Origin: Isurus oxyrinchus | Lineage: Eukaryota | Direction of reading: 5' to 3' | Length of the DNA: 64,000 bases | NCBI GenBank assembly: GCA_026770705.1 | Contig: JANJGN010000026.1 | Coordinates: forward strand, 36,084,001 to 36,148,000 | Shown: piece after piece, positions 1 to 64,000 of the stretch | Layout of the letters: every line of letters begins with the position of its first letter | Numbering within the stretch: the first letter of the stretch is position 1 | Translations under genes and position numbers: made by a program | Notes under the pieces: generated by a model | Database searches by the model: none | The model's input: the letters and a program-made list of their open reading frames with translations, nothing else | Told to the model about the DNA's origin: nothing

Positions 1-679
1 AAAAGGAAGTAGCGAAATATAGTCGGGAATAGAGGTTATCGTTTCAAATGAAAAGTGTGTTTCATTTTAAACCTTATGATGAACGATTAAGATATTAAGA
101 ATGTAAATATATTGTAAATATATTTCATAGAGCAGAGTTTGTCTGATCTCACCTACTGCTTACCTCTCCCGTTCTGCTCAACCCTGTCAGTCAATCCCTA
201 TTTCATTCATGTAATAGGTGGAATTGGTTTAATTGACCGTGTTGCTTTACTCAAAGCTTTCAGAGCACCCTGGTCCTCTATAACCACCTTTCTATTTGCC
301 GTGGATTGCCCTAATGATCAGTGAGAAGCTCTTTTAACGTGAGCTTCCGGCACTGATACCAGCGCAATATGAACACTTTCCATTCACTCCACCCACCTCG
401 CGGACTCAAACAGTTGAAGGGATAACATTGTGTTTAATTCCTGTTCTACTCACTGTTCCATTCACTGTTGCCCGATCTGATATCACGAATTGGAGAGTAA
501 AGGAGCTCTCAGCTGATTGGACGAATAACAGAATAAAGGACCTGATTGGATGCCACCTGCTGATTCTGTCAAGAATGAACCAATAGGCAGAAACGCCGGA
601 TGTTGCGCAATATTAACCACTTTTCACGAAAACAATTTCAAGTACACGCCCTCTACTCTGAAAACATCCTCAGCAGAAG

Positions 680-1065
680 GAGTGGAGATCAAGAATGTGG
701 GAGCCTGCTCCCAGTGCTGACGGTACAGTTGTATGAAATAGAAACCAGCAGTGGTCGCATAACTCAAATTAATGTTCACCGAGTCTCCTTCAAACTGTTG
801 CACTCTCTCCGGCTCCTGCAAAACAGAGTCTGCAGCATGAATACCTGCAGAAATTTAGAAATAGAAAGCTTTAACTTTTTATGAGAATTTTTTATCACCA
901 ATTGTTATTAAGTTAAAAGAATATATGCAAATACAGGGAAAAGGCAGTTAAAGGGAAGATTACTGTCTCAGTGTCACCATCAAGATGAAAATTGGGTAAC
1001 TTGTGAGTCTTACCAGTTAAGAGAGCTTCAGCTGCGAGGACTGATTAAAAAGTAACACCCATCAT
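680..1065 (-). pseudogene. TCR alpha/delta-like V pseudogene 'A' (leader 1065-1014, V exon from 844, 3' truncated)
   Basis: Leader ATGATGGGTGTTACTTTTTAA...TTAACTG|gtaag has an in-frame stop. Acceptor ctgcag| is followed by IHAADSVLQEPERVQQFEGDSVNINLSYATTAGFYFIQLYRQHWEQAPTFLI, which is TRAV/TRDV-like FR1-FR2 with the first Cys and the Trp lost. No FR3 or RSS found. Confidence 0.75.
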
Positions 1066-1129
1066 GTTCACTGAGCTGATGGTAGATTTGAACAAAATGT
1101 GTTTCACCAGAATTGTTTTAGTTGTTGAG

Positions 1130-1307
1130 TATTAGCCGGACCTCGCAGCCGATTTGTTCACCCCTGAAAAAGTTAACAGGTGAATGTGTATAGAATATGT
1201 CAACATTTGTGATTAAATATAACCCATGAAACACACACTGAGGATTTTAGCTCAGATTCACCGGGTAGCATGACCAGTATTATCAGTAAAGTACGCAAGG
1301 AACACGT
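1130..1307 (-). pseudogene. V-gene remnant 'B' (leader 1307-1262 plus first bases of a V exon)
   Basis: 46-nt phase-1 exon ACG(for ATG)-CSLRTLLIILVMLP-G|gtgaat. Acceptor tttttcag| at 1163. Upstream block 1390-1450 resembles 4925-4980 inverted. V body missing. Confidence 0.5.
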
Positions 1308-1489
1308 GGTTCCTGATTCGATAGTAAACAGCACGCTGTTTAAAATATGTGGACGCTCGGAGTCTTATGCCAATGGCACTTTTTTTTACCTTTTGGGGAA
1401 CTGAGGGGCGTTTCTCAGCCCTGCGATTGGCTGCTCTCTCAGATATGAAGTCAGCTCTAAACCATTCACTTGGATAAAAACAAACAAAA

Positions 1490-1605
1490 CTGGTTACATT
1501 TCCAGTTCTGTCGAAGGATCATGAGGACTCGAAACGTCAACTCTTTTCTTCTCCGCCGATGCTGCCAGACCTGCTGAGTTTTTCCAGGTAATTCTGTTTT
1601 TGTTC
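1490..1605 (+). mobile_element. Penelope-like element terminal fragment
   Basis: Near-identical to the ends of the GIY-YIG-encoding element at 25326-26710 (gaggactcgaaacgtcaactcttttcttctccgcc...acctgctgagtttttccaggtaattctg). Confidence 0.75.
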
Positions 1606-2226
1606 TAAACCATTCACTGTTGGTTCAGCGTAATATACAGTTGACACTGACCAATCACCTTCCACCGCTGGCTCTTTCTGCCTGTCTTTCTTGTTCCCTT
1701 GCTCTGTCTCACATAATCAATCATTCTGTCTCTTTCTCGCTTTAACTCGCTTTCTTTATAATTCAATGTCTCTATCTTTAGATAGATAGATCTTTCGCTC
1801 TCATTAAGTCATTGGGGATCATCTTGTACTGGTAAAGTGCCGAGTTTAGCCATTCACTATTTTTACCCCAGACACTCTGAAATGTGCTGAGCCTTAGGCC
1901 GCCTTTGAAACTAGGTCACTTTTGAAACTAGTCCCTGACAGATAGGCAGCAGGCCCAGAACCATTACAAATACAGATTGGTTCTGGTATTCACCCGGGGG
2001 CTCTACAGGTTTTCATTAAGCGGACAATGAGAAGTTTGAATTTGATCCTGGAGTTAACATGATCGTTGAATGTCACATTTCGCAACAATGACAAACATTG
2101 ACCTTAACGAGAGGAATCAACTCGAATTAGACTGCATTGTTGCAATTCATTCTCTGCACTGGTTCTCTGGGGTTGAACTCTTTGCGTTTTCTTAATATTT
2201 GAACCCTTGATTGTCGACCTGCACCC

Positions 2227-2705
2227 AGTTTCTGGATGAGACCCATGAGACACTCAGTCCCTGTGGGCCCCAGCGCGCAATAATGCACGGAGCTGTCTGT
2301 CATCTTCAGCTCTTTCATGAACAAGTGAAAAGTGCTTCCTGGCGGGTTGAGGTTCCCGTTGGAGTGTTTAAATCCAGAGCCGTATCGTTATACCCGTAAA
2401 TATCGGCTCTGATCAGATACTGAGGAGTTTGCTGTGGAACCTGGCGATATCAGAACAGGTTATGCTGTGTAGCTCAACTCGATACAGAGTAACTTGCAGG
2501 TTATTGCTGAACCTTCGCCCTCTCCTGCTTCGCAACATTGTTCTGGCTGGGAACCTGAGTCTCCAGTTCTCGTCTCTGAAAATAAACAGCGGCTACACAG
2601 CGGATTAGAAGGAGCATTAGAAAGAGAATTATCATCCGGAGATGGGAAATTGCACAAGGATCGCGTACTGGCCTGTGATCAGGAATATAACCATAGTCAG
2701 AGCAA
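2227..2705 (-). pseudogene. TCR alpha/delta-like V pseudogene 'C' with 23-RSS
   Basis: Acceptor tttattttcag| at 2575. Translation TRTGDSGSQPE...EGEGSAITCK / LF*YRQVPQQTPQYLIRAD / GSTFHLFMKELKMTDSSVHYCALGP, with frameshifts and Trp-to-stop. RSS CACAGGG (2265-2259), 23-nt spacer, CCAGAAACT (2235-2227). Leader remnant ends at 2673. Confidence 0.85.
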
Positions 2706-3704
2706 CTGGGAATAAGGAATAAAAGCTGGCCCAGCCAGCGAAGCCCACACCTCGTACATGAATAAAAAAAGACCACCCCCATGGTTCCAGTCTGATCTCC
2801 AGAAACAGCAGCAGCGATCACCGTCTGTACCAGACCTGGAATGGGAGAAATTGAAAGAGCCAGTGGCATGATATGCGATCGGCTGGGATTTCTTCACTCT
2901 GCCAATTTTCATATCTTCAAGCAGCTACTTCCTGTTGAAAGGAACCGTGATCTTTAGCAGCTGACCAGAGTGCGCCCTCCCGTAGACAGCACAACAGCTT
3001 TGAAAAAAAAAATAGGACCACGTGCACAGTCACATAAACATCGAGAAATATAAACACACAGGAATATACACACAGGGACATACATGAACATCCAGACGTA
3101 TGAACACACGGACATATTTACACAGGTATACACGCACGGATACACATGAACATCTAGGCATATGTCCAAGCGCAGTCATAACATTAAAAGTGAGCCAACA
3201 TAAAGCCAGTTATGTTTTTGAGGTTTTTGATGGAAATTCGGCTGAGCTGGTTACGACGAAAATCAGAATTCTTGATCAGAGCGCGTCTCCCGTGTTCACT
3301 GCAAACCTCGTACAGCACACAGAATCAAACGTGCCGATTCAGAGAAATAGGCGGACAGACAGGTAAACACAGTTACTGACACAAAACAGATCCACTCCAA
3401 TGTAGACGCAGATGTGGATTAACACAAAGATAGAAACAGGCAGATAAACACAGTCATAGACACACAAACAGATCTAATTCACCATGGGCCCACATATTGA
3501 AAATCACCAACATAGGCAGACAAATAAACAGGGTGATTGACACAAAACAAATAATGCAGACTTGGAAACAGAGACAGTGAAATACAAATATAAAAACACA
3601 TCCATCTTGTGCTTTTACCTACTGTGGTTATCTGTTTGTGCATGCATTTCTGTAACTGAGGTTTTATGGGAATGTGACTATGCGGCTCCGCGAGGGTGTG
3701 TTGT

Positions 3705-3718
3705 CCAGCTGAGGGCGC
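3705..3718 (+). promoter_or_regulatory. CTCF-like motif upstream of V gene C'
   Basis: CCAGCTGAGGGCGC is one mismatch from CCASYAGRKGGCRS. A weaker homolog lies inverted at ~2971-2984 upstream of V gene C. Confidence 0.4.
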
Positions 3719-3889
3719 TCTCTGATCACGTGATCGCGACCATGTTCCCGTGCGACATGAAGTAGTTGTTCAGGGAGATACAAATGGGGAAGAAATTCCC
3801 GCTGACCTGCTGTGATCTCGGCGCTGTTTCATTTTTTTACCCCAATGATCAAAATATCTGATTCTGAAGTTCAGACTTGAGCCAAGGAG

Positions 3890-4140
3890 ATGAAACTCTG
3901 CCTGGCTTTGGTTATCGTCTCGATCACTAGTCGGTGATATTGGGCACTTCCTATAATTTTCTCCCATCTTTGTATAATTTCCCAATTCCATCTCTGGGAG
4001 ATTCGTCTCTTTCTGTCACTTCACCTAACCTGCTGTGTGTCCGTTGTTTATTTTCAGAGATGAGTGATGGAGATTCATTGCCTGAGAAAGAACAAGAAAT
4101 CGGATCAGAAGATTCCCCGGGAATTTACACAGAAAAATGA
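3890..4140 (+). pseudogene. Truncated TCR-like V gene C' (leader 3890-3929, V exon from 4058)
   Basis: Leader MKLCLALVIVSIT-A|gtcggt. Intron end and acceptor (ccgttgtttattttcag|AGATGAGTGATGGAGATTCA) are homologous to those of gene C on the - strand. Similarity is lost after about 10 codons. Confidence 0.65.
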
Positions 4141-5088
4141 ATGAAGAAATACATCCTGATCTGATTGTGATCCGCCAGCTTGAAATCACTGCTCTCAGAT
4201 TTAGAGAAATTGAAATTTCTCAATCATTTTAAGTTATGGCCAAATTTAGAAATTTCCACTTCCATGCACAGAATTATGGACTTCTGAATGAATACCCGAG
4301 CCAACTGTTGTCGTAAGTGTTCTGGGTGTTCTGTAGACTCTTCAGGTCATATTTTTAATTGCTATTTCACCAGTGCAGCTATGTTCACTTCATCATGTCT
4401 CTGGGCTCTTTTGGCTGTGACTTGTAATGGAGATTATTGACTTTGACAGTGATGACAGGGAATGAATTGCGTTTCATTATTTTCCACTGAAATTGTTAGG
4501 GAGAGGGGTGAGCGTTAGAAGGGGCGGATATAGAGAGAGGGAAGGAGAAATAGGCAGCGTGAGACCGGAATAAAAGGGAGATCACTGGAATGCATAGGTG
4601 TAGAGAGAGATGGAAAGAGAAAGACAATGAGTTAAGCAAAGTGTATGAGATCAGGACAGAGAGATAAAGAGAGAGGGGCAGAGGCGGGAAAGGAGTAGGA
4701 ACAAGATGAAAGGTGCAGACGAAAAGGCAAAGAGAGGAAAACGCCGGATTAAGCAGATAGATTGACGCAGGAGCACCAAGGGAAAGAGAGGAAGAGAGAG
4801 AGAGGCTGAGAGACAGACAGACAGACTGACAGACAGAATCGCTCACACAGCCAGACAAGGAAAATGTTGGACAGGAGACTTCAGTCATTGGCTCACAGCC
4901 AGCGCCGCTTGGCATACATCTGCTGTCAGTTCTGATGGGCCAGACAATCGTGTCAAAGAGAAACGCCCAGAATTCCCACTACAAGCGAAATCTCCCCCTT
5001 CGCTGAATTTGCTCCTTAATATCGGACCAGAAATGTCAACATAGATAAAACATTCTGTTCATTTCTATCATAGCTTAAACAAGACACC

Positions 5089-5502
5089 ATGCGTTCACCA
5101 TGTTCCTCACTGGTAGCAATGTGGTACCTGGTGAGTCTATGTTTAGGTGATCAGTTTTTGAAATATTCTTTATTTTGCCGCAACGAGTGACTAAGATTCA
5201 GAATCTCAGGGTTCACCTTCATGCTTAACATTGCATGAAGAAAAGATCCTGATACGAAGCTGCAGTTACTCCACGTCCCATGGCATTCACTATCTCCACT
5301 GGGATGTCCTGGAGCTCCGAGATATTTACTGGGGAAATACAGGCTGGCGCAAGAGGCTAAGCCTCCAGATCTCCCAGAGCGGTTTTCTGCTGATTTGGAA
5401 AAATACAAGAAAACTATTCCCTTGACTGTCTCTGTCTCTGCCGTGTGTCACATGGACTGAATGCCACACTGTTACAGAGGCACAGTTAGGCCATAAAAAA
5501 CC
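5089..5502 (+). pseudogene. TCR alpha/delta-like V pseudogene B' with RSS
   Basis: Leader MRSPCSSLVAMWYL|gtgagt (5089-5130). Translation DSESQGSPSCLTLHEEKILIRSCSYSTSHGIHYLHW / PGAPRYLLGKY...PDLPERFSADLEKYKKTIPLTVS..SAV, with frameshift and deletions. RSS CACACTG (5465-5471), ~22-nt spacer, TAAAAAACC. Confidence 0.8.
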
Positions 5503-6037
5503 AACTTCTCTCACAGATCACTGTTAGCATCTGGATTGTTAACTGTTAATAGTGCTAAAGATTAATTTAGGATAGTGGCATATTTATGTGTTGCAGATCC
5601 TATATAATTCTATGTACTATTCCTCTCAATATCAGCTGTGGTTGATTCCCATGGTCAGTGGGCAGGTCTTTGAATGTGGCTCGCTGGCATTGGTACAAGA
5701 ACAGCATTAGTTCTTTCCCCTCACTGTCACCACCTCACACAATGACCCTATTAAAGAGCCAAAATTGGGTTCAGTCCTCGTCTCGGATCGTGTCATCTAC
5801 ACTGATTCGCTGCATCCTCTCTGACGTTATGAATTGGAGAACAAAGGATCTGTGAGTTGATTGGATGAATTGGAGAACAAAATACGGTGGAGCTTATTGG
5901 ACATCACTTGTTGCCTCGCTCAGGAATGAACCAATCGCTGGAGAGACCAGATCTGCATGAGCCCGTTCCCAACTCGAGACTGAAACAATTACAGATTCAG
6001 TCCGTTCTGTTTAAACCCACCATCAGCTCGTTGCAAA

Positions 6038-6362
6038 TATATTGGTTTTACTTTTTATCCATTTCTCACAGCTGTAGCTCTCTTACCCAGTAAGTCCACA
6101 AGTTGCACAACCTTCCTCTTGCATAGATCTTAAAGTTAATTTCACTGTTCTCTCTTTCAAGTTGCAGCATGTTCCGTCACCTGATTTTATTAGATAGAAT
6201 AAAATGATAATGCAATCTTAACGTTCTGCATCTCTAAATTCCCGCAGGTGTTGGTGGTACAAATTCAATCTCACAGGAGCCGGTTACAGCGCTGCAGTTG
6301 AAGGAGATTCGGTGATCATTACTTACAGCTATTTGACCACTGATGCCTCATATTCTATGCAG
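6038..6362 (+). pseudogene. TCR alpha/delta-like V pseudogene A', cut off by a LINE
   Basis: Leader ...GGTTTTACTTTTTATCCATTTCTCACAGCTGTAGCTCTCTTACCCA|gtaagt (ends 6089) is homologous to the gene A leader. Acceptor at 6248, then VGGTNSISQEPVTALQ/EGDSVIITYSYLTTDASYSMQ, then LINE sequence. Confidence 0.75.
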
Positions 6363-6364
6363 CC

Positions 6365-8810
6365 ATGCCCCCGGGTCCGGACTCCGGACCCCATGAAGTC
6401 TCAAGGCATCTGTCCAATCATGGGGAAGGAAACCTCCTGCTGATTACGACGTACGGCCCTCCCTCAGCTGATGAATCAGTGCTGCTCCATGTTGAACACC
6501 ACTTGGAGGAAGCAATGAGAATGGCAAAGGCGCTGAATGTACTCTGGGTGGGGACTTCAATGTCCCATCACCAAGAGTGGCTCGGCAACCCCACTACTGA
6601 CCGAGCTGGTCGATTCCTAGAGGACATAGCTGCTAGACTGGGTCTGCGGCAGGTGGTGAGGGAAACAACAAGGGGGGGGGGGGAAAGATACTTGACCCCA
6701 TCCTCAACAACCTGCGTGCCGCAGATGCATCTGTCCATGACAGTATTTGTAGGAGTGACCACCACACGGTCTTTGTGGAGACGAAGACCCATCTTCACAC
6801 TGAAGATAGCGTCCATTGTGTTTTGTGGCACTCCCGCCTTGCTAAATGGGATAGATTGCAAACAGATCTAGCAACTCAAGGCTGGGCAACCATGAGGCAC
6901 TGGGGACAATCAGCAGCAGCAGAATTGTACTCGAACACAATCTGTAACATCGTGGCCCGGCATATCCCCTACTCTACTATTAACAAGAAGCCAAGGGAAC
7001 AACCCCGGTTGAATGAAGAGTGCAGGAGGGCATGTCAGAAGCAGCAACAGGAATACCTAAAAATGAGGTGTTAACCTGGTGAAGCTATAACACAGGACTA
7101 CTGGCGTGCAAAATAGCATAAACAGCAAGTGATAGACGGAGCCTAGCATTCCCACAACCAACGGGTCTGGTCGAAGCTCTGCAGCCCTGCCACATCCAGT
7201 AGTGAATGGTGGTGGAAAATTAAACAACTCACTGGAGGGGGTTGGTCCAGAAATATCCCAATCCCCAATGATGAGGGAGCCCAGTATAGCAGTGCAAAAG
7301 ATAAGACTGAAGCATTCGCAATAATCTTCAGCCAGAAGTGCTGAGTGGATGATCCATCTCGGCCTCCTCCGGAGGTCCCCAGCTTCAATGATGCCAGTTT
7401 TCACCCAATTCGATTCAGTCCACGTGATATCAAGAAATGGCTGAAGGCACTGGTTGCTGCAAAGGCAATGGGTCCTGACAATATTCTAGCAATAGCACTG
7501 AAGACTTGGGCTCCAGAACTTGCTGCGCCCCTAGCCAGGTTGTTCCAGTACAGTTACAACACTAGCATTTACCTGGATATGTGGAAAATTGCCCAAGTAC
7601 GTCCTGTACACAAAAAGCAGGGCAAGCCCAACCCGGCCAATTTCTGCTCCATCAGTCTACTCTCGAACATCAGTGAAGTGATAGAAGGAGCCATCAACAG
7701 TGCTATCAAGCGGTATTTACTTGGCAATAACCTGCTCACTGCGCTCATTTTGGATTCCATCAAGGTCACTCAGTCCGTGACAGCATTACAGCCTTGGTTC
7801 AAACTTGGACAAAGAGATGGACTCGAGATGTTAGGTGAAAGTGACTGCCTTTGACATCCAGGCCGAATTTGGCAGTATGGCATCAAGAAGCCCTAGCAAA
7901 ACTGGAATAATGGGAATCAGTGGGAAAACTCTCCGCTGTTTGGAGTCATACCTAGCACAAAGGAAGATGGTTATGGTTGTTGGAAGTCAGTCATCTCAGC
8001 CCCAGGACATCAGTTCCTCAGGGTAGTGTCCTGGCCCGACCATCTTCAGCTGCTTCATCAATGACCTTCCTTCCATCTTAACGTCAGATGTAGGGATGCT
8101 TTCTGATCTTTGCTCAAGGTTCAGCACCATCCACGACTCATCAGATACTGAATCAGTCCGTTTCCAAATGCAGCAAGGGCTGAACAATATCCAGGCTCGG
8201 GCTGAGAAGTGGCAAGTCACATTCACGCCACACAAGTGCCAGACAATGACCAACTCCAACAGAATAGAATCTAACTATCGTCCCTTGACATTCATTGGCG
8301 TTACTAACGCTGAATCCCCCACTATCAAGTACCTGGGGGTTACCATTGACCAGAAACTGAGCTGGGCTAACCATATAAATATTGCAGCTACAAGAGCAGG
8401 TCAGAGGCGAGGAATCCTGCGACGAGTAACTCACCTCCCGACTCCTCAAGGCCTGTCCACCATCTACAAGGCACACGTCAGGAGTGTGCTGGCGTACACT
8501 CCACTTACCTGGGTGAGTGCAGCTCCAACAACACTCAAAAAGCTTGACACTACCCAAGGCAATGCAGCCGGTTTGATTGACAATTCGCCCACAAACATTC
8601 ACTCCCTCGACTACGGATGCACATTTGCAGCAGTGTGTACCATCTTCAAGATGCAGTGGAGGAATTCATCAAGCCTCCATAGGCAACATCTTCGAAACCC
8701 ATGACCAATACCATCTAGAAGGGCAAGGTCAGCCGATAGATGGGGACACCACCACCTGGAAGTTCCCCTCCGAGCCACAAACCATTCTGACCGGGAAATA
8801 TATTGCCGTT
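6365..8810 (+). mobile_element. Decayed non-LTR retrotransposon (APE endonuclease + RT, CR1/L2-group-like)
   Basis: Broken ORFs with KAMGPDNI, WKIAQVRPVHKK, NPANF.SISLLS, PQGSVLAPTIF, KYLGVTIDQKLSW. Many stops and frameshifts. Confidence 0.85.
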
Positions 8811-9009
8811 CTTTCTCTGTTCTTTCCCTGTTATCTCTTCAAAAGACTCCAACAAGTTACTTAAACATTATTTCCCCTGAACAAATCCATGCTGGCTTTC
8901 CTTAATTAACTGCATTTGTCCATGTAACTATAATTTTGTCCTGCATTATTGTTTCTGGAATTTTCCCCACTAGCGAACTAAACTAACTGGTCTGTAGTTG
9001 CTGGAAGAG

Positions 9010-9520
9010 TACCAAAGAGTTTTGCATTCTAGACCAAGCACAACACCTCATGAGGAATTGAAAGGCATTAGAGAGGGTTCAGAAACGTCTCCTGGACATT
9101 GTTGCAGGGAGGAGCAACTTTATTTACGTGAATAGATTGTAGAATTTGGCACGAACCTCCTTGAAGAAGGGAAGATTGAAAGGAAATTTGATACAGGTCT
9201 TCAAAATCGGGGGGGGGGGGGGGGGGAGGTGGGGGGGGTTGGGGGGAGGGGGGGGCGGGGTCCTTCACAGACTAGGCAGGGGCACATTGTTCCATTTGGC
9301 GCAAGAATGGAGAACCAGAAGACACCGGTTTAAGGTAATTGGGAGAGGAAACAATCCGGCGAGGGGAAAACCCTTTTCACACTGTGGGTGATTTGGATCT
9401 GGAATTAACTGCATGAAAATATGATGGAGGCAGGATCAATTAATGCTTTCAAAAAAGAAATAGATTATTATCTGAAAAGACAAAATATTGCTGCGCTACG
9501 AGGAAAAGAGCGACACTAGG
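9010..9520 (+). mobile_element. CR1-type LINE 3' fragment
   Basis: ALERVQK...RLKGNLIQVFKI...RTRRHRFKV, typical of the CR1 ORF2 C-terminus. Contains a poly-G run. Confidence 0.7.
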
Positions 9521-9620
9521 TGATTAGCACAGCACATACAGGAATTATGTAGTTCTGTGGTTAATATCTAAAACAGTAACTGAATTCGGCATTGACAGCA
9601 TCTGCAATAGCAGAGTGTGT

Positions 9621-9634
9621 CCAGTAGGTGGCAG
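9621..9634 (+). promoter_or_regulatory. CTCF core motif
   Basis: CCAGTAGGTGGCAG matches CCASYAGRKGGCRS exactly. Lies at the edge of the TCR-V block. Confidence 0.5.
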
Positions 9635-9689
9635 TGAAACCGTGATTGCTGACATTACCTGAAGTGTGCATTGTCTCAATCAGTTTTGC

Positions 9690-10365
9690 ACTGTACCTTG
9701 TCTCTGTTCATGCTGAACAAGGTCCGGTGTCTATTTATATTACACCAATTCATGTCCCTGATCATTAGACAGCAGGCTGCGTCTCAGTTGTTTCTGTAAA
9801 AGGCTCCATCTCAATTGTTAATATACTGGACCAAGGCCATATTACACAAGGCATTCTGTCAGTTATGACTGTATTGAACCATGTCTTGGCTAATATGGCA
9901 ATATTCCATGTTTCAATTGTTGCTGCATTAGCATTTCTCTCTACTTATACTAAACCAGAACATGTTCCTGTTTGCATTTCAGGAGGCCCTGTCTGAGTTA
10001 TTAATACGGGAATCCCTGCCAAATTTATAATAAACTAGAGGATGTCTCAGCTAATGCTGCATCAATCTATGTCTCTGTTTATATCACACGATACCCTGTG
10101 TCAGTTATTGTTGTGCTATAACATGTCTCTCTCACTGCTGTACATGTCCACATCTCTGTTTATATTAACCCAGGACCTTTGTTGGTAATTACTGCACTAG
10201 GCTCTTTCTCAGTTTATATCACACAATTTCCTAAATCAGTTAAAGCTACACTGGGCCCCGTATCTGTTAAAATAACACTGGCCCCTGTTTCTGTTATGAC
10301 TGCACTGGCCCATATCTCTGCTTATATTACACTACACCCAGTCTCTGTTATTACTGTATCAGTCT
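9690..10365 (-). repeat. Degenerate 27/54-bp satellite, reverse orientation
   Basis: Recurrent ccctgtntctgtttatatta / cagttattactgcactag units. Confidence 0.65.
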
Positions 10366-11329
10366 ATGCCCCTGTTAAATGGACAGATAATATTATAAGT
10401 AAAGATGTTGTGCTCGTAATTGGCCTGTGGCTTTGGCCTAAAATGGGCGGTATCGGAGTGACCGTCTGTTCTGCGCAGCGCCTGATATTCAGTTTCAGTG
10501 CGTCAATGGAATTACATTTCAGATATCGCCTGTTCTGTGTGTTTGTATAGAAACAAATCATTTTCACGCTTCCACTGTCATTCCACAAATATATAAGATT
10601 TATCTTCACCAGAATGTTTCAGCGTTTTACTTTCTCTTCTTCAAACTGTAACTGCATATCTTTTAATACCGAAAGTTTTTATTGATCATTTTCTGTTATG
10701 CATTCTTGTTTAGAAATTCGTGTCATATTGGTCATTCCGTTGCTGAGGCGGGCATGTTTGTCAGAAAACTTGCTAAATCTCCCTCTTCTTTCTGTCTGAG
10801 AAAGCGGATAATTCACTGAACCACTTTGTTCTCTCTCTCTCTCAATGCTCTCTTCCTCTTCCTCTTTCTCTCTCCCTCTCTGTGAGACATTCCCCTTTTT
10901 ATTTTAAATCTCTTATTTTCTAATAAATCTATTTAGAAAAACCATTTTTTAAACAATTCTCCTTCATTTCTCTCAATGATAATCTTCAGCCCATCCCGCC
11001 TTCAGTGAATGTGTTAAAACACAAACAGTTCATGTATTTTAATTGTAGATAGTTTAATACTGTAATAATTTGTTGGTAACCATTCTGTTGTGTGCTCTTT
11101 TTGAAAAAGTGGTGTTGATATGAGAACAATATGTTTATAACTCTCCGGCTTATTATTCCTATTGATGGAAAGGATTGAAGCACCTGCTGCTCTCCAGAGA
11201 ACTTTCACTATCTCTGTATCTAGAGTTTATAACTGTTATCTTCAACAAATTCCAACCCAACCACGTTAATATTTTTTGGACTGATTTGCCAGCCCCTAGC
11301 CTGCATATTCTATGTAATCTTATCGAAAA

Positions 11330-12135
11330 TGAGACAGAGCCTGCTGGAGCAATAACAGGGACCGGACCTGTTATAATAAAACCGAAATATGGACTAGTGT
11401 TGTAATGATAGAGACAAGCTCTGCTGTAATACAACTAGAGACATCAGTTAGCGTAACAATAGGAGAGATATTACTGGTGAAATATGAACAGATATGGACT
11501 AATTCAGTAATAACAGAGATGGGATCTCGTGTAATATAAAGCTAAATGTGGACTACTACAATAACAACAGTAACAGAAACCGGTGTGTTAGAAAAAGAGA
11601 TATGGGCGCGTTCAATAATTAGAGACACAGGAACTAGCCTAATACAGACAGAGACATGGGAAAATGCAGGATGACACGAACGGGTCCTGGGAGTAAGATA
11701 AGCAGAGATATGGGCTAGTCCAGGAATAAGTGAGACGGGATCTGGTAGAATATTTGAATAAGCAAGTCTTTGTATAATCATAATAGAAAAAATACTTTGT
11801 GCAATATTAAATGAATGACGTCATAGTGGAACACTAACTGGGACAGGGATAACTTATCAATACTAGAAACAGGGTCGATTGAAAACTGACAGGAACAAGG
11901 TTTTCAGTAATAATAATACAGGTTTGCACTAGAAATTGAATAACGGGAAGGCTCCTAGTGTCACCATTACAGATGCAGCGACTTAGACAATGAGAATCGA
12001 CACATGGAATAGATTAATAACAGCAGAGTTAAGTAAAACAAATATAGTGTTCGATGCAAGAATAACAGATCCAGTCTGCAGTGTATTACTGAAGGCGTCA
12101 CTGGGTCCACTGTGATGACACAGTCAGTATCTAGT
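11330..12135 (+). repeat. Degenerate 27/54-bp satellite, forward orientation
   Basis: Recurrent acagagacagggnctagtgtaata-like units. Confidence 0.55.
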
Positions 12136-14240
12136 GCACCCACATCCAAATTGGGTCTGATATAAATGAGTGTGTGTGTCTGTGTGTGTGTGTGTTTGCG
12201 TGTGTTTGCCTGTTTGTGTCAGTGCCTATTGATATGAGGGTAAATATTTTGTCTAATGCCTGATAACAGAGTCAAGCCCCATTGCAATATGAATAGGATG
12301 GAGTTAGCGTAATGACACTGACACGGTCAAGTGTAATTGCAGCAAATGCTGCAATTGCTCTGCAGGAAAGGCAGAATCTGAGGAGACAAACAGAATTAAT
12401 GGTTTACATCGATACCGTACATGGACTTGAAAACTCACTCTGTTTCTCTGGAAAGCTGTTCTGCACCAGATTGGAACATTTGGTAACAGTCCTGTTTCTG
12501 AGTTGTAAGACCTTGGTTCAAACTCCACTCCAGGATTTGTTGGCCATGGAAGGAGAGTTCGTGCGACTCCAAGCAGATTTTTAATACGCCTCCAGAATTC
12601 TCCTCCCTCTCCACATCTTTCTCCAAGAGCACGAAGGCAAAAAAAACAAACAGATTCTCCACGTTCTGAAAGCCTGTGGAGTTTTTCCAGTATCTTCTGT
12701 TTTTATTTTAGATTTCTAGCATCTGCAGCATCTTTTTACTAATGGAATTCGACCTCGGAGCAGATCGTGTGAGCATTGACAATTCTGTGGCACTCTCACC
12801 CCTCTCAGAAGGCTGAATGTTCAAGCCCCAGTCCAGAGACTCGACAGCATGTGTAGGCCAATGCTCACGGTGATAGTTTATATGCACGCCTTTCTGTCAA
12901 ATTATCCATTATTTTCTTACATCTCCATCCAGCGAAGGACGGCTTTCTGGGACATAATTGTTACTTTGATGATCCTGCCCTCTCCAGAAATACAAACAAC
13001 CTCTCCCTCCTTGGGTTAAGAAGGGAGATATGACTGCCGGGCCGGGGTCAGACTGGACTTTGGTATAATGATAATCACAGAGGCCGGCTCCGTCTATCAC
13101 TAACAGAGGCTGCGGGTAATCTTGCATAAAAGGATGCAGGAGCCTAATAAACATCTGATTGTAATCTAGAGGGAAAGTGTAAGGACGCTATGGTGTTCAT
13201 GGTCTTAGCGCAGGGTGCTGTGTTATGGTGAGTGACACAGGGATTTATGTGGTAAAAACGGAATGGAAACATGACAGAGGCCCGTGTGACTGAGTGCACC
13301 TGACCAAGAGCTGTTATACCCAAGGGGAGGACAATTATGGCGGACTCCACAGATTTCTGATATCTGAGAGGACAATGCTGCGTCTGTCAGAGGAACAGAA
13401 AATAATCTACTCCTTCCCATTCTTACCAACAGTTCTCCATTTACACAGACAGGCAAGGGCCGGACCCGGCAGTTTGTAGAAATCAATGTTTAAATCTTCA
13501 GCGTGAGGCACACGATGACTGAAAAGATTAAACACCAAAACCTCACCAGAAGAAAATTCAGAGCCACAAATGTCAAGGATAATCGTACTTTTTACTAAAT
13601 AAGTTCTATCCCGTGTTATTTTATTCAGCGTAGTGATTTGTAAATAGTAATGAACTTCTGAAGGATTCCTGGTAATTATCGATACACACACTCAAGTACT
13701 GTCAAATGACAGGATTAGCACACGACGAAAGTTGTACAATTATTGCATTTTATTCGGGTTCAATGAGGGACAGATCTGGATACAGAAAAGGCCCTAGGAC
13801 AATGCTATAGATGATCGATCCTGTTGGTCCCTTCCATACATTCCAACAAATTTTAAACTGTTCGAAGTTAAATCTAATTCATTTTACAAAGTTACTATTA
13901 AATCAGATTCCCTCACCCTTTCAAGCTGTGCATTCCAGTTCATAACAACTCGCCATGTAAAAAAAATAAACAATTATCCTTATGTCTTCCTCTTCAAAAA
14001 AGTAAATCTGTCTCTCCTGGTTACCGACCCTCCTTCCAGTTGAAATATTCTCTCTCTATTTACCCTATCAAAACTTCCACAATTTTGAGCACTCTTACTT
14101 GAAGACACACAGAGGGGAGGAGAGAGATATGCAGAGAGATAAACAGATAAAACTGAGCAAATGAGACTTAAAATGAAAAAGGGAGACAGAGTATTGCAGA
14201 GAAACAGAGGAAACAAGTTCCGAATGACAGTGTGCGCAGG

Positions 14241-14242
<2 letters not shown>

Positions 14243-14278
<36 letters not shown>

Positions 14279-14360
14279 GTGGCGGGTGATGGAGTGGTGG
14301 GGGTGGTGGTGTGTGGAGGGGCTGTGGGGGGTGGGGAGGGGGGAGTGGGGGGCGGGGCAT
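14243..14360. repeat. (GT)n microsatellite and G-rich tract
   Basis: Seen directly. Confidence 0.9.
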
Positions 14361-15444
14361 TGGAGAATGACAACGAAAATTGAAAGACAGCAAGATCTCA
14401 TTTCCCGGCTTCAGGGACCCGGGGGAGCTCAGTGACTGATCCACTGACCACCCAGTTATGTCCTGCAATAGAAGCTCTAAGCAGATCACAACAGGCTCAT
14501 TTGTAAATGTCACCACAATGTGATCTGTGTGACTCTGCCCTAACTCTGTGGCCAGATATAGGTCGCCTTGACAGATGTTCTCACCAGATTGTGGCCCCTG
14601 GATTTATTTTCTGCTCAGAAGTGAGATGTGCGGTTTGGAACCGGCAGCAGAAAAACAGGAAGTTGTGTTACCTGAGAATGAAACAGCCGGTGTCAGTTTC
14701 ATGTTATCACCATGAACAGTCTTCCTGCCTGTGAGGGTGAACTCACTCTGACAGCATCAAGAACAACCACACAGATTGCTGCCGGTCTCGGTATTACATT
14801 CACATCCATTCCCAATTTAAAGAATTAAATAAATGAGGTTATTTTGGTTATAACATATTAAATGAAGGCGAGATGGACTGAAGGTTATCACCGGGAGAAA
14901 AGAGGGGAAATTGAAACAGTAATATCGCCCACAAGGGTTATTCTAAAATGGAAAGTTTTACGAGGCTTTTGTGCTGTTTGAGAGAAAGAGAAGAGAGAGG
15001 TTAAGTGAGTGAGCTGGTGTCTTTATGAAACTGAATTTTCCCCTGTTGAGGTTTTGGCGCTTAATCTTTTCAGTGATAATGTGCCTCAAGCAAAAGATTT
15101 AAACATTGGTTCCTCGGAACTGCCAGATCCGGCCCTTGTGAGTCTGTGTAAGTAAGTGGAGTGAAGCCTGGGAGAGAGAAGAGAGGTTAACTGATTTTGG
15201 TGTATTCTGAGACAGAGGAGGAAAGGATGAAGTTCAGTGAGTCATTTGAAAGATGTGTTTGCCTTGACAACGGAATGGCCAGCTTCGCATTACTTCCCAG
15301 AGCACGCAAGACAATGCATTATGGATAAATATTTACGGCAACATAGGCAGCATATAGATATGTTCTCAATAAACTATCGTGACGTGCTGATAAATAATTA
15401 TAATGTCTTTTGCAAGCAATTAAATATGATATGTTCCAGGCGCA

Positions 15445-15490
15445 CTCGCATACACACACACAGGCACGCAGACACACAGACACACATGCA

Positions 15491-15526
<36 letters not shown>

Positions 15527-15595
15527 CACACACAAGCACAGACGCACACATACTTACACAGACACATGCACACACACTCACACCTTTCACACACA
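15445..15595. repeat. (CA)n microsatellite
   Basis: Seen directly. Confidence 0.9.
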
Positions 15596-16214
15596 GAAGC
15601 ATTAGTTATTAGGAGCCTGCGGCCGCCTATTCGTCTGAGGACGCGATTTCAGACCCAGTCTCTCACAATCAGTGGACACGCCAAAAGCAAACAGAAATTC
15701 CTATTGGAAAAGTGGAAAAAAAACCTGGAAATTAAAGAAAACTGTGAGCAATTGCCACTGATCAACTCAGGTATGGGTGAGTCATCCCGAAGACATTTCT
15801 GCTCGTGACTAAGTTGTGCAATGTGCAGTGCAATGTGGTTCACCTTTATTTCTGTTAATCAGTCTGATTAAGAAAATGTTACAAGATTCACCCCAATTTT
15901 TCAACACAAACATTACACACATTACACCAGAGCAATTAGAAATTGCACCCAACGGCTAATAGTTATTAACAAGACTAAACGTATTCTCCCAACCCCTTTT
16001 TACCTGCGGTATATTCTAACATTTTAAAAATTAACATCCGTCTATCCACCTCACTTTCTCGCTAGCTCTGTCTAGTTAGTAGAAACCTTTCATAATGCAG
16101 TAATAACTGAGACTCGGTCTAGTTTATTAATAAATGGGATAGGACATTTATAATATAAAGTGAGACAGAGGAGAGCACAGTAATTAATGAAGCAGCCTAA
16201 TACAGTAATATCAA

Positions 16215-17360
16215 AGAATCACAGAACTTTAACACCACAGAAGGAGGCCATTCGGCCCATCTTGTCTGCACCGGCTGTCCAAATGAGCACTCTGACCTTA
16301 TGCAATTGCTCTGAATTTTCCCCGTACCCTTGCACTTTGTTTTATTCAAATAATCATTTAATTCCCTCTTGAATGCCTCGATTGAACCTGTCTCCCTCAC
16401 ACTTCCAGGCAGTGTATTTCAGACCCGAACCACTCGTTGGGTGATTTTTTTTTTTTCACGTCACATCTGCTTCTTTTGCAAATCACTTTAAATCTGTGAC
16501 CTCTCGTTTTTGGTCATTTTACGAGTGGGAACAGCTTCTTCCTCTCTACTCTGTCCAGCCCACACATGATTTTGAAAACTTCAATCAAATCTCCTCTCAG
16601 CCTTTTCCTCCCCATGGAAAACAGCCCCAACCTCTTCAATCTATCCTCATAGCTGAAGTTTCTCATCCCTGGGAACATTCTTGTAAACCTCTTCAGCACT
16701 CTCTCCAACATATTTCCATCCTTCCTATAATATGGTACCCAGGACGGTACACAATATTCTAGCCGAGGTCTAATGAGGACCTTTTATAAATTCAGCATAA
16801 CCTCCCTGATCTTGTACTCTATGCCCCTATTAATAGAGCCCAGGATACTAGATGTTGAATTAACTGCTCCCTCCACCTGTCCTGCCACTTTCAATGATTT
16901 GTGCACAAATATGCCTAAGTCTTCCCGCTCATGCACTCCTTTCAAAATTGCACCCCTTATTTTATATTATCAATCGATGTTCTTTCAACCAAAATGTTCT
17001 TTCACCCCACACTTCACATCAAACTTCATCTGTCACCTATCTGCCCACTCCAACAAATTGTCTGTATCCTTTTGAAGTTCCACACCGTTCTCGCAGTTTA
17101 CAACACTCCCAAGCTTCCTAACATCCTCAAACTTTCAAATTGTCCCTTGCACACCAAGGTCTAAATCATTAATATACATCAGGAAAAGCAAGGGTCCCAA
17201 TAACGATCCCTGGGGAACTCCACTACAAATGTTCCTCCAGCCCGAAAGACATTCATTGACCATTACCCCCTGCTTCCTTTTTTTCAGCCAATTTTATGTC
17301 CACGTTGCCACTATCCCTTTTATTCCATGAGCAATAACTTTTCTCACAAGTTGGTTGTCA
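16215..17360 (-). mobile_element. CR1-type LINE 3' part
   Basis: LERVLKRFTRMFPGMRNFSYEDRLKRLGLFSMGRKRLRGDLIEVFKIM. GVPQGSLLGP motif near 17200. CR1 3' tail present. Confidence 0.9.
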
Positions 17361-17479
17361 GGTGAATCCTAATAAAATACAAATGGGGACTTTGTGCAAT
17401 GCAACAGCAGCTCAGAAATTGTCACTTGCAGTATATATAAAGGCACGGCTATGTGCATTAATAAATGAAGCATCATATA

Positions 17480-17650
17480 AGACCCCCCCCCCCCGCACCA
17501 ACCTTAAACCAGCTTATATTTCACCCCTCTCCTATTTTTACTTAGTTCTGTTGAAGGGTCATGAGGACTCGAAACGGCAACTTTGTTCTTCTCTGCCGAT
17601 GCTGCCAGACCTGCTGAGTTTTTCCAGGTATTTCTGTTTTTATTTTAGTG
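17480..17650 (+). mobile_element. Penelope-like element terminal fragment
   Basis: Same sequence as 26530-26680. Confidence 0.75.
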
Positions 17651-18129
17651 CTAATTGGTACAAAGTCTAATATTATAAACAGCAGCAGGGTCAGGTGTAG
17701 TGATAACTGGGAAAGGACCAATTGCAACACAAATAGAGATATGGAGGACGGCAGTAATAAATAAGGAAGGGCCCATTGTACTATTAATAATGACGGTCTC
17801 TAGTGCAACAGTAACTTAAGCAAAGCATAGTTTAGCATTTACAGTTACAAATGAGGGTGTGAAATACATTGAACCAGGTCTGTATAGGAATTATTAAAAC
17901 AGGGCCTTGATTGACATAAACTGAGGTAGGGTCTAGCGCAGTGATTACTGAAACAGGGCATGGTTTATTAACAACTGCGACAGGGCCTAGTGCAATGATA
18001 ATTGATACAGGGCTTGGATTGATGTAAACTGAGACAGGGCCCAGTGAAGTGATTACTTTCACAGGGCCGAGATTAATATCAACTGAGCAGGGACCAATAC
18101 AATGATTACTGATACAGGGTCTAAATTGA

Positions 18130-19420
18130 TGTAAAAGCAGAAAATGCTGGAAAACCACCACTAAATTCACTCAGCTCCTTCACCTGCTTCGTACCTGTTC
18201 TAATGAGGCCAAAACGATGCTTCTGACATGCCTTCCTACTTCCTTAAACAAGCTTCCCACCCACTGTGGTTGACAGGGCCCTCAACTGTGTCTGACCTAT
18301 CTCCCACGTCTCTGCTTTCACACATTCCTCTCTCTCACAGAATCATAATAGGGTCCCACTTGTTCTCTCGTTTCACCTCACCAGCCTCTGCATTCAAAGG
18401 ATCATCCTCCGCCATTTCTGCTAACTCCAGCATGGTGCCATCATCAATCACATCTTCCCCTCACCACCACACCCCTCACCACCACACCACCACCCACACC
18501 CCCGTAGGGGCCATTCCCTCTGGGACAGTCTGGTCCAGTCCTCCAACACCTCCAGCACCTCATCCCCTTCCCAAGGCATTTGCCCAAGCAATAAGAGAAG
18601 ATGCAACACTTGCCCATTTACCTCCTCCTTCCTGACTATCCAAGGGCCAAATATTCCTTGCAGGTGAAGAACCAATTCATTGCACCTCCTTCAATTTGGC
18701 CTCCTGCATTTGCTACTCCCAATGCGTTCTCCACTTCATCGGGGAGACCATACGCAGACTGGCAGATGGCTTTATGGAATACCTTCGGTCTGTCTGCAAG
18801 TATGACCTAGACCTTCCTGTCGCTTGCAATTTCAACACACCATCCTGCTCTCATACCCATATGTTCCTCTTTGACCTGCTGCAATGTTCCAGTGAAGCCC
18901 AATGCAAACTGGAGGAACAACACCTCATCTTCTGATTATGCACTTTACAGCCTTACTCATTTATTCATCCTTTTATCCCTTTTTTAATCCCCATTTCTAT
19001 TCCTTTTTGTACGGTTTTTCCCCAACCACCGCCTCGTTTCCCTACCACACCCCTAAAGGTGCCATCATTACTTGTTCCCTGTTGTTATTTCTCAGTGTGC
19101 TGATTCTGGTTCTGCTATTAACACATTCTGATTTCTTACCTTTATGATTCTATCAGCACCTACTTTAATCTTACCACTACCAGTGACACTCCCTTTTTCT
19201 TTTTCCCATGATATTTATCAGTCTCACCTTACCCCCACCTATTGCTTGCCTTCTATCCAGACTCACCTGCTCTACTGCGCTTAAACAACAAATGTCATCG
19301 CACTTTGAATTCTATTTCACTCTGAAGAAGAGTCAGATGGTCTCAAAAAGTTAGCTCTGCTTCTCTCACCACAGGTGAGATTTTCCAGCATTTCTTGCTT
19401 TTCTTTCAGATTTCCAGTGA
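18130..19420 (+). mobile_element. Penelope-like element with decayed GIY-YIG endonuclease
   Basis: CICYSQCVLHFIGETIRRLADGFMEYLRSV...VACNFN...KLEEQHLIF. Inverted ends gcagaaaatgctggaaaa / ttttccagcatttcttgc. Confidence 0.8.
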
Positions 19421-22400
19421 CTGCTGATACAGGGGTCTAGACTGAAACAAATTGAAGCAGGGCATACTGCAGAGATGACTGATACAGGGCCGAGATTAAT
19501 CTAAATTGAGACAGGGCCTAGTGCAGTGATTGCTGCAGGTCTAGCTGAATATAAGCTGAGACACAGCCTAGTGCATTCATGACAGACTCAGGACTTACAT
19601 TAATATAAACTGTGACAGGGCATGGTGCTGTGATTATTGATACAGGTTCAAGATCAGTATATACTGAGACAGTGCCCTTTACAGTGATAACTTTAAAAAG
19701 GGTCTTGATCAATATAACCTGAGTCAGTGCCCTTTGCAGTGATTACTGATACAGGGTATAGCTCAATGTAACTGACACATGGTCTAGTTCAGTGTTTACT
19801 GATGCATGGTCTCAATCAATATAAACTCAGGCAATGCCCAGTGCACTGATTACTGATTTAGGGCCGAGGTAAATATAAAATGAGACCGAGTCTAGTGCAG
19901 TGATTACGGATACAGGGTCCAGATCAATATAAACTGAGACAAGGTCTAGCACAGTCATTACTGATACAGGGTCTAGATTAATATAAACTGAGAGAGGGCC
20001 TAGTACAGTGATTAGTGAAAGATGGTCTGGACTAATATAAACTGAGGCAAGCCAGAGTGCAATGATAACTGATACAGGATTTAGAGCCTGCATCAGTAAT
20101 TACTGCACCAGGCCCTGTCGCAGTTTATATCATTCAAGATCCCATGTCAGTAATCACTACACTGAACACTGCCTCAGTTTATATTTACCTAGAGCCTGTA
20201 CCAGTAATCTCTGCACTGGACACGTTCTCAGTTTATATTAATCAAGACCCTGTATCAGTAATCAATGCAATAGATGCTGTCTCAATTGATATTGATCTAG
20301 ACCTGTATAAGTAATCATTGCTCTTGACCCTGTCTCAGTTTACATTAATCTTGGCCCCATATCAGTTATCTCTGCACTAGACTCTGTCCCACTTTATATT
20401 AGCTTAGCCCCTCAATCGGTAATCACTGCACTAGTTCCAGTCTGAGTTTATGCTAATCTAGTCCCTCCAGCAGTAATCACTGCAAGAGCTTCTGTCCCAG
20501 TTATATTTATCTAGGCCCTGTATCAGTGAACATTTCACCAGGGCATGTCTCAGTTTTTGTTGGTTCAGAAGCTGTTTCAGTAATCACTGCACTCAACCCT
20601 GTTACAGGATCTAGATTAATATAGAGTGAGACAGGATCTAGTGCTGTGTTTACTGATACATGGTCTCAATCAATATAAACTCAGACAATGTCCAGCGCCG
20701 TGATTATAGATACAAAGCTGAGATAAATATAAACTGAGACAGGGCCTACTGCCATGATTACTGACACAGAGCCTAGATTAATATAAACAGAGAGAGGCTC
20801 ATTTGCGGTGATTACTGATTTAGGGTTGAAATTGATATAAAATGATGCAGGGTCTAGTGCAGTGATTATTGATATAGGGTCTAAATTGATATAAAATTGT
20901 GCAGTGATTCCTGATAAAGGGTTGAAATTAATATGAACATGAGACAAGGCCAAGTGCAATGATTATTGTTACAGGGTCTAGATTGATATAAACTGAGACA
21001 GGGCCTAGTGCTGTGATTTGTGATGCAGGGTTGGATTGATATTAAATGAGACAGGGTCTTGTGCAGTTAATACTGACACAGGCTCTGAAATAATATAACC
21101 TGAGACAGGGCCATTGTCATGATTCGTGATGCAGGTTTGAGGTTAATATGAACTTAGAGAGGGCCTAGTGCAGTGATTACTGATAGAGGGACTAGATTGA
21201 TATAAATTGGGCAGGGCATAATGCAGTGATTACTGATACAGGCTTTAGATTAATATAAACTGAGAAATAGTCCAGTGCCATGCTTTTTGGTTCGGGGTGC
21301 AAATTGTTATAACCAGAACAGAGTCGAGTGCAGTGAATACTGAAACAGCTTCTGAACCAACAAAAACTGAGACATGCCCTGGTGAAATGTTCAGTGATAC
21401 AGGGCCTAGATAAATATAACTGGGACAGAAGCTCTTGCAGTGATTACTGCTGCAGGGACTAAATTAATATAAACTCAGACTGGACCTAGTGCAGTGATTA
21501 CTGATTGAGGGGCTAAGCTAATATAAAGTGGGACAGAGTCTAGTGCAGAGATAACTGATATGGGGCCAAGATTAATGTAAACTGAGACAGGGTCAAGAGC
21601 AATGATTACTTATACAGGCCTAGATCAATATCAATTGAGACAGCATCTATTGCATTGATTACTGATATAGGGTCTTGATTAATATAAACTGAGACTGTGT
21701 CCAGTGCAGAGATTACTGATACAGGCTTTAGGTAAATATAAACTGAGGCAGTGTCCAGTGTAGTGATTACTGACATGGGATCTTGATTGATATAAACTGC
21801 GACAGGGCCTGGTGCAGTAATTACTGATGCAGGCTCTAAATGAATATAAACTAAGGCAGAGTCTAGTGCAGTAATTACTGACAGTGGGCCTATTTCATAT
21901 CAACTGAGGCAGGGCCTAGTGCGGTGATTACTGATACAGTGCCTAGATTGATAAAAGCTGAGGAAGGGCAAAATAAAATATAAATTGATACTGAAAAAGG
22001 TCTAGATCAGTGTCAACTTAGACAGTGTCTAGTGCAATGACTACTGACACAGGATCTAGATGAATATAAACTGTGACAGGGTCTAGTGCATTGATTCCTG
22101 ATAGAGGGCCTAGGTTGATATAAAGTGAGGCTGGGCCTAGTGCAGTGATCACTGATACTGGATCTAGTCTAATATAAACTAGGGCAGGGGCTAGTGCAGT
22201 AAATAGTGATACAGGGTCTAGAATAATAAAACTTGTTGCAGGGCGAAGTCCAGTGAGTACTGTTACGGAGTCTGGGTTGATGTAAACTGAGACAGGGCCA
22301 TGTGTCGTGATTACTGATATAGGGTTTAGATTAATAGAAACAGATGCAGGATCTAGTGCAGTGATTACTGACAAAGGGTCCTGATTAATATAAACTGAGA

Positions 22401-25400
22401 CAGGGTCTATTGCAGTGATTACTCATAAAGGGCCTAGGTTAATATGAAATGAGACAGGTCATAGTACAGTGATGACTGATACAGGGTCTAGGCTAATATA
22501 AACTGGGATAGGGCCAAGTGGAGTGATTACTGATACAGGGTCTAGATCAATGTAAACTGGGATAGGGGCTAGTGCAGTGATTACTGATACAGGGTCTGGG
22601 CTCCTATAAACTGAGGCATTCCCTAGTTCTGTCATTATTGATACAGGGTAAGGGCTAATATAAATGGAGACAGGGTCTAGTGAAGTGATTACTCATAAAG
22701 GGCCTGGATTAATATGGATGAGACAGGTCATAGCGCAGTGATTACTGATACAGGGTCTAGGGTAATATAAACTGAGACAGGGTCTAGTGCAGTGATTACT
22801 GATGAAGGGTCTAGATCAATATAAGCTGAGAGAGAGTCTAGTGCAGTGGTTACTGATACAGGGTCTAGATTGATATAAAATGAGGCAGGCCATCATGCAG
22901 TGTCTACTGATACAGGGCCTAGATAAATAAAAACTAGTGCTTACTGATACAGGATCTAGATCAATACTAAGTGAGAGTGTCCATTGCACTGATTATTATT
23001 CAGGGACTAGATTAATACAAACTGAGATAGGGTCTAGTGCAGTGATTCCTGATGCAGGGTCTGAATCAATATAAACTGAGACAGGTCCAAATGCAGTGAG
23101 TACTGTTACAGGGTCTCGGTTGATATTCAGTGATGCAGGGCATAATGCAGTGAATACTGATACAGGGTCTAGCAAAATATAATCTGAGACAGGCTCTAGT
23201 GCAGTGATTACTGTTACGGGGTCCACATTAATATAAGCTGAGACAGTGTCCAGTGTAGTCATTACTAATAAAGGGTCTAGATTGATAGAAAATGAGCCAG
23301 GGACGAGTGCAGTGTTTACTGAGCATGGTGTTGATCAGTATAAACTCAGATAATGTCCAGTGCAGTCTTTACTGATATAGCGCTGAGATAAATATAAACT
23401 GAGACTGGGCCTACTGCAGTGATTACTGATACAGGGTCTAGATTAATATAAGCTGACACAGGATCTAGTGCAGTGATTACTGATACAGTACCTGGACAAA
23501 TATAATCTGAGACATCATCTAGTTCTGTCATTACTGATACAGGGTCTGGACTAATATAAACTGACACTGTGTCCAATGCATTGAATACTGATACGGGACA
23601 TGGATTGATATGAACTGAGTGCAGATATTACTGATACAAGGCCTAGATAAATATAAACTAGGACACAGGCTGGGGCAGTGATAACTGATACAGGGTCTAG
23701 ATACATGTTAACTGAGATAGGGCCAAGTGTAGTGATTACTGATACAAGGCCTAGTTTAATATAAACTGAGACAGGGCCTGGTGCAGTGTTCACTGATACA
23801 GGGCCTAGATAAATAAAAATGAGGACAGCAGCTATTGCAGTGATTACTGACACAGAGCCCAGATCAATACAAAGTGAGAGTGCCTGTTGCACTGATTATT
23901 AAACATGGTCTAGATTAATATAAACTGAAATTGTGTCTAGTGCAGTGATTTCTGATGCAGGGCCAGTATCAATATAAACTGAGAAAGTGTTCAGTGCAGT
24001 GATTGCTGATAAAGGGTCTAGATTAATATAAACTGAGACAGGGCCAAATATCAGTGATTACTGTTACAGGATCTAGGTTGACACGAAGTGGGGCAGGGGA
24101 TAGTGCAGAGGTAACTGATACAGGGTCTAGAACAATATAAACTGAGACTGGGTCTAGTGCACTAATTAATGTTACAGGGTCCTAATTCATATATACTGAG
24201 TCAGCACATACTGCAGTGATTACTGATATAGGCACCAGATTAAGATGAACTCAGGCAGGGCCTTCTGCAGTGATTAGTGATACAAGGTTGGATTTATATA
24301 AAATCAGACAGGCTGTATTGCAATCATTACTGATACAGGGTCTGGATCGATATAAACCAAGACAGTGACCAGTACAGTGTTCCTATACAGGGTCTAGACT
24401 AATATCAACTGATACAGAGCCTAGTGCAGTGATTACTGATACAGAGTCTAGACTGATAAAAACTGAGGCAGGGCATAATGCAGAGATTAATGATACAGGG
24501 TCTAGATTAACATAAACTGACACAGAGCCCAGTGCAGTGATAACTAATGCAGGGCGAAAATAAATATAAACTAGGACAGAAGCTAGTGCAATGATTAATG
24601 ATACAGGATCCGGATCAATATAAACTGAGATGGTGCCCAATGCAGTCATTATTAATACAGGGTCTAGATTAATAGAAACTGAGGCAGGGTCGGGTGCTGT
24701 GTTTACTGATACATGCTCTTTATCAATTGAAACTCAGACAGTGTCCAGTGCAGTGCTTACTGATACAGGGCTGAGAGAAAAATAAACTGGGACAGAGCAT
24801 AGTGCAGAGATAACTGACATGTGGTCTAGAAGAATATAAACTGAGACAGGGCTTTGTGTACTGATTAGTGTTACAGGGTCCAGATTAATACAAACTGAGA
24901 CAGGGCCTAATGCAATGATTACTGATACAGGGTCTAGGTTAATTTAAACTCAGACAATGTCCAGTGCAATGTTTACTGATACAGGGCTGAGATAAATACA
25001 AACTGAGACTGGGCCTACTGCAATGATAACTGATACAGGGTCAAGATTAATATAAACTGAGACAGGGTCGAGTGCAGTGATTACTGATACAGTATCTGTA
25101 CTAATATAAACTGAGACAGTGTCCAATGCGTTGATTACTGACACAGGATCTGGATTGATATGGACTGAGTGCAGATACTACTGATACAGGGCCGAGATAA
25201 ATATAAACTAGGACAGGAGCTAGTGCAGCTATTACTGATACAGGGTCTCGATCAATATAAACTGAGACAGTGTCCATTGCAGTGATTACTGATGCAGTGT
25301 CTGAATCAATATAAACTGAGACAGTACAAAAACAGAATTACCTGGAAAAACTCAGCAGGTCTCGCAGCATCGGCAGAGAAGAAAAGAGTTGACGTTTCGA

Positions 25401-28070
25401 GTCCTCATGACCCTTCAACAGAACTGAGTGAATATTAGGAGAGAGATGAAATATAAGCTGGTTTAAGGGGGGAAGGGGTGGGGGGAGAGAAGTCGGGGGG
25501 GGTGGTGGTGTTGGTGTGGTTGTAGGGACAAGCAAGCAGTGATAGAAGCAGTTAATCAAAAGGTGTCACAGACAAAAGAACAAAGAGGTGTTGAAGGTGG
25601 TGATATCTAAACAAATGTGCAAATTAAGAATGGATGGCAGGGCACTCAAGGTACAGCTCTAGTGGGGGTGGGGTGGAAAGACTAGCTGGGTATAAAAAAA
25701 TTAAAAATAATGGAAATAAGTGGGAAAAGAAAAATTTATATAAATTATTGGAAAAACAAAAGGAAGGTGGAAGAAACAGAAAGGGGGTGGGGATGGAGGA
25801 GGGAGGTCAAGATCATAAAGTTGTTGAATTCGATATTCAGTCCAGAAGGCTGTAAAGTGCCTAGTCGGAAGATGAGGTGCTGCTCCTCCAGTTCGTGTTG
25901 GGCTTCACTGGAACAATGCAGCAAGCCAAGGACAGACATGTGGGCAAGAGAGCAGGGTGGAGTGTTAAAATGGCAAGCGACAGGGAGGTTTGGGTCATTC
26001 TTGCAGACAGACCGCAGGTTTTCTGCAAAGCGGTCGCCCAGTTTACGTTTGGTCTCTCCAATGTAGAGGAGACCACATTGGGAGCAACGAATGCAGTAGA
26101 CTAAGTTGGGGGAAATGCAAGTGAAATGCTGCTTCACTTGAAAGGAGTGTTTGGGTCCTTGGACGGGGAGGAGAGAGGAAGTGAAGGGGCAGGTGTTGCA
26201 TCTTTTGCATGGGCATGGGGAGGTGCCATTGGTGGGGGCTGAGGAGTAGGGGAGGAGTGGACCAGGGTGTCCCGGAGGGAACAATCCCTACAGAATGCCA
26301 CCGGTTGGGGAGGATGGGGGGGGGGGGGGGGGGGGGGGGGGGGCGGTGGGGTAGGGGTGGTGAAGGGAAGATGTGTTTGATGGTGGCATCATGCTGGAGT
26401 TGGCGGAAATGGCTGTGATATCTTTTGATTATCTGCTCCTATCACTGCTTGCTTGTCCCTAAACCACACCACCGCCTCCCCCCACCACAACTTCTCTCCC
26501 CCTCCCCCAACCCACCCACCCCCCCACCCCCACCTTAAACCAGCTTATATTTCACCCCTTTCCTAATATTCACTCAGTTCTGTTGAAGGGTCATGAGGAC
26601 TCGAAACGTCAACTCTTTTCTTCTCCGCCAATGCTGCCAGACCTGCTGAGTTTTTCCAGGTAATTCTGTTTTTGTTTTGGATTTCCAGCATCCGCAGTTT
26701 TTTTGTTTTCATAACTGAGACAGTGTTCAGTGCAGTGATTACTGATACAGGCTCTAGGTAAATATTAACTGAGACAGGGCCTGGTGCAGTGATTACAGTG
26801 ACAGGGCCTAGTTTAATATAAACTGAGACAGGGCCTGGTGCAGTGTTCACTGATACAGGACATAGATAAATATAACTGGGACAGGGGTTGTTGCAGTGAT
26901 TACTGCTGCAGGGACTAAATAAATACAAACTGAGACTTGGTCGAGTGCAGAGATAACTGAGACAGGGCCAAGATCAATAAAAATTGAGGCAGGGTCTAGT
27001 GCACTGATTAATGATACAGGTCTAGATTAATATAAACTCAGACAGTTTCTAGTGCAGTGATTACTGACACAGGGTATAGATTGATATATACTGAGGCAGG
27101 GCATAATGCAGTGATTCCTGTTTCAGGGTCTTGAGTAATATAAACTGAGGCAGTTTCCAGAGCAGTGATTACTGATACAGGCTCTAAATTAATATAAACT
27201 GAGACAGCGGCTAGTGCAGTGATTACTGATACAGGGACTAGATTAATATGAAGTAAGACAGGCTATCATGCTCGTATTACTGATACAGGTACTATATTAA
27301 CATAAATTGAGCCTGCATCTAATGCAGAGATTACTAATACAGGGTCTAAATCAATATAAATTGAGACACTGCCTTGGACATTGAATACTGATACAAGGTC
27401 TTGATTAATAGAAGCTGAGGCAGGAGCAAGTGTAATGATTACTGATACAGGCTCTAATTTGATATAAACTGAGGCAGAGCATAGTGCAGTGATTACTTAT
27501 ATAGGGTCAAGATAAGTATAAGCTGGGACAGAGTCAAGTGCAATGATTACTGATTAAGGTTATAGATTAATATAACTTGAGATGGGCTCTACTGCTGTGA
27601 TCACTGATTCCGGCTCTTGATTAATATAAACTAAGAAAGGCTCTACTGCAGTGATTACTGTTTCAGGGTCTAAACTAATAGAAACTGAGACAGGGTTTGT
27701 GTAGTGATTACTGAAGATTAATATAAACTCAGGCAGGGTCTAGTGCAGTGATTCAGCATCTAGATTACTAAAAACTGAGACTGGATCCAGTGCAGTGTTT
27801 ACTGATACAGCGTCTAGATTTATATAATTTGAGGCAGGGTCTAGCGCAGAGAAGACAGATACAGGGTCTGGATTATTATAGACTGAAACAGGGTCTGGTG
27901 CAGTGATTACTGACATAGCGTCTAGATTAATACAAACTGAGACAGGGTCTACTGCAGTGATTACTGACACAGTGTCTAAATTAATATAAACTGAGACAGT
28001 GTCTAGTGCAGTGATTCCTGAATTCTGTTCTGGACGAATATAAACTGAGACAGGGCCAAGTGCAATAATT
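19420..28070 (+). repeat. ~8.6-kb satellite array, 54-bp unit made of two 27-bp subunits
   Basis: Consensus ACAGGGTCTAGTGCAGTGATTACTGAT-ACAGGGTCTAGATTAATATAAACTGAG. Interrupted by an inverted block (20080-20600) and a Penelope element. An older extension lies at 17690-18125. Confidence 0.95.
25326..26710 (-). mobile_element. Penelope-like element, 5'-truncated, with inverted terminal duplication
   Basis: ORF 26284-25745: CKRCNTC...FTCISPNLVYCIRCSQCGLLYIGETKRKLGDRFAENLRSV...VACHFN...LGTLQPSGLN (GIY-YIG). Ends 25326-25560 and 26420-26675 are inverted copies of each other. Confidence 0.9.
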
Positions 28071-29319
28071 ACTTCATCATTGACGCCCGTATCCCAAGAA
28101 CAAATTAAAACGCTGCAAAATACTGCGGATTCTGGAAAACTAAAGCAAGACAAAAAAAATAACACTCAGCAGGTCAGTGGGCATCAATAGAGAGAGAAAA
28201 AGATCAAACTTGCAGGTCGATGACAGATGCAAAATCTCCCTTGGTATTACTCTGTAGAGCAGGACTGATCTTCCCACTATCCTTCACCAATATTCATTCT
28301 TCAACTAAAATCACATATTGTCTAGTCATCTTTCACAGCTTCATTCATGGGATCTTGCTGTGCACAAATCACCGGATGGATTTCCAATATCACAGCAGTG
28401 ACGAAACTTCAACAAAACTACGAGTTTTAAGGATTTTAGGGTTTCATCAGGTCATAATCAACATTCTTTCAATGCAAACTCTTTCTAAGTGTTAGCATTT
28501 TAAAATGCTAGTTGTGATACGTTGAAAACTGTGAGACTAATATAATAATAGGTCGCTCCTCTGGCTGCTGTTTTAAACTGTCCGGTTTAAATGGGTTAAG
28601 TCTTCCAATAAATTGACATTCAGTGGAATTCTAGCCTGTTCAAAGATTCTTCGTTGATTGTGATAGGACAATTTTCAGAACTGAATTATTAATTTAAATG
28701 TAATTTTAATTGTTTGAAATAAATAACATCTGTTCTAATGGATCTTGAAGTGGTTTCTATTAATTTTGTACCAACTGTCAATATTCTTAAAATAAACCCT
28801 TGTTTTGAGTTGGAACCAATCAATAAGTGTCTGTGTTTATCTGGTTTTGCTGCCATGAACACTTCATTGAAATCAGTCAGGCGTTTATGTAAATAAACAC
28901 AGAAATAGAAGTCCCAGATTAGATTCTGGAGACACAAAAACACAGCAAATATTTCCCCATCAACAAAGCACAGAAATGGAGTCAAACATGCAAATACATC
29001 AACAGATTCCAGTAGCAATTGTTTTTTGGACATTTTTAAAATCAGTTATGTGAGAATTATGTCACGATGATATCTATGTTGAGAATTAAGAAAGATTCCC
29101 ACTTATCATGAAATATAATGTCACGGCAAATGTGTTTGTACAGATTTCCTGTATCCTCTGTCTCTCCCTCTGTCTCTTTCTCCTCTCTGGTTCTGTGTCT
29201 TGTCTCTCCACCATGGGTCATTGTCTTCACTCCACAACATGAAGTGAATGTCTAGCCAATGTATTCTCCCAGCACGATTCAGACACTTCAAACTAAATGG
29301 ATCTAATGAAATGGATTGG

Positions 29320-30335
29320 AATCCGTGGAGGGAACTTTACTCTAAATCAGTTTTGAGTCTTCAATGACCTGGGAGTGCTTGATGGGAAACTGCAAATGAA
29401 AATTTACTCTGCGCCTAACCTGTGTTGTAGCCAGTAGCGAGGATTTGATGTGGCCGTGCCAAAGGATCTTTCCTTGTATCTAACCCGTGCTGTCCCTGCC
29501 TTTGCAGCGTCTGATGGGGCAGTGAGGAGGGAACTTAATTTTGCACTGTACCTGCACTGTACCTGTCCTAGGAGTATTTGATACGACTGTGTAGAGGGAG
29601 ATTTACTCTGTATCTAAACTGTGCTATACCTGACCTGGGAGTAATTGATAGGGCAGTTTAGAGGGAGCTTTACTCTGCATCTAAACTATGCTGTATTTGA
29701 CATGCCTGTGTTTGATGAGACAGTGTAGTCGGAAATTTGCCCCATATCTAAGCCCTGGGAATGCCTGATGTGACGGTGCATAGGCAGCTTTCCTCTTTCC
29801 CTGCCCCCAGTGTCGAGCTGCCTGGGAAATGTCTGATGGAACAGTGCAGAGGAAACTTTACACTGTTTAGTACCCTTACCCTATACACCTTGACTGTGTT
29901 TGAGCGGACAATGTAGAGGAAGTTTTACCCTGTATCTAAACTATGCTGTACCTGTCCTGGGAATGTTTGATGGCGACAGTGTAGAGGGAGTTTTACTCTG
30001 AATCTAACCCGTGCTATACCTGACTTGGAAGTTTTTCATCTGACGACATAGAGGGAGCTTTACATCATTAATCTTGCCCCATGCTACACCTGCAGCTGTT
30101 TGATGGAGCCGTGGGCCTTGTCTCTGCATTACACTAGGTCATGTCTTACCGTATCTAAACCGCCCTGTACCTGCCCTGGGAGTGTTTCATGGTGAGAGTT
30201 TCGAGGGAGTTTCACTCACTTTGACACGTGCTGTACCTTCCCTGGGAGTGTTCAATATGGCAATGTAGAGGGAACTTTAAATTTTGTGCCTGGCCCCATG
30301 CTGTACCTATCCTGGGAGTGCTTGATGGGACAGTA
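29320..30335 (+). repeat. ~65-bp tandem repeat
   Basis: Units like ctgtacctgccctgggagtgtttgatgggacagtgtagagggagctttactctgtatctaacccgtg. Single copies also at ~44390-44515 and 45125-45200. Confidence 0.85.
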
Positions 30336-30339
30336 GACC

Positions 30340-31170
30340 TGGTCTCGATATTGCATTCGACCGTGGCCCTGTCCCTGTTTATATTAATCAGGCCGGACCC
30401 TGTCTCTGTTTATATTACACTAGAACCTGTCTCTGTATTACACTAGGCCCTGTCCCTGTTTATATTACACTCGACATGTCTCTGTTTACATTATACTCGA
30501 CATGTTTCTGTTTATATTGCAACAGACACTGTCTCTGTTTGCATTACACTCTGCCTTGTCCCTGTTTATATGACATTCAACATGTCCCTGTTTATATTAT
30601 ACTCGATATGCCTCTGTTTATCTTGCACTAGACGGTGCCTCAGTTCAGATTGCACTAGGCCCTGTTCCAGTTTATATTACACTCAACATGTCTTTGTTCA
30701 CACTGTACTAGACCCTGTTTCTGTTTATATTACATTAGACCCTGTGTCTGTTTGAATTACACTTGGCACGTCTCTGTTTATATTACACTCGACTTGTCTC
30801 TGTACTATTTTTGCACTCGATGCTGTCTTTGTTGATTTGAACTATGCCCTGTCCCTGTTTACATTAAACTGGACCCTGTATGTAATTGGACCCAGTCTCT
30901 GTTTGTAATACACTAGACCCTATTTCTGTTTATCTGACACTAGACCCTGTCTCTAATTATATTACACTGGACCCCGTTTCTGTTTATAATACTCTCGACC
31001 CTGCCTTTGCTTCCATTAAACAAGGCTCTGTCTCTGTTCTTATTATACATGACATGTCTCTTTATATATTGATCTAGAACTGTCTCTGTATTTCAGCAGA
31101 CGCTGTCTAAATTCTGTGCTAGATCATGTCTGTATTTAAATTACATTAGGCCCTGCCTCAGTTGGTCTTA
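30340..31170 (-). repeat. 27-bp satellite subunit array, reverse orientation
   Basis: ccctgtctctgtttatattacactaga units. Opposite-orientation copies follow at 31390-31680, 32990-33150 and 33940-34065. Confidence 0.8.
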
Positions 31171-31689
31171 CACTGAACAAGTGCAATAACGTGGAAATTA
31201 GCTGGGGTGGAAACAGTGAAGATAATACAGCAAGATGGTGGGAACAGTAAGGATGCAAAAATTCTTTTGGGAACAATTATCTTGGGTGCTTATTTAGATG
31301 TCGTGACTTGCCCTCCCTGCATCCCAGATTTGTGTTCATAAACTGCAGATCTCTCTTACCTTGCAGCTGTTTAAATTTAACTCCTATTTCTCGGGTCTAG
31401 TGCAATAAAGTAAGGGGATATAGTAATGTAATATAAAGAGAGGACAATTACATAAGTAACTGAGACAGGATCTCATGTTACAGAAACAGAAGCATGGACT
31501 AAAGCAGTAACAATATGACAGGCCTAGTGTAGTATGAACAGAGACACGGTGGAGTGCAGCAATAACCGAGACAGGGTCCAGTGTTACAGTAACAGAAACA
31601 TGGACTACAGCAGTGATAATGTGGCTGGCCCAGTGTAATATAAACAGAGACAAGGTGGAGTGCAGCAATATTGATAACAGATGTCCTGA

Positions 31690-32570
31690 AGTCCCACAGA
31701 ACCAGATACGATATGCATGGAGATACCTCCTGGTGATTACCCTCCCTCAGCTGATGAATCTGTACTCCTTCATCTTTTGCACTACTTGAAAGAAACACTG
31801 AGGGTAGCAAGGGCAATGAATGTGCCGTGAATTTGCAAAATCAATTACCATTTGACAAGACCACTAATGACTGAGCTGCAGGGTCCTGAACGACATATCT
31901 GCCAGACTGGACCTGCCACAGATGGTGATAGAGCCAACACGATAGAGAACCCTATCCCATCTCGGGCCGATCACACTATTGATATAGGTGTGATTGACCC
32001 CTGCACTGTCCTTGTTTAAACCAAGGCTGGTATTCACACTGGGCACATTCTCTATTGTGTTGTGCTGCACTGCCGCCATGCTAAACATGATACATTCAGA
32101 ACAGATCTAGCATCTCAAAACTTGGCATCAACGAGATGCTGTTGGCCATCAGCAGCAGAATAATTGCATTAAGTCCCAACCTGTGATCTCATGGTGAATA
32201 ACTTACCTCCGGGCTCCCCGAAGCCTTTCCACCATCTGCAAATCTGCAAGTCAGATGGCTGTTGGAAGTTGTTTACTTTCCTGGATGAATGTAACTGCAG
32301 CAACACTCAAGAATCTCCACGCCAACCAGGGGAAATCAACCCCTTGGTAGGCACCTGATCCAGGAGTTAAACATTCATTCCCTTCACCAACGTTACACAG
32401 TGGCTGCAGTGTGAACCATCCACAAGATGCACTGCAGTAACTCGCCAAGGCCTCTTCAACAGCAAATTCCATGCCTGTGACCTCCACCTCCCAGAATAAC
32501 AAGGGCAACAAGCACATGGGAACGCAATGCCCTGAATCCTCCTGCGCATAGTACTCAAGAGTCTTGGGCA
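31690..32570 (+). mobile_element. Fragments of the same LINE family as 6365-8810
   Basis: Shares cctccctcagctgatgaatc, acagatctagca.ctcaa and gcagtgtg.accatc.acaagatgca with 6365-8810. Internally deleted. Confidence 0.75.
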
Positions 32571-33204
32571 CTGGCAATAGAGAAGCGATATCTGAAATCT
32601 AATTCTGCTGACTGCGCTGAAAATGAATACCAAGTGCTGCGTAGCATATGCAGCTGATCCGTTACCGCCTGTTTCAGGCTATTGCCATATACCGATTTCT
32701 AGCCTAACATCTATATTTATAATATTATCTTTCATCTCACAAAAACATGGAGTAACACGGCCATAATTTAAACAGAGGCATAGATTAAAGCAAAACACTG
32801 CGGATGCTGGAAATCTAAATAAAAACAGAAAATGCGGACAAACTCAGCAGGCCTGACAGCATCTGTGGAGAGAGAAACAGAGTTAATGTTCCGAGTCCAT
32901 GTGATTCTTCTTCAGAGACATAGTCTAGTGCCCTAGTTAAAATGATTAGGTATGGACAATATAGTCATAGTCAAGATCTAATATAATATGAAAAGAGACA
33001 GGGCCTCGTTTAATATAAACAGAGACAGGGTTTAATGTAATATAAATAGAAACAGGGTCCAGTGCATTACAAACTGAGATGGCTTCTAGTGGAACGTTAT
33101 CGAGATGGAGTCTATTTTAATACAAACAGAGGCCTGATCCAGCACAGTAGAAATAACGTAATTCCCAGGAAATTAATAACAGAACCAGAATCCTGTATAA
33201 CATG

Positions 33205-33770
33205 GAAGGGGCGATCGTGCAGTGGGAGCGTCACTGGATTAGTAACCCAGAGATCCAGGCCTTTTCCCTGGGGATAGGGGCTTGAATCCCATTATGGCAG
33301 CATGTGGAATGCAAATTCAATTAATAAATCTGGAATTGAAAGCTCGTCTTAATAAGGGAGACCATGAAACTATAATCGATTATATTAAACATCCATCTAG
33401 TTCACAGGTACCCTTTAGGGAAGAAAATCTGCCGTCCTTACCCAGTCTAGACCATATTTATTTTCTTCACTCATGGGAATGTGGGCGGCACTGGCTAGGC
33501 CAGCATTTATTGCCCATCCCTAATTGCCCTTGAGAACAGTGTGGCTTGTTAGGCTATTTAAGAGTCAACTACATTGCTGTGGGTCTGGAGTCACATGCAG
33601 TCCAGACCAGGTGGCATTAGTGTGAACCAGATGAGTTTTTACGACAATGTTTCATGGTCATCGTCAGATATTTGAATTCAAATTTCAGCATCTGCCGTGG
33701 TGGGATTCAAACACAGACCCCAAGCAAATTACTGGCCCAGTGAGAATACAACTACACCACAGCTTCCCAT
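33205..33770. mobile_element. Two SINE fragments in opposite orientations
   Basis: tRNA-like head (gtcactggattagtaacccagaga...ttgaatccca), followed by the inverted tail tgtgggcggcactggctaggccagcatttattgcccatccctaattgccc. Confidence 0.7.
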
Positions 33771-34689
33771 ACATATAACTCCAGACCGACAATTTTGTGA
33801 GGTCCCATTCTCGGGTTATTTGTTTAATTGCCCACCACCATTAACGACTGGATGTGACAGGACTGCAGAGGTAAAATCCAATCCGTTGGATGTGGGATCT
33901 CCAAGAATATGTGATATGAATATTGGTATTGACTGGTGCAGTATTAATTGAAACGGCGTACAGTGAAATATAAACAGAGACAGTGTTTGGTCTAACATAA
34001 AAATAGATGGAGTCCAAATTAACAAGACAGAGACAGGGTCCAGTGCAGTGTTAATTGAGACAATGCCTGCTTTATGGAATGTATCCTTCAAGATTTCAAA
34101 TCCATCTGCTGGCCAAACTTTGCAATTGCAGCTCCTGTGAAAATGTCGCTGTCAGGTTAGACCTTTGACATTATTGTATCAAGAATCCACTTCCCCAGAT
34201 GTAGTACCACATCACCTTCTGCGGGAGGTGTCAAAATTTAACACAATTCAACTAATTGCAGATGAACGTGGTTGATTAGCGCACGTTAAAGTCAGCACCA
34301 GAGTAAAGTGGCCCAATTCCTGGTGATGTAACTTTTTTCATCTTGATTAAAGGGAGGGATGTTGACCAGGGCGCTGTACAGAGACGGCGGGAATTTTAAT
34401 ATCCACCTCAACAAACATGATGCTGGGGAGAGCTTATTGGTTCATGATACCACCTGAAAGTCAGTTAGGGTCATTTTCTTCAATAGTTCAGAGATACGGA
34501 GCCTCCCAAAAAGTCAAGGTGGGATCTTAAGTTGAAGCACAAGATGCCATTTTGGTCTCAGTGTGTGTGTGAGTGTGTGTGTGTGTGTGAGGTAAAGAGA
34601 GAGGAGAGGGAGAAGCAGATCATATTGTTTGCAACTGAATTTCACGAAGATCCTGGAAAAACTTCCATCCATGAAAGGTCACAGACAGA

Positions 34690-36190
34690 CAATGGAAACA
34701 AACCATTTCAGATGTGCTGATGGCCAAGGAGGCCAATTGTTGTGAGGCAGGTTCTGCTGGAAGTGCTGCACATGAATGTACAAAATGTCGTTGTGGCTTG
34801 TTTTTTTTCCAGCGATGGCTTCTATTGCCAAACTGCTGTGGCCACTTGTCATCATGATGGTTCACGCCAACCCACAGGAGGTGTTGCCATTTTCCTCAGT
34901 CGTGTGTTAGTTAGACAGTTGTGATAATCGATATTCAGGGCCTTCACTTCAAGCATCCTTGAAGCAGAGCTTTGGGCATCCCACTGGTTGTCTGGCTCCG
35001 GCTCCCTCTCCTTACAGAAAGTCCTTGTGCATGTGAACATGATCCACCCTGCAGACGTTCCCAAACCACCAGCACCTCCTCTGTTTCATGAGCTCTTTAG
35101 TCTTAGGAGATCTGCCTTTGAGTGTACCACTGCATTCATGACTTTATCCTGCCAGTGCATACCCATAATATGCATCAGGCAACAAACATGGAAATTGTGG
35201 AGCTTCTTTTCTTGATAACTGTAAGTCGTCCATATTTCACAACCATACAGCAAGGTGCTGAGATCACAAGCCTTATAAACCATCATTTTGGCCCTAAGGG
35301 TCAGTTTGATGTTATTCCAGGGGCGTTTCATGAATCAGCCAAAGCTGGCAGCTGCTTTCCCCATGCAGGTATCAAGTTCTGAAGCAAGGAACAAGCTGCC
35401 TGTCACCGTGGAACCCAGGGAGTGGAATTTACTTCCATCCGGGTGTTATTTAGTGTGATCAACGGCGGAAATGCAACACCTTGTCCCATGACCAGGGTTT
35501 CCTTCATGTTTATAGTCAGGGAGAACAAGTTACAGACATGGGAGAGTCAGTTCATCAGTCTTTGTGGATGAGTTTCCGGTTTGATGACAAAGTTATCAGC
35601 TTCGAGCAATTCTTTGATCAGGATTCAATGTGGTTTTTGTCTTCACTATCTGTCTTCTAGATTATGGGGCTTGCGGTCTGACCGAGTGTAACAGTAGACT
35701 CCTTCCATATCTACAGTGAAGGCAAAGATCAGAAGCATGGGGAAGAAGATGTCAAACAGAGTGGGACTAGGAGACATGGCCTGATTCACTCCGAATCTGT
35801 CGGAAGTGGAATCATTAATCTGTACAGTGCAATGCATGTTGTCATGCAAGGAGTGAATCGGACTGAGGAGCTTTGGTGGGCAGCCAATTTTCCCCAAAAT
35901 CTTGCACAGTCCTGTTCTGCTGACGGTGTCGAGCATATGGATCAGATCATGTCCAGAGTATACTTTCTGACACCAACACCACACTGTGCTTCGGCCTTCA
36001 AGTCGACGAAGTCTTTAAAGTATGACCCGAGCAAAGGCCTTCCCCAAGACTCTATGAGTGAGATATTCCTGTAGTTGTTGCAGTCTCACCTGTCAGCTTT
36101 GTTTTCAAATAGTGCCATGATTATTATGTTACTCATCTCCTGCAGAACGGATCTTATCTGTTAGCAGAGGAGGATAAGGTCGTGAAGGCT
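34690..36190 (-). mobile_element. RTE-clade LINE remnant
   Basis: DTVSRTGLCKILGKIGCPPKLL, AMSPSPTLFDIFF, LTLRAKMMVYKACDLSTLLYGCEIWTTY...KLHNFHVCCL. Confidence 0.85.
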
Positions 36191-36200
36191 GAGAAATATA

Positions 36201-36380
36201 CATAATTATATGTACCAATCATTATCAATTCACAAAGATAAATAATTATATTCACCAACTGGCATCAATTCATGAAGATAAATAATTATATTCCCCAATT
36301 ACCATCCATTCACAAAGGCAAATAATTATATTCATCAATTATCATCCATTCACAAAGATAAATAATTGCATTAACCAATT
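36201..36380. repeat. 40-bp AT-rich minisatellite, ~4.5 copies
   Basis: aataattatattcaccaattatcatccattcacaaagata units. Confidence 0.85.
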
Positions 36381-37199
36381 ATTTTCAGTATTTTATTACA
36401 TATAAAATGTAATTGCGGTTCATGTAATATCATTAACATTGATTGAGATCACGTTGACCATTCTGTCAGTAAGGAATCACATCTGTCCCAGAATTCAGTG
36501 GGAAATGAAATTAAATCAGACCGAGGATAATGAGCAGCTACCCAGCAGCATCACCTCATCATCACACAGAAACTCCTGATATGTAACTGGAGTGTGTGAA
36601 GATTTGTAAAGTGATGGTATGAATAAAGCTATCTGGACTTGATATTAGTTTATAAATATTTAGATCCAGATTTGTTATTTCCCTCGTCTGGAAGTTAATG
36701 AAATATTTGCGGCCCTCCATTGAGTTTCACACTATTTCTGTTCCCACAATAATAATGTTTAGTCTGTAACCTTCATTTATTTGGGTGAGGACAAGTTGAA
36801 TGTTTTGTTGTACATGAAAGGACCACAGTTTCCAAGTATTACAATCTTCCACCCTAATCCGAATTAGGTGCCCGCTTTCTGTCTTAAAGATGATTATTCA
36901 CCATCAGCAGGGGAGAATCAACAGTAGCGCAGGGACATTTCCAGCCTTCTCTTGGTGACGTTCAGCTCGTTAGTTCCCGATAGCCAGGGGATGGAATTCA
37001 TCCAGAAAATCTGGAAGGAGTGAAGATATTAGACTGACACAAATGAAATACGGGACCAGTTTCAAGATATGATGTGGTCAAGCACAAAGATGAAAATGGA
37101 GAACATCTTTCAGGCGCATCTATGCATCGATCAATGCATTCACTGATTCCTTGATCAAAATATTCATTCCTGCATCACTGCAGTCATCCCTCTTTTCTT

Positions 37200-37585
37200 T
37201 GGCAGACGGTGGTGTTGTATTAATGTCACTGGGCTAGTAACCCAGAGACCCAAGCTATTCACCTGGGGACACGAATTCAAATCCCACCATGGCAGCTGGT
37301 GAAATTTAAATTAAATTAGAAAGCTGGGATTGAAAACTGGTCCCATTGAAGAGAACCATGAAACTATGATCTATTGTGGAAAAAGGTCACCTGATTCACT
37401 AATGTCCTTTAGGAAAGGAAATCTGCCACTGTACCTAATCTGGCCTACATGCTACTCCAGATCCACAGCAACATGGTGGACGCTTTCTGCCCCCTGAAAT
37501 AGCCTCACAAGACACTCAGCTCAAGAGCAGTTAGGGAAAGGCAACAAATGCTGGCCTTGCCAGTGACTCTCACATCCCGTGAAAG
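37200..37585 (+). mobile_element. Full-length tRNA-derived SINE
   Basis: Box A/B-like head (ggtggtgttgtattaatgtcactgg...gaattcaaatcccacc). 3' tail ggcaacaaatgctggccttgccagtgactctcacatcc is shared with LINE 3' ends in this window. Confidence 0.75.
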
Positions 37586-39269
37586 GGTAAAGAGGCAGAA
37601 AAATCACACAAACACACAGGTTTTTCTATTTCAAAATGTATCCTCTCTCTGAGTCCTCTCTGCTAGTCCGTCTGTAATTCTTTCTATCCATCCATCCATC
37701 CATCACAATATTATGATGTGTTGGAGAGCTATTGATGCTAACAAGGTGTCAGAGAAGCTGGATAACTTTTCTTTCCTGGGAGATTGGAACAGTTCACATA
37801 GGTTCACAGCTTAGAAAAATGAAACTGACTCCAGTGTTGTTGCTCGGTAGATTTGTCATAAATAAGCCTTGTTGACAATGTTAAGGGTTTGAAGTTGGCA
37901 TGCAGCCAAGCGGTCAGTACTGAGGAAACAGATCTTTCATTTACTGCACAAACCGGCAGAGGCTTCCTGTAAATAACTTTGGGCATTCGAGCCTCCCTGA
38001 CTGCAGCCGGCTGGCTTGCTGCCAAATACTCTGTGGGGCAGATTAGCCTGGATATGAATGAACAAAATGGGATTCAGCAATTCAAACAATATTGCTTTCA
38101 GTCATACATGGAATACACATTTTAAATGGCATTTCATCCAACGAAATATTTTAATGAGTGCCGTGTTCACTGAGGTTAAACACGATCAGAAAATATTAAA
38201 TTGACCATTTACCAGTTAATTTATATTATTTCTAAGTAAAGGGCATCCCAGTTATTAAAGCCTGTTTATTAAGAACTTCATGAAGTGCGAGAGAGCAATA
38301 TTGATGGTCCCAATGTCCCAGTCCAATGAAATGAGTGCAATGGCAAAACTTAAAAGAAATTAAATTGAATGAAATTTGTTGAATTGCCTTAATTCCGCAG
38401 GAATTCCTTGAATATCTCCGAGTTGTGCACCTCATTTAACCTGAGGCGCCTCTTATTCCTGATTAGCGCCGTGTACTGTACAGTTTAATTTGTGCTGATT
38501 TCGATTATTTAACAGTCCCTCTCATAGCTGCTAATAAGTGTAGAAATGATCAGTTCATGACCCGCTTCAGTGGAAGATAAAACATTTATTCTTGTGCTAT
38601 TGTGTAATATGCCCCAAAGTCCTGATATCCTGTGTTCCCAATACCAGTGAATGGTAGATAGCCGGTGGCCAATAGAATTAGCTGCAATGATTTGGATGCT
38701 GAAGGATAACTTTACTGATCTCCGTGTCCGTTCTGATTCATTAACTTCTCTGTCAAAAGTTGATGTAAAATTTTACGTTTCTCTGTCAATTTACTGTTTA
38801 GTTATCAGGCCGGTGGTCTTCTTTTTCCGCTAATTTCCACAGGGCTGTCTTCGGGTCAGGAGCAATTCGAGAAATGCAAGGAGGGACATTGTATAATGTG
38901 AGGAGTTTCTTCTTATCTCTGGACCTAAACTGTATGGCCATAGCCACCCATTTTGTAAATAATATCACTTTGTTCATCGCCCGCATTTAATTACATAAAT
39001 CAATAATAATTCCAATGACTAATGATACTTTATTGCTGTAATGAGATAGAGACCCGGAGTTGCTGCAAAACAGACTGACAGCCCCTTTATTCCCTGTTAA
39101 TATAACTTATTTTTTTTAGATTCAACCCGCTGTGAAGTAGTGCAGAAATAACTGGACTTAATTTACATTTGAATTAATCATTTTTATGAACTATATCCCG
39201 ATACAGATAAAATGCCCACTTTTAACAATAACCTATTGTAAATATCTGAGTCCATTCTGTTGGGGATGT

Positions 39270-39450
39270 GTAAGATGGGGCGTGGATCCTGTCGCCGCCT
39301 CTACCAGGGAATCAACAGGCGGCGCCTGGAATCCCGCCCCCTTCTGCCGGGTATTTAAATGCCGCTCACTGGGACCGGAATCCAACAGTCCGGGAGCTGG
39401 TTTGTTCACTGAGTTCTGGACAGAACCATTTTCCCCAGATGACCAGAAGG
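39270..39450 (+). promoter_or_regulatory. VH promoter region
   Basis: TATA-like TATTTAAAT at ~39351, 100 bp before the ATG. GC boxes (gggcgtgg, cccgcccc). No perfect octamer nearby, as expected for shark VH. Confidence 0.6.
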
Positions 39451-39496
39451 ATGAGGCCGGCGATTTCTCTCAGTTTGTTGCTGACTTTCTTATCCC
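39451..39496 (+). CDS. IGHV: IgM VH leader exon
   Basis: MRPAISLSLLLTFLS-C|gtgagt, phase 1. An in-frame upstream ATG lies at 39439. Confidence 0.95.
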
Positions 39497-39622
39497 GTGA
39501 GTAGTTTTTATTGTCCAAGTCTCTCACTGTTACTGTCTGTGTTAGTCTCTCTCTAGAATGTTACAGAGTCAGGAATCATTTCACCAGGGTTAATCTTCGG
39601 GGTTTTTGATATATTTTTACAG

Positions 39623-39928
39623 GTGTCCAGTCGGATGTTGTGTTGACTCAGCCAGAGGCAGAGACCGGGCGTCCCGGAGGCACCCTGAGACTGACCTGTA
39701 AAACCAGCGGCTTCGATCTTGACAGCTCCTACATGAACTGGGTCCGACAGGTTCCCGGACAAGGGCTGGAATGGCTGGTTTACTACGGTGATTCATCGGA
39801 CAACAGCTATGCCCCAGCAATTAAGAATCGATTTACGGCGTCCAAAGACACTTCAAGGAGCATCTTCTCCTTGGACATGACGAACTTGAAGATTGAAGAC
39901 ACCGCCATCTATTACTGTGCCAGAGAGT
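39623..39928 (+). CDS. IGHV: IgM VH exon, intact
   Basis: [52 protein letters not shown]...[33 protein letters not shown]. Both Cys and the Trp are present. Typical shark mu VH. Confidence 0.98.
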
Positions 39929-39967
39929 CACAGCGAAAGGAACCAGGGCTGGACCCGAACAAGAACA
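39929..39967 (+). other. VH 23-RSS
   Basis: CACAGCG, 23-nt spacer, ACAAGAACA. Confidence 0.95.
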
Positions 39968-40335
39968 GATCGAGAGGGACTCAACAACTTCCATCGTAAT
40001 CTGACGGTCAGTACTTGTTTTAAATGTATTATTAACTGTAATGATCAGACCCAGACAACAAGCCACTTGTGACAAAAGTAAAACAGCAAATTTAACAGGA
40101 AACCTAACAAACCAATCGATATAATGGGCTGAGCTTTTCGCTGTGTTTATATTTACTGATAACAGTTACCGCAATTACAGACCTGGCTATAATACCCATT
40201 TTAACCTGCCTGACACTTGGAGGAGGGTCTCTATTCATTGAGTTTTGTAAATTGCTGCATGAATTCTAAACCGGATCAGAAGTAAACGACTATTTGAAGT
40301 GAAGATTGGGATGCAGCACTGAACAGAGCAGGTGC

Positions 40336-40415
40336 AGTTTTTGTGCGTCTGTATTTCACTGTGATACTACAGTGGGTCACAGTGCTGTGCACAGCGACAT
40401 CCTCATACAAAAACC
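40336..40415 (+). other. IGHD: D1 segment (coding 40364-40377) with 12-RSS and 22-RSS
   Basis: AGTTTTTGT-12-CACTGTG [ATACTACAGTGGGT] CACAGTG-22-ACAAAAACC. Open in all three frames (ILQW, YYSG, TTVG). Confidence 0.96.
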
Positions 40416-40717
40416 TCAGCGAAAGAGTTTGTTCAAACTGGTGATCAATATCACAGCAGGAACGTCAAAGAAAATGAGAGTTAAGTAAAATAATGGGTAG
40501 AGGTTTGCAAAAAGGTATAAAAGTCTTCCGCTTTGTTCGTGTTGACGGACACTCTAAATCTGCACAGAGTCTTTAAAAGTATTCCAATTGCATTTATAAA
40601 TATATTCACCAGCACAGCTTGAAATATCTCACCGATTCGCTCTTAAGTGAGTCGGAATCAGGTTTTTGTGAGCGCAGTGAAATTAAATCTTTGTATTTTC
40701 AGTGAACAGTCTGCCGC

Positions 40718-40799
40718 AGTATTTGACATGGTGTGTCTCACTGTGATAACTGGGATGGCCCACAGTGTTACATTCCCTGGGCTGTGCCATACAATAACT
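40718..40799 (+). other. IGHD: D2 segment (coding 40746-40760) with 12-RSS and 23-RSS
   Basis: AGTATTTGA-12-CACTGTG [ATAACTGGGATGGCC] CACAGTG-23-ACAATAACT. No nonamer at 12-nt spacing on the 3' side. Confidence 0.92.
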
Positions 40800-41127
40800 G
40801 TCCCTGCACGAAAAAGACAGAAATCCACCATTATTTTAAATATTCATAAGTCAGGGGCAAAGTAAGTTCACGATAAATCTTCACGAAATTATATTTGCGT
40901 TGTAGTTATCTTTAGGTATTCATCAATGATCCTCATGTTTTACATTTCACAGAGTAACATATGAACATGTTCTTGTAATCAGCAACCGATTAATGTATAA
41001 TTATCACAGCTTTTCCATCTTAAACCATGTTTTTTGGGCAGCGCTGGACATAACTAATACTTCACTGTAAATATAGTTGGGTTGTAAAAGCGAGCACTGA
41101 CCCAGGCAGACTCAATTAATGCTGAGG

Positions 41128-41155
41128 GGTTTTTGTATTGACAGTAACTGCTGTG
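41128..41155 (+). other. 12-spacer RSS in front of JH
   Basis: GGTTTTTGT, ATTGACAGTAAC (12 nt), TGCTGTG. Confidence 0.88.
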
Positions 41156-41205
41156 GATCGCTACGGACTACTGGGGACAAGGGACCATGGTGACGGTGAC
41201 TGCAG
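41156..41205 (+). CDS. IGHJ: JH segment (possibly a germline-joined D-J)
   Basis: IATDYWGQGTMVTVTA-G|gtaag. WGxG motif and phase-1 donor. Confidence 0.96.
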
Positions 41206-44200
41206 GTAAGAACCATGCACTTATTTAGTAACTGCTTTATTTGAGTCTTTGCTTTATATTTTTGTCTATTTTAATAACTGATTCGTTTACTGAAACTTGG
41301 GTTTGCTGGATTCTGTATGGAGATATTTTACAATGTTTCATGTGTTTCTGCTGAAATTGAGTTATATAATTCGGCTGTGTCTCAACAAAAAGGGATTCAA
41401 TCCCTGGCTGTGGTGATTTGGTGTTTATCTGCTGAATTTACTATGTGGCCGGGTTATGTGAAGTATCTAACATTTGTGAAAACAGTTTGACGTTCCTGCA
41501 ATGTTTAATCTCGGTGACATATAATGGCTGCGGGTTTTACCATCTGTTGCACAAAGGTTTAAATATGTTTGAAATCAAACCCAATATCAATAACATATGC
41601 TTAAGTTTCAATGTTAATTTATTGAACATGTTCCGCCTACTCACAATGCTGTTGACATTATTCCATATTTCTCTTTAGTTTAATTATTCATTAATTTGGT
41701 GACGAGCGGGTTGTCTGGTTTTGATATTGAGATTTTCTTGCAATGTTACATTGGATTCTGTTGGAATAGTTTGTGGAATTGAGCTGCTTCTCCATGAAAC
41801 GGGTTTCAGTCCCTCAGTGATGTGTTTTGGTGTTTTTCTCCTGATGAGATTGTGTGTCTGGGTGACTTTGAACAAGTAGAATTTGTGGAACAGTTTGGCG
41901 GTTCTGCATTGTTTCTGCTTTGTTTAAACTCGGTGATATTGAGCGGTTACACGTTTTGTGATTGAAAGGAAACAGTCTACGCGTTTGTTTCTGCTTGAAG
42001 CGCCATTGTCAGCAGAAAACGGGCAGAATTCAGAAATGGGGGAAAAGTGTTTAAAGATGCGTTAGAGCATTTTGTTTTTATTTTAAGTCATAACTGCAGA
42101 TTAAACTAAACCATGGATTAAGATGCTCAATCAGAACATAATTCGTTACTGCAATCAGAAACTATATAATTAACAAGTTTTCAAATTGTAGAGTAAAATT
42201 AATATAATTCAAGCAATTATAATGTGGTAATATTTCTCCATATTGACTGAACAGCTTTCATGTTAACCTAATTGATCATTAATCGCCTTTCACAATTCTG
42301 CTGTGCACTGCGCACTATTAACTTGATCGGGAAAATTTTTAGGGTGGAATCATTTTGTGATTATGTATGAAAACATTTCAATGAGAGTATACTGATTCTA
42401 CAGAATTGTTCATTTCCACAAGAGATTTTGAATTCTTTAAATCCCTGATAACGTTTGCATTGATTTAAAAACGAGTTTGACATTGCAGGTTGGCAATATG
42501 TCTATCCGGTTATTACATTCTTTCTGTGCAGCCGTAACCATATTATTCCTTCAATGTCATTGGGATTGGATAGCGAGATAATTGTCACTAATCTAATCGT
42601 AAACAGTTTTCTGGGGGGTGGAATTCACTGGCAGTCAAGGAATTGTTCTTATTTTTTTTTGAACTGCAGGAAGGTGCAAACTGCGTATGAATAGAGATTG
42701 ACAAGGAAACGCTTGAAATTCGAACAGATTAATTTAATTGCAAACATTAATGTTAGTTTTGAACTTAATAACAACATTCTGTCTCCCATTGCTGTACTGT
42801 GCACAGGACAGAATTATAGGAGAAGAACAGATTATATCTGAAATTCATGCTTAATACTTATTAACTATTAAATTGAAGAGCAAAATCTCTAATCGTTTTG
42901 CTGGTTATATTTCAGTGGCGCAGGTGATCTGAATAATTTTTTCTCATCAAATTGTATACTGATTAATTTGGATCGTCTTTCAATGAACAATATATTTAAC
43001 AATTAAATTATAGTGATTTTATCAAGGAAGCACTTTTATTGATAATAAGTAACTGCGAGGAACATTTTTTTACATGTAATTTTGAGTTAAGACAAGTTTG
43101 CTTTAGCAAACAAATGATGTTACAGTTCGTAGACACTTGATGTGATGTTACCTCGGCCAGATTTGAAAGTATTTAAAATATTCCACTCATAAATTCGTCT
43201 TGTGAATTACTCGATGAGAATAGATGGAATTTATGATTTCTCAATGCGTTCAGAAACACGCATAGTTTACAATTTTGTATGTTAAAACAGAGCAGTGGAA
43301 GTAAAAGTAAAATAGTAAATAGTGATTAAATTTAAGTAAAATTGATATTCTTGCCTGAAGGTTACCATCTCGTAATTTGAAGTTTATTGTTTAACATTGT
43401 TTCAGTGTCAAGTTGATTTAAATAAACCCCAATTATTTCACAAAGTACCAGGGAGAAACAAATTTTCAATTTTTGAAAACCATATTTTTCATATTGTAGA
43501 GTAGAAATCAATTAACAAGGAAATAAATTGACAATAACAAAATAATTAACTTACAATATAATATTAGTGATAATTAATTCAACATAAATGAACTCCAACA
43601 GTTAAATAGTATACTGTTCATTATTGTGAATGCAAATTCTCAGTGGAGAGAATTTTTAATTTTATCCAAAATGAATTTAGAAAAGAATATTTTTCTTATT
43701 CAGCTGTGCTCTGATCGATAAGGTGTTTCATCTCGATGATTTTATTGGTTATATTTATCCCTAAAATCAAATCAAATCAGCAGGTAGTTGGTTTCAATGT
43801 GAATGTTTTCTGATTTGTTTAATTCTTACCCTGTCATTGATTCTCTGTTACGGACACCAAATTACCCTGAATCTGTAATATTTGCTGTGCTCACTTTCAG
43901 GGTAACTTAAATCTTACATTGTTTGGAGATTGGAGATTGACAGGGAGAATTAGTTGGACTTCAAAGGGAGTTTTGAAATGAAAATCAGATTAATTTCAAA
44001 GAAGTTATGGAATAATTGGAGTAAATTGACCATTGATTAATTAGAATCAAACAGCTTGAATGAAATAGACAGATTGAACAGATCTATCTGCTGGGAACTC
44101 GCTTGTTGCACCATTTGTGTCTGTTCTGTTTCTGTGCGTGTGGTCACTGTGCTGGGACCAGAAATCTTCTTGACTGGTTGTTAACCTTCTGGTTCGCTCT

Positions 44201-44524
44201 CCTGTATTTCAGGAAGTGCAATTTCATTTATTTATTCAAAAAATTGTATCTGTGAGAAATGTGAAGGTTTGATTTTCTGACCAGGCCCCTCAGAAATGAG
44301 ATACCCAATCCATTGTAACAGTCAGAAAGGACAATTCAGAAATGACAGACAGACTGTCGAAGGAGGTTTGGTCAATTTTAAACCAGTGATGTAGCTGTCT
44401 TTGGAGTGTTTGGTTAGGCAATGCAGAGAGAGCTTTATTCTATTTTAATCAGTGCTGTAGCAGTCCTTGACCTATTTGGTTGGACAGTGTGGATGAAGAA
44501 ATTAGCCTGTATCTTATTTTTAAT

Positions 44525-45110
44525 CCTATCATAGGATGTTGGGGACGCTGGCAAGGCCAGCATTTGTTGCCCATCCCTAATTACCCCTTGCGGAACTGTT
44601 GATATGCCGCTTCCTAGAATAAGAATAACTCCCTGTGTACTCAGTGCTGATCAGTAGGGAGTTCCGGGATTTTGACCCATTGACAGTGAAGGAACGACGA
44701 TATAATTCCAAGTCAGGATGGTGGGTGCTTTGGAGGGGGACGTACAGAGGGTGGTGTTCCCCAGCACCTGCTGCCCTTGTCCTTCTAGTTAGGAGAGGTT
44801 GTGGGTTTTGAAGGTGCTATCGAAGGAGTCTTGGCGAGTTGCTACAGTCCATCCTGTATATGGTACATACTGCTGTCACTGTGCGTCAGTGGAGGAGGGA
44901 GTGAATGTTTTAGGTAGCGGATGGGGTGCCAATTCTGTAGGCTGCTTTGTCCTGGATAATATCGAGTTTCTTGGGGTTTTTTGATGTTTCACTCATTGAG
45001 GCAATGTGCCTTGGAGATGGTGAGTTGTCTTTGGGTGATAGGAGTTGAATTACTCGCCACAGAATTCCCAGCCTCTGACCGACTTTTGCAGCTGCAGCAT
45101 TTATATTAAA
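44525..45110 (-). mobile_element. 3' end of the LINE family at 6365-8810
   Basis: Reverse complement matches 8500-8800 and ends in the tail shared with the SINEs. Confidence 0.75.
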
Positions 45111-45829
45111 AGTGGATTGAACCTTCTCCTGGGCATATTTGATGCGACAATGTAGAGGGAGTTTTATATCAAACCAGTGCTGTACCTGACCCGGAGTGTT
45201 TGCCAGTTTAGTGGAGAGATGGCTTTCTGTTGAATTCCACCCTTGCAGCTGATGGCAGGATTGTACTGGGGAGGAGTGGGGGCTTTAACTCATATCTTAA
45301 CTTGTCCTGTCCCTGACCTGAGAGCCTTCTCCCAGCAGAGATCAGCATCGAACTAACTAGCTGTGAGTCCTCCAGCCAGATCTGTGAAAATAAATTGTTC
45401 CATTGCTCGGGTGAAATTACGCACATTAATTGTTTTAGCAATATTTTTGAAGAGAACATACATATATTTTAATGAATTAATTATGTTTCACATTTTGAGT
45501 ATCAGAAAATCATTGAATGTGAGTGACCTGAACTTGAACACAATTTCAGAGCAAACAGAATCAGGGAGTGACAGTGAGGCTCCAGAGAACAGCGCCTGTT
45601 CTGATCTGATCAGAGGCTGCAAGCTTTTTAAATGATTGAAATGGACAATGACCAGCCTCCTGCTCCAAATAGTCAGCCACGAGGGATTTGGGGAAATGGA
45701 GCTGCCATCAAAAACTGAGCCATTGGATTGCCGCCTGCAGGGGGAGGAATGAATGACAGAAATGAGAGCATAAGGAGGACATTCAGCCTTTTGATCCTTC
45801 CCTGCGTTCATTCAGATCATGGCTGATCT

Positions 45830-46812
45830 ACCTCGACACACTCAGTCTCTTTACCACACACCTCACTCGCTCACTCTCTCTGTCACACACGCTTTCTCTC
45901 ACACACGTGCACTCTCTCTCACATGCACTCTCTCTGACAGACACACACAGTCTATTTCTCCCTCTATCACACACATGCACCACACACACACACACACACG
46001 CACACAAGTATTCTTTCTTTCACACACAAACTCTCTTTAACATGCACACACTGTCTCTCACGCATTTCCTCTCTTCTACTCACACTATCAAACAGGCACT
46101 CACATTCTCTCATACACATACATTCGCAACTACACACTGTCTTACACATGTGCCCACTTACTCTCTCACACACACATGCACTCACTCTTTCTCATACATG
46201 CACTCTCCTACACACATTCTCTCTCTCATACAAGCATACCCACTCTCTCTCTCACATACATGTACCCTCTCTCACACACACAGACACACTCTCACCTATG
46301 CACACACACGCTCTCCATTCTCTCTCTCACACACATACAGACACATCATACACTCTCTCACATGAGCATCCTCATTCTCTCTCACGCACACACACAAACA
46401 CAAACACATTCCATCTCAAACATACACACTCTGTTTCTCTCACACATGCACTCTCTCTCATTCTCTCTTTCTCTCTCCCTCTGACACACACCGTGGCTCA
46501 CTCTTTCACACACTCTTTGTCTCTCTCACACACTCTCACGTTCTCTCTCTCACACACACTCTCTCCCACACACACATGTACTCTCTCTCTCACACACTCT
46601 CTCTCACACACTTATACTACCTTTCACTCACACCCGTACACAAATACTTCCTCTCCCTCTGTCTCTCACTCTCACACACACAGTCGTTCTCTCCCTCACA
46701 CACACACACAGTCGCTCTCTTATACACACATACTCTCTCTCCCACAGACACACACTTTCTCTATCTCAGATATTCTTACAAGTATACTCCCTATGACACA
46801 CACATACATACA
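45830..46812. repeat. CA/CT-rich compound microsatellite
   Basis: Seen directly. Runs into the gap. Confidence 0.9.
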
Positions 46813-47021
46813 NNNNNNNNNNNNNNNNNNNNNNNNNNNNNNNNNNNNNNNNNNNNNNNNNNNNNNNNNNNNNNNNNNNNNNNNNNNNNNNNNNNNNNNN
46901 NNNNNNNNNNNNNNNNNNNNNNNNNNNNNNNNNNNNNNNNNNNNNNNNNNNNNNNNNNNNNNNNNNNNNNNNNNNNNNNNNNNNNNNNNNNNNNNNNNNN
47001 NNNNNNNNNNNNNNNNNNNNN
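46813..47021. other. Assembly gap (N run)
   Basis: 209 N. Confidence 1.
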
Positions 47022-47380
47022 ACAGGACTAGACAGGTAGATGCAGGAAGGATGTTGCCGATGGTGGGGGAGTCCAGAACCAGAGTTCACAGTCTGAGGAT
47101 ATGGGGTAGACCATTTAGGACTGAGATGAGGAGAAATTTCTTCACCCAGACAGTGGTGAGCCTGTGGAATTCCTTACCACAGAAAGTAGTTGAGACCAAA
47201 ACATTGTATGTTTTCAAGAGTGAGTTAGATAAAGAACTTGGGGCAAAAGGGATCAAAGGGTATGGGGAGAAAGCGGGAGCAGGTTATAGAGTTGGATGAT
47301 CAGCCATGATCATAGTGAATGGCTGAGCAACTCGAAGGCCTGAATGGCCTACTCCTGCTCCTAGTTTCTATGTTTCTATA
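47022..47380 (+). mobile_element. CR1-type LINE 3' end
   Basis: VGESRTRVHSLRIWGRPFRTEMRRNFFTQTVVSLWNSLP. Tail gaatggcctactcctgctcct...tttctatgtttcta. Confidence 0.9.
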
Positions 47381-48019
47381 TAAATACACACTCAATTGCA
47401 TGTACACTCTCTCTCACGCACACATACACACATTCTCACACACAGATGTGGGCTGAAAAGATTCATTGCAGAATAAAAATCGGCTAAGCTGCAGGCATGT
47501 TCATTGTTCCATTTCTGATGTATTTTTGTGTAAAATGAAATTACACAAGTGACATCACTATATATGTGGAGAATTTCCAAGTGTGGAACCAAAAGCAAAG
47601 AAACAAGAGAAAGGGAGGGTGTGGCAGAGACCACGGCCGCCTGGATCCCCAACACTGGTGCACACTTGGTGCAAGATGCCTGCACGGCCCTTTCTGGTTT
47701 TGCTGTAACCTTCCCCTCCAGCCCCCTCAGTCTGCCTATTCACGCACTGACACGGCTTTCTCAAAGAAAGGCATCGGCATTAAAGCAGCTGGCCAGTGAT
47801 CTACACTGCTGCCTGACTTTACACAGCCAGTGTTACGGAAAGATGGAGAATCAGGACAGGATCTTTGGGGAGGAAGAGGAGGAGGTGTAGGTGGTGGAGC
47901 TGAATGACGGAGCCCCCAGCTCAGCTGTGGGCAACAGGCAACGGAAAGCTGAGCCAAAGTGGAAAATCATCCGGAGAAACATCGCCTTGATGAGCCTGCA
48001 GCACCTGCGCACCCTCACT

Positions 48020-48490
48020 ACCCACAATAACTCACCCTCACTCACTCACCCTCACTCACTCACCCTCGCTCACTCACCCAACTTCATTCATCCTCATTCA
48101 CTCACCATCAATTGCTCATTCACCCGCACTCACTCACCCACACTCACTCACCCAGCCTCATTCACACTCATTCACCCACCCTCAGTCACCCACCCTTATT
48201 GATCCACCCTCAATTATCCTCACTCAAACTCACTCACCCACCCATCCTCGCTCACCTACATTCACTTACATTCAATAACTCATCCACCCACCCTCACACA
48301 CCCACTCACCCTCACTCATATCCCCACCCTCACATAACCACCAACCCTCACTCACCCACATTCAGAAACCCACCCATGCTCACTCACCACCAACCCTCAC
48401 TCATTCCTTCATTCACCCACGCACCCTCGCTCTGTCATTCAGTCATTCTCACCCTGTCAATCAGGCACATGCTCACTCACATGATCACTT
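48020..48490. repeat. C/A-rich (CACT/CACC) low-complexity repeat
   Basis: ctcaccctcactcactcacc-type units. Confidence 0.85.
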
Positions 48491-48639
48491 TTCCTAAATC
48501 GGTGTATGGGAAGGCGAGAACTGCGGGGAAGAGAGACCTGGAAGTGAGGACTGAGGCCTAGCAATTCCAGAAAGTGGAGCATGGCCCAAGGGAGCATCGA
48601 GCGTCGGTGGAAAATGCAGAGAGGCGGGGCTAAAGCGCA

Positions 48640-51600
48640 GAGAGCCTGGGGGAAAGGGCAGGCAGGTGGGGGGAAGGAAAGAGAGTCGGGGAAAAGGGTA
48701 GCGATCCAGTGGAAAGTGCATATAGATGAGGCAAAGGAATGGGAAGAGCCGGGGGAAGGGCAGGCACCCGTGGAATAAGTGCAGAGAGCTATGGGAGAAA
48801 GGGTAGAGAGGCGGGAGGGGGAAAGGGCAGGGCGGCAGAGATGGGAAAGGGCAGAGAGGCGGGAGGGGGAAAGGGCAGAGAGAGGAGAGGGGGCAAGGTC
48901 AGAGTGGGGGTATGGGCAAGGGCAGAGAGGGGGGAGTGGGCAAGGGCAGAGAGTGGGGAGTGGGCAAGGGCAGAGAGACGAGAGGGGGGAAAGGGCAGAG
49001 AGGCGGAGGGGGGAAGGGCAGAGCAGCGGAGGGGGAAAGAGCAGAGAGGCAGGAGGGGGAAAGGGCAGAGAGGCGGGAGAGGGAAAGGGCAGTGAGGGGA
49101 CAAAATGGTTAATGAACAAGGGAAAAAGTCAGTGAGCCGGACAAAAGCACAGAGTCGTGGAGTAAATGCAGAGAGCTGGGGGAGAAAGGACAGAGAGGTG
49201 GGAGGGGGAAAGCGTAGAGAGGAGGCGGGCAAAGGGCAGAGAGGCGGGACGTGGAAAGGGCAGAGAGGCGGGACGTGGAAAGGGCAGAGAGGCGGGACGT
49301 GGAAAGGGCAGAGAGGCAGGAGGGGGAAAGGGCAGAGAGGCGGGAGGTGGAAAGGGCAGAAAGGCAGGAGGGGGAAAGGGCAGAGAGGCGGGAGGTGGAA
49401 AGGGCAGAGAGGTGGGAGGTGGAAAGGGCAGAGAGGCGGGAGGGGGAAAGGGCAGAGAGGCGGGAGGGGGAAAGGGCAGAGAGGCGGGAGGGGGAAAGGG
49501 CAGAGAGGCAACAGAAAGGTTAATGAACTGGGGAAAAAGTCAGAGAGCCAGACAAAAGCGCAGAGAGCTGTGGAGTAAATGGAGAGAGCCGGGGGAGAAA
49601 GGGCAGAGAGGTGGAGGGCGGAAAGGGCAAAGAGGCGGGGGGGTAAAGGGCAGAGATGGGGCAGGGGGAAGGGACAGAGAGGTGGGAGGTGGAAAGGGTT
49701 GAGAGGCAGGAGGGAGAAAGGACAATAGAGGCGGGAGGGGGAAAGGGCATAGAGGCGGGAGGGGGAAAGGGCAGAGAGGCGGGAGAGGGAAAGGGCAGAG
49801 AGGCAGGAGGGGGAAAGGGCAGAGAGGCAGGAGGGGCAAAGGGCAGAGAGGCGGGAGGGGGAGAGGGCAGAGAGGCGGGAGGGGGAGAGGGCAGAGAGGC
49901 GGGAGGGGGAGAGGGCAGAGAGGCGGGAGGGAGAAAGGGCAGAGAGGCGGGAGAGGGAAAGGGCAGAGAGGGGGGGAAGGACAGAGAGGAGGGAGGGGGA
50001 AAGGGAAGAGAGGCGGGAGAGGTAAAGGGCAGAGAGGCAGGAGAGGGAAAGGGCAGAGAGGGGGGAGAGGGAAAGGGCAGAGAGGCAGGAGGGGGAGAGG
50101 GCAGAGAGGTGGGAGAGGAAAAGGGCAGAGAGGCGGGAGAGGAAAAGGGCAGAGAGGCGGGAGAGGAAAAGGGCAGAGAGGCGGGAGGGGAAAAGGGCAG
50201 AGAGGCAGGAGGGGGAAAGGGCAGAGAGACAGGAGGGGGAAAGGGCAGAGAGACAGGAGGGGGAAAGGGCAGAGAGGCGGGAGGGGGAAAGGGCAGAGAG
50301 GCAACAGAAAGGTTAATGAACTGGGGAAAATGTCAAAGAGCCAGATGAAAGCGCAGAGAGCCGTGGAGTAATGCAGAGAGCCGGGGGAGAAAGGACAGAG
50401 AGGCGGGATGGGGAAAGGGCAGAGAGACGGAGGGGGGAAAGGGCAGAGATGGGGGGAAGGACAGAGAGGAGGGAGGGGGAAAGGGCAGAGAGGCAGAGGG
50501 GGGAAAGGGCAGAGATGGGGGCAAGGGCAGAGAGGCGGGAGTGGGCAAGGGCAGAGAGGTGGGAGTTGGAAAGGGCAGAGAGTTGACAGAAAGGTTAACG
50601 AACTGGGGAAAAAGTCAGAGAGCCGGCTGAAAGCGTAGAGAGCCGTGGAATAAATGCAGATAGCCGGGGGAGAAAGGGCAGTGAGGCGGGAGGGGGGATA
50701 GGGCAGAGAGGCAGGAGGGGGAAAGGACAGAGAGGCAGGAAGTGGAAAGAGCAGAGAGGCAGGTGGGGGAAAGGGCAGGGAGGCAGTAGGGAAAGGGCAG
50801 AGAGGCGGGAGGGGGAAAGGGCAGGGAGGCAGTGGGGAAAGGGCAGGGAGGCGGGAGGGGGAAAGGGCAGGGAGGTGGGAGGGAGAAAGGGCCGAGAGGC
50901 GGGGGGGAAAGGGCAGAGAGGCGGAAAGGGCAGAGAGACAGGAGGGGGACAGGGCAGAGAAGTGGGTTGGAATGAAGGGCAGAGAAGTGAGGGGTGCAGG
51001 AAGGGCAGAGAGACAATGGAAAAGGCAGAGAGATGGGCGAAAGGTCAGCGAGCCGGGGGAAAGGTCAAAGGGTCAGGCAAAAGTGCAGAGGGCCTTGGGC
51101 TAAGTGCAGAGAGCTGGGGGAGAAAGGGCAGAGAGGCAGGAGGGTGACAGGACACACAAGCAGGGAATGAAGGACAGTGAGGTGATGGAAAGGTCAGTGA
51201 GCCGGGGAAAAGGTCAGAGAGCCAGGCAAAAACACAGAGAACACTGGAGTAAATGCAGAGAGGCAGGGGAGAAAGGACAGAGAGGCGGGAGGGGTAAAGG
51301 GCAGAGAGGCAGGGGAGAAAGGGCAGAGAGGCGGGAGGTGGAAAGGGCAGAGAATTGGGGGGTTGGAAGGGCAGAGGGAAGGGGGGAATGGGCAGAGGGG
51401 AGGGGTGAAATGTCAGAGAGGAGGTGGAGAAAGGGTAGAGAGGAGGGGGAAAGGGCAGAGAGATGGGGGAAAGGTCAGAGAGCCGGGCGAAAGTGCAGAC
51501 AATCTTGAACTAAGTGCAGAAAGCTGGGGGAGAAAGGGCAGAGAGGCGGAGGGGGGAAAGGACAGAGAGGCAGGAGGGCAACAGGGCCGACAGGCGGAGG

Positions 51601-52010
51601 ATGAAGGGCAGTGAGGTGACGGAAAGGTCAGCAAACTGGGGAAAATGTCAGAGCCAGGCGAAAACACAGAGAACCATGGTGTAAATGCAGAGAGCTGGGG
51701 GAGAAAGGACAGAGAGGCGGGAGGGGGAAAAGGCAGAGAGGCGGGAGGTGGAAAGGGCAGCGAGGCGGGCGAAAGGGCAGGGAATCTTGGATTAAGTGCA
51801 GAGATCTGAGGGAGAAAGGGCAGAGAGGCAGGAGGGGTAAAGGGCAGAGAAGCGGGGGTAAAGGGCATACAGGCGTGTGGGAAAGGGCTGAGAGGCAGGG
51901 GGAAGGGCAGAGAGGCTGGGGACAGGGCAGAAGGCGAGGTTGCAGCGGGCAGAGAGGCGGCAAAAGTGCAGAGTCGGGCTATAGCGGGGAGAGCAGGGCG
52001 AAAGCAGTTG
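48640..52010 (+). repeat. G-rich, purine-biased ~24-bp tandem repeat in the JH-Cmu intron
   Basis: Unit AAGGGCAGAGAGGCGGGAGGGGGA. A higher-order spacer (aaggttaatgaactggggaaaa...gcagagagc) recurs at ~49105, 49515, 50307 and 50590. Confidence 0.95.
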
Positions 52011-52489
52011 TGAGCCGAGGCCCCAGCCGCCCTAGGTCCCACTCTATCTCTCTCTCTCTCTCTCTCCCTCAGTGTCTCTCGTCCTCCTGAAATCCTTTCT
52101 GTTCCCAGGGAAAGGCGCTAAGTGCCAGAGATAGAAGAAAGACAATGTCTCCATGCGCTTCCTCCCGGCTCCCTGCACCTTTCTCCAGCGGGTGCTCACT
52201 GCCCCTGCAATCACAATCTGTTTGTCTCCCACTTTTACTGCTGATAGGCCCACAAGCCAGTCTGTCAGCCGCTAATGGGATAGAAGGCCGGCCTGTGATT
52301 GGAGGAGCAGCTCCTTACTGATACCTTCAACTCCACTTACCCGACTTACCAGCATTTTGAACAACGGCTCCGGAGTCCATATAGAGGGGCTTCGGGGGCC
52401 ACAATCCAACCATGGGACATGGATTGGACACGCCCGTAATAAAGGAAAATAAGGAAATGGGCTGAGATGTTGCACAAATATTTTGGCCT

Positions 52490-54010
52490 TAACGAGCTGG
52501 TTGCTAAAGTAGCAGAGGCATTGGTTTTAATTTTCCAAAATTCCCTAGATTCTGGAAAGGTCTCATCAGATTGGAAAACAGAGAATGAGGCTTTTATATT
52601 AATTAAAGGAGGGAAAGGGAAAGCAAGAAACTACAGGCTAGTGAGCTTTACATCTGTCAGAGTGAAAATGCTGGAATCGATTATTATGGAGTCTATCATG
52701 GATCACTCAGAAAATCCAAATGCAATTATGTGGATCCATTATGGCTTTGTTAAAGGGAAATCATGTTTGGCTGATTTATTTGAGGCCTTTCGGGGAATCA
52801 AAAAGGAACATTAATAAAGGAGAACCTGTGGATGTGCTGTACTTGCACTCCCAGAAGGCATTTGACAAAGTGGCACATGAAACGTTACTGCACAAAATAG
52901 TGGTGTCGGCTGTAACCTTTCAGTATGGGTAGACGTTTGGTTAGCTAACAGGAAACAGAGTTGGGATGAATTGTTTATTTTAGGTTGGCAAGATGTGACA
53001 AGTGGAGTACCACAGGGATCAATGCTGCAGCCTCAACTATTTGTAATTTATATCAATGACTTAACGAAAGGCTGAATGAATTTGCTAAATTTGCTGGTGA
53101 CACAAAGATAGATAGGAAAGTAAATGGTGAAGAGGGGATAAAGGGTCAACAAAGGGATATAGATAGGTTAAGTGAGTGAGCAAAAAATTGACACATGGAG
53201 TATAATGTGGGAAAATATAAATTTGTCCACTTTGGCAGGAAGAATACAAAAGCAGCATATTATTGAAAGAGAGAGAGATTTCAGAACCCTGAGGTACAGA
53301 AGGACCTGGATCCCTTGGTGCCTGTATCACAAAAAGTTATAATACAAGTGATGAGGAAGGCAAAGGGAATCTTGTCATTTATTACAAAGGGAATAGAATA
53401 TAAATGGAAGGAAATTTTGCTACAGTTTAACGGGGCATCGATGAGGCCTCGTCTGAATTACTGTGTACAGATTTGGTTTCATTTAAGAAAGGATATAAAA
53501 GCATTAGAAGCTGTTCAGAGAATGCTCATTCAAATGCTACTGGGAGATGTCGTCAACTATCTTATGAGGAAAGTGTGGATAGGCTGCGCCTGTATCCATT
53601 GGAGTTTAGAAGAATGAGAGCAGATTTTATTGAAACATATAAGATCCTAAGGGAAATTGACAGGGTGGGTGCTGAAGAGATGTTTCCCCTTGTGAGAGAG
53701 ACTAACCATAGGTAACACAGTTTAAAAATAAGAGGTCTCCAATTTCAGACAGAAATGAGGGGATTTTATTTTTCTCTCAAAGGGTCGTGAAACTTTGGAA
53801 CTCTCTTCCCCAGAGAGCGATGGATGAGGAGTCATTTATATTTCAAGGCAGAGGTAGAGAGATTCTTCATTAACAAGGGAGTCAAAGGTTAGCGGAGAGT
53901 AGGTGGGAATGTGGAGTTAACGCCACAATCAGGTCAGCTATGTTCGTATTGAATGGTGGTGGAGGCTCGAGAGGCCGAATGGCCTACTCCTGCTACTAAT
54001 CCGCATGTTC
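52490..54010 (+). mobile_element. CR1-type LINE ORF2 remnant
   Basis: IFQNSLDSGKVSSDWK, NYRLVSFTSV, GFVKGKSCL, VDVLYLHSQKAFDKVAH, GVPQGS, LEFRRMRADFIETYKIL. CR1 tail present. Confidence 0.9.
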
Positions 54011-54559
54011 ACATGTACATACGAATGGAAATGTCGTACTTACTGTCACTGGTATTCAATTTAGGGTTCTATGGTCATTATGTAGGTACCATTACAAAGG
54101 TACTTTCGAAGGATTTTTGCAATTCTTTGTTTTGGGGGGACGTGGAGAGGGGAGGGGGCTTCAGTCAATTTGAACAAAGCCAATTTCCAAACTGCAATGA
54201 AATAAATGACGAGACAATTTCTCTGTCACCAAGTGCTGCTGATTGAGAAATAAATGGTGGCGAAATAATGGGGAAAATCCTCTGCTCTTCCACTTTAATC
54301 CAATGAAAGGTACGTCATTCAAATGATATCAAAATGTTCTCTTTTAGTAATGGGATAGAGGCAGAAAAATGAGGTGTGGGTTTCTAAAGAGGGAACCGAC
54401 AAGCGAGGGCCATCAAATGATGGAAATAATAAATGATGAAATGTGGATGTGGGTTTTAGTTGGACATGTTTATAGTTATAGTCAAATTTTGAGTTGTTTG
54501 GTTACTTAATGATCACAAATCACAGAGTCTAACTTGTTCAATCGGCCATTCTTTCCCAG

Positions 54560-54859
54560 CGACACCGTCTTCGCCCACTCTCTACAAACTGGTCTCCTCC
54601 TGTCAGCAACACAACACTGACGGCTCCATAACTTACGGCTGTTTAGTGATGGACTACTCCCCAGAAATCACCAGCCTGACCTGGAAGAAAGATGGGCAGC
54701 AGATTACCACTGGATTTAAGACATACCCGTCGGTGAGAAACCAGAAGGGAACCTACACCCTGAGCAGCCAGTTAACCATCACCGAATCAGAGGGAGAATG
54801 CAGCAAAATCAAGTGTGAAGTTCAACACAGCGGCTCAGACAAGAGCATTGAATGGCAAT
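54560..54859 (+). CDS. IGHM: IgM Cmu1 exon
   Basis: cccag|(A)[45 protein letters not shown]...YTLSSQLTI...[16 protein letters not shown]|gtaagt. 300 nt, phase 1/1. Confidence 0.96.
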
Positions 54860-55076
54860 GTAAGTGTTGGGGAACCTGTGAGAAACAGAAAGGCTGTGAT
54901 TGACCTGTATAGGGCCTTGGTTATAACGCATTTATAGTGCTCTGCATAGTTCTGATCCCTGGAAAATCCAGGTTAGTGTCCACTGACGGCAAAGAGCCTG
55001 TTAAAATATAAGAACTCATTGTTTCTGTTATCAATTTCTTCTGCAAGAAATGGCTAACCTGTGTTTTTTTTTTCAG

Positions 55077-55376
55077 GCCCTCCAACTGTTCTCCTCACCG
55101 TGAGTTCCCGGGAAGAAATCAGAACCAACAAATTTGCAATCGCCGTCTGTTCAATCATCGATCTCCGTTCAAAGTCAATCACCGTGAAGTGGCTGAAGAA
55201 TGGACAACCCATGAATTCAGGAATTGTCACCTCTCCTGTCTTTGAAGTGAACGGGAAATTCTCGGCAACCAGTCGGCTGAAAGTCTCCGCTGGGGAATGG
55301 TTCACCGACGCTGTCTATACCTGTCAGGTCACTCACCAAGGGGTCACCCAAAGTCGAAACGCCACCAAGTGTGAGG
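55077..55376 (+). CDS. IGHM: IgM Cmu2 exon
   Basis: ttcag|[10 protein letters not shown]...[21 protein letters not shown]...[14 protein letters not shown]...KCE-G|gtaag. 300 nt. Confidence 0.96.
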
Positions 55377-56000
55377 GTAAGAAATACAAACCGAGGAAGC
55401 AACAGATCATTCTGCTCTGCGATGTTAATCAAATCAGGAATTTATTGGAGTTAGTAAAAAGCACGGAACAACGTCTAATTTACTTTCATGTAGTTATTGT
55501 TTAATTCCGATGTAAATGCTGCATGTGGATTGTTCACCATTCAGGATTTTATCACATCACTTCTCTACATTGGCGTCACAGAGTGATTGAGGTGAACTTG
55601 ATATCAGCTTTACCCTGAGTCAGCTGATCATATTTCGAAAGGCAGAAGATGTCTGGAACCCCTCACTGGTAACAGCTTCGGGATAGAGTGTTGGAAAGTG
55701 CATCCACCCTATTTATAAAATGGCTTTCAGTCCTGCATTCCAGGGCCCAGGAATGATACATTTGTATTGGGACTGGGGTACAACAGATTCGTGAGAATGT
55801 TACCGGGGTTGAAGGACTTAAATTATGAGAACGATTTACACAGACCAAGCTGCTTTTCCATTGTGTAAAGAAAATTAAAGATGATAGTTAGGTGTTGATA
55901 TGTCCAAGGTGATTTATTTTCCTTCAGGGAGTGAAGGCCGAATACTGCTGTCCTGCTCCTGAAGGTGAAACTTTGATTGATCTTCATTTCTGTCTCACAG

Positions 56001-56312
56001 ATGATTCCCACTGCCCCAACGATCCCACAATTACTCTACTGCCACCTCCAATAGAACAGGTCTTACTGGAGGCGACCGTGTCCTTAACCTGCATCATTTC
56101 TAATGCTCCTTATGGAGTCCTCGTGTCCTGGACACAAGAGAAGAAGCCTTTGAAATCAGAGATCGCCGTCCAACCGGGAGAGGATCCCAACAGCGTGGTC
56201 AGCAACGTAAACATCTCGACACAAGCCTGGCTGAGTGGGGTTGAGTTCAACTGTGTGGTGAGCCATCAGGATCTGCAGACTCCTTTAAGAAATTCCATCC
56301 ACAAGGAACAAG
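56001..56312 (+). CDS. IGHM: IgM Cmu3 exon
   Basis: cacag|[44 protein letters not shown]...[29 protein letters not shown]|gtaag. 312 nt. Confidence 0.96.
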
Positions 56313-56689
56313 GTAAGCGGTGAAATTGAAGCAATAAGTAGTTCAATGTGTCTATTTCCAGTGTAAGTGTAAGGATCAATATTTACTATTCAGTCTAATC
56401 TAATTAGCAATTTCGCCAACGAAACGCCCTGGGCCTGTGGACTTTCAGGGGGAAATTGATAAGTAGATGAATGAAAAATGAATTGAAGGCTGTGCCATTG
56501 AGTTTAGATGAAGTAAGATGGGAGGAGCCTAGTGCGAAGCTGAAACATGGACCAGTTGGGCAGAATGGCCTGTTTCTGTGCTGTAAACTTTGAGAAACTT
56601 TCTCGTCCAACCCCATAAGTTCTCAGGGAAAAGGATTGTGCCACCTCTGCTCCGAGCTGGAAAGCCGGACAAATTCAAAGTATTTTATT

Positions 56690-56885
56690 TCTTAATTCAT
56701 GGATGTGGGCGTCACTGGCTGAGCCAGCGTTTATTGCCCATCCCTAATTGCCCTTGACAAGGTGGTGGTGAGCTGCCTTCTTGAATCGCTGCAGTCGATG
56801 TGGTGTAGATACACCCACAGTGCTGTTAAGGAGGGAGTTCCAGGATTTTGATTCAGCTATAGTGAAGGATCGGTGATATATTTCT
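56690..56885 (-). mobile_element. LINE/SINE 3' tail in the Cmu3-Cmu4 intron
   Basis: ggatgtgggcgtcactggctgagccagcgtttattgcccatccctaattgccc..., same as 44530-44700. Confidence 0.75.
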
Positions 56886-57008
56886 GAGAAGTGGATAATG
56901 AAACCCCTTAATATTCATCACAAAACACGTTTCTCTCACATCTAACCAGCGGTTTCATTGTCTATGAAAGTATCCAGTTTATTGACATTTATTGTACATT
57001 TTCTGCAG

Positions 57009-57400
57009 TTAAAGACCCGCGGGAACCGACCGTGTCTGTCCTCCTGCCCTCGGCAGAAGATGTCTCCGCTCAGAGATTCGTCTCCCTCAGCTGCTTAGTG
57101 ACAGGTTTCTCCCCGCGAGAGATTTTCGTCAAGTGGACCGTCAATGACAAGCCAGTGAATCCCGGGAACTACAAGAACACCGAGGTGGTGGCGGAGAACG
57201 GCAATCGCTCCTTCTTCATGTACAGCCTGTTATCCATTGCAGCGGAGGAGTGGGCCAGCGGCGCTTCTTACTCCTGTGTGGTGGGACATGAAGTGATCCC
57301 CTTGAAGATCATCAACAGAACGGTTGATAAATCCAGCGGTAAACCAAGCTTTGTGAATATTTCCCTTGCACTGATGGACTCTGTTAATTCATGTCAATGA
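57009..57400 (+). CDS. IGHM: IgM Cmu4 exon with secretory tailpiece
   Basis: [43 protein letters not shown]...YSCVVGHE...VDKSS|[20 protein letters not shown]. Internal donor G|GTAAA after 57338. NIS sequon and penultimate Cys present. Confidence 0.98.
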
Positions 57401-57427
57401 GAATCTCTCGGTTACATTTCAAACTTC

Positions 57428-57443
57428 AATAAAAAATAATAAA
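57428..57443 (+). terminator. Secretory-form polyadenylation signals
   Basis: Two AATAAA at 57428 and 57438, just after the stop. Confidence 0.85.
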
Positions 57444-57819
57444 GTCCTTTTCTCCAATCGTGATTTACATACACAATGTTGTTTTCCACTTTTGCTGATG
57501 TTAGACCTGTTTAGTTAAAATCGGATATTTACAGGGCTCACACCCAAGTCTTGTATGTCCAGTGCTCCGAGCTCAGGTACACCCTGGGTTCGAGACAGAG
57601 TAAAGCTCATTCATTACGGGATTCTGCAAAATAACTTCACCAACTCCCCTCCCACTGAGATGAAATCTGATAATTCCCATTTCTGACAAACAAACACAGC
57701 ACATTTAGATCTGGGTGTTCCTGCTTCTCTTATTATCCATCCCTTTAAAATGGATGTCAGCTTTAAGCTTCTGCACCACACCCACTGGGAACTGAAGTGG
57801 GGTCACACAGAAACATGTC

Positions 57820-58230
57820 CCAACAATCCCCCATCAGGGAGAGGGGGAAGGGAAATTATTAACCCACTGTACCCCCTCTTCCCCAACAGAGAGAGGGGGA
57901 AGGGGACATTGTTCACCCACTGCACCTCCACTTCCACAACAGCGGGTGGGGGGGGGGGCGAATTGTTTAGCCACTTTACCCCACTTTCCCAACTGAGAGA
58001 GGGGAAGGGAAATTGGTAACCCACAGTACCCCACTTTCCCAACAGAGAGAGGGGAAGGGAAATTGGTAACCCACTGTGCCTCCACTTCCCCAACAGAGAA
58101 AACTGAAAGGAAAATTTTAAGCTGCTTTTACCTCCACTTGCTAAACAGAGAGACGAGGAAGGTCATTGGTTAACCCAGTGTGTCTCCACCTTCTCAGCAG
58201 AGAGAACCGAAAGGGAAATTGCTTAGACAA
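57820..58230. repeat. Degenerate ~50-bp tandem repeat
   Basis: aacccactgtaccccactttcccaacagagagaggggaagggaaattggt units. Confidence 0.7.
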
Positions 58231-58699
58231 CCAGACAGAGCAAAACTATTAGCTCCCTGGACCCTCACCGAGCAGAGAATCTGGAAGGGAACGGGTCTCT
58301 ACTGTCATGACTCAGTTACCAACAGTCCATGTCGGCTTCCAGCTTACTGGCCACAGATTTTAAACTCCCATCATGCTTAGGATGTTGTAAAAACATCTAT
58401 TTATGCAACATAATTTGAAGATCTTTTAACACCCTTGTTCCTGTTAAGCTTATGCTAAGATTGGTTTCCCATAATCCGAATCTAAACTGGTGATTGAATC
58501 CTCCCTGAGTTGTTCAAGGTTCTGTCCCTGAATTTTATGAGGCACATGGTTGATTGTTTGCATTCGTTCACCTGATATCACCTTGCATCTCACAAAAAGC
58601 ACGTTTATACACAGAACATTGAAACTATTCACTACAATTTTCACCATCAAGGTCAGACTCGATCATTGGTACTGGTAAAATTCTGGAAAATAGTAAAAA

Positions 58700-59780
58700 T
58701 ACACACAGCTGACACAAATGGACAGACACAAACACGCGTACGCACACACATAGGCACAGACATGCAGACACAAACAAACACAGGTACAGGCAGACACATT
58801 TACACCCACACATGTGCACCCACACAAACACAGGCAGACACAGGCAGACACACATAGACAAATACACACACACATGCACACATGCGCGCACAATCACAAC
58901 CACATGGGTGCAGACGCATAAACATACACGTACACAGAATCACACACATAAACAAATACACACACACAATCACACACATGTAGAAATACACACACACACA
59001 TGAACACAATCACACACACACAAACAGATAAAACCAGACAAGCAGACTCATACAAAGACACAAAGCACAAATGTAACTATTAGCATATGCAGTATTACAC
59101 GTTCACAATGACATAAATACAGACATAAAGACACACACTATCGTACACATTAAAACAAATGCATGGACACAAATTAACAGTTGCACACATATGAGCAGAC
59201 AACACTCAGACACAAAGACACAGAGGAACAGACGAACACATTCACAGACACACATGTAGAAACAAACATGAATATACTCATACACAGTAGAAAACAAAAA
59301 ACACACGTTAGTTCATATGAAAACACATACACACATTGATACATAGTTCTAAATATCGATCAACACACAAATGCACATATTAAAAACTCTCTCTCTCTCT
59401 CTCTCTCTCGCTGTATCACACAATCACACAGACGCTGTGACACAGACATTAATATGCTGACAGACACGTGGAACAAATAAAGAAACAATAACACTCATAT
59501 TAGCAGGCACACATTAAACAGGTAAATACACATTAACACAGATAGTAATAAGTAAATATAGACATCAAGACATAAACACACACAATAACATACTCATACA
59601 TCCACATTGGCAGAAAAACAAAATATACGTAAAGATGCAGACACAAAAATACACAAATCAGCACTCATTGGCACATGAACACACACATTAACACACATGT
59701 ACACATATGGACACACAAACAACCAGTAATGCAAAGCGCGGGATACTCATGCAGACACATACAAAAGCTAAAGCACAACG
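58700..59780. repeat. CA-rich low-complexity tract
   Basis: Seen directly. Confidence 0.85.
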
Positions 59781-60322
59781 CAAACGCCAGGCTATTGAAG
59801 AAAGAATAATTCAAACGTTCATTTTTAACGGCATATCCTCCGGCAATTGTCTCTATTACATCACAACTCGATAAACACACTGAAACAATGCTCTTACTGA
59901 GAAACTGATTTAAGTTAATGATGCACCAAACATTTCCATCACAAATAAACAAACCAGATGGGAAATCACATCCGAGCTTTTAAAAAGCAACACGCATAGT
60001 TTCCAAAAAGTAGCTCAGTGAATCTCTCCCTATACCTATCATAATATTCTCCAATAATAGATCGTACGAAATTGTTCGAAACTAACTGATACTGGAGAAA
60101 AGTTGCCATATTTTGCGACATGGACTGTACAAAGATTGTAAAGGAAGAACAGCTGTGGAGATAGTTACAGAGATGGGTTACTGAGCGTCACGAACTTAAT
60201 AGGAGATATATATTGAACATTGAATACATTAATAACTTAGGAAACAGTAAAGGAGATGTTTAAAAATGATATCCTAGATTAATAAACAATCTAATTATAT
60301 TTCCTCGGCTATATCCCCGTAG

Positions 60323-60450
60323 ATTCCACAGACCGCATCTGGATTGAAGACTCTGAGGATGATAACGGCAACATCTGGACAACCGCTTCTACATTCATCA
60401 TCCTATTCTTCCTGAGCATTTTCTACAGCGCTGCCGTCACTCTGGCGAAG
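60323..60450 (+). CDS. IGHM: IgM transmembrane exon TM1
   Basis: cgtag|(D)STDRIWIEDSEDDNGNIWTTASTFIILFFLSIFYSAAVTLAK|gtgaga. CART motif. Absent from the ORF track. Confidence 0.96.
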
Positions 60451-60590
60451 GTGAGAAGATTCAATCCACTCACACTTCAAACTGACAGAAGCGGTTTGAA
60501 AAAAATCTCTCAATGTTTCATTGATTAAAACTCTAACATAAATGTTCTAGATCATAACAATCTGCTTCATTATTTCATCTTCTTTTACAG

Positions 60591-60599
60591 ATCAAGTGA
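60591..60599 (+). CDS. IGHM: IgM TM2 exon (IK-stop)
   Basis: ttttacag|ATC AAG TGA gives the cytoplasmic tail KIK. Confidence 0.9.
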   Translation: MK

Positions 60600-61013
60600 C
60601 CGGTTGAATTTTGGACACCGTAGATTTTCCTCAGCTTTTTATTGAGATCTCTGTATTCCGAATTTAAAATATGTTCTCTCGGTGACTGTAAAAATGAAAT
60701 ACCTTCAGTTTATGTTTCCGAATTTGTAACTGAGACAATCATGGACGGTATTTCCGTTTCTCTGTTTCAAATGTGCGAGATAATTATGATTGCATTGCAA
60801 TAGCAGCTTATAATTTCCCAGTAGTTTGAATTCCCTGTGTAAATAAGTAACGTTTATCATTCCTCATTCACAATTATTCCCTTCCCTTTTTGTTGAGTTC
60901 CTGTTTTCTCTTTCTGGTCTCTGTTACAGTTGTACACACAGTTGGCAGCTTAGAGCGAATGTGCTCTGTTCTCAATGTGACGCTCACATTATATTCACTT
61001 CAGTTAACTTTAA

Positions 61014-61055
61014 AATAAACTTTTCTGTAAAATGTTCTCTGAAATTGTTAATAAA
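61014..61055 (+). terminator. Membrane-form polyadenylation signals
   Basis: AATAAA at 61014 and 61050. Confidence 0.65.
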
Positions 61056-61499
61056 TCATGAATGTGAAACGAACTGACTTTGCTGAACTCCATTCTCCAA
61101 GGCCCATCGACACCGCTCCATTTCCCCTATTACACTGTTTTCCCCCCGTTCCCAGGCAGATGTTTTTAACCAGTCCTTCTTCAGAGCCCGAGGTCCTTCA
61201 GTGAAAGAGTCAGTGCGCCACGCAGCGACTCATCGGTGTTAATACACCTTTTCCTCTGCCTTTTTATGCCAAACCTCAGATGCAGAACGATTGCACAGCG
61301 AGGAGAACCTCGGTGATTTCACTCATACTCAGGCCTGTCACAGTCACATGTGAGGTAATAGTAAACAGCAGGGGTCTGCTTCATCAGATGCCCATACAGG
61401 ACAGCATATGGAGGACTAAAGTTTCCTTTACACAGTCCCGTTCAACACTCCCAGGGTCTGTGTAGCAGCGGTTAGATAGGGACTAAAAGATTTTTTTCT

Positions 61500-61945
61500 C
61501 TTTATCCTTTCATGAGATGTGGGTGTCGCTGGCAAGGCCGCCTCGAACAGCCCGGCTTCCGAGGCCAATTCAGAGGGCAGTTAAGTCACATTGCTGTGGA
61601 CCTGGAATCACATGTCGGCCAGGCCGGATAAAGATGGCAGATTTCCTTCACTAAAGGATATTAGTGCAGCAGATGGGGTTTTTACAACAATCGGTGATAG
61701 TTCCCATGGTCACCAATACCGAGGCCAGCTTTCAATCCCAGATTTTATGAACTGAATTCAATCCCAGCAGCTGCCATGTTGGGATATGAACCCGTACCGC
61801 CAGAGCATTCGCCTGGACTCTCTCTACCTTGTCCAATTAAACACTCACAAGGCAGAGACGTCACAGTCCATCTTCTCAAGGCAATTAGGGATGTGCAATA
61901 AATGCTGGCCCAGACAGCCACGCCCACATCGCATAAATGAATAAC
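61500..61945. mobile_element. SINE (- strand) plus an opposite tail fragment
   Basis: Reverse complement of the 37200 SINE at 61500-61820. Forward tail gcaattagggatgtgcaataaatgctggcc at 61880-61940. Confidence 0.7.
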
Positions 61946-62149
61946 AAAAAGTTCACATATAATACAGAAGAAACAGCTGACACAAACCCAAGAATGACTC
62001 CCAGAAGCTGGGGCCGCTCTGACAAAGACACATTATCGAGCAGTAATCCTGCAAATTATTGCCACAGTTTGGGGTTTATCAAGATCACCAGTGAGTACAA
62101 ATCGTGGAAATTCTCAGAACCTGCGGCCTCCCTGATGCAACAAACAAAA

Positions 62150-62340
62150 GATCTCACTCAACATCACCACAGGGATCCTCTCTCGCTTCTCCCTTCTCTC
62201 TGATATCATCCTCCTGAACTCACTGAACATCACTCCAGGGATCTTCTCTCCCTGCTCCATTCCGGCTGATACCATCCCCCTGAACTCACTGAACAGCACC
62301 CTGGGGATCTTCTCTCCCTGCTCCATTTCCTCTGATACCA
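62150..62340. repeat. ~61-bp repeat, 3 copies
   Basis: ctcactgaacatcac...gggatcttctctccctgctccatt...tgatacc units. Confidence 0.75.
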
Positions 62341-63039
62341 GCTCTGATGTGAAGCTTCAACTCTCACTCCACTGATTCGCCACTGCGGTTTCAGTTTTTA
62401 ACCAATAATATAAACTCTCTGTTTAAGCAGTGTGGACATGAGCAAAGAACCCTCATTCCCACACAAGGCCGCGGCGGTGAATGTGCTGAATCCTGTCCAC
62501 TCGGACACCAGGGGCGTTATCACTGTGCTTTAATCAACCAGAAATTGAACGCGAGTCCCGGCAGTAGAAGTTCCGAACCCTAGCCATGAGGCCGGCAGGG
62601 GGGTTACCCCTGCAGTTTGATAAACAATACTTTTGCCTTTTTTTTTTCATTTTAAACCACTTTCTCCAGAGGCAAAATGACCTATTCAGCCAATTAAAAC
62701 AACCATCGCCATTGGCTAGAACATGAAATTGACAGATTGGTGAAATAGTACCAAAAGCTGTGAAATGCAAAATTCAATTTCCAAAACCCACCAATCAAAT
62801 CACTGCGGTTCCCGCAAACATTTTAACGCAGCACACGGCAGATATTCATGACGGAAAATAATTGACCAACATAAAATTCTTCCACTTTCATGTCATATTT
62901 TTTAATTCCTAATCTCCAACTCAGACATTTCCCGTTCTATTTAATACCGACGTGGAGTTTTAACTCTGTTTCTTGTTCCGCTGATTATGGCCGGCTTGGG
63001 CTTGCTATGCATTTCATGTTTTGATAAAGCCAGGAATTG

Positions 63040-63930
63040 GTGTTCTAATAAAAACAGGGGGTGCTGAAGTTCACAGCAGGCCTGGCAGTATCTGTAGAGA
63101 CAGAAACAGAGTTAACTTTTCCGGACAATATGATGTCTTCAGAACTGAAGGGAGGTAGAAATGTGATGGGTTTTATGCTGCTGCCGAGGGTGGGTGGAGC
63201 AGATGGAGCAAAATAGGTCAGGGATAAGTTGGAGGTCAGGAGGGATTCAGTGACAAAGATGTCACGGAACACAAGTCAAGGGAAATGTTTATGATATCAT
63301 TAAAGACTAAAGCATGTGTTAATATTTAAACAAAGGTCAGCACTGACTGGAAGCAAAATAGCAGAATGTGTTAATAGCAGAAAAAGGGTCAGCGCTGACT
63401 GAAATCAAAACATGAGAACAAGATGCAGACTGGAACTTGGGGGGTTGGGGGCTGCAGGGAAATTAAAATGGAGGATATAGTTCATAATGTGAACTTATTG
63501 ACCTCGATGTTGAGTCCAGAAGGCTGTAGAGTGCCTTATGAGAAGATAAGGTGCTGTTCTTCAGTTTGTGTTGGGCTTCACTGGAACATTGTAGAAGGCC
63601 CAGGACAGAAATGTGAGCATGAGAGCAAAATGGTGAATTGAAATGGCAAGCGACAGGCAGGCCTGAGTCATGCTTATCGACAAGTTTGGCAAAACGGGCA
63701 GTCGGTCTGTGTTTAGTCTCCCCAGTGTGGAGGAGACCACATTGTGAGCGGTGAATACAACAGCCTGAATTGCAAGAAGTGCAAATAAATCTCTGCTTCA
63801 CCTGGAAGGAGTGTTTGGGGCCTTGGAAGGTGAGAAGGGAGGAGGTAAAGGAGCAGGTTTTGCTCCTCCTGCGATTGTATGGGAAGGTGCCATGGGAAGG
63901 GGATGAGATTTTAGGGGTGATAGACTTTTT
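63040..63930 (-). mobile_element. Penelope-like element remnant
   Basis: FICTSCNSGCCIHRSQCGLLHTGETKHR...VACHFN, a decayed GIY-YIG. Terminal region at 63045-63150. Confidence 0.85.
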
Positions 63931-64000
63931 CAAATCAGTAATTGATTTCTGGTTGTGATATTGTTACAGAACAGTGAGACCGGAGATCAAACCTGGGTGA

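What the first reader, a model, noticed from the sequence alone, without database searches (positions are those of the whole stretch)
680..60599. Intact IgM gene physically linked to TCR alpha/delta-like V genes
Seen: TRAV/TRDV-like pseudogenes (WYRQ-type FR2, YCALGP end, 22/23-RSS) lie ~33-39 kb upstream of a complete V-D-D-J-Cmu-TM cluster, with no N gap between them. Established: sharks make IgHV-TCR delta chimeric rearrangements, and Ig-like V segments occur in their TCR alpha/delta locus. Inference: this may be a full, functional IgM inside or at the edge of a TRA/D region. Its VH (and 23-RSS Ds) could donate to TCR delta in cis. Intact TCR Vs outside the window could join the 12-RSS D or J here, giving TCR-V/Cmu chains. 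Together with the TRD-type RSS layout, this is the best candidate for an undescribed hybrid Ig/TCR system in the window.
Basis: partly seen in the sequence, partly recalled or inferred. Interest (0 to 1): 0.85.

Follow-up and report, generated by a model that had tools for sequence, protein, structure and literature searches.

The report
Shark IgM cluster beside dead TCR V genes
An ordinary, intact-looking shark IgM antibody gene cluster lies 33-38 kb from a few dead T-cell-receptor-type V gene relics. This mixing of antibody and T-cell-receptor genes in sharks was published in 2025, and nothing here shows a new hybrid receptor.

Summary
On the + strand lies a canonical shark IgM minilocus: leader, VH, D1, D2, JH, Cmu1-4 with secretory tail, TM1 and TM2 (39439-60599). 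Every exon is open, and splice phases and RSSs are correct.

Four V relics and one stub lie 33-38 kb upstream (645-6360). They sit on both strands as a mirror-image block, not only on one strand.
- Two relics belong to a V family that a nurse shark TCR delta cDNA uses.
- The other two are TCR-like but cannot be placed.
- All are dead: stops, frameshifts, truncation, or a retroelement insertion.
- The window holds no TCR D, J or C segment.

The only N gap (46813-47021) lies in the 13.4-kb JH-Cmu intron, so reading frame is not at stake. Continuity across it has only circumstantial support.

The "TRD-type" RSS layout is, from my own knowledge, the normal shark IgH layout. Flajnik et al. 2025 (PMC12227049) already reported IgM, IgW and IgNAR clusters linked to TCR alpha/delta, with TCR-type V exons between the IgH clusters. 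Use of IgM and IgW V segments by TCR delta is also published.

This scan has noted the same layout at several other places in this genome.

Verdict: real, ordinary, already known. A hybrid Ig/TCR system is not supported.

The parts
645..1065 (-). V-B relic. Leader 1065-1014 with an in-frame TAA at codon 7; V exon 844 to about 645, truncated after CDR2 with no FR3 and no RSS. Belongs to a V family used by TCR delta.
   Evidence: PDB: the top 35 hits are all labelled TCR alpha. HMMER E 3.3e-16. Clade with P0007, P0008, P0010 at 93/96 support.
2227..2575 (-). V-A relic. V exon 2575-2266 with LF*YRQ in FR2 and an HYCALG(P) end, at least 3 frameshifts and 2 stops. 23-RSS at 2265-2227 (CACAGGG / CCAGAAACT).
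   Evidence: tblastn E 2e-5. PDB cannot separate VH from TCR alpha. Unplaced long branch in the tree.
3983..4077 (+). V-A' stub. Mirror copy of the V-A intron end plus about the first 20 nt of its exon.
   Evidence: blastn: 74% identity over 97 nt to 2556-2652, opposite strand.
5100..5502 (+). V-C' relic. Leader 5100-5130; V exon about 5188-5464, frameshifted and lacking YYC. 22-RSS at 5465-5502 (CACACTG / TAAAAAACC). Same orientation as the IgM cluster.
   Evidence: tblastn E 7e-4. No significant PDB hit.
6037..6360 (+). V-D relic, a paralogue of V-B. The leader has lost its ATG; V exon 6247 to about 6360 is frameshifted and cut by a retroelement that runs from about 6345 to 8900.
   Evidence: blastn: 67% identity over 357 nt to 746-1097, opposite strand.. 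RVT_1 E 7.3e-5, below Pfam's cut-off, at 8027-8701.
17890..31670 (.). 54-bp (27-bp sub-unit) satellite arrays in both orientations, interrupted by retroelement pieces. Gap-free in the assembly, but a possible place for a misjoin.
39439..39967 (+). IgM leader 39439-39496, intron, VH exon 39623-39928 and 23-RSS 39929-39967. TATA-like box at 39352.
   Evidence: The leader-V splice 39496>39623 appears in contigs of two probable RNA runs.
40336..40415 (+). D1: 9mer-12-7mer, coding 40364-40377, 7mer-22-9mer.
40718..40799 (+). D2: 9mer-12-7mer, coding 40746-40760, 7mer-23-9mer.
41128..41205 (+). JH: GGTTTTTGT-12-TGCTGTG, coding 41156-41205 (..DYWGQGTMVTVTA), GT donor at 41206.
   Evidence: A contig of run X23 covers 41165-41205.
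46813..47021 (.). Assembly gap inside the JH-Cmu1 intron (41206-54559; 13,354 nt including the estimated Ns).
48777..51958 (+). G-rich 24-bp tandem array (about 140 copies) in the JH-Cmu intron.
54560..57400 (+). Cmu1 54560-54859, Cmu2 55077-55376, Cmu3 56001-56312, Cmu4 plus secretory tail 57009-57400. Internal membrane-form donor after 57338. AATAAA at 57428 and 57438.
60323..60599 (+). TM1 60323-60450 and TM2 60591-60599 (IK*). AATAAA at 61014 and 61050.

Best explanation
This is one ordinary copy of the multi-copy shark IgM heavy-chain minilocus. It sits in the elasmobranch antigen-receptor complex, where IgH clusters are interspersed with TCR alpha/delta material.

How the cluster works (inferred from its anatomy and from published shark biology):
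- A promoter about 90 nt before the leader drives transcription.
- RAG joins VH(23) to (12)D1(22), then to (12)D2(23), then to (12)JH, all within the 1.8-kb segment block.
- JH splices to Cmu1-4.
- Use of the Cmu4 tail or of the internal donor to TM1-TM2 gives secreted or membrane IgM.

The V segments 33-38 kb upstream are non-functional relics of TCR alpha/delta-type V genes. They were reshaped by an inverted duplication, deletions and a retroelement insertion. They take no part in the IgM gene.
For: Shown here:
- All IgM exons are open, in phase 1, with AG/GT splice sites.
- Pfam finds V-set in VH and C1-set in each of the four Cmu exons. VH matches antibody heavy-chain V domains in PDB.
- RSS geometry obeys the 12/23 rule. 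RSS-like sites are 8 in the window against 1.0 expected from shuffles. Five of the eight belong to the IgM segments and one to V-C'.
- The leader-V splice is present in contigs of two probable RNA runs of the same organism. Those contigs begin 34-46 nt after a TATA-like box.
- DNA word depth over V is about 30 times that of the flank, so the family has many copies.
- Every V relic carries stops, frameshifts or a truncation.
- V-B and V-D cluster at 93/96 support with a nurse shark cDNA (P0007). That cDNA carries the same constant region as a NAR-TCR clone (P0040), so it is a TCR delta chain.
- Peptide motifs encoded by the published nurse shark delta-V primers match the sister clones P0035, P0037 and P0039.

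Published:
- Rearrangement stays within a minilocus (PMC2435157).
Against: - The contigs laid on the cluster differ from the window at 39438 and 39457 in every run. They therefore come from paralogues or a collapsed consensus, and expression of this exact copy is not shown.
- Continuity across the N gap between JH and Cmu1 is not proven.
- The JH-Cmu intron is 13.4 kb, about twice the 6.3-6.8 kb reported for nurse shark.
- V-A and V-C' could not be placed among V classes.
- No labelled TRBV, TRGV or IgL reference sequences were available.
Confidence: 0.8

Rival explanations
1. Hybrid Ig/TCR system: TCR-type V segments with a 23-RSS join the 12-RSS of D1, D2 or JH of this cluster and give TCR-V/Cmu chains.
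For: - The RSS spacers would allow it under the 12/23 rule.
- V-C' (22-RSS at 5465) lies in the same orientation, 34.8 kb before the D1 12-RSS.
- Unchecked scan notes report intact TCR-type Vs about 40 kb from other IgM clusters.
Against: - All TCR-type Vs in this window are dead.
- In nurse shark, 97 partial rearrangements stayed within the minilocus, with one possible exception (PMC2435157).
- None of the papers read reports a TCR V on an Ig constant region.
Confidence: 0.03
2. This cluster's VH (or its Ds) is a donor for TCR delta chains by long-range or trans rearrangement. That is the already known shark Ig-V/TCR-delta chimerism.
For: - Use of IgM and IgW V segments with TCR delta D-J-C is published and is ascribed to proximity (PMC12227049; PMC5931798).
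- Most IgH loci are partly rearranged in shark thymocytes. This is from my recollection of the PMC2435157 abstract; the passage was cut off, so it was not verified here.
- The VH has an intact 23-RSS.
Against: - There is no TCR D, J or C in the window.
- The nearest TCR delta region in the scan's unchecked notes is about 3 Mb away.
- No reads were available to test it.
Confidence: 0.15
3. Assembly artefact: a misjoin in the 54-bp satellite (17.9-31.7 kb) or at the N gap puts unrelated pieces side by side. The linkage, or the completeness of the cluster, would then be false.
For: - Long inverted satellite arrays and a multi-copy gene family are typical sites of misassembly.
- The gap sits in low-complexity DNA next to a retroelement tail.
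- Unchecked scan notes report constant-less V-D-J cassettes in this genome.
Against: - There is no N in 1-46812.
- Order, orientation and spacing of V-D-D-J and Cmu fit one cluster.
- The same G-poor CA/CT-type tract lies left of the gap (45.75-46.81 kb) and resumes for about 70 nt right after the retroelement tail (about 47.37-47.45 kb).
- The same layout, TCR V relics about 40 kb from an IgM cluster, is reported elsewhere in this genome and in four published species.
Confidence: 0.1

Closest known systems
Shark IgM heavy-chain minilocus (VH-D1-D2-JH-Cmu), as described in horned shark and nurse shark (PMC2435157)
   Same: - One split-leader VH, two Ds and one JH within 2 kb, about 400 nt apart.
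- Four Cmu exons, a secretory tail, TM1 and TM2.
- Rearrangement signals laid out as V23 / 12-D-22/23 / 12-D-23 / 12-J.
   Different: - The JH-Cmu intron is 13.4 kb, against 6.3-6.8 kb in nurse shark. It is inflated by retroelement pieces, a CA/CT-rich tract and a 3.1-kb G-rich tandem array.
- It contains an assembly gap.
Elasmobranch antigen-receptor complex (AgRC) of Flajnik et al. 2025, Sci Adv (PMC12227049)
   Same: An IgM minicluster with TCR alpha/delta-type V exons nearby. The paper states that such V exons lie between IgH clusters, and that some V domains are intermediate between TCR and Ig.
   Different: - Only one 64-kb slice is seen here.
- Linkage to TRAC, TRDC and PSMB5 could not be tested.
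- The relics here are all dead and form a mirror-image block.
Ig-V/TCR-delta chimeras, TAILV and VH-delta segments, and NAR-TCR in sharks
   Same: Ig-type and TCR-type V segments lie close together. The VH carries a 23-RSS that is compatible with the 12-RSS of a TCR delta D segment.
   Different: - In those cases an Ig-type V sits in, or is recruited to, the TCR delta locus and is expressed with C-delta.
- Here a complete IgM gene has its own constant region and the TCR-type Vs are dead.
- No chimeric transcript was shown.

Membership tests
Shark IgM heavy-chain minilocus | A single VH with a split leader and a 3' 23-RSS | tested here: met
Shark IgM heavy-chain minilocus | Two D segments, each with a 5' 12-RSS and a 3' 22/23-RSS, and one JH with a 12-RSS, all within about 2 kb | tested here: met
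   (spacings 435, 368 and 395 nt).
Shark IgM heavy-chain minilocus | Four C1-set Cmu exons, a secretory tail with a penultimate Cys, an internal donor, TM1 and TM2, all open and in phase | tested here: met
Shark IgM heavy-chain minilocus | JH and Cmu1 contiguous in one transcription unit | tested here: inconclusive
   The N gap 46813-47021 lies in the intron. Support is only circumstantial, from the flanking repeats.
Shark IgM heavy-chain minilocus | Rearranged and expressed | tested here: inconclusive
   The leader-V splice is seen in contigs of two probable RNA runs, but these contigs differ from this copy at 39438 and 39457.
TCR alpha/delta V gene segments | V-set exon with a split leader, WYRQ-type FR2, a ..YYCA/G.. 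end and a 23-RSS | tested here: met
   - V-A: LF*YRQ, HYCALG and a 23-RSS.
- V-C': 22-RSS.
- V-B and V-D: leader plus the front of the V exon only.

TCR alpha/delta V gene segments | Closest relatives are used with a TCR alpha or delta constant region | tested here: met
   - Met for V-B and V-D only: clade with the TCR delta cDNA P0007, and the top 35 PDB hits of V-B are labelled TCR alpha.
- Inconclusive for V-A and V-C'.
TCR alpha/delta V gene segments | An open reading frame able to make a V domain | tested here: not met
   All relics have stops, frameshifts or a truncation.
Elasmobranch AgRC (IgH clusters linked to TCR alpha/delta) | An IgH cluster and TCR alpha/delta-type V exons on one contiguous sequence | tested here: met
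   There is no N between 645 and 46812. The assembly across the satellite was not checked independently.
Elasmobranch AgRC (IgH clusters linked to TCR alpha/delta) | The same chromosome carries TRAC, TRDC and PSMB5 | not testable with these tools
   Only unchecked scan notes place TCR delta/NAR-TCR about 3 Mb away on the same piece.
Functional Ig/TCR hybrid receptor gene (TAILV, VH-delta or NAR-TCR type) | A chimeric transcript or an in-frame chimeric gene structure | not tested
   - No TCR D, J or C lies in the window.

The most novel reading that the evidence does not exclude
The block [quoted passage not shown] may be a recurring duplication unit of this genome. The scan's notes report 40, 41 and 45 kb spacings at other sites. 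IgM clusters would then have multiplied inside the TCR alpha/delta V array. In copies that keep intact, same-orientation TCR Vs with a 23-RSS, those Vs might occasionally join the IgM D1 12-RSS and give TCR-V/Cmu chains.
Probability: 0.05. Interest if true: 0.7.

Novelty: already known. Interest (0 to 1): 0.2.

Why it matters
The close linkage of antibody and TCR alpha/delta genes in sharks bears on three things: how the two receptor systems arose from one locus, how the translocon IgH locus formed, and why sharks make Ig-V/TCR-delta chimeras. That point was made in 2025. This window adds one well-annotated example. It has exact coordinates, a mirror-image block of dead TCR Vs, and a family-level link of two relics to a TCR delta V family that lacks the canonical Cys23 and Trp41. 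It does not add a new mechanism.

Tried and rejected
- The search for homologous proteins with V-B found nothing. With P0008 it found only itself. With P0007 it gave unnamed clones.
- Cluster names were uninformative.
- PDB ranking could not class V-A (VH about equal to TCR alpha) or V-C' (nothing significant). For whole P0007 it mixed lambda light chains with TCR delta and alpha, probably because of the J region.
- The tree left V-A and V-C' as unplaced long branches. It had no labelled TRBV, TRGV or IgL rows.
- A weak V-like tblastn hit at 14636-14713 (E 0.007) was taken as chance.
- Four papers were not held: Criscitiello 2010, Zhu 2012, Deiss 2019, and the supplement of PMC12227049.
Reads were laid on 38801-44800.
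- The spliced IgM protein was checked exon by exon. The joined model was not built or searched.
- Complex prediction and structure prediction were not used, because no binding or fold claim is made.
Full report
**Layout of the window.** Stop-to-stop ORFs, Pfam and direct reading give this picture:
- V-like relics at 0.6-6.4 kb.
- Retroelement debris at 6.3-9 kb.
- 54-bp satellite arrays in both orientations at 17.9-28.1 kb and 30.4-31.7 kb.
- An IgM cluster on the + strand from 39.4 to 60.6 kb.
- A single N run, 46813-47021.

**The IgM cluster.**
- The leader is 39439-39496 and the VH exon is 39623-39928. The intron between them is GT..AG, 126 nt.
- VH matches Pfam V-set (E 8.5e-18). As a control, it matches antibody heavy-chain V domains in PDB.
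- The signals are:
  - VH: CACAGCG-23-ACAAGAACA.
  - D1 (coding 40364-40377): 5' AGTTTTTGT-12-CACTGTG and 3' CACAGTG-22-ACAAAAACC.
  - D2 (coding 40746-40760): 5' AGTATTTGA-12-CACTGTG and 3' CACAGTG-23-ACAATAACT.
  - JH (coding 41156-41205, ..DYWGQGTMVTVTA): GGTTTTTGT-12-TGCTGTG.

- A simple RSS scan found 8 sites in the window against 1.0 expected from shuffles. Five belong to these segments and one to V-C'.
- Segment spacings are 435, 368 and 395 nt. Nurse shark miniloci are described as "about 400 bp apart" (PMC2435157).
- Cmu1-4 (54560-54859, 55077-55376, 56001-56312, 57009-57400) are all C1-set. They are open, in phase 1, and bounded by AG and GT.
- Cmu4 ends in a secretory tail, [20 protein letters not shown], and has the internal donor AGCG|GTAAAC after 57338.
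- TM1 (60323-60450) and TM2 (60591-60599, IK*) follow. Poly-A signals lie after both ends.
- The exons were checked one by one. I did not build or search a joined protein.

**The gap.**
- It lies in the JH-Cmu1 intron (41206-54559; 13,354 nt with the estimated Ns). It is 5.6 kb after JH and 7.5 kb before Cmu1, so reading frame is not at stake.
- The left flank (45.75-46.81 kb) is a G-poor CA/CT tract.
- The right flank (47023-47360) reads as a retroelement 3' tail. About 70 nt of the same CA/CT-type sequence resumes after it.
- This fits an element inserted into one tract, but it is only circumstantial.

**Reads.**
- Runs of one organism hold about 40% of the sampled words of 39300-41300.
- On 38801-44800, contigs of two probable RNA runs (X19, X23) show the leader-V splice 39496>39623. 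They begin at 39386 and 39398, which is 34-46 nt after a TATTTAA at 39352.
- DNA word depth over V is about 30 times the flank, so this is a multi-copy family.
- At 39438 and 39457 every contig, DNA or RNA, differs from the window. The evidence is therefore for the family and not for this copy.
- DNA contigs also show fused or inverted D-J intervals. These presumably come from paralogous clusters.

**The V relics.** tblastn with 32 V-set proteins found only four relics plus the VH.
- V-B (minus strand) has an in-frame TAA in its leader and stops after CDR2. Its first 35 PDB hits are all labelled TCR alpha (best E 3.6e-5). A full HMMER search gave E 3.3e-16.
- The nearest intact relatives of V-B are two bamboo shark V genes, P0008 and P0010 (47-51% identity). 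Their gene models read through into an RSS.
- A third relative is the cDNA P0007. Its J and constant-region start equal those of the clones P0033-P0040.
- P0040 is a NAR-TCR chain, so that constant region is TCR delta.
- Peptide motifs encoded by published nurse shark delta-V primers match these clones: VTQLFS matches P0037, QSWSEIT and ITYLQL match P0035, and ESWLTQ and LSISEL match P0039 (PMC5931798).
- V-D (plus strand) is a mirror paralogue of V-B (67% over 357 nt). It has lost its ATG and is cut by a retroelement. The evidence for the retroelement is an RVT_1 match of E 7.3e-5, below Pfam's cut-off.
- In a maximum-likelihood tree V-B and V-D join P0007, P0008 and P0010 at 93/96 support.
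- Leu at the Cys23 and Trp41 columns of V-B is a family trait, not decay (alignment A1).
- V-A (minus strand) has LF*YRQ, HYCALG(P) and a 23-RSS, with at least three frameshifts. PDB cannot separate VH from TCR alpha for its FR3, and it is a long unplaced branch.
- V-C' (plus strand) has a 22-RSS. It is frameshifted and lacks YYC, and its class is unresolved.
- A stub, V-A', mirrors the start of V-A.

The block is thus an inverted duplication. Two relics (V-C', V-D) and the V-A' stub face the IgM cluster, and V-A and V-B face away. The window holds no TCR D, J or C.

**Comparison with what is known.**
- Flajnik et al. [quoted passage not shown]
- That paper states that TCR alpha/delta-type V exons lie between IgH clusters and that some Vs are intermediate. 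It uses the proximity to explain rearrangements of IgM and IgW V segments onto TCR delta (PMC12227049).
- Malecek et al. 2008 found that rearrangement stays within a minilocus (PMC2435157).
- The V23 / 12-D-23 / 12-J signal layout is, from my own knowledge of the classic horned shark descriptions, the normal shark IgH layout.
- Unchecked notes of this scan report the same pattern at several other sites of this genome. They also report TCR delta/NAR-TCR and Ig remnants 0.7-3 Mb away on the same piece.

**Verdict.** The linkage is expected and published. The hybrid-system inference has no support in this window.

**Tool and procedure notes.**

Noticed in passing
window 645-844 (-) and 6247-6360 (+); proteins P0007, P0008, P0010: The V family of relics V-B and V-D lacks the canonical Cys23 (Y/F/F/L) and Trp41 (L/L/V/L) in its intact members too. 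One of these is an in-frame nurse shark TCR delta cDNA. This V domain would therefore have no intradomain disulfide.
   Followed up: partly
window 48777-51958 (+): About 140 copies of a G-rich 24-bp unit (GGGGGAAAGGGCAGAGAGGCGGGA; G 50-58% on the coding strand) lie in the JH-Cmu intron. This looks like a switch region, yet a review states that cartilaginous fish lack switch regions (PMC4279169). It is also a separate first-stage note (s1-871283).
   Followed up: partly
window 40303-41166: Contigs of DNA runs join 40363 to 41165 with 21 other letters between, and 40303 to 41166. Opposite-strand joints link 40761 with 41159. These are probably paralogous clusters with germline-fused or inverted D-J intervals.
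   Followed up: no
window 39887-40005 joined to 40804-40761: One contig of the probable RNA run X23 joins the VH 3' flank, past its RSS, to the inverted D2 3' RSS. This is unexplained. It could be a paralogue or an inversional product.
   Followed up: no
window 476-584 and 5820-5935: A CCAAT-rich piece found upstream of the V-D leader recurs in direct orientation just beyond the truncated end of V-B. This marks a rearrangement breakpoint in the mirror-image V block.
   Followed up: partly
window 17890-28073 and 30367-31670: 54-bp (27-bp sub-unit) satellite arrays lie in both orientations. A 104-nt element flanking them is repeated at 1503, 17544, 25323 and 26575. ORF fragments with a YIGET motif (18.6-18.9, 25.7-26.3 and 63.5-63.96 kb) suggest Penelope-like elements, but Pfam gave no hit for the one fragment tested (25748-26287).
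   Followed up: partly

Follow-up and report, generated by a model that had tools for sequence, protein, structure and literature searches.

An IgM minilocus of Isurus oxyrinchus with a TCR delta/beta-type order of recombination signals, probably arisen by germline inversion of its D2–J fragment

Introduction

How could a shark IgM gene come to carry the recombination signal order of a TCR locus? Why antigen-receptor loci differ in the arrangement of their 12- and 23-bp recombination signal sequences (RSSs) is an old question. The canonical IgM minilocus of cartilaginous fish has the order V-23 / 12-D1-22 / 12-D2-12 / 23-J. The window, by which we mean the whole 64,000-nucleotide stretch of DNA analysed here, contains an IgM cluster in which the signals between D2 and J depart from this order. 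A preliminary description, made from the sequence, had likened the layout to that of TCR delta and beta and had offered two origins for it: germline fusion of J with the terminal 12/12 D of an ancestor that had three D segments, or a true swap of RSS polarity at D2 and J.

The favoured answer to the general question, as given by Lewis and Wu (PMC2193153), is that RAG acting in germ cells has swapped signals by hybrid joining, and in that paper it is based on one documented case, from 1988. The case is a D1–D2 inversion in IgM of the horned shark (Heterodontus francisci), reported by Kokubu et al. in 1988 and cited through the same source, where it is read as a germline hybrid joining event that exchanged 12- and 23-RSSs. 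Fragment re-ligation as hybrid joints has been described for somatic recombination (PMC2193153).

Results

A complete IgM minilocus in the window

One complete IgM minilocus is present in the window, with a leader, V, D1, D2, J, Cmu1–4 with secretory tail, and TM1. Its coding features are as follows.

39439–39496, plus strand: leader exon (MTRRMRPAISLSLLLTFLS), from its translation
39623–39928, plus strand: VH exon, open, ending in YYCARE (Pfam V-set, E=1.3e-17)
40364–40377, plus strand: D1 coding segment, ATACTACAGTGGGT, between two heptamers
40746–40760, plus strand: D2 coding segment, ATAACTGGGATGGCC, with a 3' end, GGCC, that is a 4-nt palindrome
41156–41205, plus strand: JH coding segment, reading IATDYWGQGTMVTVTA and followed by a GT donor, with a 5' end, GATC, that is a 4-nt palindrome
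54560–54859, plus strand: Cmu1 exon (Pfam C1-set, E=1.4e-15)
55077–55376, plus strand: Cmu2 exon (Pfam C1-set, E=3.4e-16)
56001–56312, plus strand: Cmu3 exon (Pfam C1-set, E=1.8e-8)
57009–57400, plus strand: Cmu4 exon with an IgM-type secretory tail (20 residues) and stop codon (Pfam C1-set, E=2e-21)
60323–60450, plus strand: membrane exon TM1 (...NIWTTASTFIILFFLSIFYSAAVTLAK)

One VH, two D and one JH segment, all pointing the same way, fit into about 2 kb and are separated by intervals of 435, 368 and 395 bp. In a protein search the V had 73–78% identity with VH proteins from Scyliorhinus, Chiloscyllium, Mustelus and Heterodontus, and the secretory tail after Cmu4 is of mu type, with a Cys in its penultimate region. 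The leader–V intron (39497–39622, GT..AG) is absent from contigs of the RNA-type runs X17 and X15, which join 39496 to 39623, and splicing of J to Cmu1 was likewise seen, as RNA-type contigs that end at 41205 continue into Cmu1-like sequence. Given the similarity of V to shark VH proteins and the presence of Cmu exons, the gene is a shark IgM cluster, and an apparently intact one. Identity as a TCR locus was considered and rejected, since V groups with shark VH proteins and the constant region consists of Cmu exons that end in an IgM tail.

The J–Cmu1 intron, at about 13.4 kb, contains at 48777–51922 a G/A-rich 24-nt unit (GGGGGAAAGGGCAGAGAGGCGGGA) repeated in tandem about 130–140 times. This array has a GC content of about 0.6 and a strong purine skew on the coding strand, and is switch-region-like. 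The same intron holds a 209-base run of N at 46813–47021 (an assembly gap or masked sequence) with CA/TC-rich low-complexity flanks. A long satellite-like tandem repeat with strong GC skew precedes the IgM cluster, at 17800–28200, and gives reiterated '...PVSVITALGPVSVYI...' ORFs on the minus strand. ORFs at 6365–8704 (for example 7345–7854 and 8096–8704) resemble reverse-transcriptase-type retroelement fragments, as judged from their translations. No inverted repeat of at least 60 nt was found in positions 1–7000 of the window, and none of the ORFs of at least 85 aa at 680–6362 was V-domain-like when the translations were judged by eye.

Signal order of TCR delta/beta type

A consensus scan of both strands recovered six signals, at the positions given in the preliminary description and including the 23-spacer signal 3' of D2 and the 12-spacer signal of J that it had pointed out. 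The signals are listed below.

39929–39967, plus strand: V RSS, CACAGCG-23-ACAAGAACA (consensus scan)
40336–40363, plus strand: D1 5' RSS, AGTTTTTGT-12-CACTGTG, homologous to the D2 5' RSS (consensus scan)
40378–40415, plus strand: D1 3' RSS, CACAGTG-22-ACAAAAACC, with perfect heptamer and nonamer (consensus scan)
40718–40745, plus strand: D2 5' RSS, AGTATTTGA-12-CACTGTG (consensus scan)
40761–40799, plus strand: D2 3' RSS, CACAGTG-23-ACAATAACT, the reverse complement of which is a J-type 23-RSS (consensus scan)
41128–41155, plus strand: J RSS, GGTTTTTGT-12-TGCTGTG, the reverse complement of which is a D-3'-type 12-RSS, CACAGCA-12-ACAAAAACC

The order read from the window is V-23 / 12-D1-22 / 12-D2-23 / 12-J. 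Where shark IgM grammar has a 12-bp spacer 3' of D2 and a 22/23-bp spacer at JH, the spacers here are 23 and 12 bp, respectively. They match instead, as had been claimed, the grammar of TCR delta and beta (V-23, D with 12 at its 5' and 23 at its 3' side, J-12); the D1 3' spacer of 22 bp is inside the customary tolerance of plus-or-minus 1. Neither of the swapped signals is damaged, and their heptamers keep CAC on the coding side. Signals scoring at least 14/16 against the consensus numbered 4 in the window compared to 0.06 expected from block shuffles, and those scoring at least 13/16 numbered 9 compared to 0.95; the higher score is reached by four of the six gene-segment signals. The nonamer GGTTTTTGT occurs 4 times in the window (0.72 expected).

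Readings with a 12-bp spacer 3' of D2 and a 23-bp spacer at J were rejected: the sequence 12 nt past the D2 3' heptamer is GGCTGTGCC and that 23 nt upstream of the J heptamer is TAATGCTGA, neither of which is nonamer-like. As for indels that might restore the canonical spacing, none of those listed for the contigs of two DNA runs, aligned at 80% likeness, lay inside a signal spacer.

The 5' signals of D1 and D2 together with the first coding bases ATA (40334–40366 and 40716–40748) are 73% identical over 33 nt, a similarity that would fit an old duplication behind D1 and D2. A candidate relic RSS at 40688–40720 had the support of one 14-nt match at 86% only and was discarded. The base-composition skews of the three intersegments did not reveal their orientation, and the intersegments could not be aligned to one another.

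A signal-bounded fragment reversed in related clusters

Public contigs were aligned to positions 39300–41400 of the window, and the alignment coordinates, rather than the contig letters, were the basis of the comparison. The feature that emerged is given here with its source.

40761–41155, no strand assigned: signal-bounded D2–J fragment, 395 bp, inverted relative to canonical clusters (record 13)

Record 13 is a 1,221-nt contig from run X15, which is labelled with an organism (organism B) other than that of the window and is guessed to be RNA. It matches the plus strand of the window at 39964–40102, 40234–40419 and 40502–40748, and then the minus strand over exactly 40761–41155 (395 nt, 38 mismatches, 1 gap, ~90% identity), with nine letters between 40748 and the flipped fragment and 40 letters after it. 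The D2 3' heptamer begins at 40761 and the J heptamer ends at 41155; both positions are RAG cleavage sites, so that the breakpoints fall at heptamer/coding borders at the resolution of alignment coordinates. By these coordinates, record 13 has CACAGCA-12-ACAAAAACC after D2 and nonamer-23-CACTGTG in front of the next coding segment. Since the fragment lies reversed in it, this relative, as read from the alignment, has the classical 12-D2-12 / 23-J arrangement.

A joint of 40761 to 41166 on opposite strands was found in X2 (depth 697.9) and X11 (depth 62), two DNA runs from separate studies that carry the organism label of the window. In this joint the J coding segment is directly preceded by the reverse complement of the window D2 23-RSS, which is to say that it is a canonical J with a 23-RSS. 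Both depths exceed many-fold those of individual long contigs from the respective runs, and a further contig from X2 (record 27) aligns to 41026–40761 and stops exactly at 40761. The J with a 23-signal was thus seen in DNA runs of the window's own organism, and the 12-signal after D2 only in the organism B contig. On the strength of the X2/X11 joint, canonical-type clusters coexist with the window's cluster in this organism, and the canonical form seems to be the majority; the inverted form was seen only in the assembly, and the canonical J junction in two DNA runs at high depth.

Taken at the level of alignment coordinates, the window's cluster differs from canonical ones by inversion of the signal-bounded D2–J fragment. 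The polarity swap at D2 and J suggested in the preliminary description is thereby supported, and takes the form of an inversion of the whole 40761–41155 fragment relative to record 13. Metagenome scans for the J coding pattern and for the V protein gave no match.

A germline-joined D(D)J relative was also encountered in DNA runs X2 and X11, where CTCCGACAGAAGTCTGGGTAT separates a D1-type 12-RSS from J (41165 onward). The junction (40363/41165) is identical in the two runs. This paralog is a cluster other than the window's.

Joins permitted on paper by this order

The joins open to this gene follow from its spacer lengths and the 12/23 rule. The V signal (23) would be allowed to pair with D1, D2 or J (12), the D1 3' signal (22) with D2 or J, and the D2 3' signal (23) with J, so that V-J, V-D1-J, V-D2-J and V-D1-D2-J joins would all be permitted on paper. 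The same list, a direct consequence of the spacers, had been put forward earlier. Skipping of D2 is not open to a canonical cluster. Because the grammar equals that of TCR delta and beta, the 3' signal of a TCR D segment could, on paper, pair with this J. Restrictions beyond the 12/23 rule could forbid such joins.

Rearranged contigs that run from V (39918–39920) to J (41160–41169) were found three times in the RNA-type run X15 and once in the DNA run X2, with V and J separated by 17–33 letters that are non-germline or come from a D. Several of them contain a ATACTGGG(G)TGG core that resembles a paralogous D2. Since these contigs are not assignable to the window's cluster, they say nothing on its D usage.

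Discussion

A probable route by RAG hybrid joining

It is quite probable that the D2–J fragment 40761–41155 of an apparently intact IgM minilocus was inverted in the germline by RAG hybrid joining. In an ancestral canonical cluster (12-D2-12 / 23-J), RAG would have paired the D2 3' 12-RSS with the J 23-RSS and cleaved at both heptamer/coding borders. The signal-ended fragment would then have been re-ligated in reverse as two hybrid joints, instead of yielding a coding joint and an excised signal circle. The old J 23-RSS would in consequence stand after D2 and the old D2 12-RSS before J, giving V-23 / 12-D1-22 / 12-D2-23 / 12-J. Of the six coding ends, only the two next to the fragment carry four-nucleotide palindromes (GGCC and GATC); these resemble P nucleotides at hybrid joints, which is a weak, post hoc hint, each having a 1-in-16 chance of arising anyway.

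We infer both that RAG was the agent of the inversion and that the canonical form is ancestral and the inverted form derived, the latter on the basis of outgroup layouts and contig depth. To our knowledge, JH carries a 23-RSS in horned-shark IgM and throughout tetrapod IgH. For mouse, the IgH signal layout is stated in PMC2435157.

The mechanism already has a published precedent in the horned shark D1–D2 inversion (PMC2193153), and in this respect the preliminary description overstated its case. A search of the available full texts found none giving the RSS spacers of shark IgM D2 and J, and an earlier description in this species is possible.

Alternative explanations

An inversion is symmetrical, and contig alignment alone gives it no direction; the TCR-type grammar (12-D2-23 / 12-J) might be the older one in this lineage, with the canonical clusters derived from it by a like inversion. 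In TCR, D segments have 12/23 signals (PMC3457774), and the common ancestor of Ig and TCR could have had them too. We regard this as unlikely, as the canonical J junction is many-fold deeper in both DNA runs, the palindromic coding ends lie at the borders in the window's cluster, where they are expected of an inversion product, and the outgroup JH signals, together with the mouse layout, are of the 23 type. A still smaller chance is given to an artefact in which the assembler flipped the 395-bp fragment and the true locus is canonical. Such an error would fit with the finding that no listed contig, read in the orientation of the window, crosses either edge of the inversion, and with the content of the best DNA runs, which hold only 0.33–0.39 of the 31-mers of the stretch. 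Against it, the sole inverted repeats at the borders are the 7-nt heptamers, which are too short to mislead an assembler, and at D2 and the 5' end of J the window is unlike the canonical relatives.

The two signals are imperfect inverted repeats of each other, and an inversion made by replication template switching, or by recombination between inverted signals, might by chance have included both of them without RAG. The 12-RSS and 23-RSS share homology over only 7+9 nt, however, broken by unequal spacers, and the alignment breakpoints coincide with the start of one heptamer and the end of the other, which are RAG cleavage sites; this makes a non-RAG inversion very improbable. Least probable in our estimation is the other origin raised earlier, in which J and the last 12/12 D of a three-D ancestor were fused in the germline, with a 12-RSS left before the D3–J fusion. 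The unusual 5' end of J (IATDY) would agree with it, and the organism does have germline-joined D(D)J clusters, with a 12-RSS, 21 nt and then J (40363 to 41165) in both DNA runs. It is rejected because the D2–J interval, signals and all, has its homologue in the reversed D2–J interval of a two-D relative (record 13), and because a D3–J fusion would keep its orientation and would leave the 23-signal after D2 unexplained. On this origin the J 5' flank should match a D 5' flank of paralogs in the same orientation, but it matches, in reverse complement, the sequence after D2 in that relative. Inversion of the fragment by RAG hybrid joining is thus the reading that we prefer.

Comparison with known systems

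The inverted cluster can be set beside four known systems. With the horned shark variant IgM it shares, as that gene is described in PMC2193153, a pair of V-D-D-J-C clusters related by an inverted RSS-terminated fragment and a reading in terms of germline RAG hybrid joining with exchange of a 12-RSS and a 23-RSS. The horned shark flip lies between D1 and D2 in that account, whereas the flip described here lies between D2 and J, so that J changes its signal type. Unlike the horned shark variant as portrayed there, the whole gene gains a TCR delta/beta grammar, and with it direct V-to-J pairing on paper.

The canonical shark IgM minilocus has the same one V, two D and one J, about 370–440 bp apart and in one orientation, the same Cmu1–4, secretory tail and TM exons, and V, D1 and D2 5' signals as expected. 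The present cluster differs from it in the D2 3' spacer (23 not 12), in the J spacer (12 not 23), and in its long J–Cmu1 intron with a 3-kb G/A-rich array of 24-nt repeats.

The spacer grammar of the present cluster is identical to that of TCR delta and beta loci (V-23, 12-D-23, 12-J). D segments at those loci carry 12/23 signals, an asymmetry that permits D–D joining and D skipping (PMC3457774). Unlike TCR loci, the cluster has a Cmu constant region and a VH; it is an Ig gene whose grammar would be convergent through rearrangement. The germline-joined shark Ig clusters (VD-J, V-DJ and VDJ) would have in common with it an origin in RAG activity in germ cells. They are, however, coding joints that remove signals, while in the present cluster no segments are fused and all six signals are kept.

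Implications for antigen-receptor loci

The window's cluster would be a second, independent case of germline signal exchange, at a different interval from the first. A single step would turn an IgH-type into a TCR delta/beta grammar and leave the gene otherwise intact. That the result is a working IgM gene which, by virtue of its TCR-type grammar, forms V-J joins lacking a D and joins with a single D in vivo, with a wider and shorter-skewed range of CDR3 lengths and two-way exchange of segments with TCR alpha/delta, is possible but doubtful; if true, it would be a living demonstration that Ig and TCR grammars can be interconverted by one RAG-mediated germline inversion.

Canonical and inverted clusters in one genome would form a natural matched pair, in which the effect of signal grammar on D usage and CDR3 length could be seen. 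Such a pair also bears on whether 'beyond 12/23' restrictions exist in sharks, and on signal compatibility as a contributor to the Ig/TCR trans-rearrangements reported in these animals.
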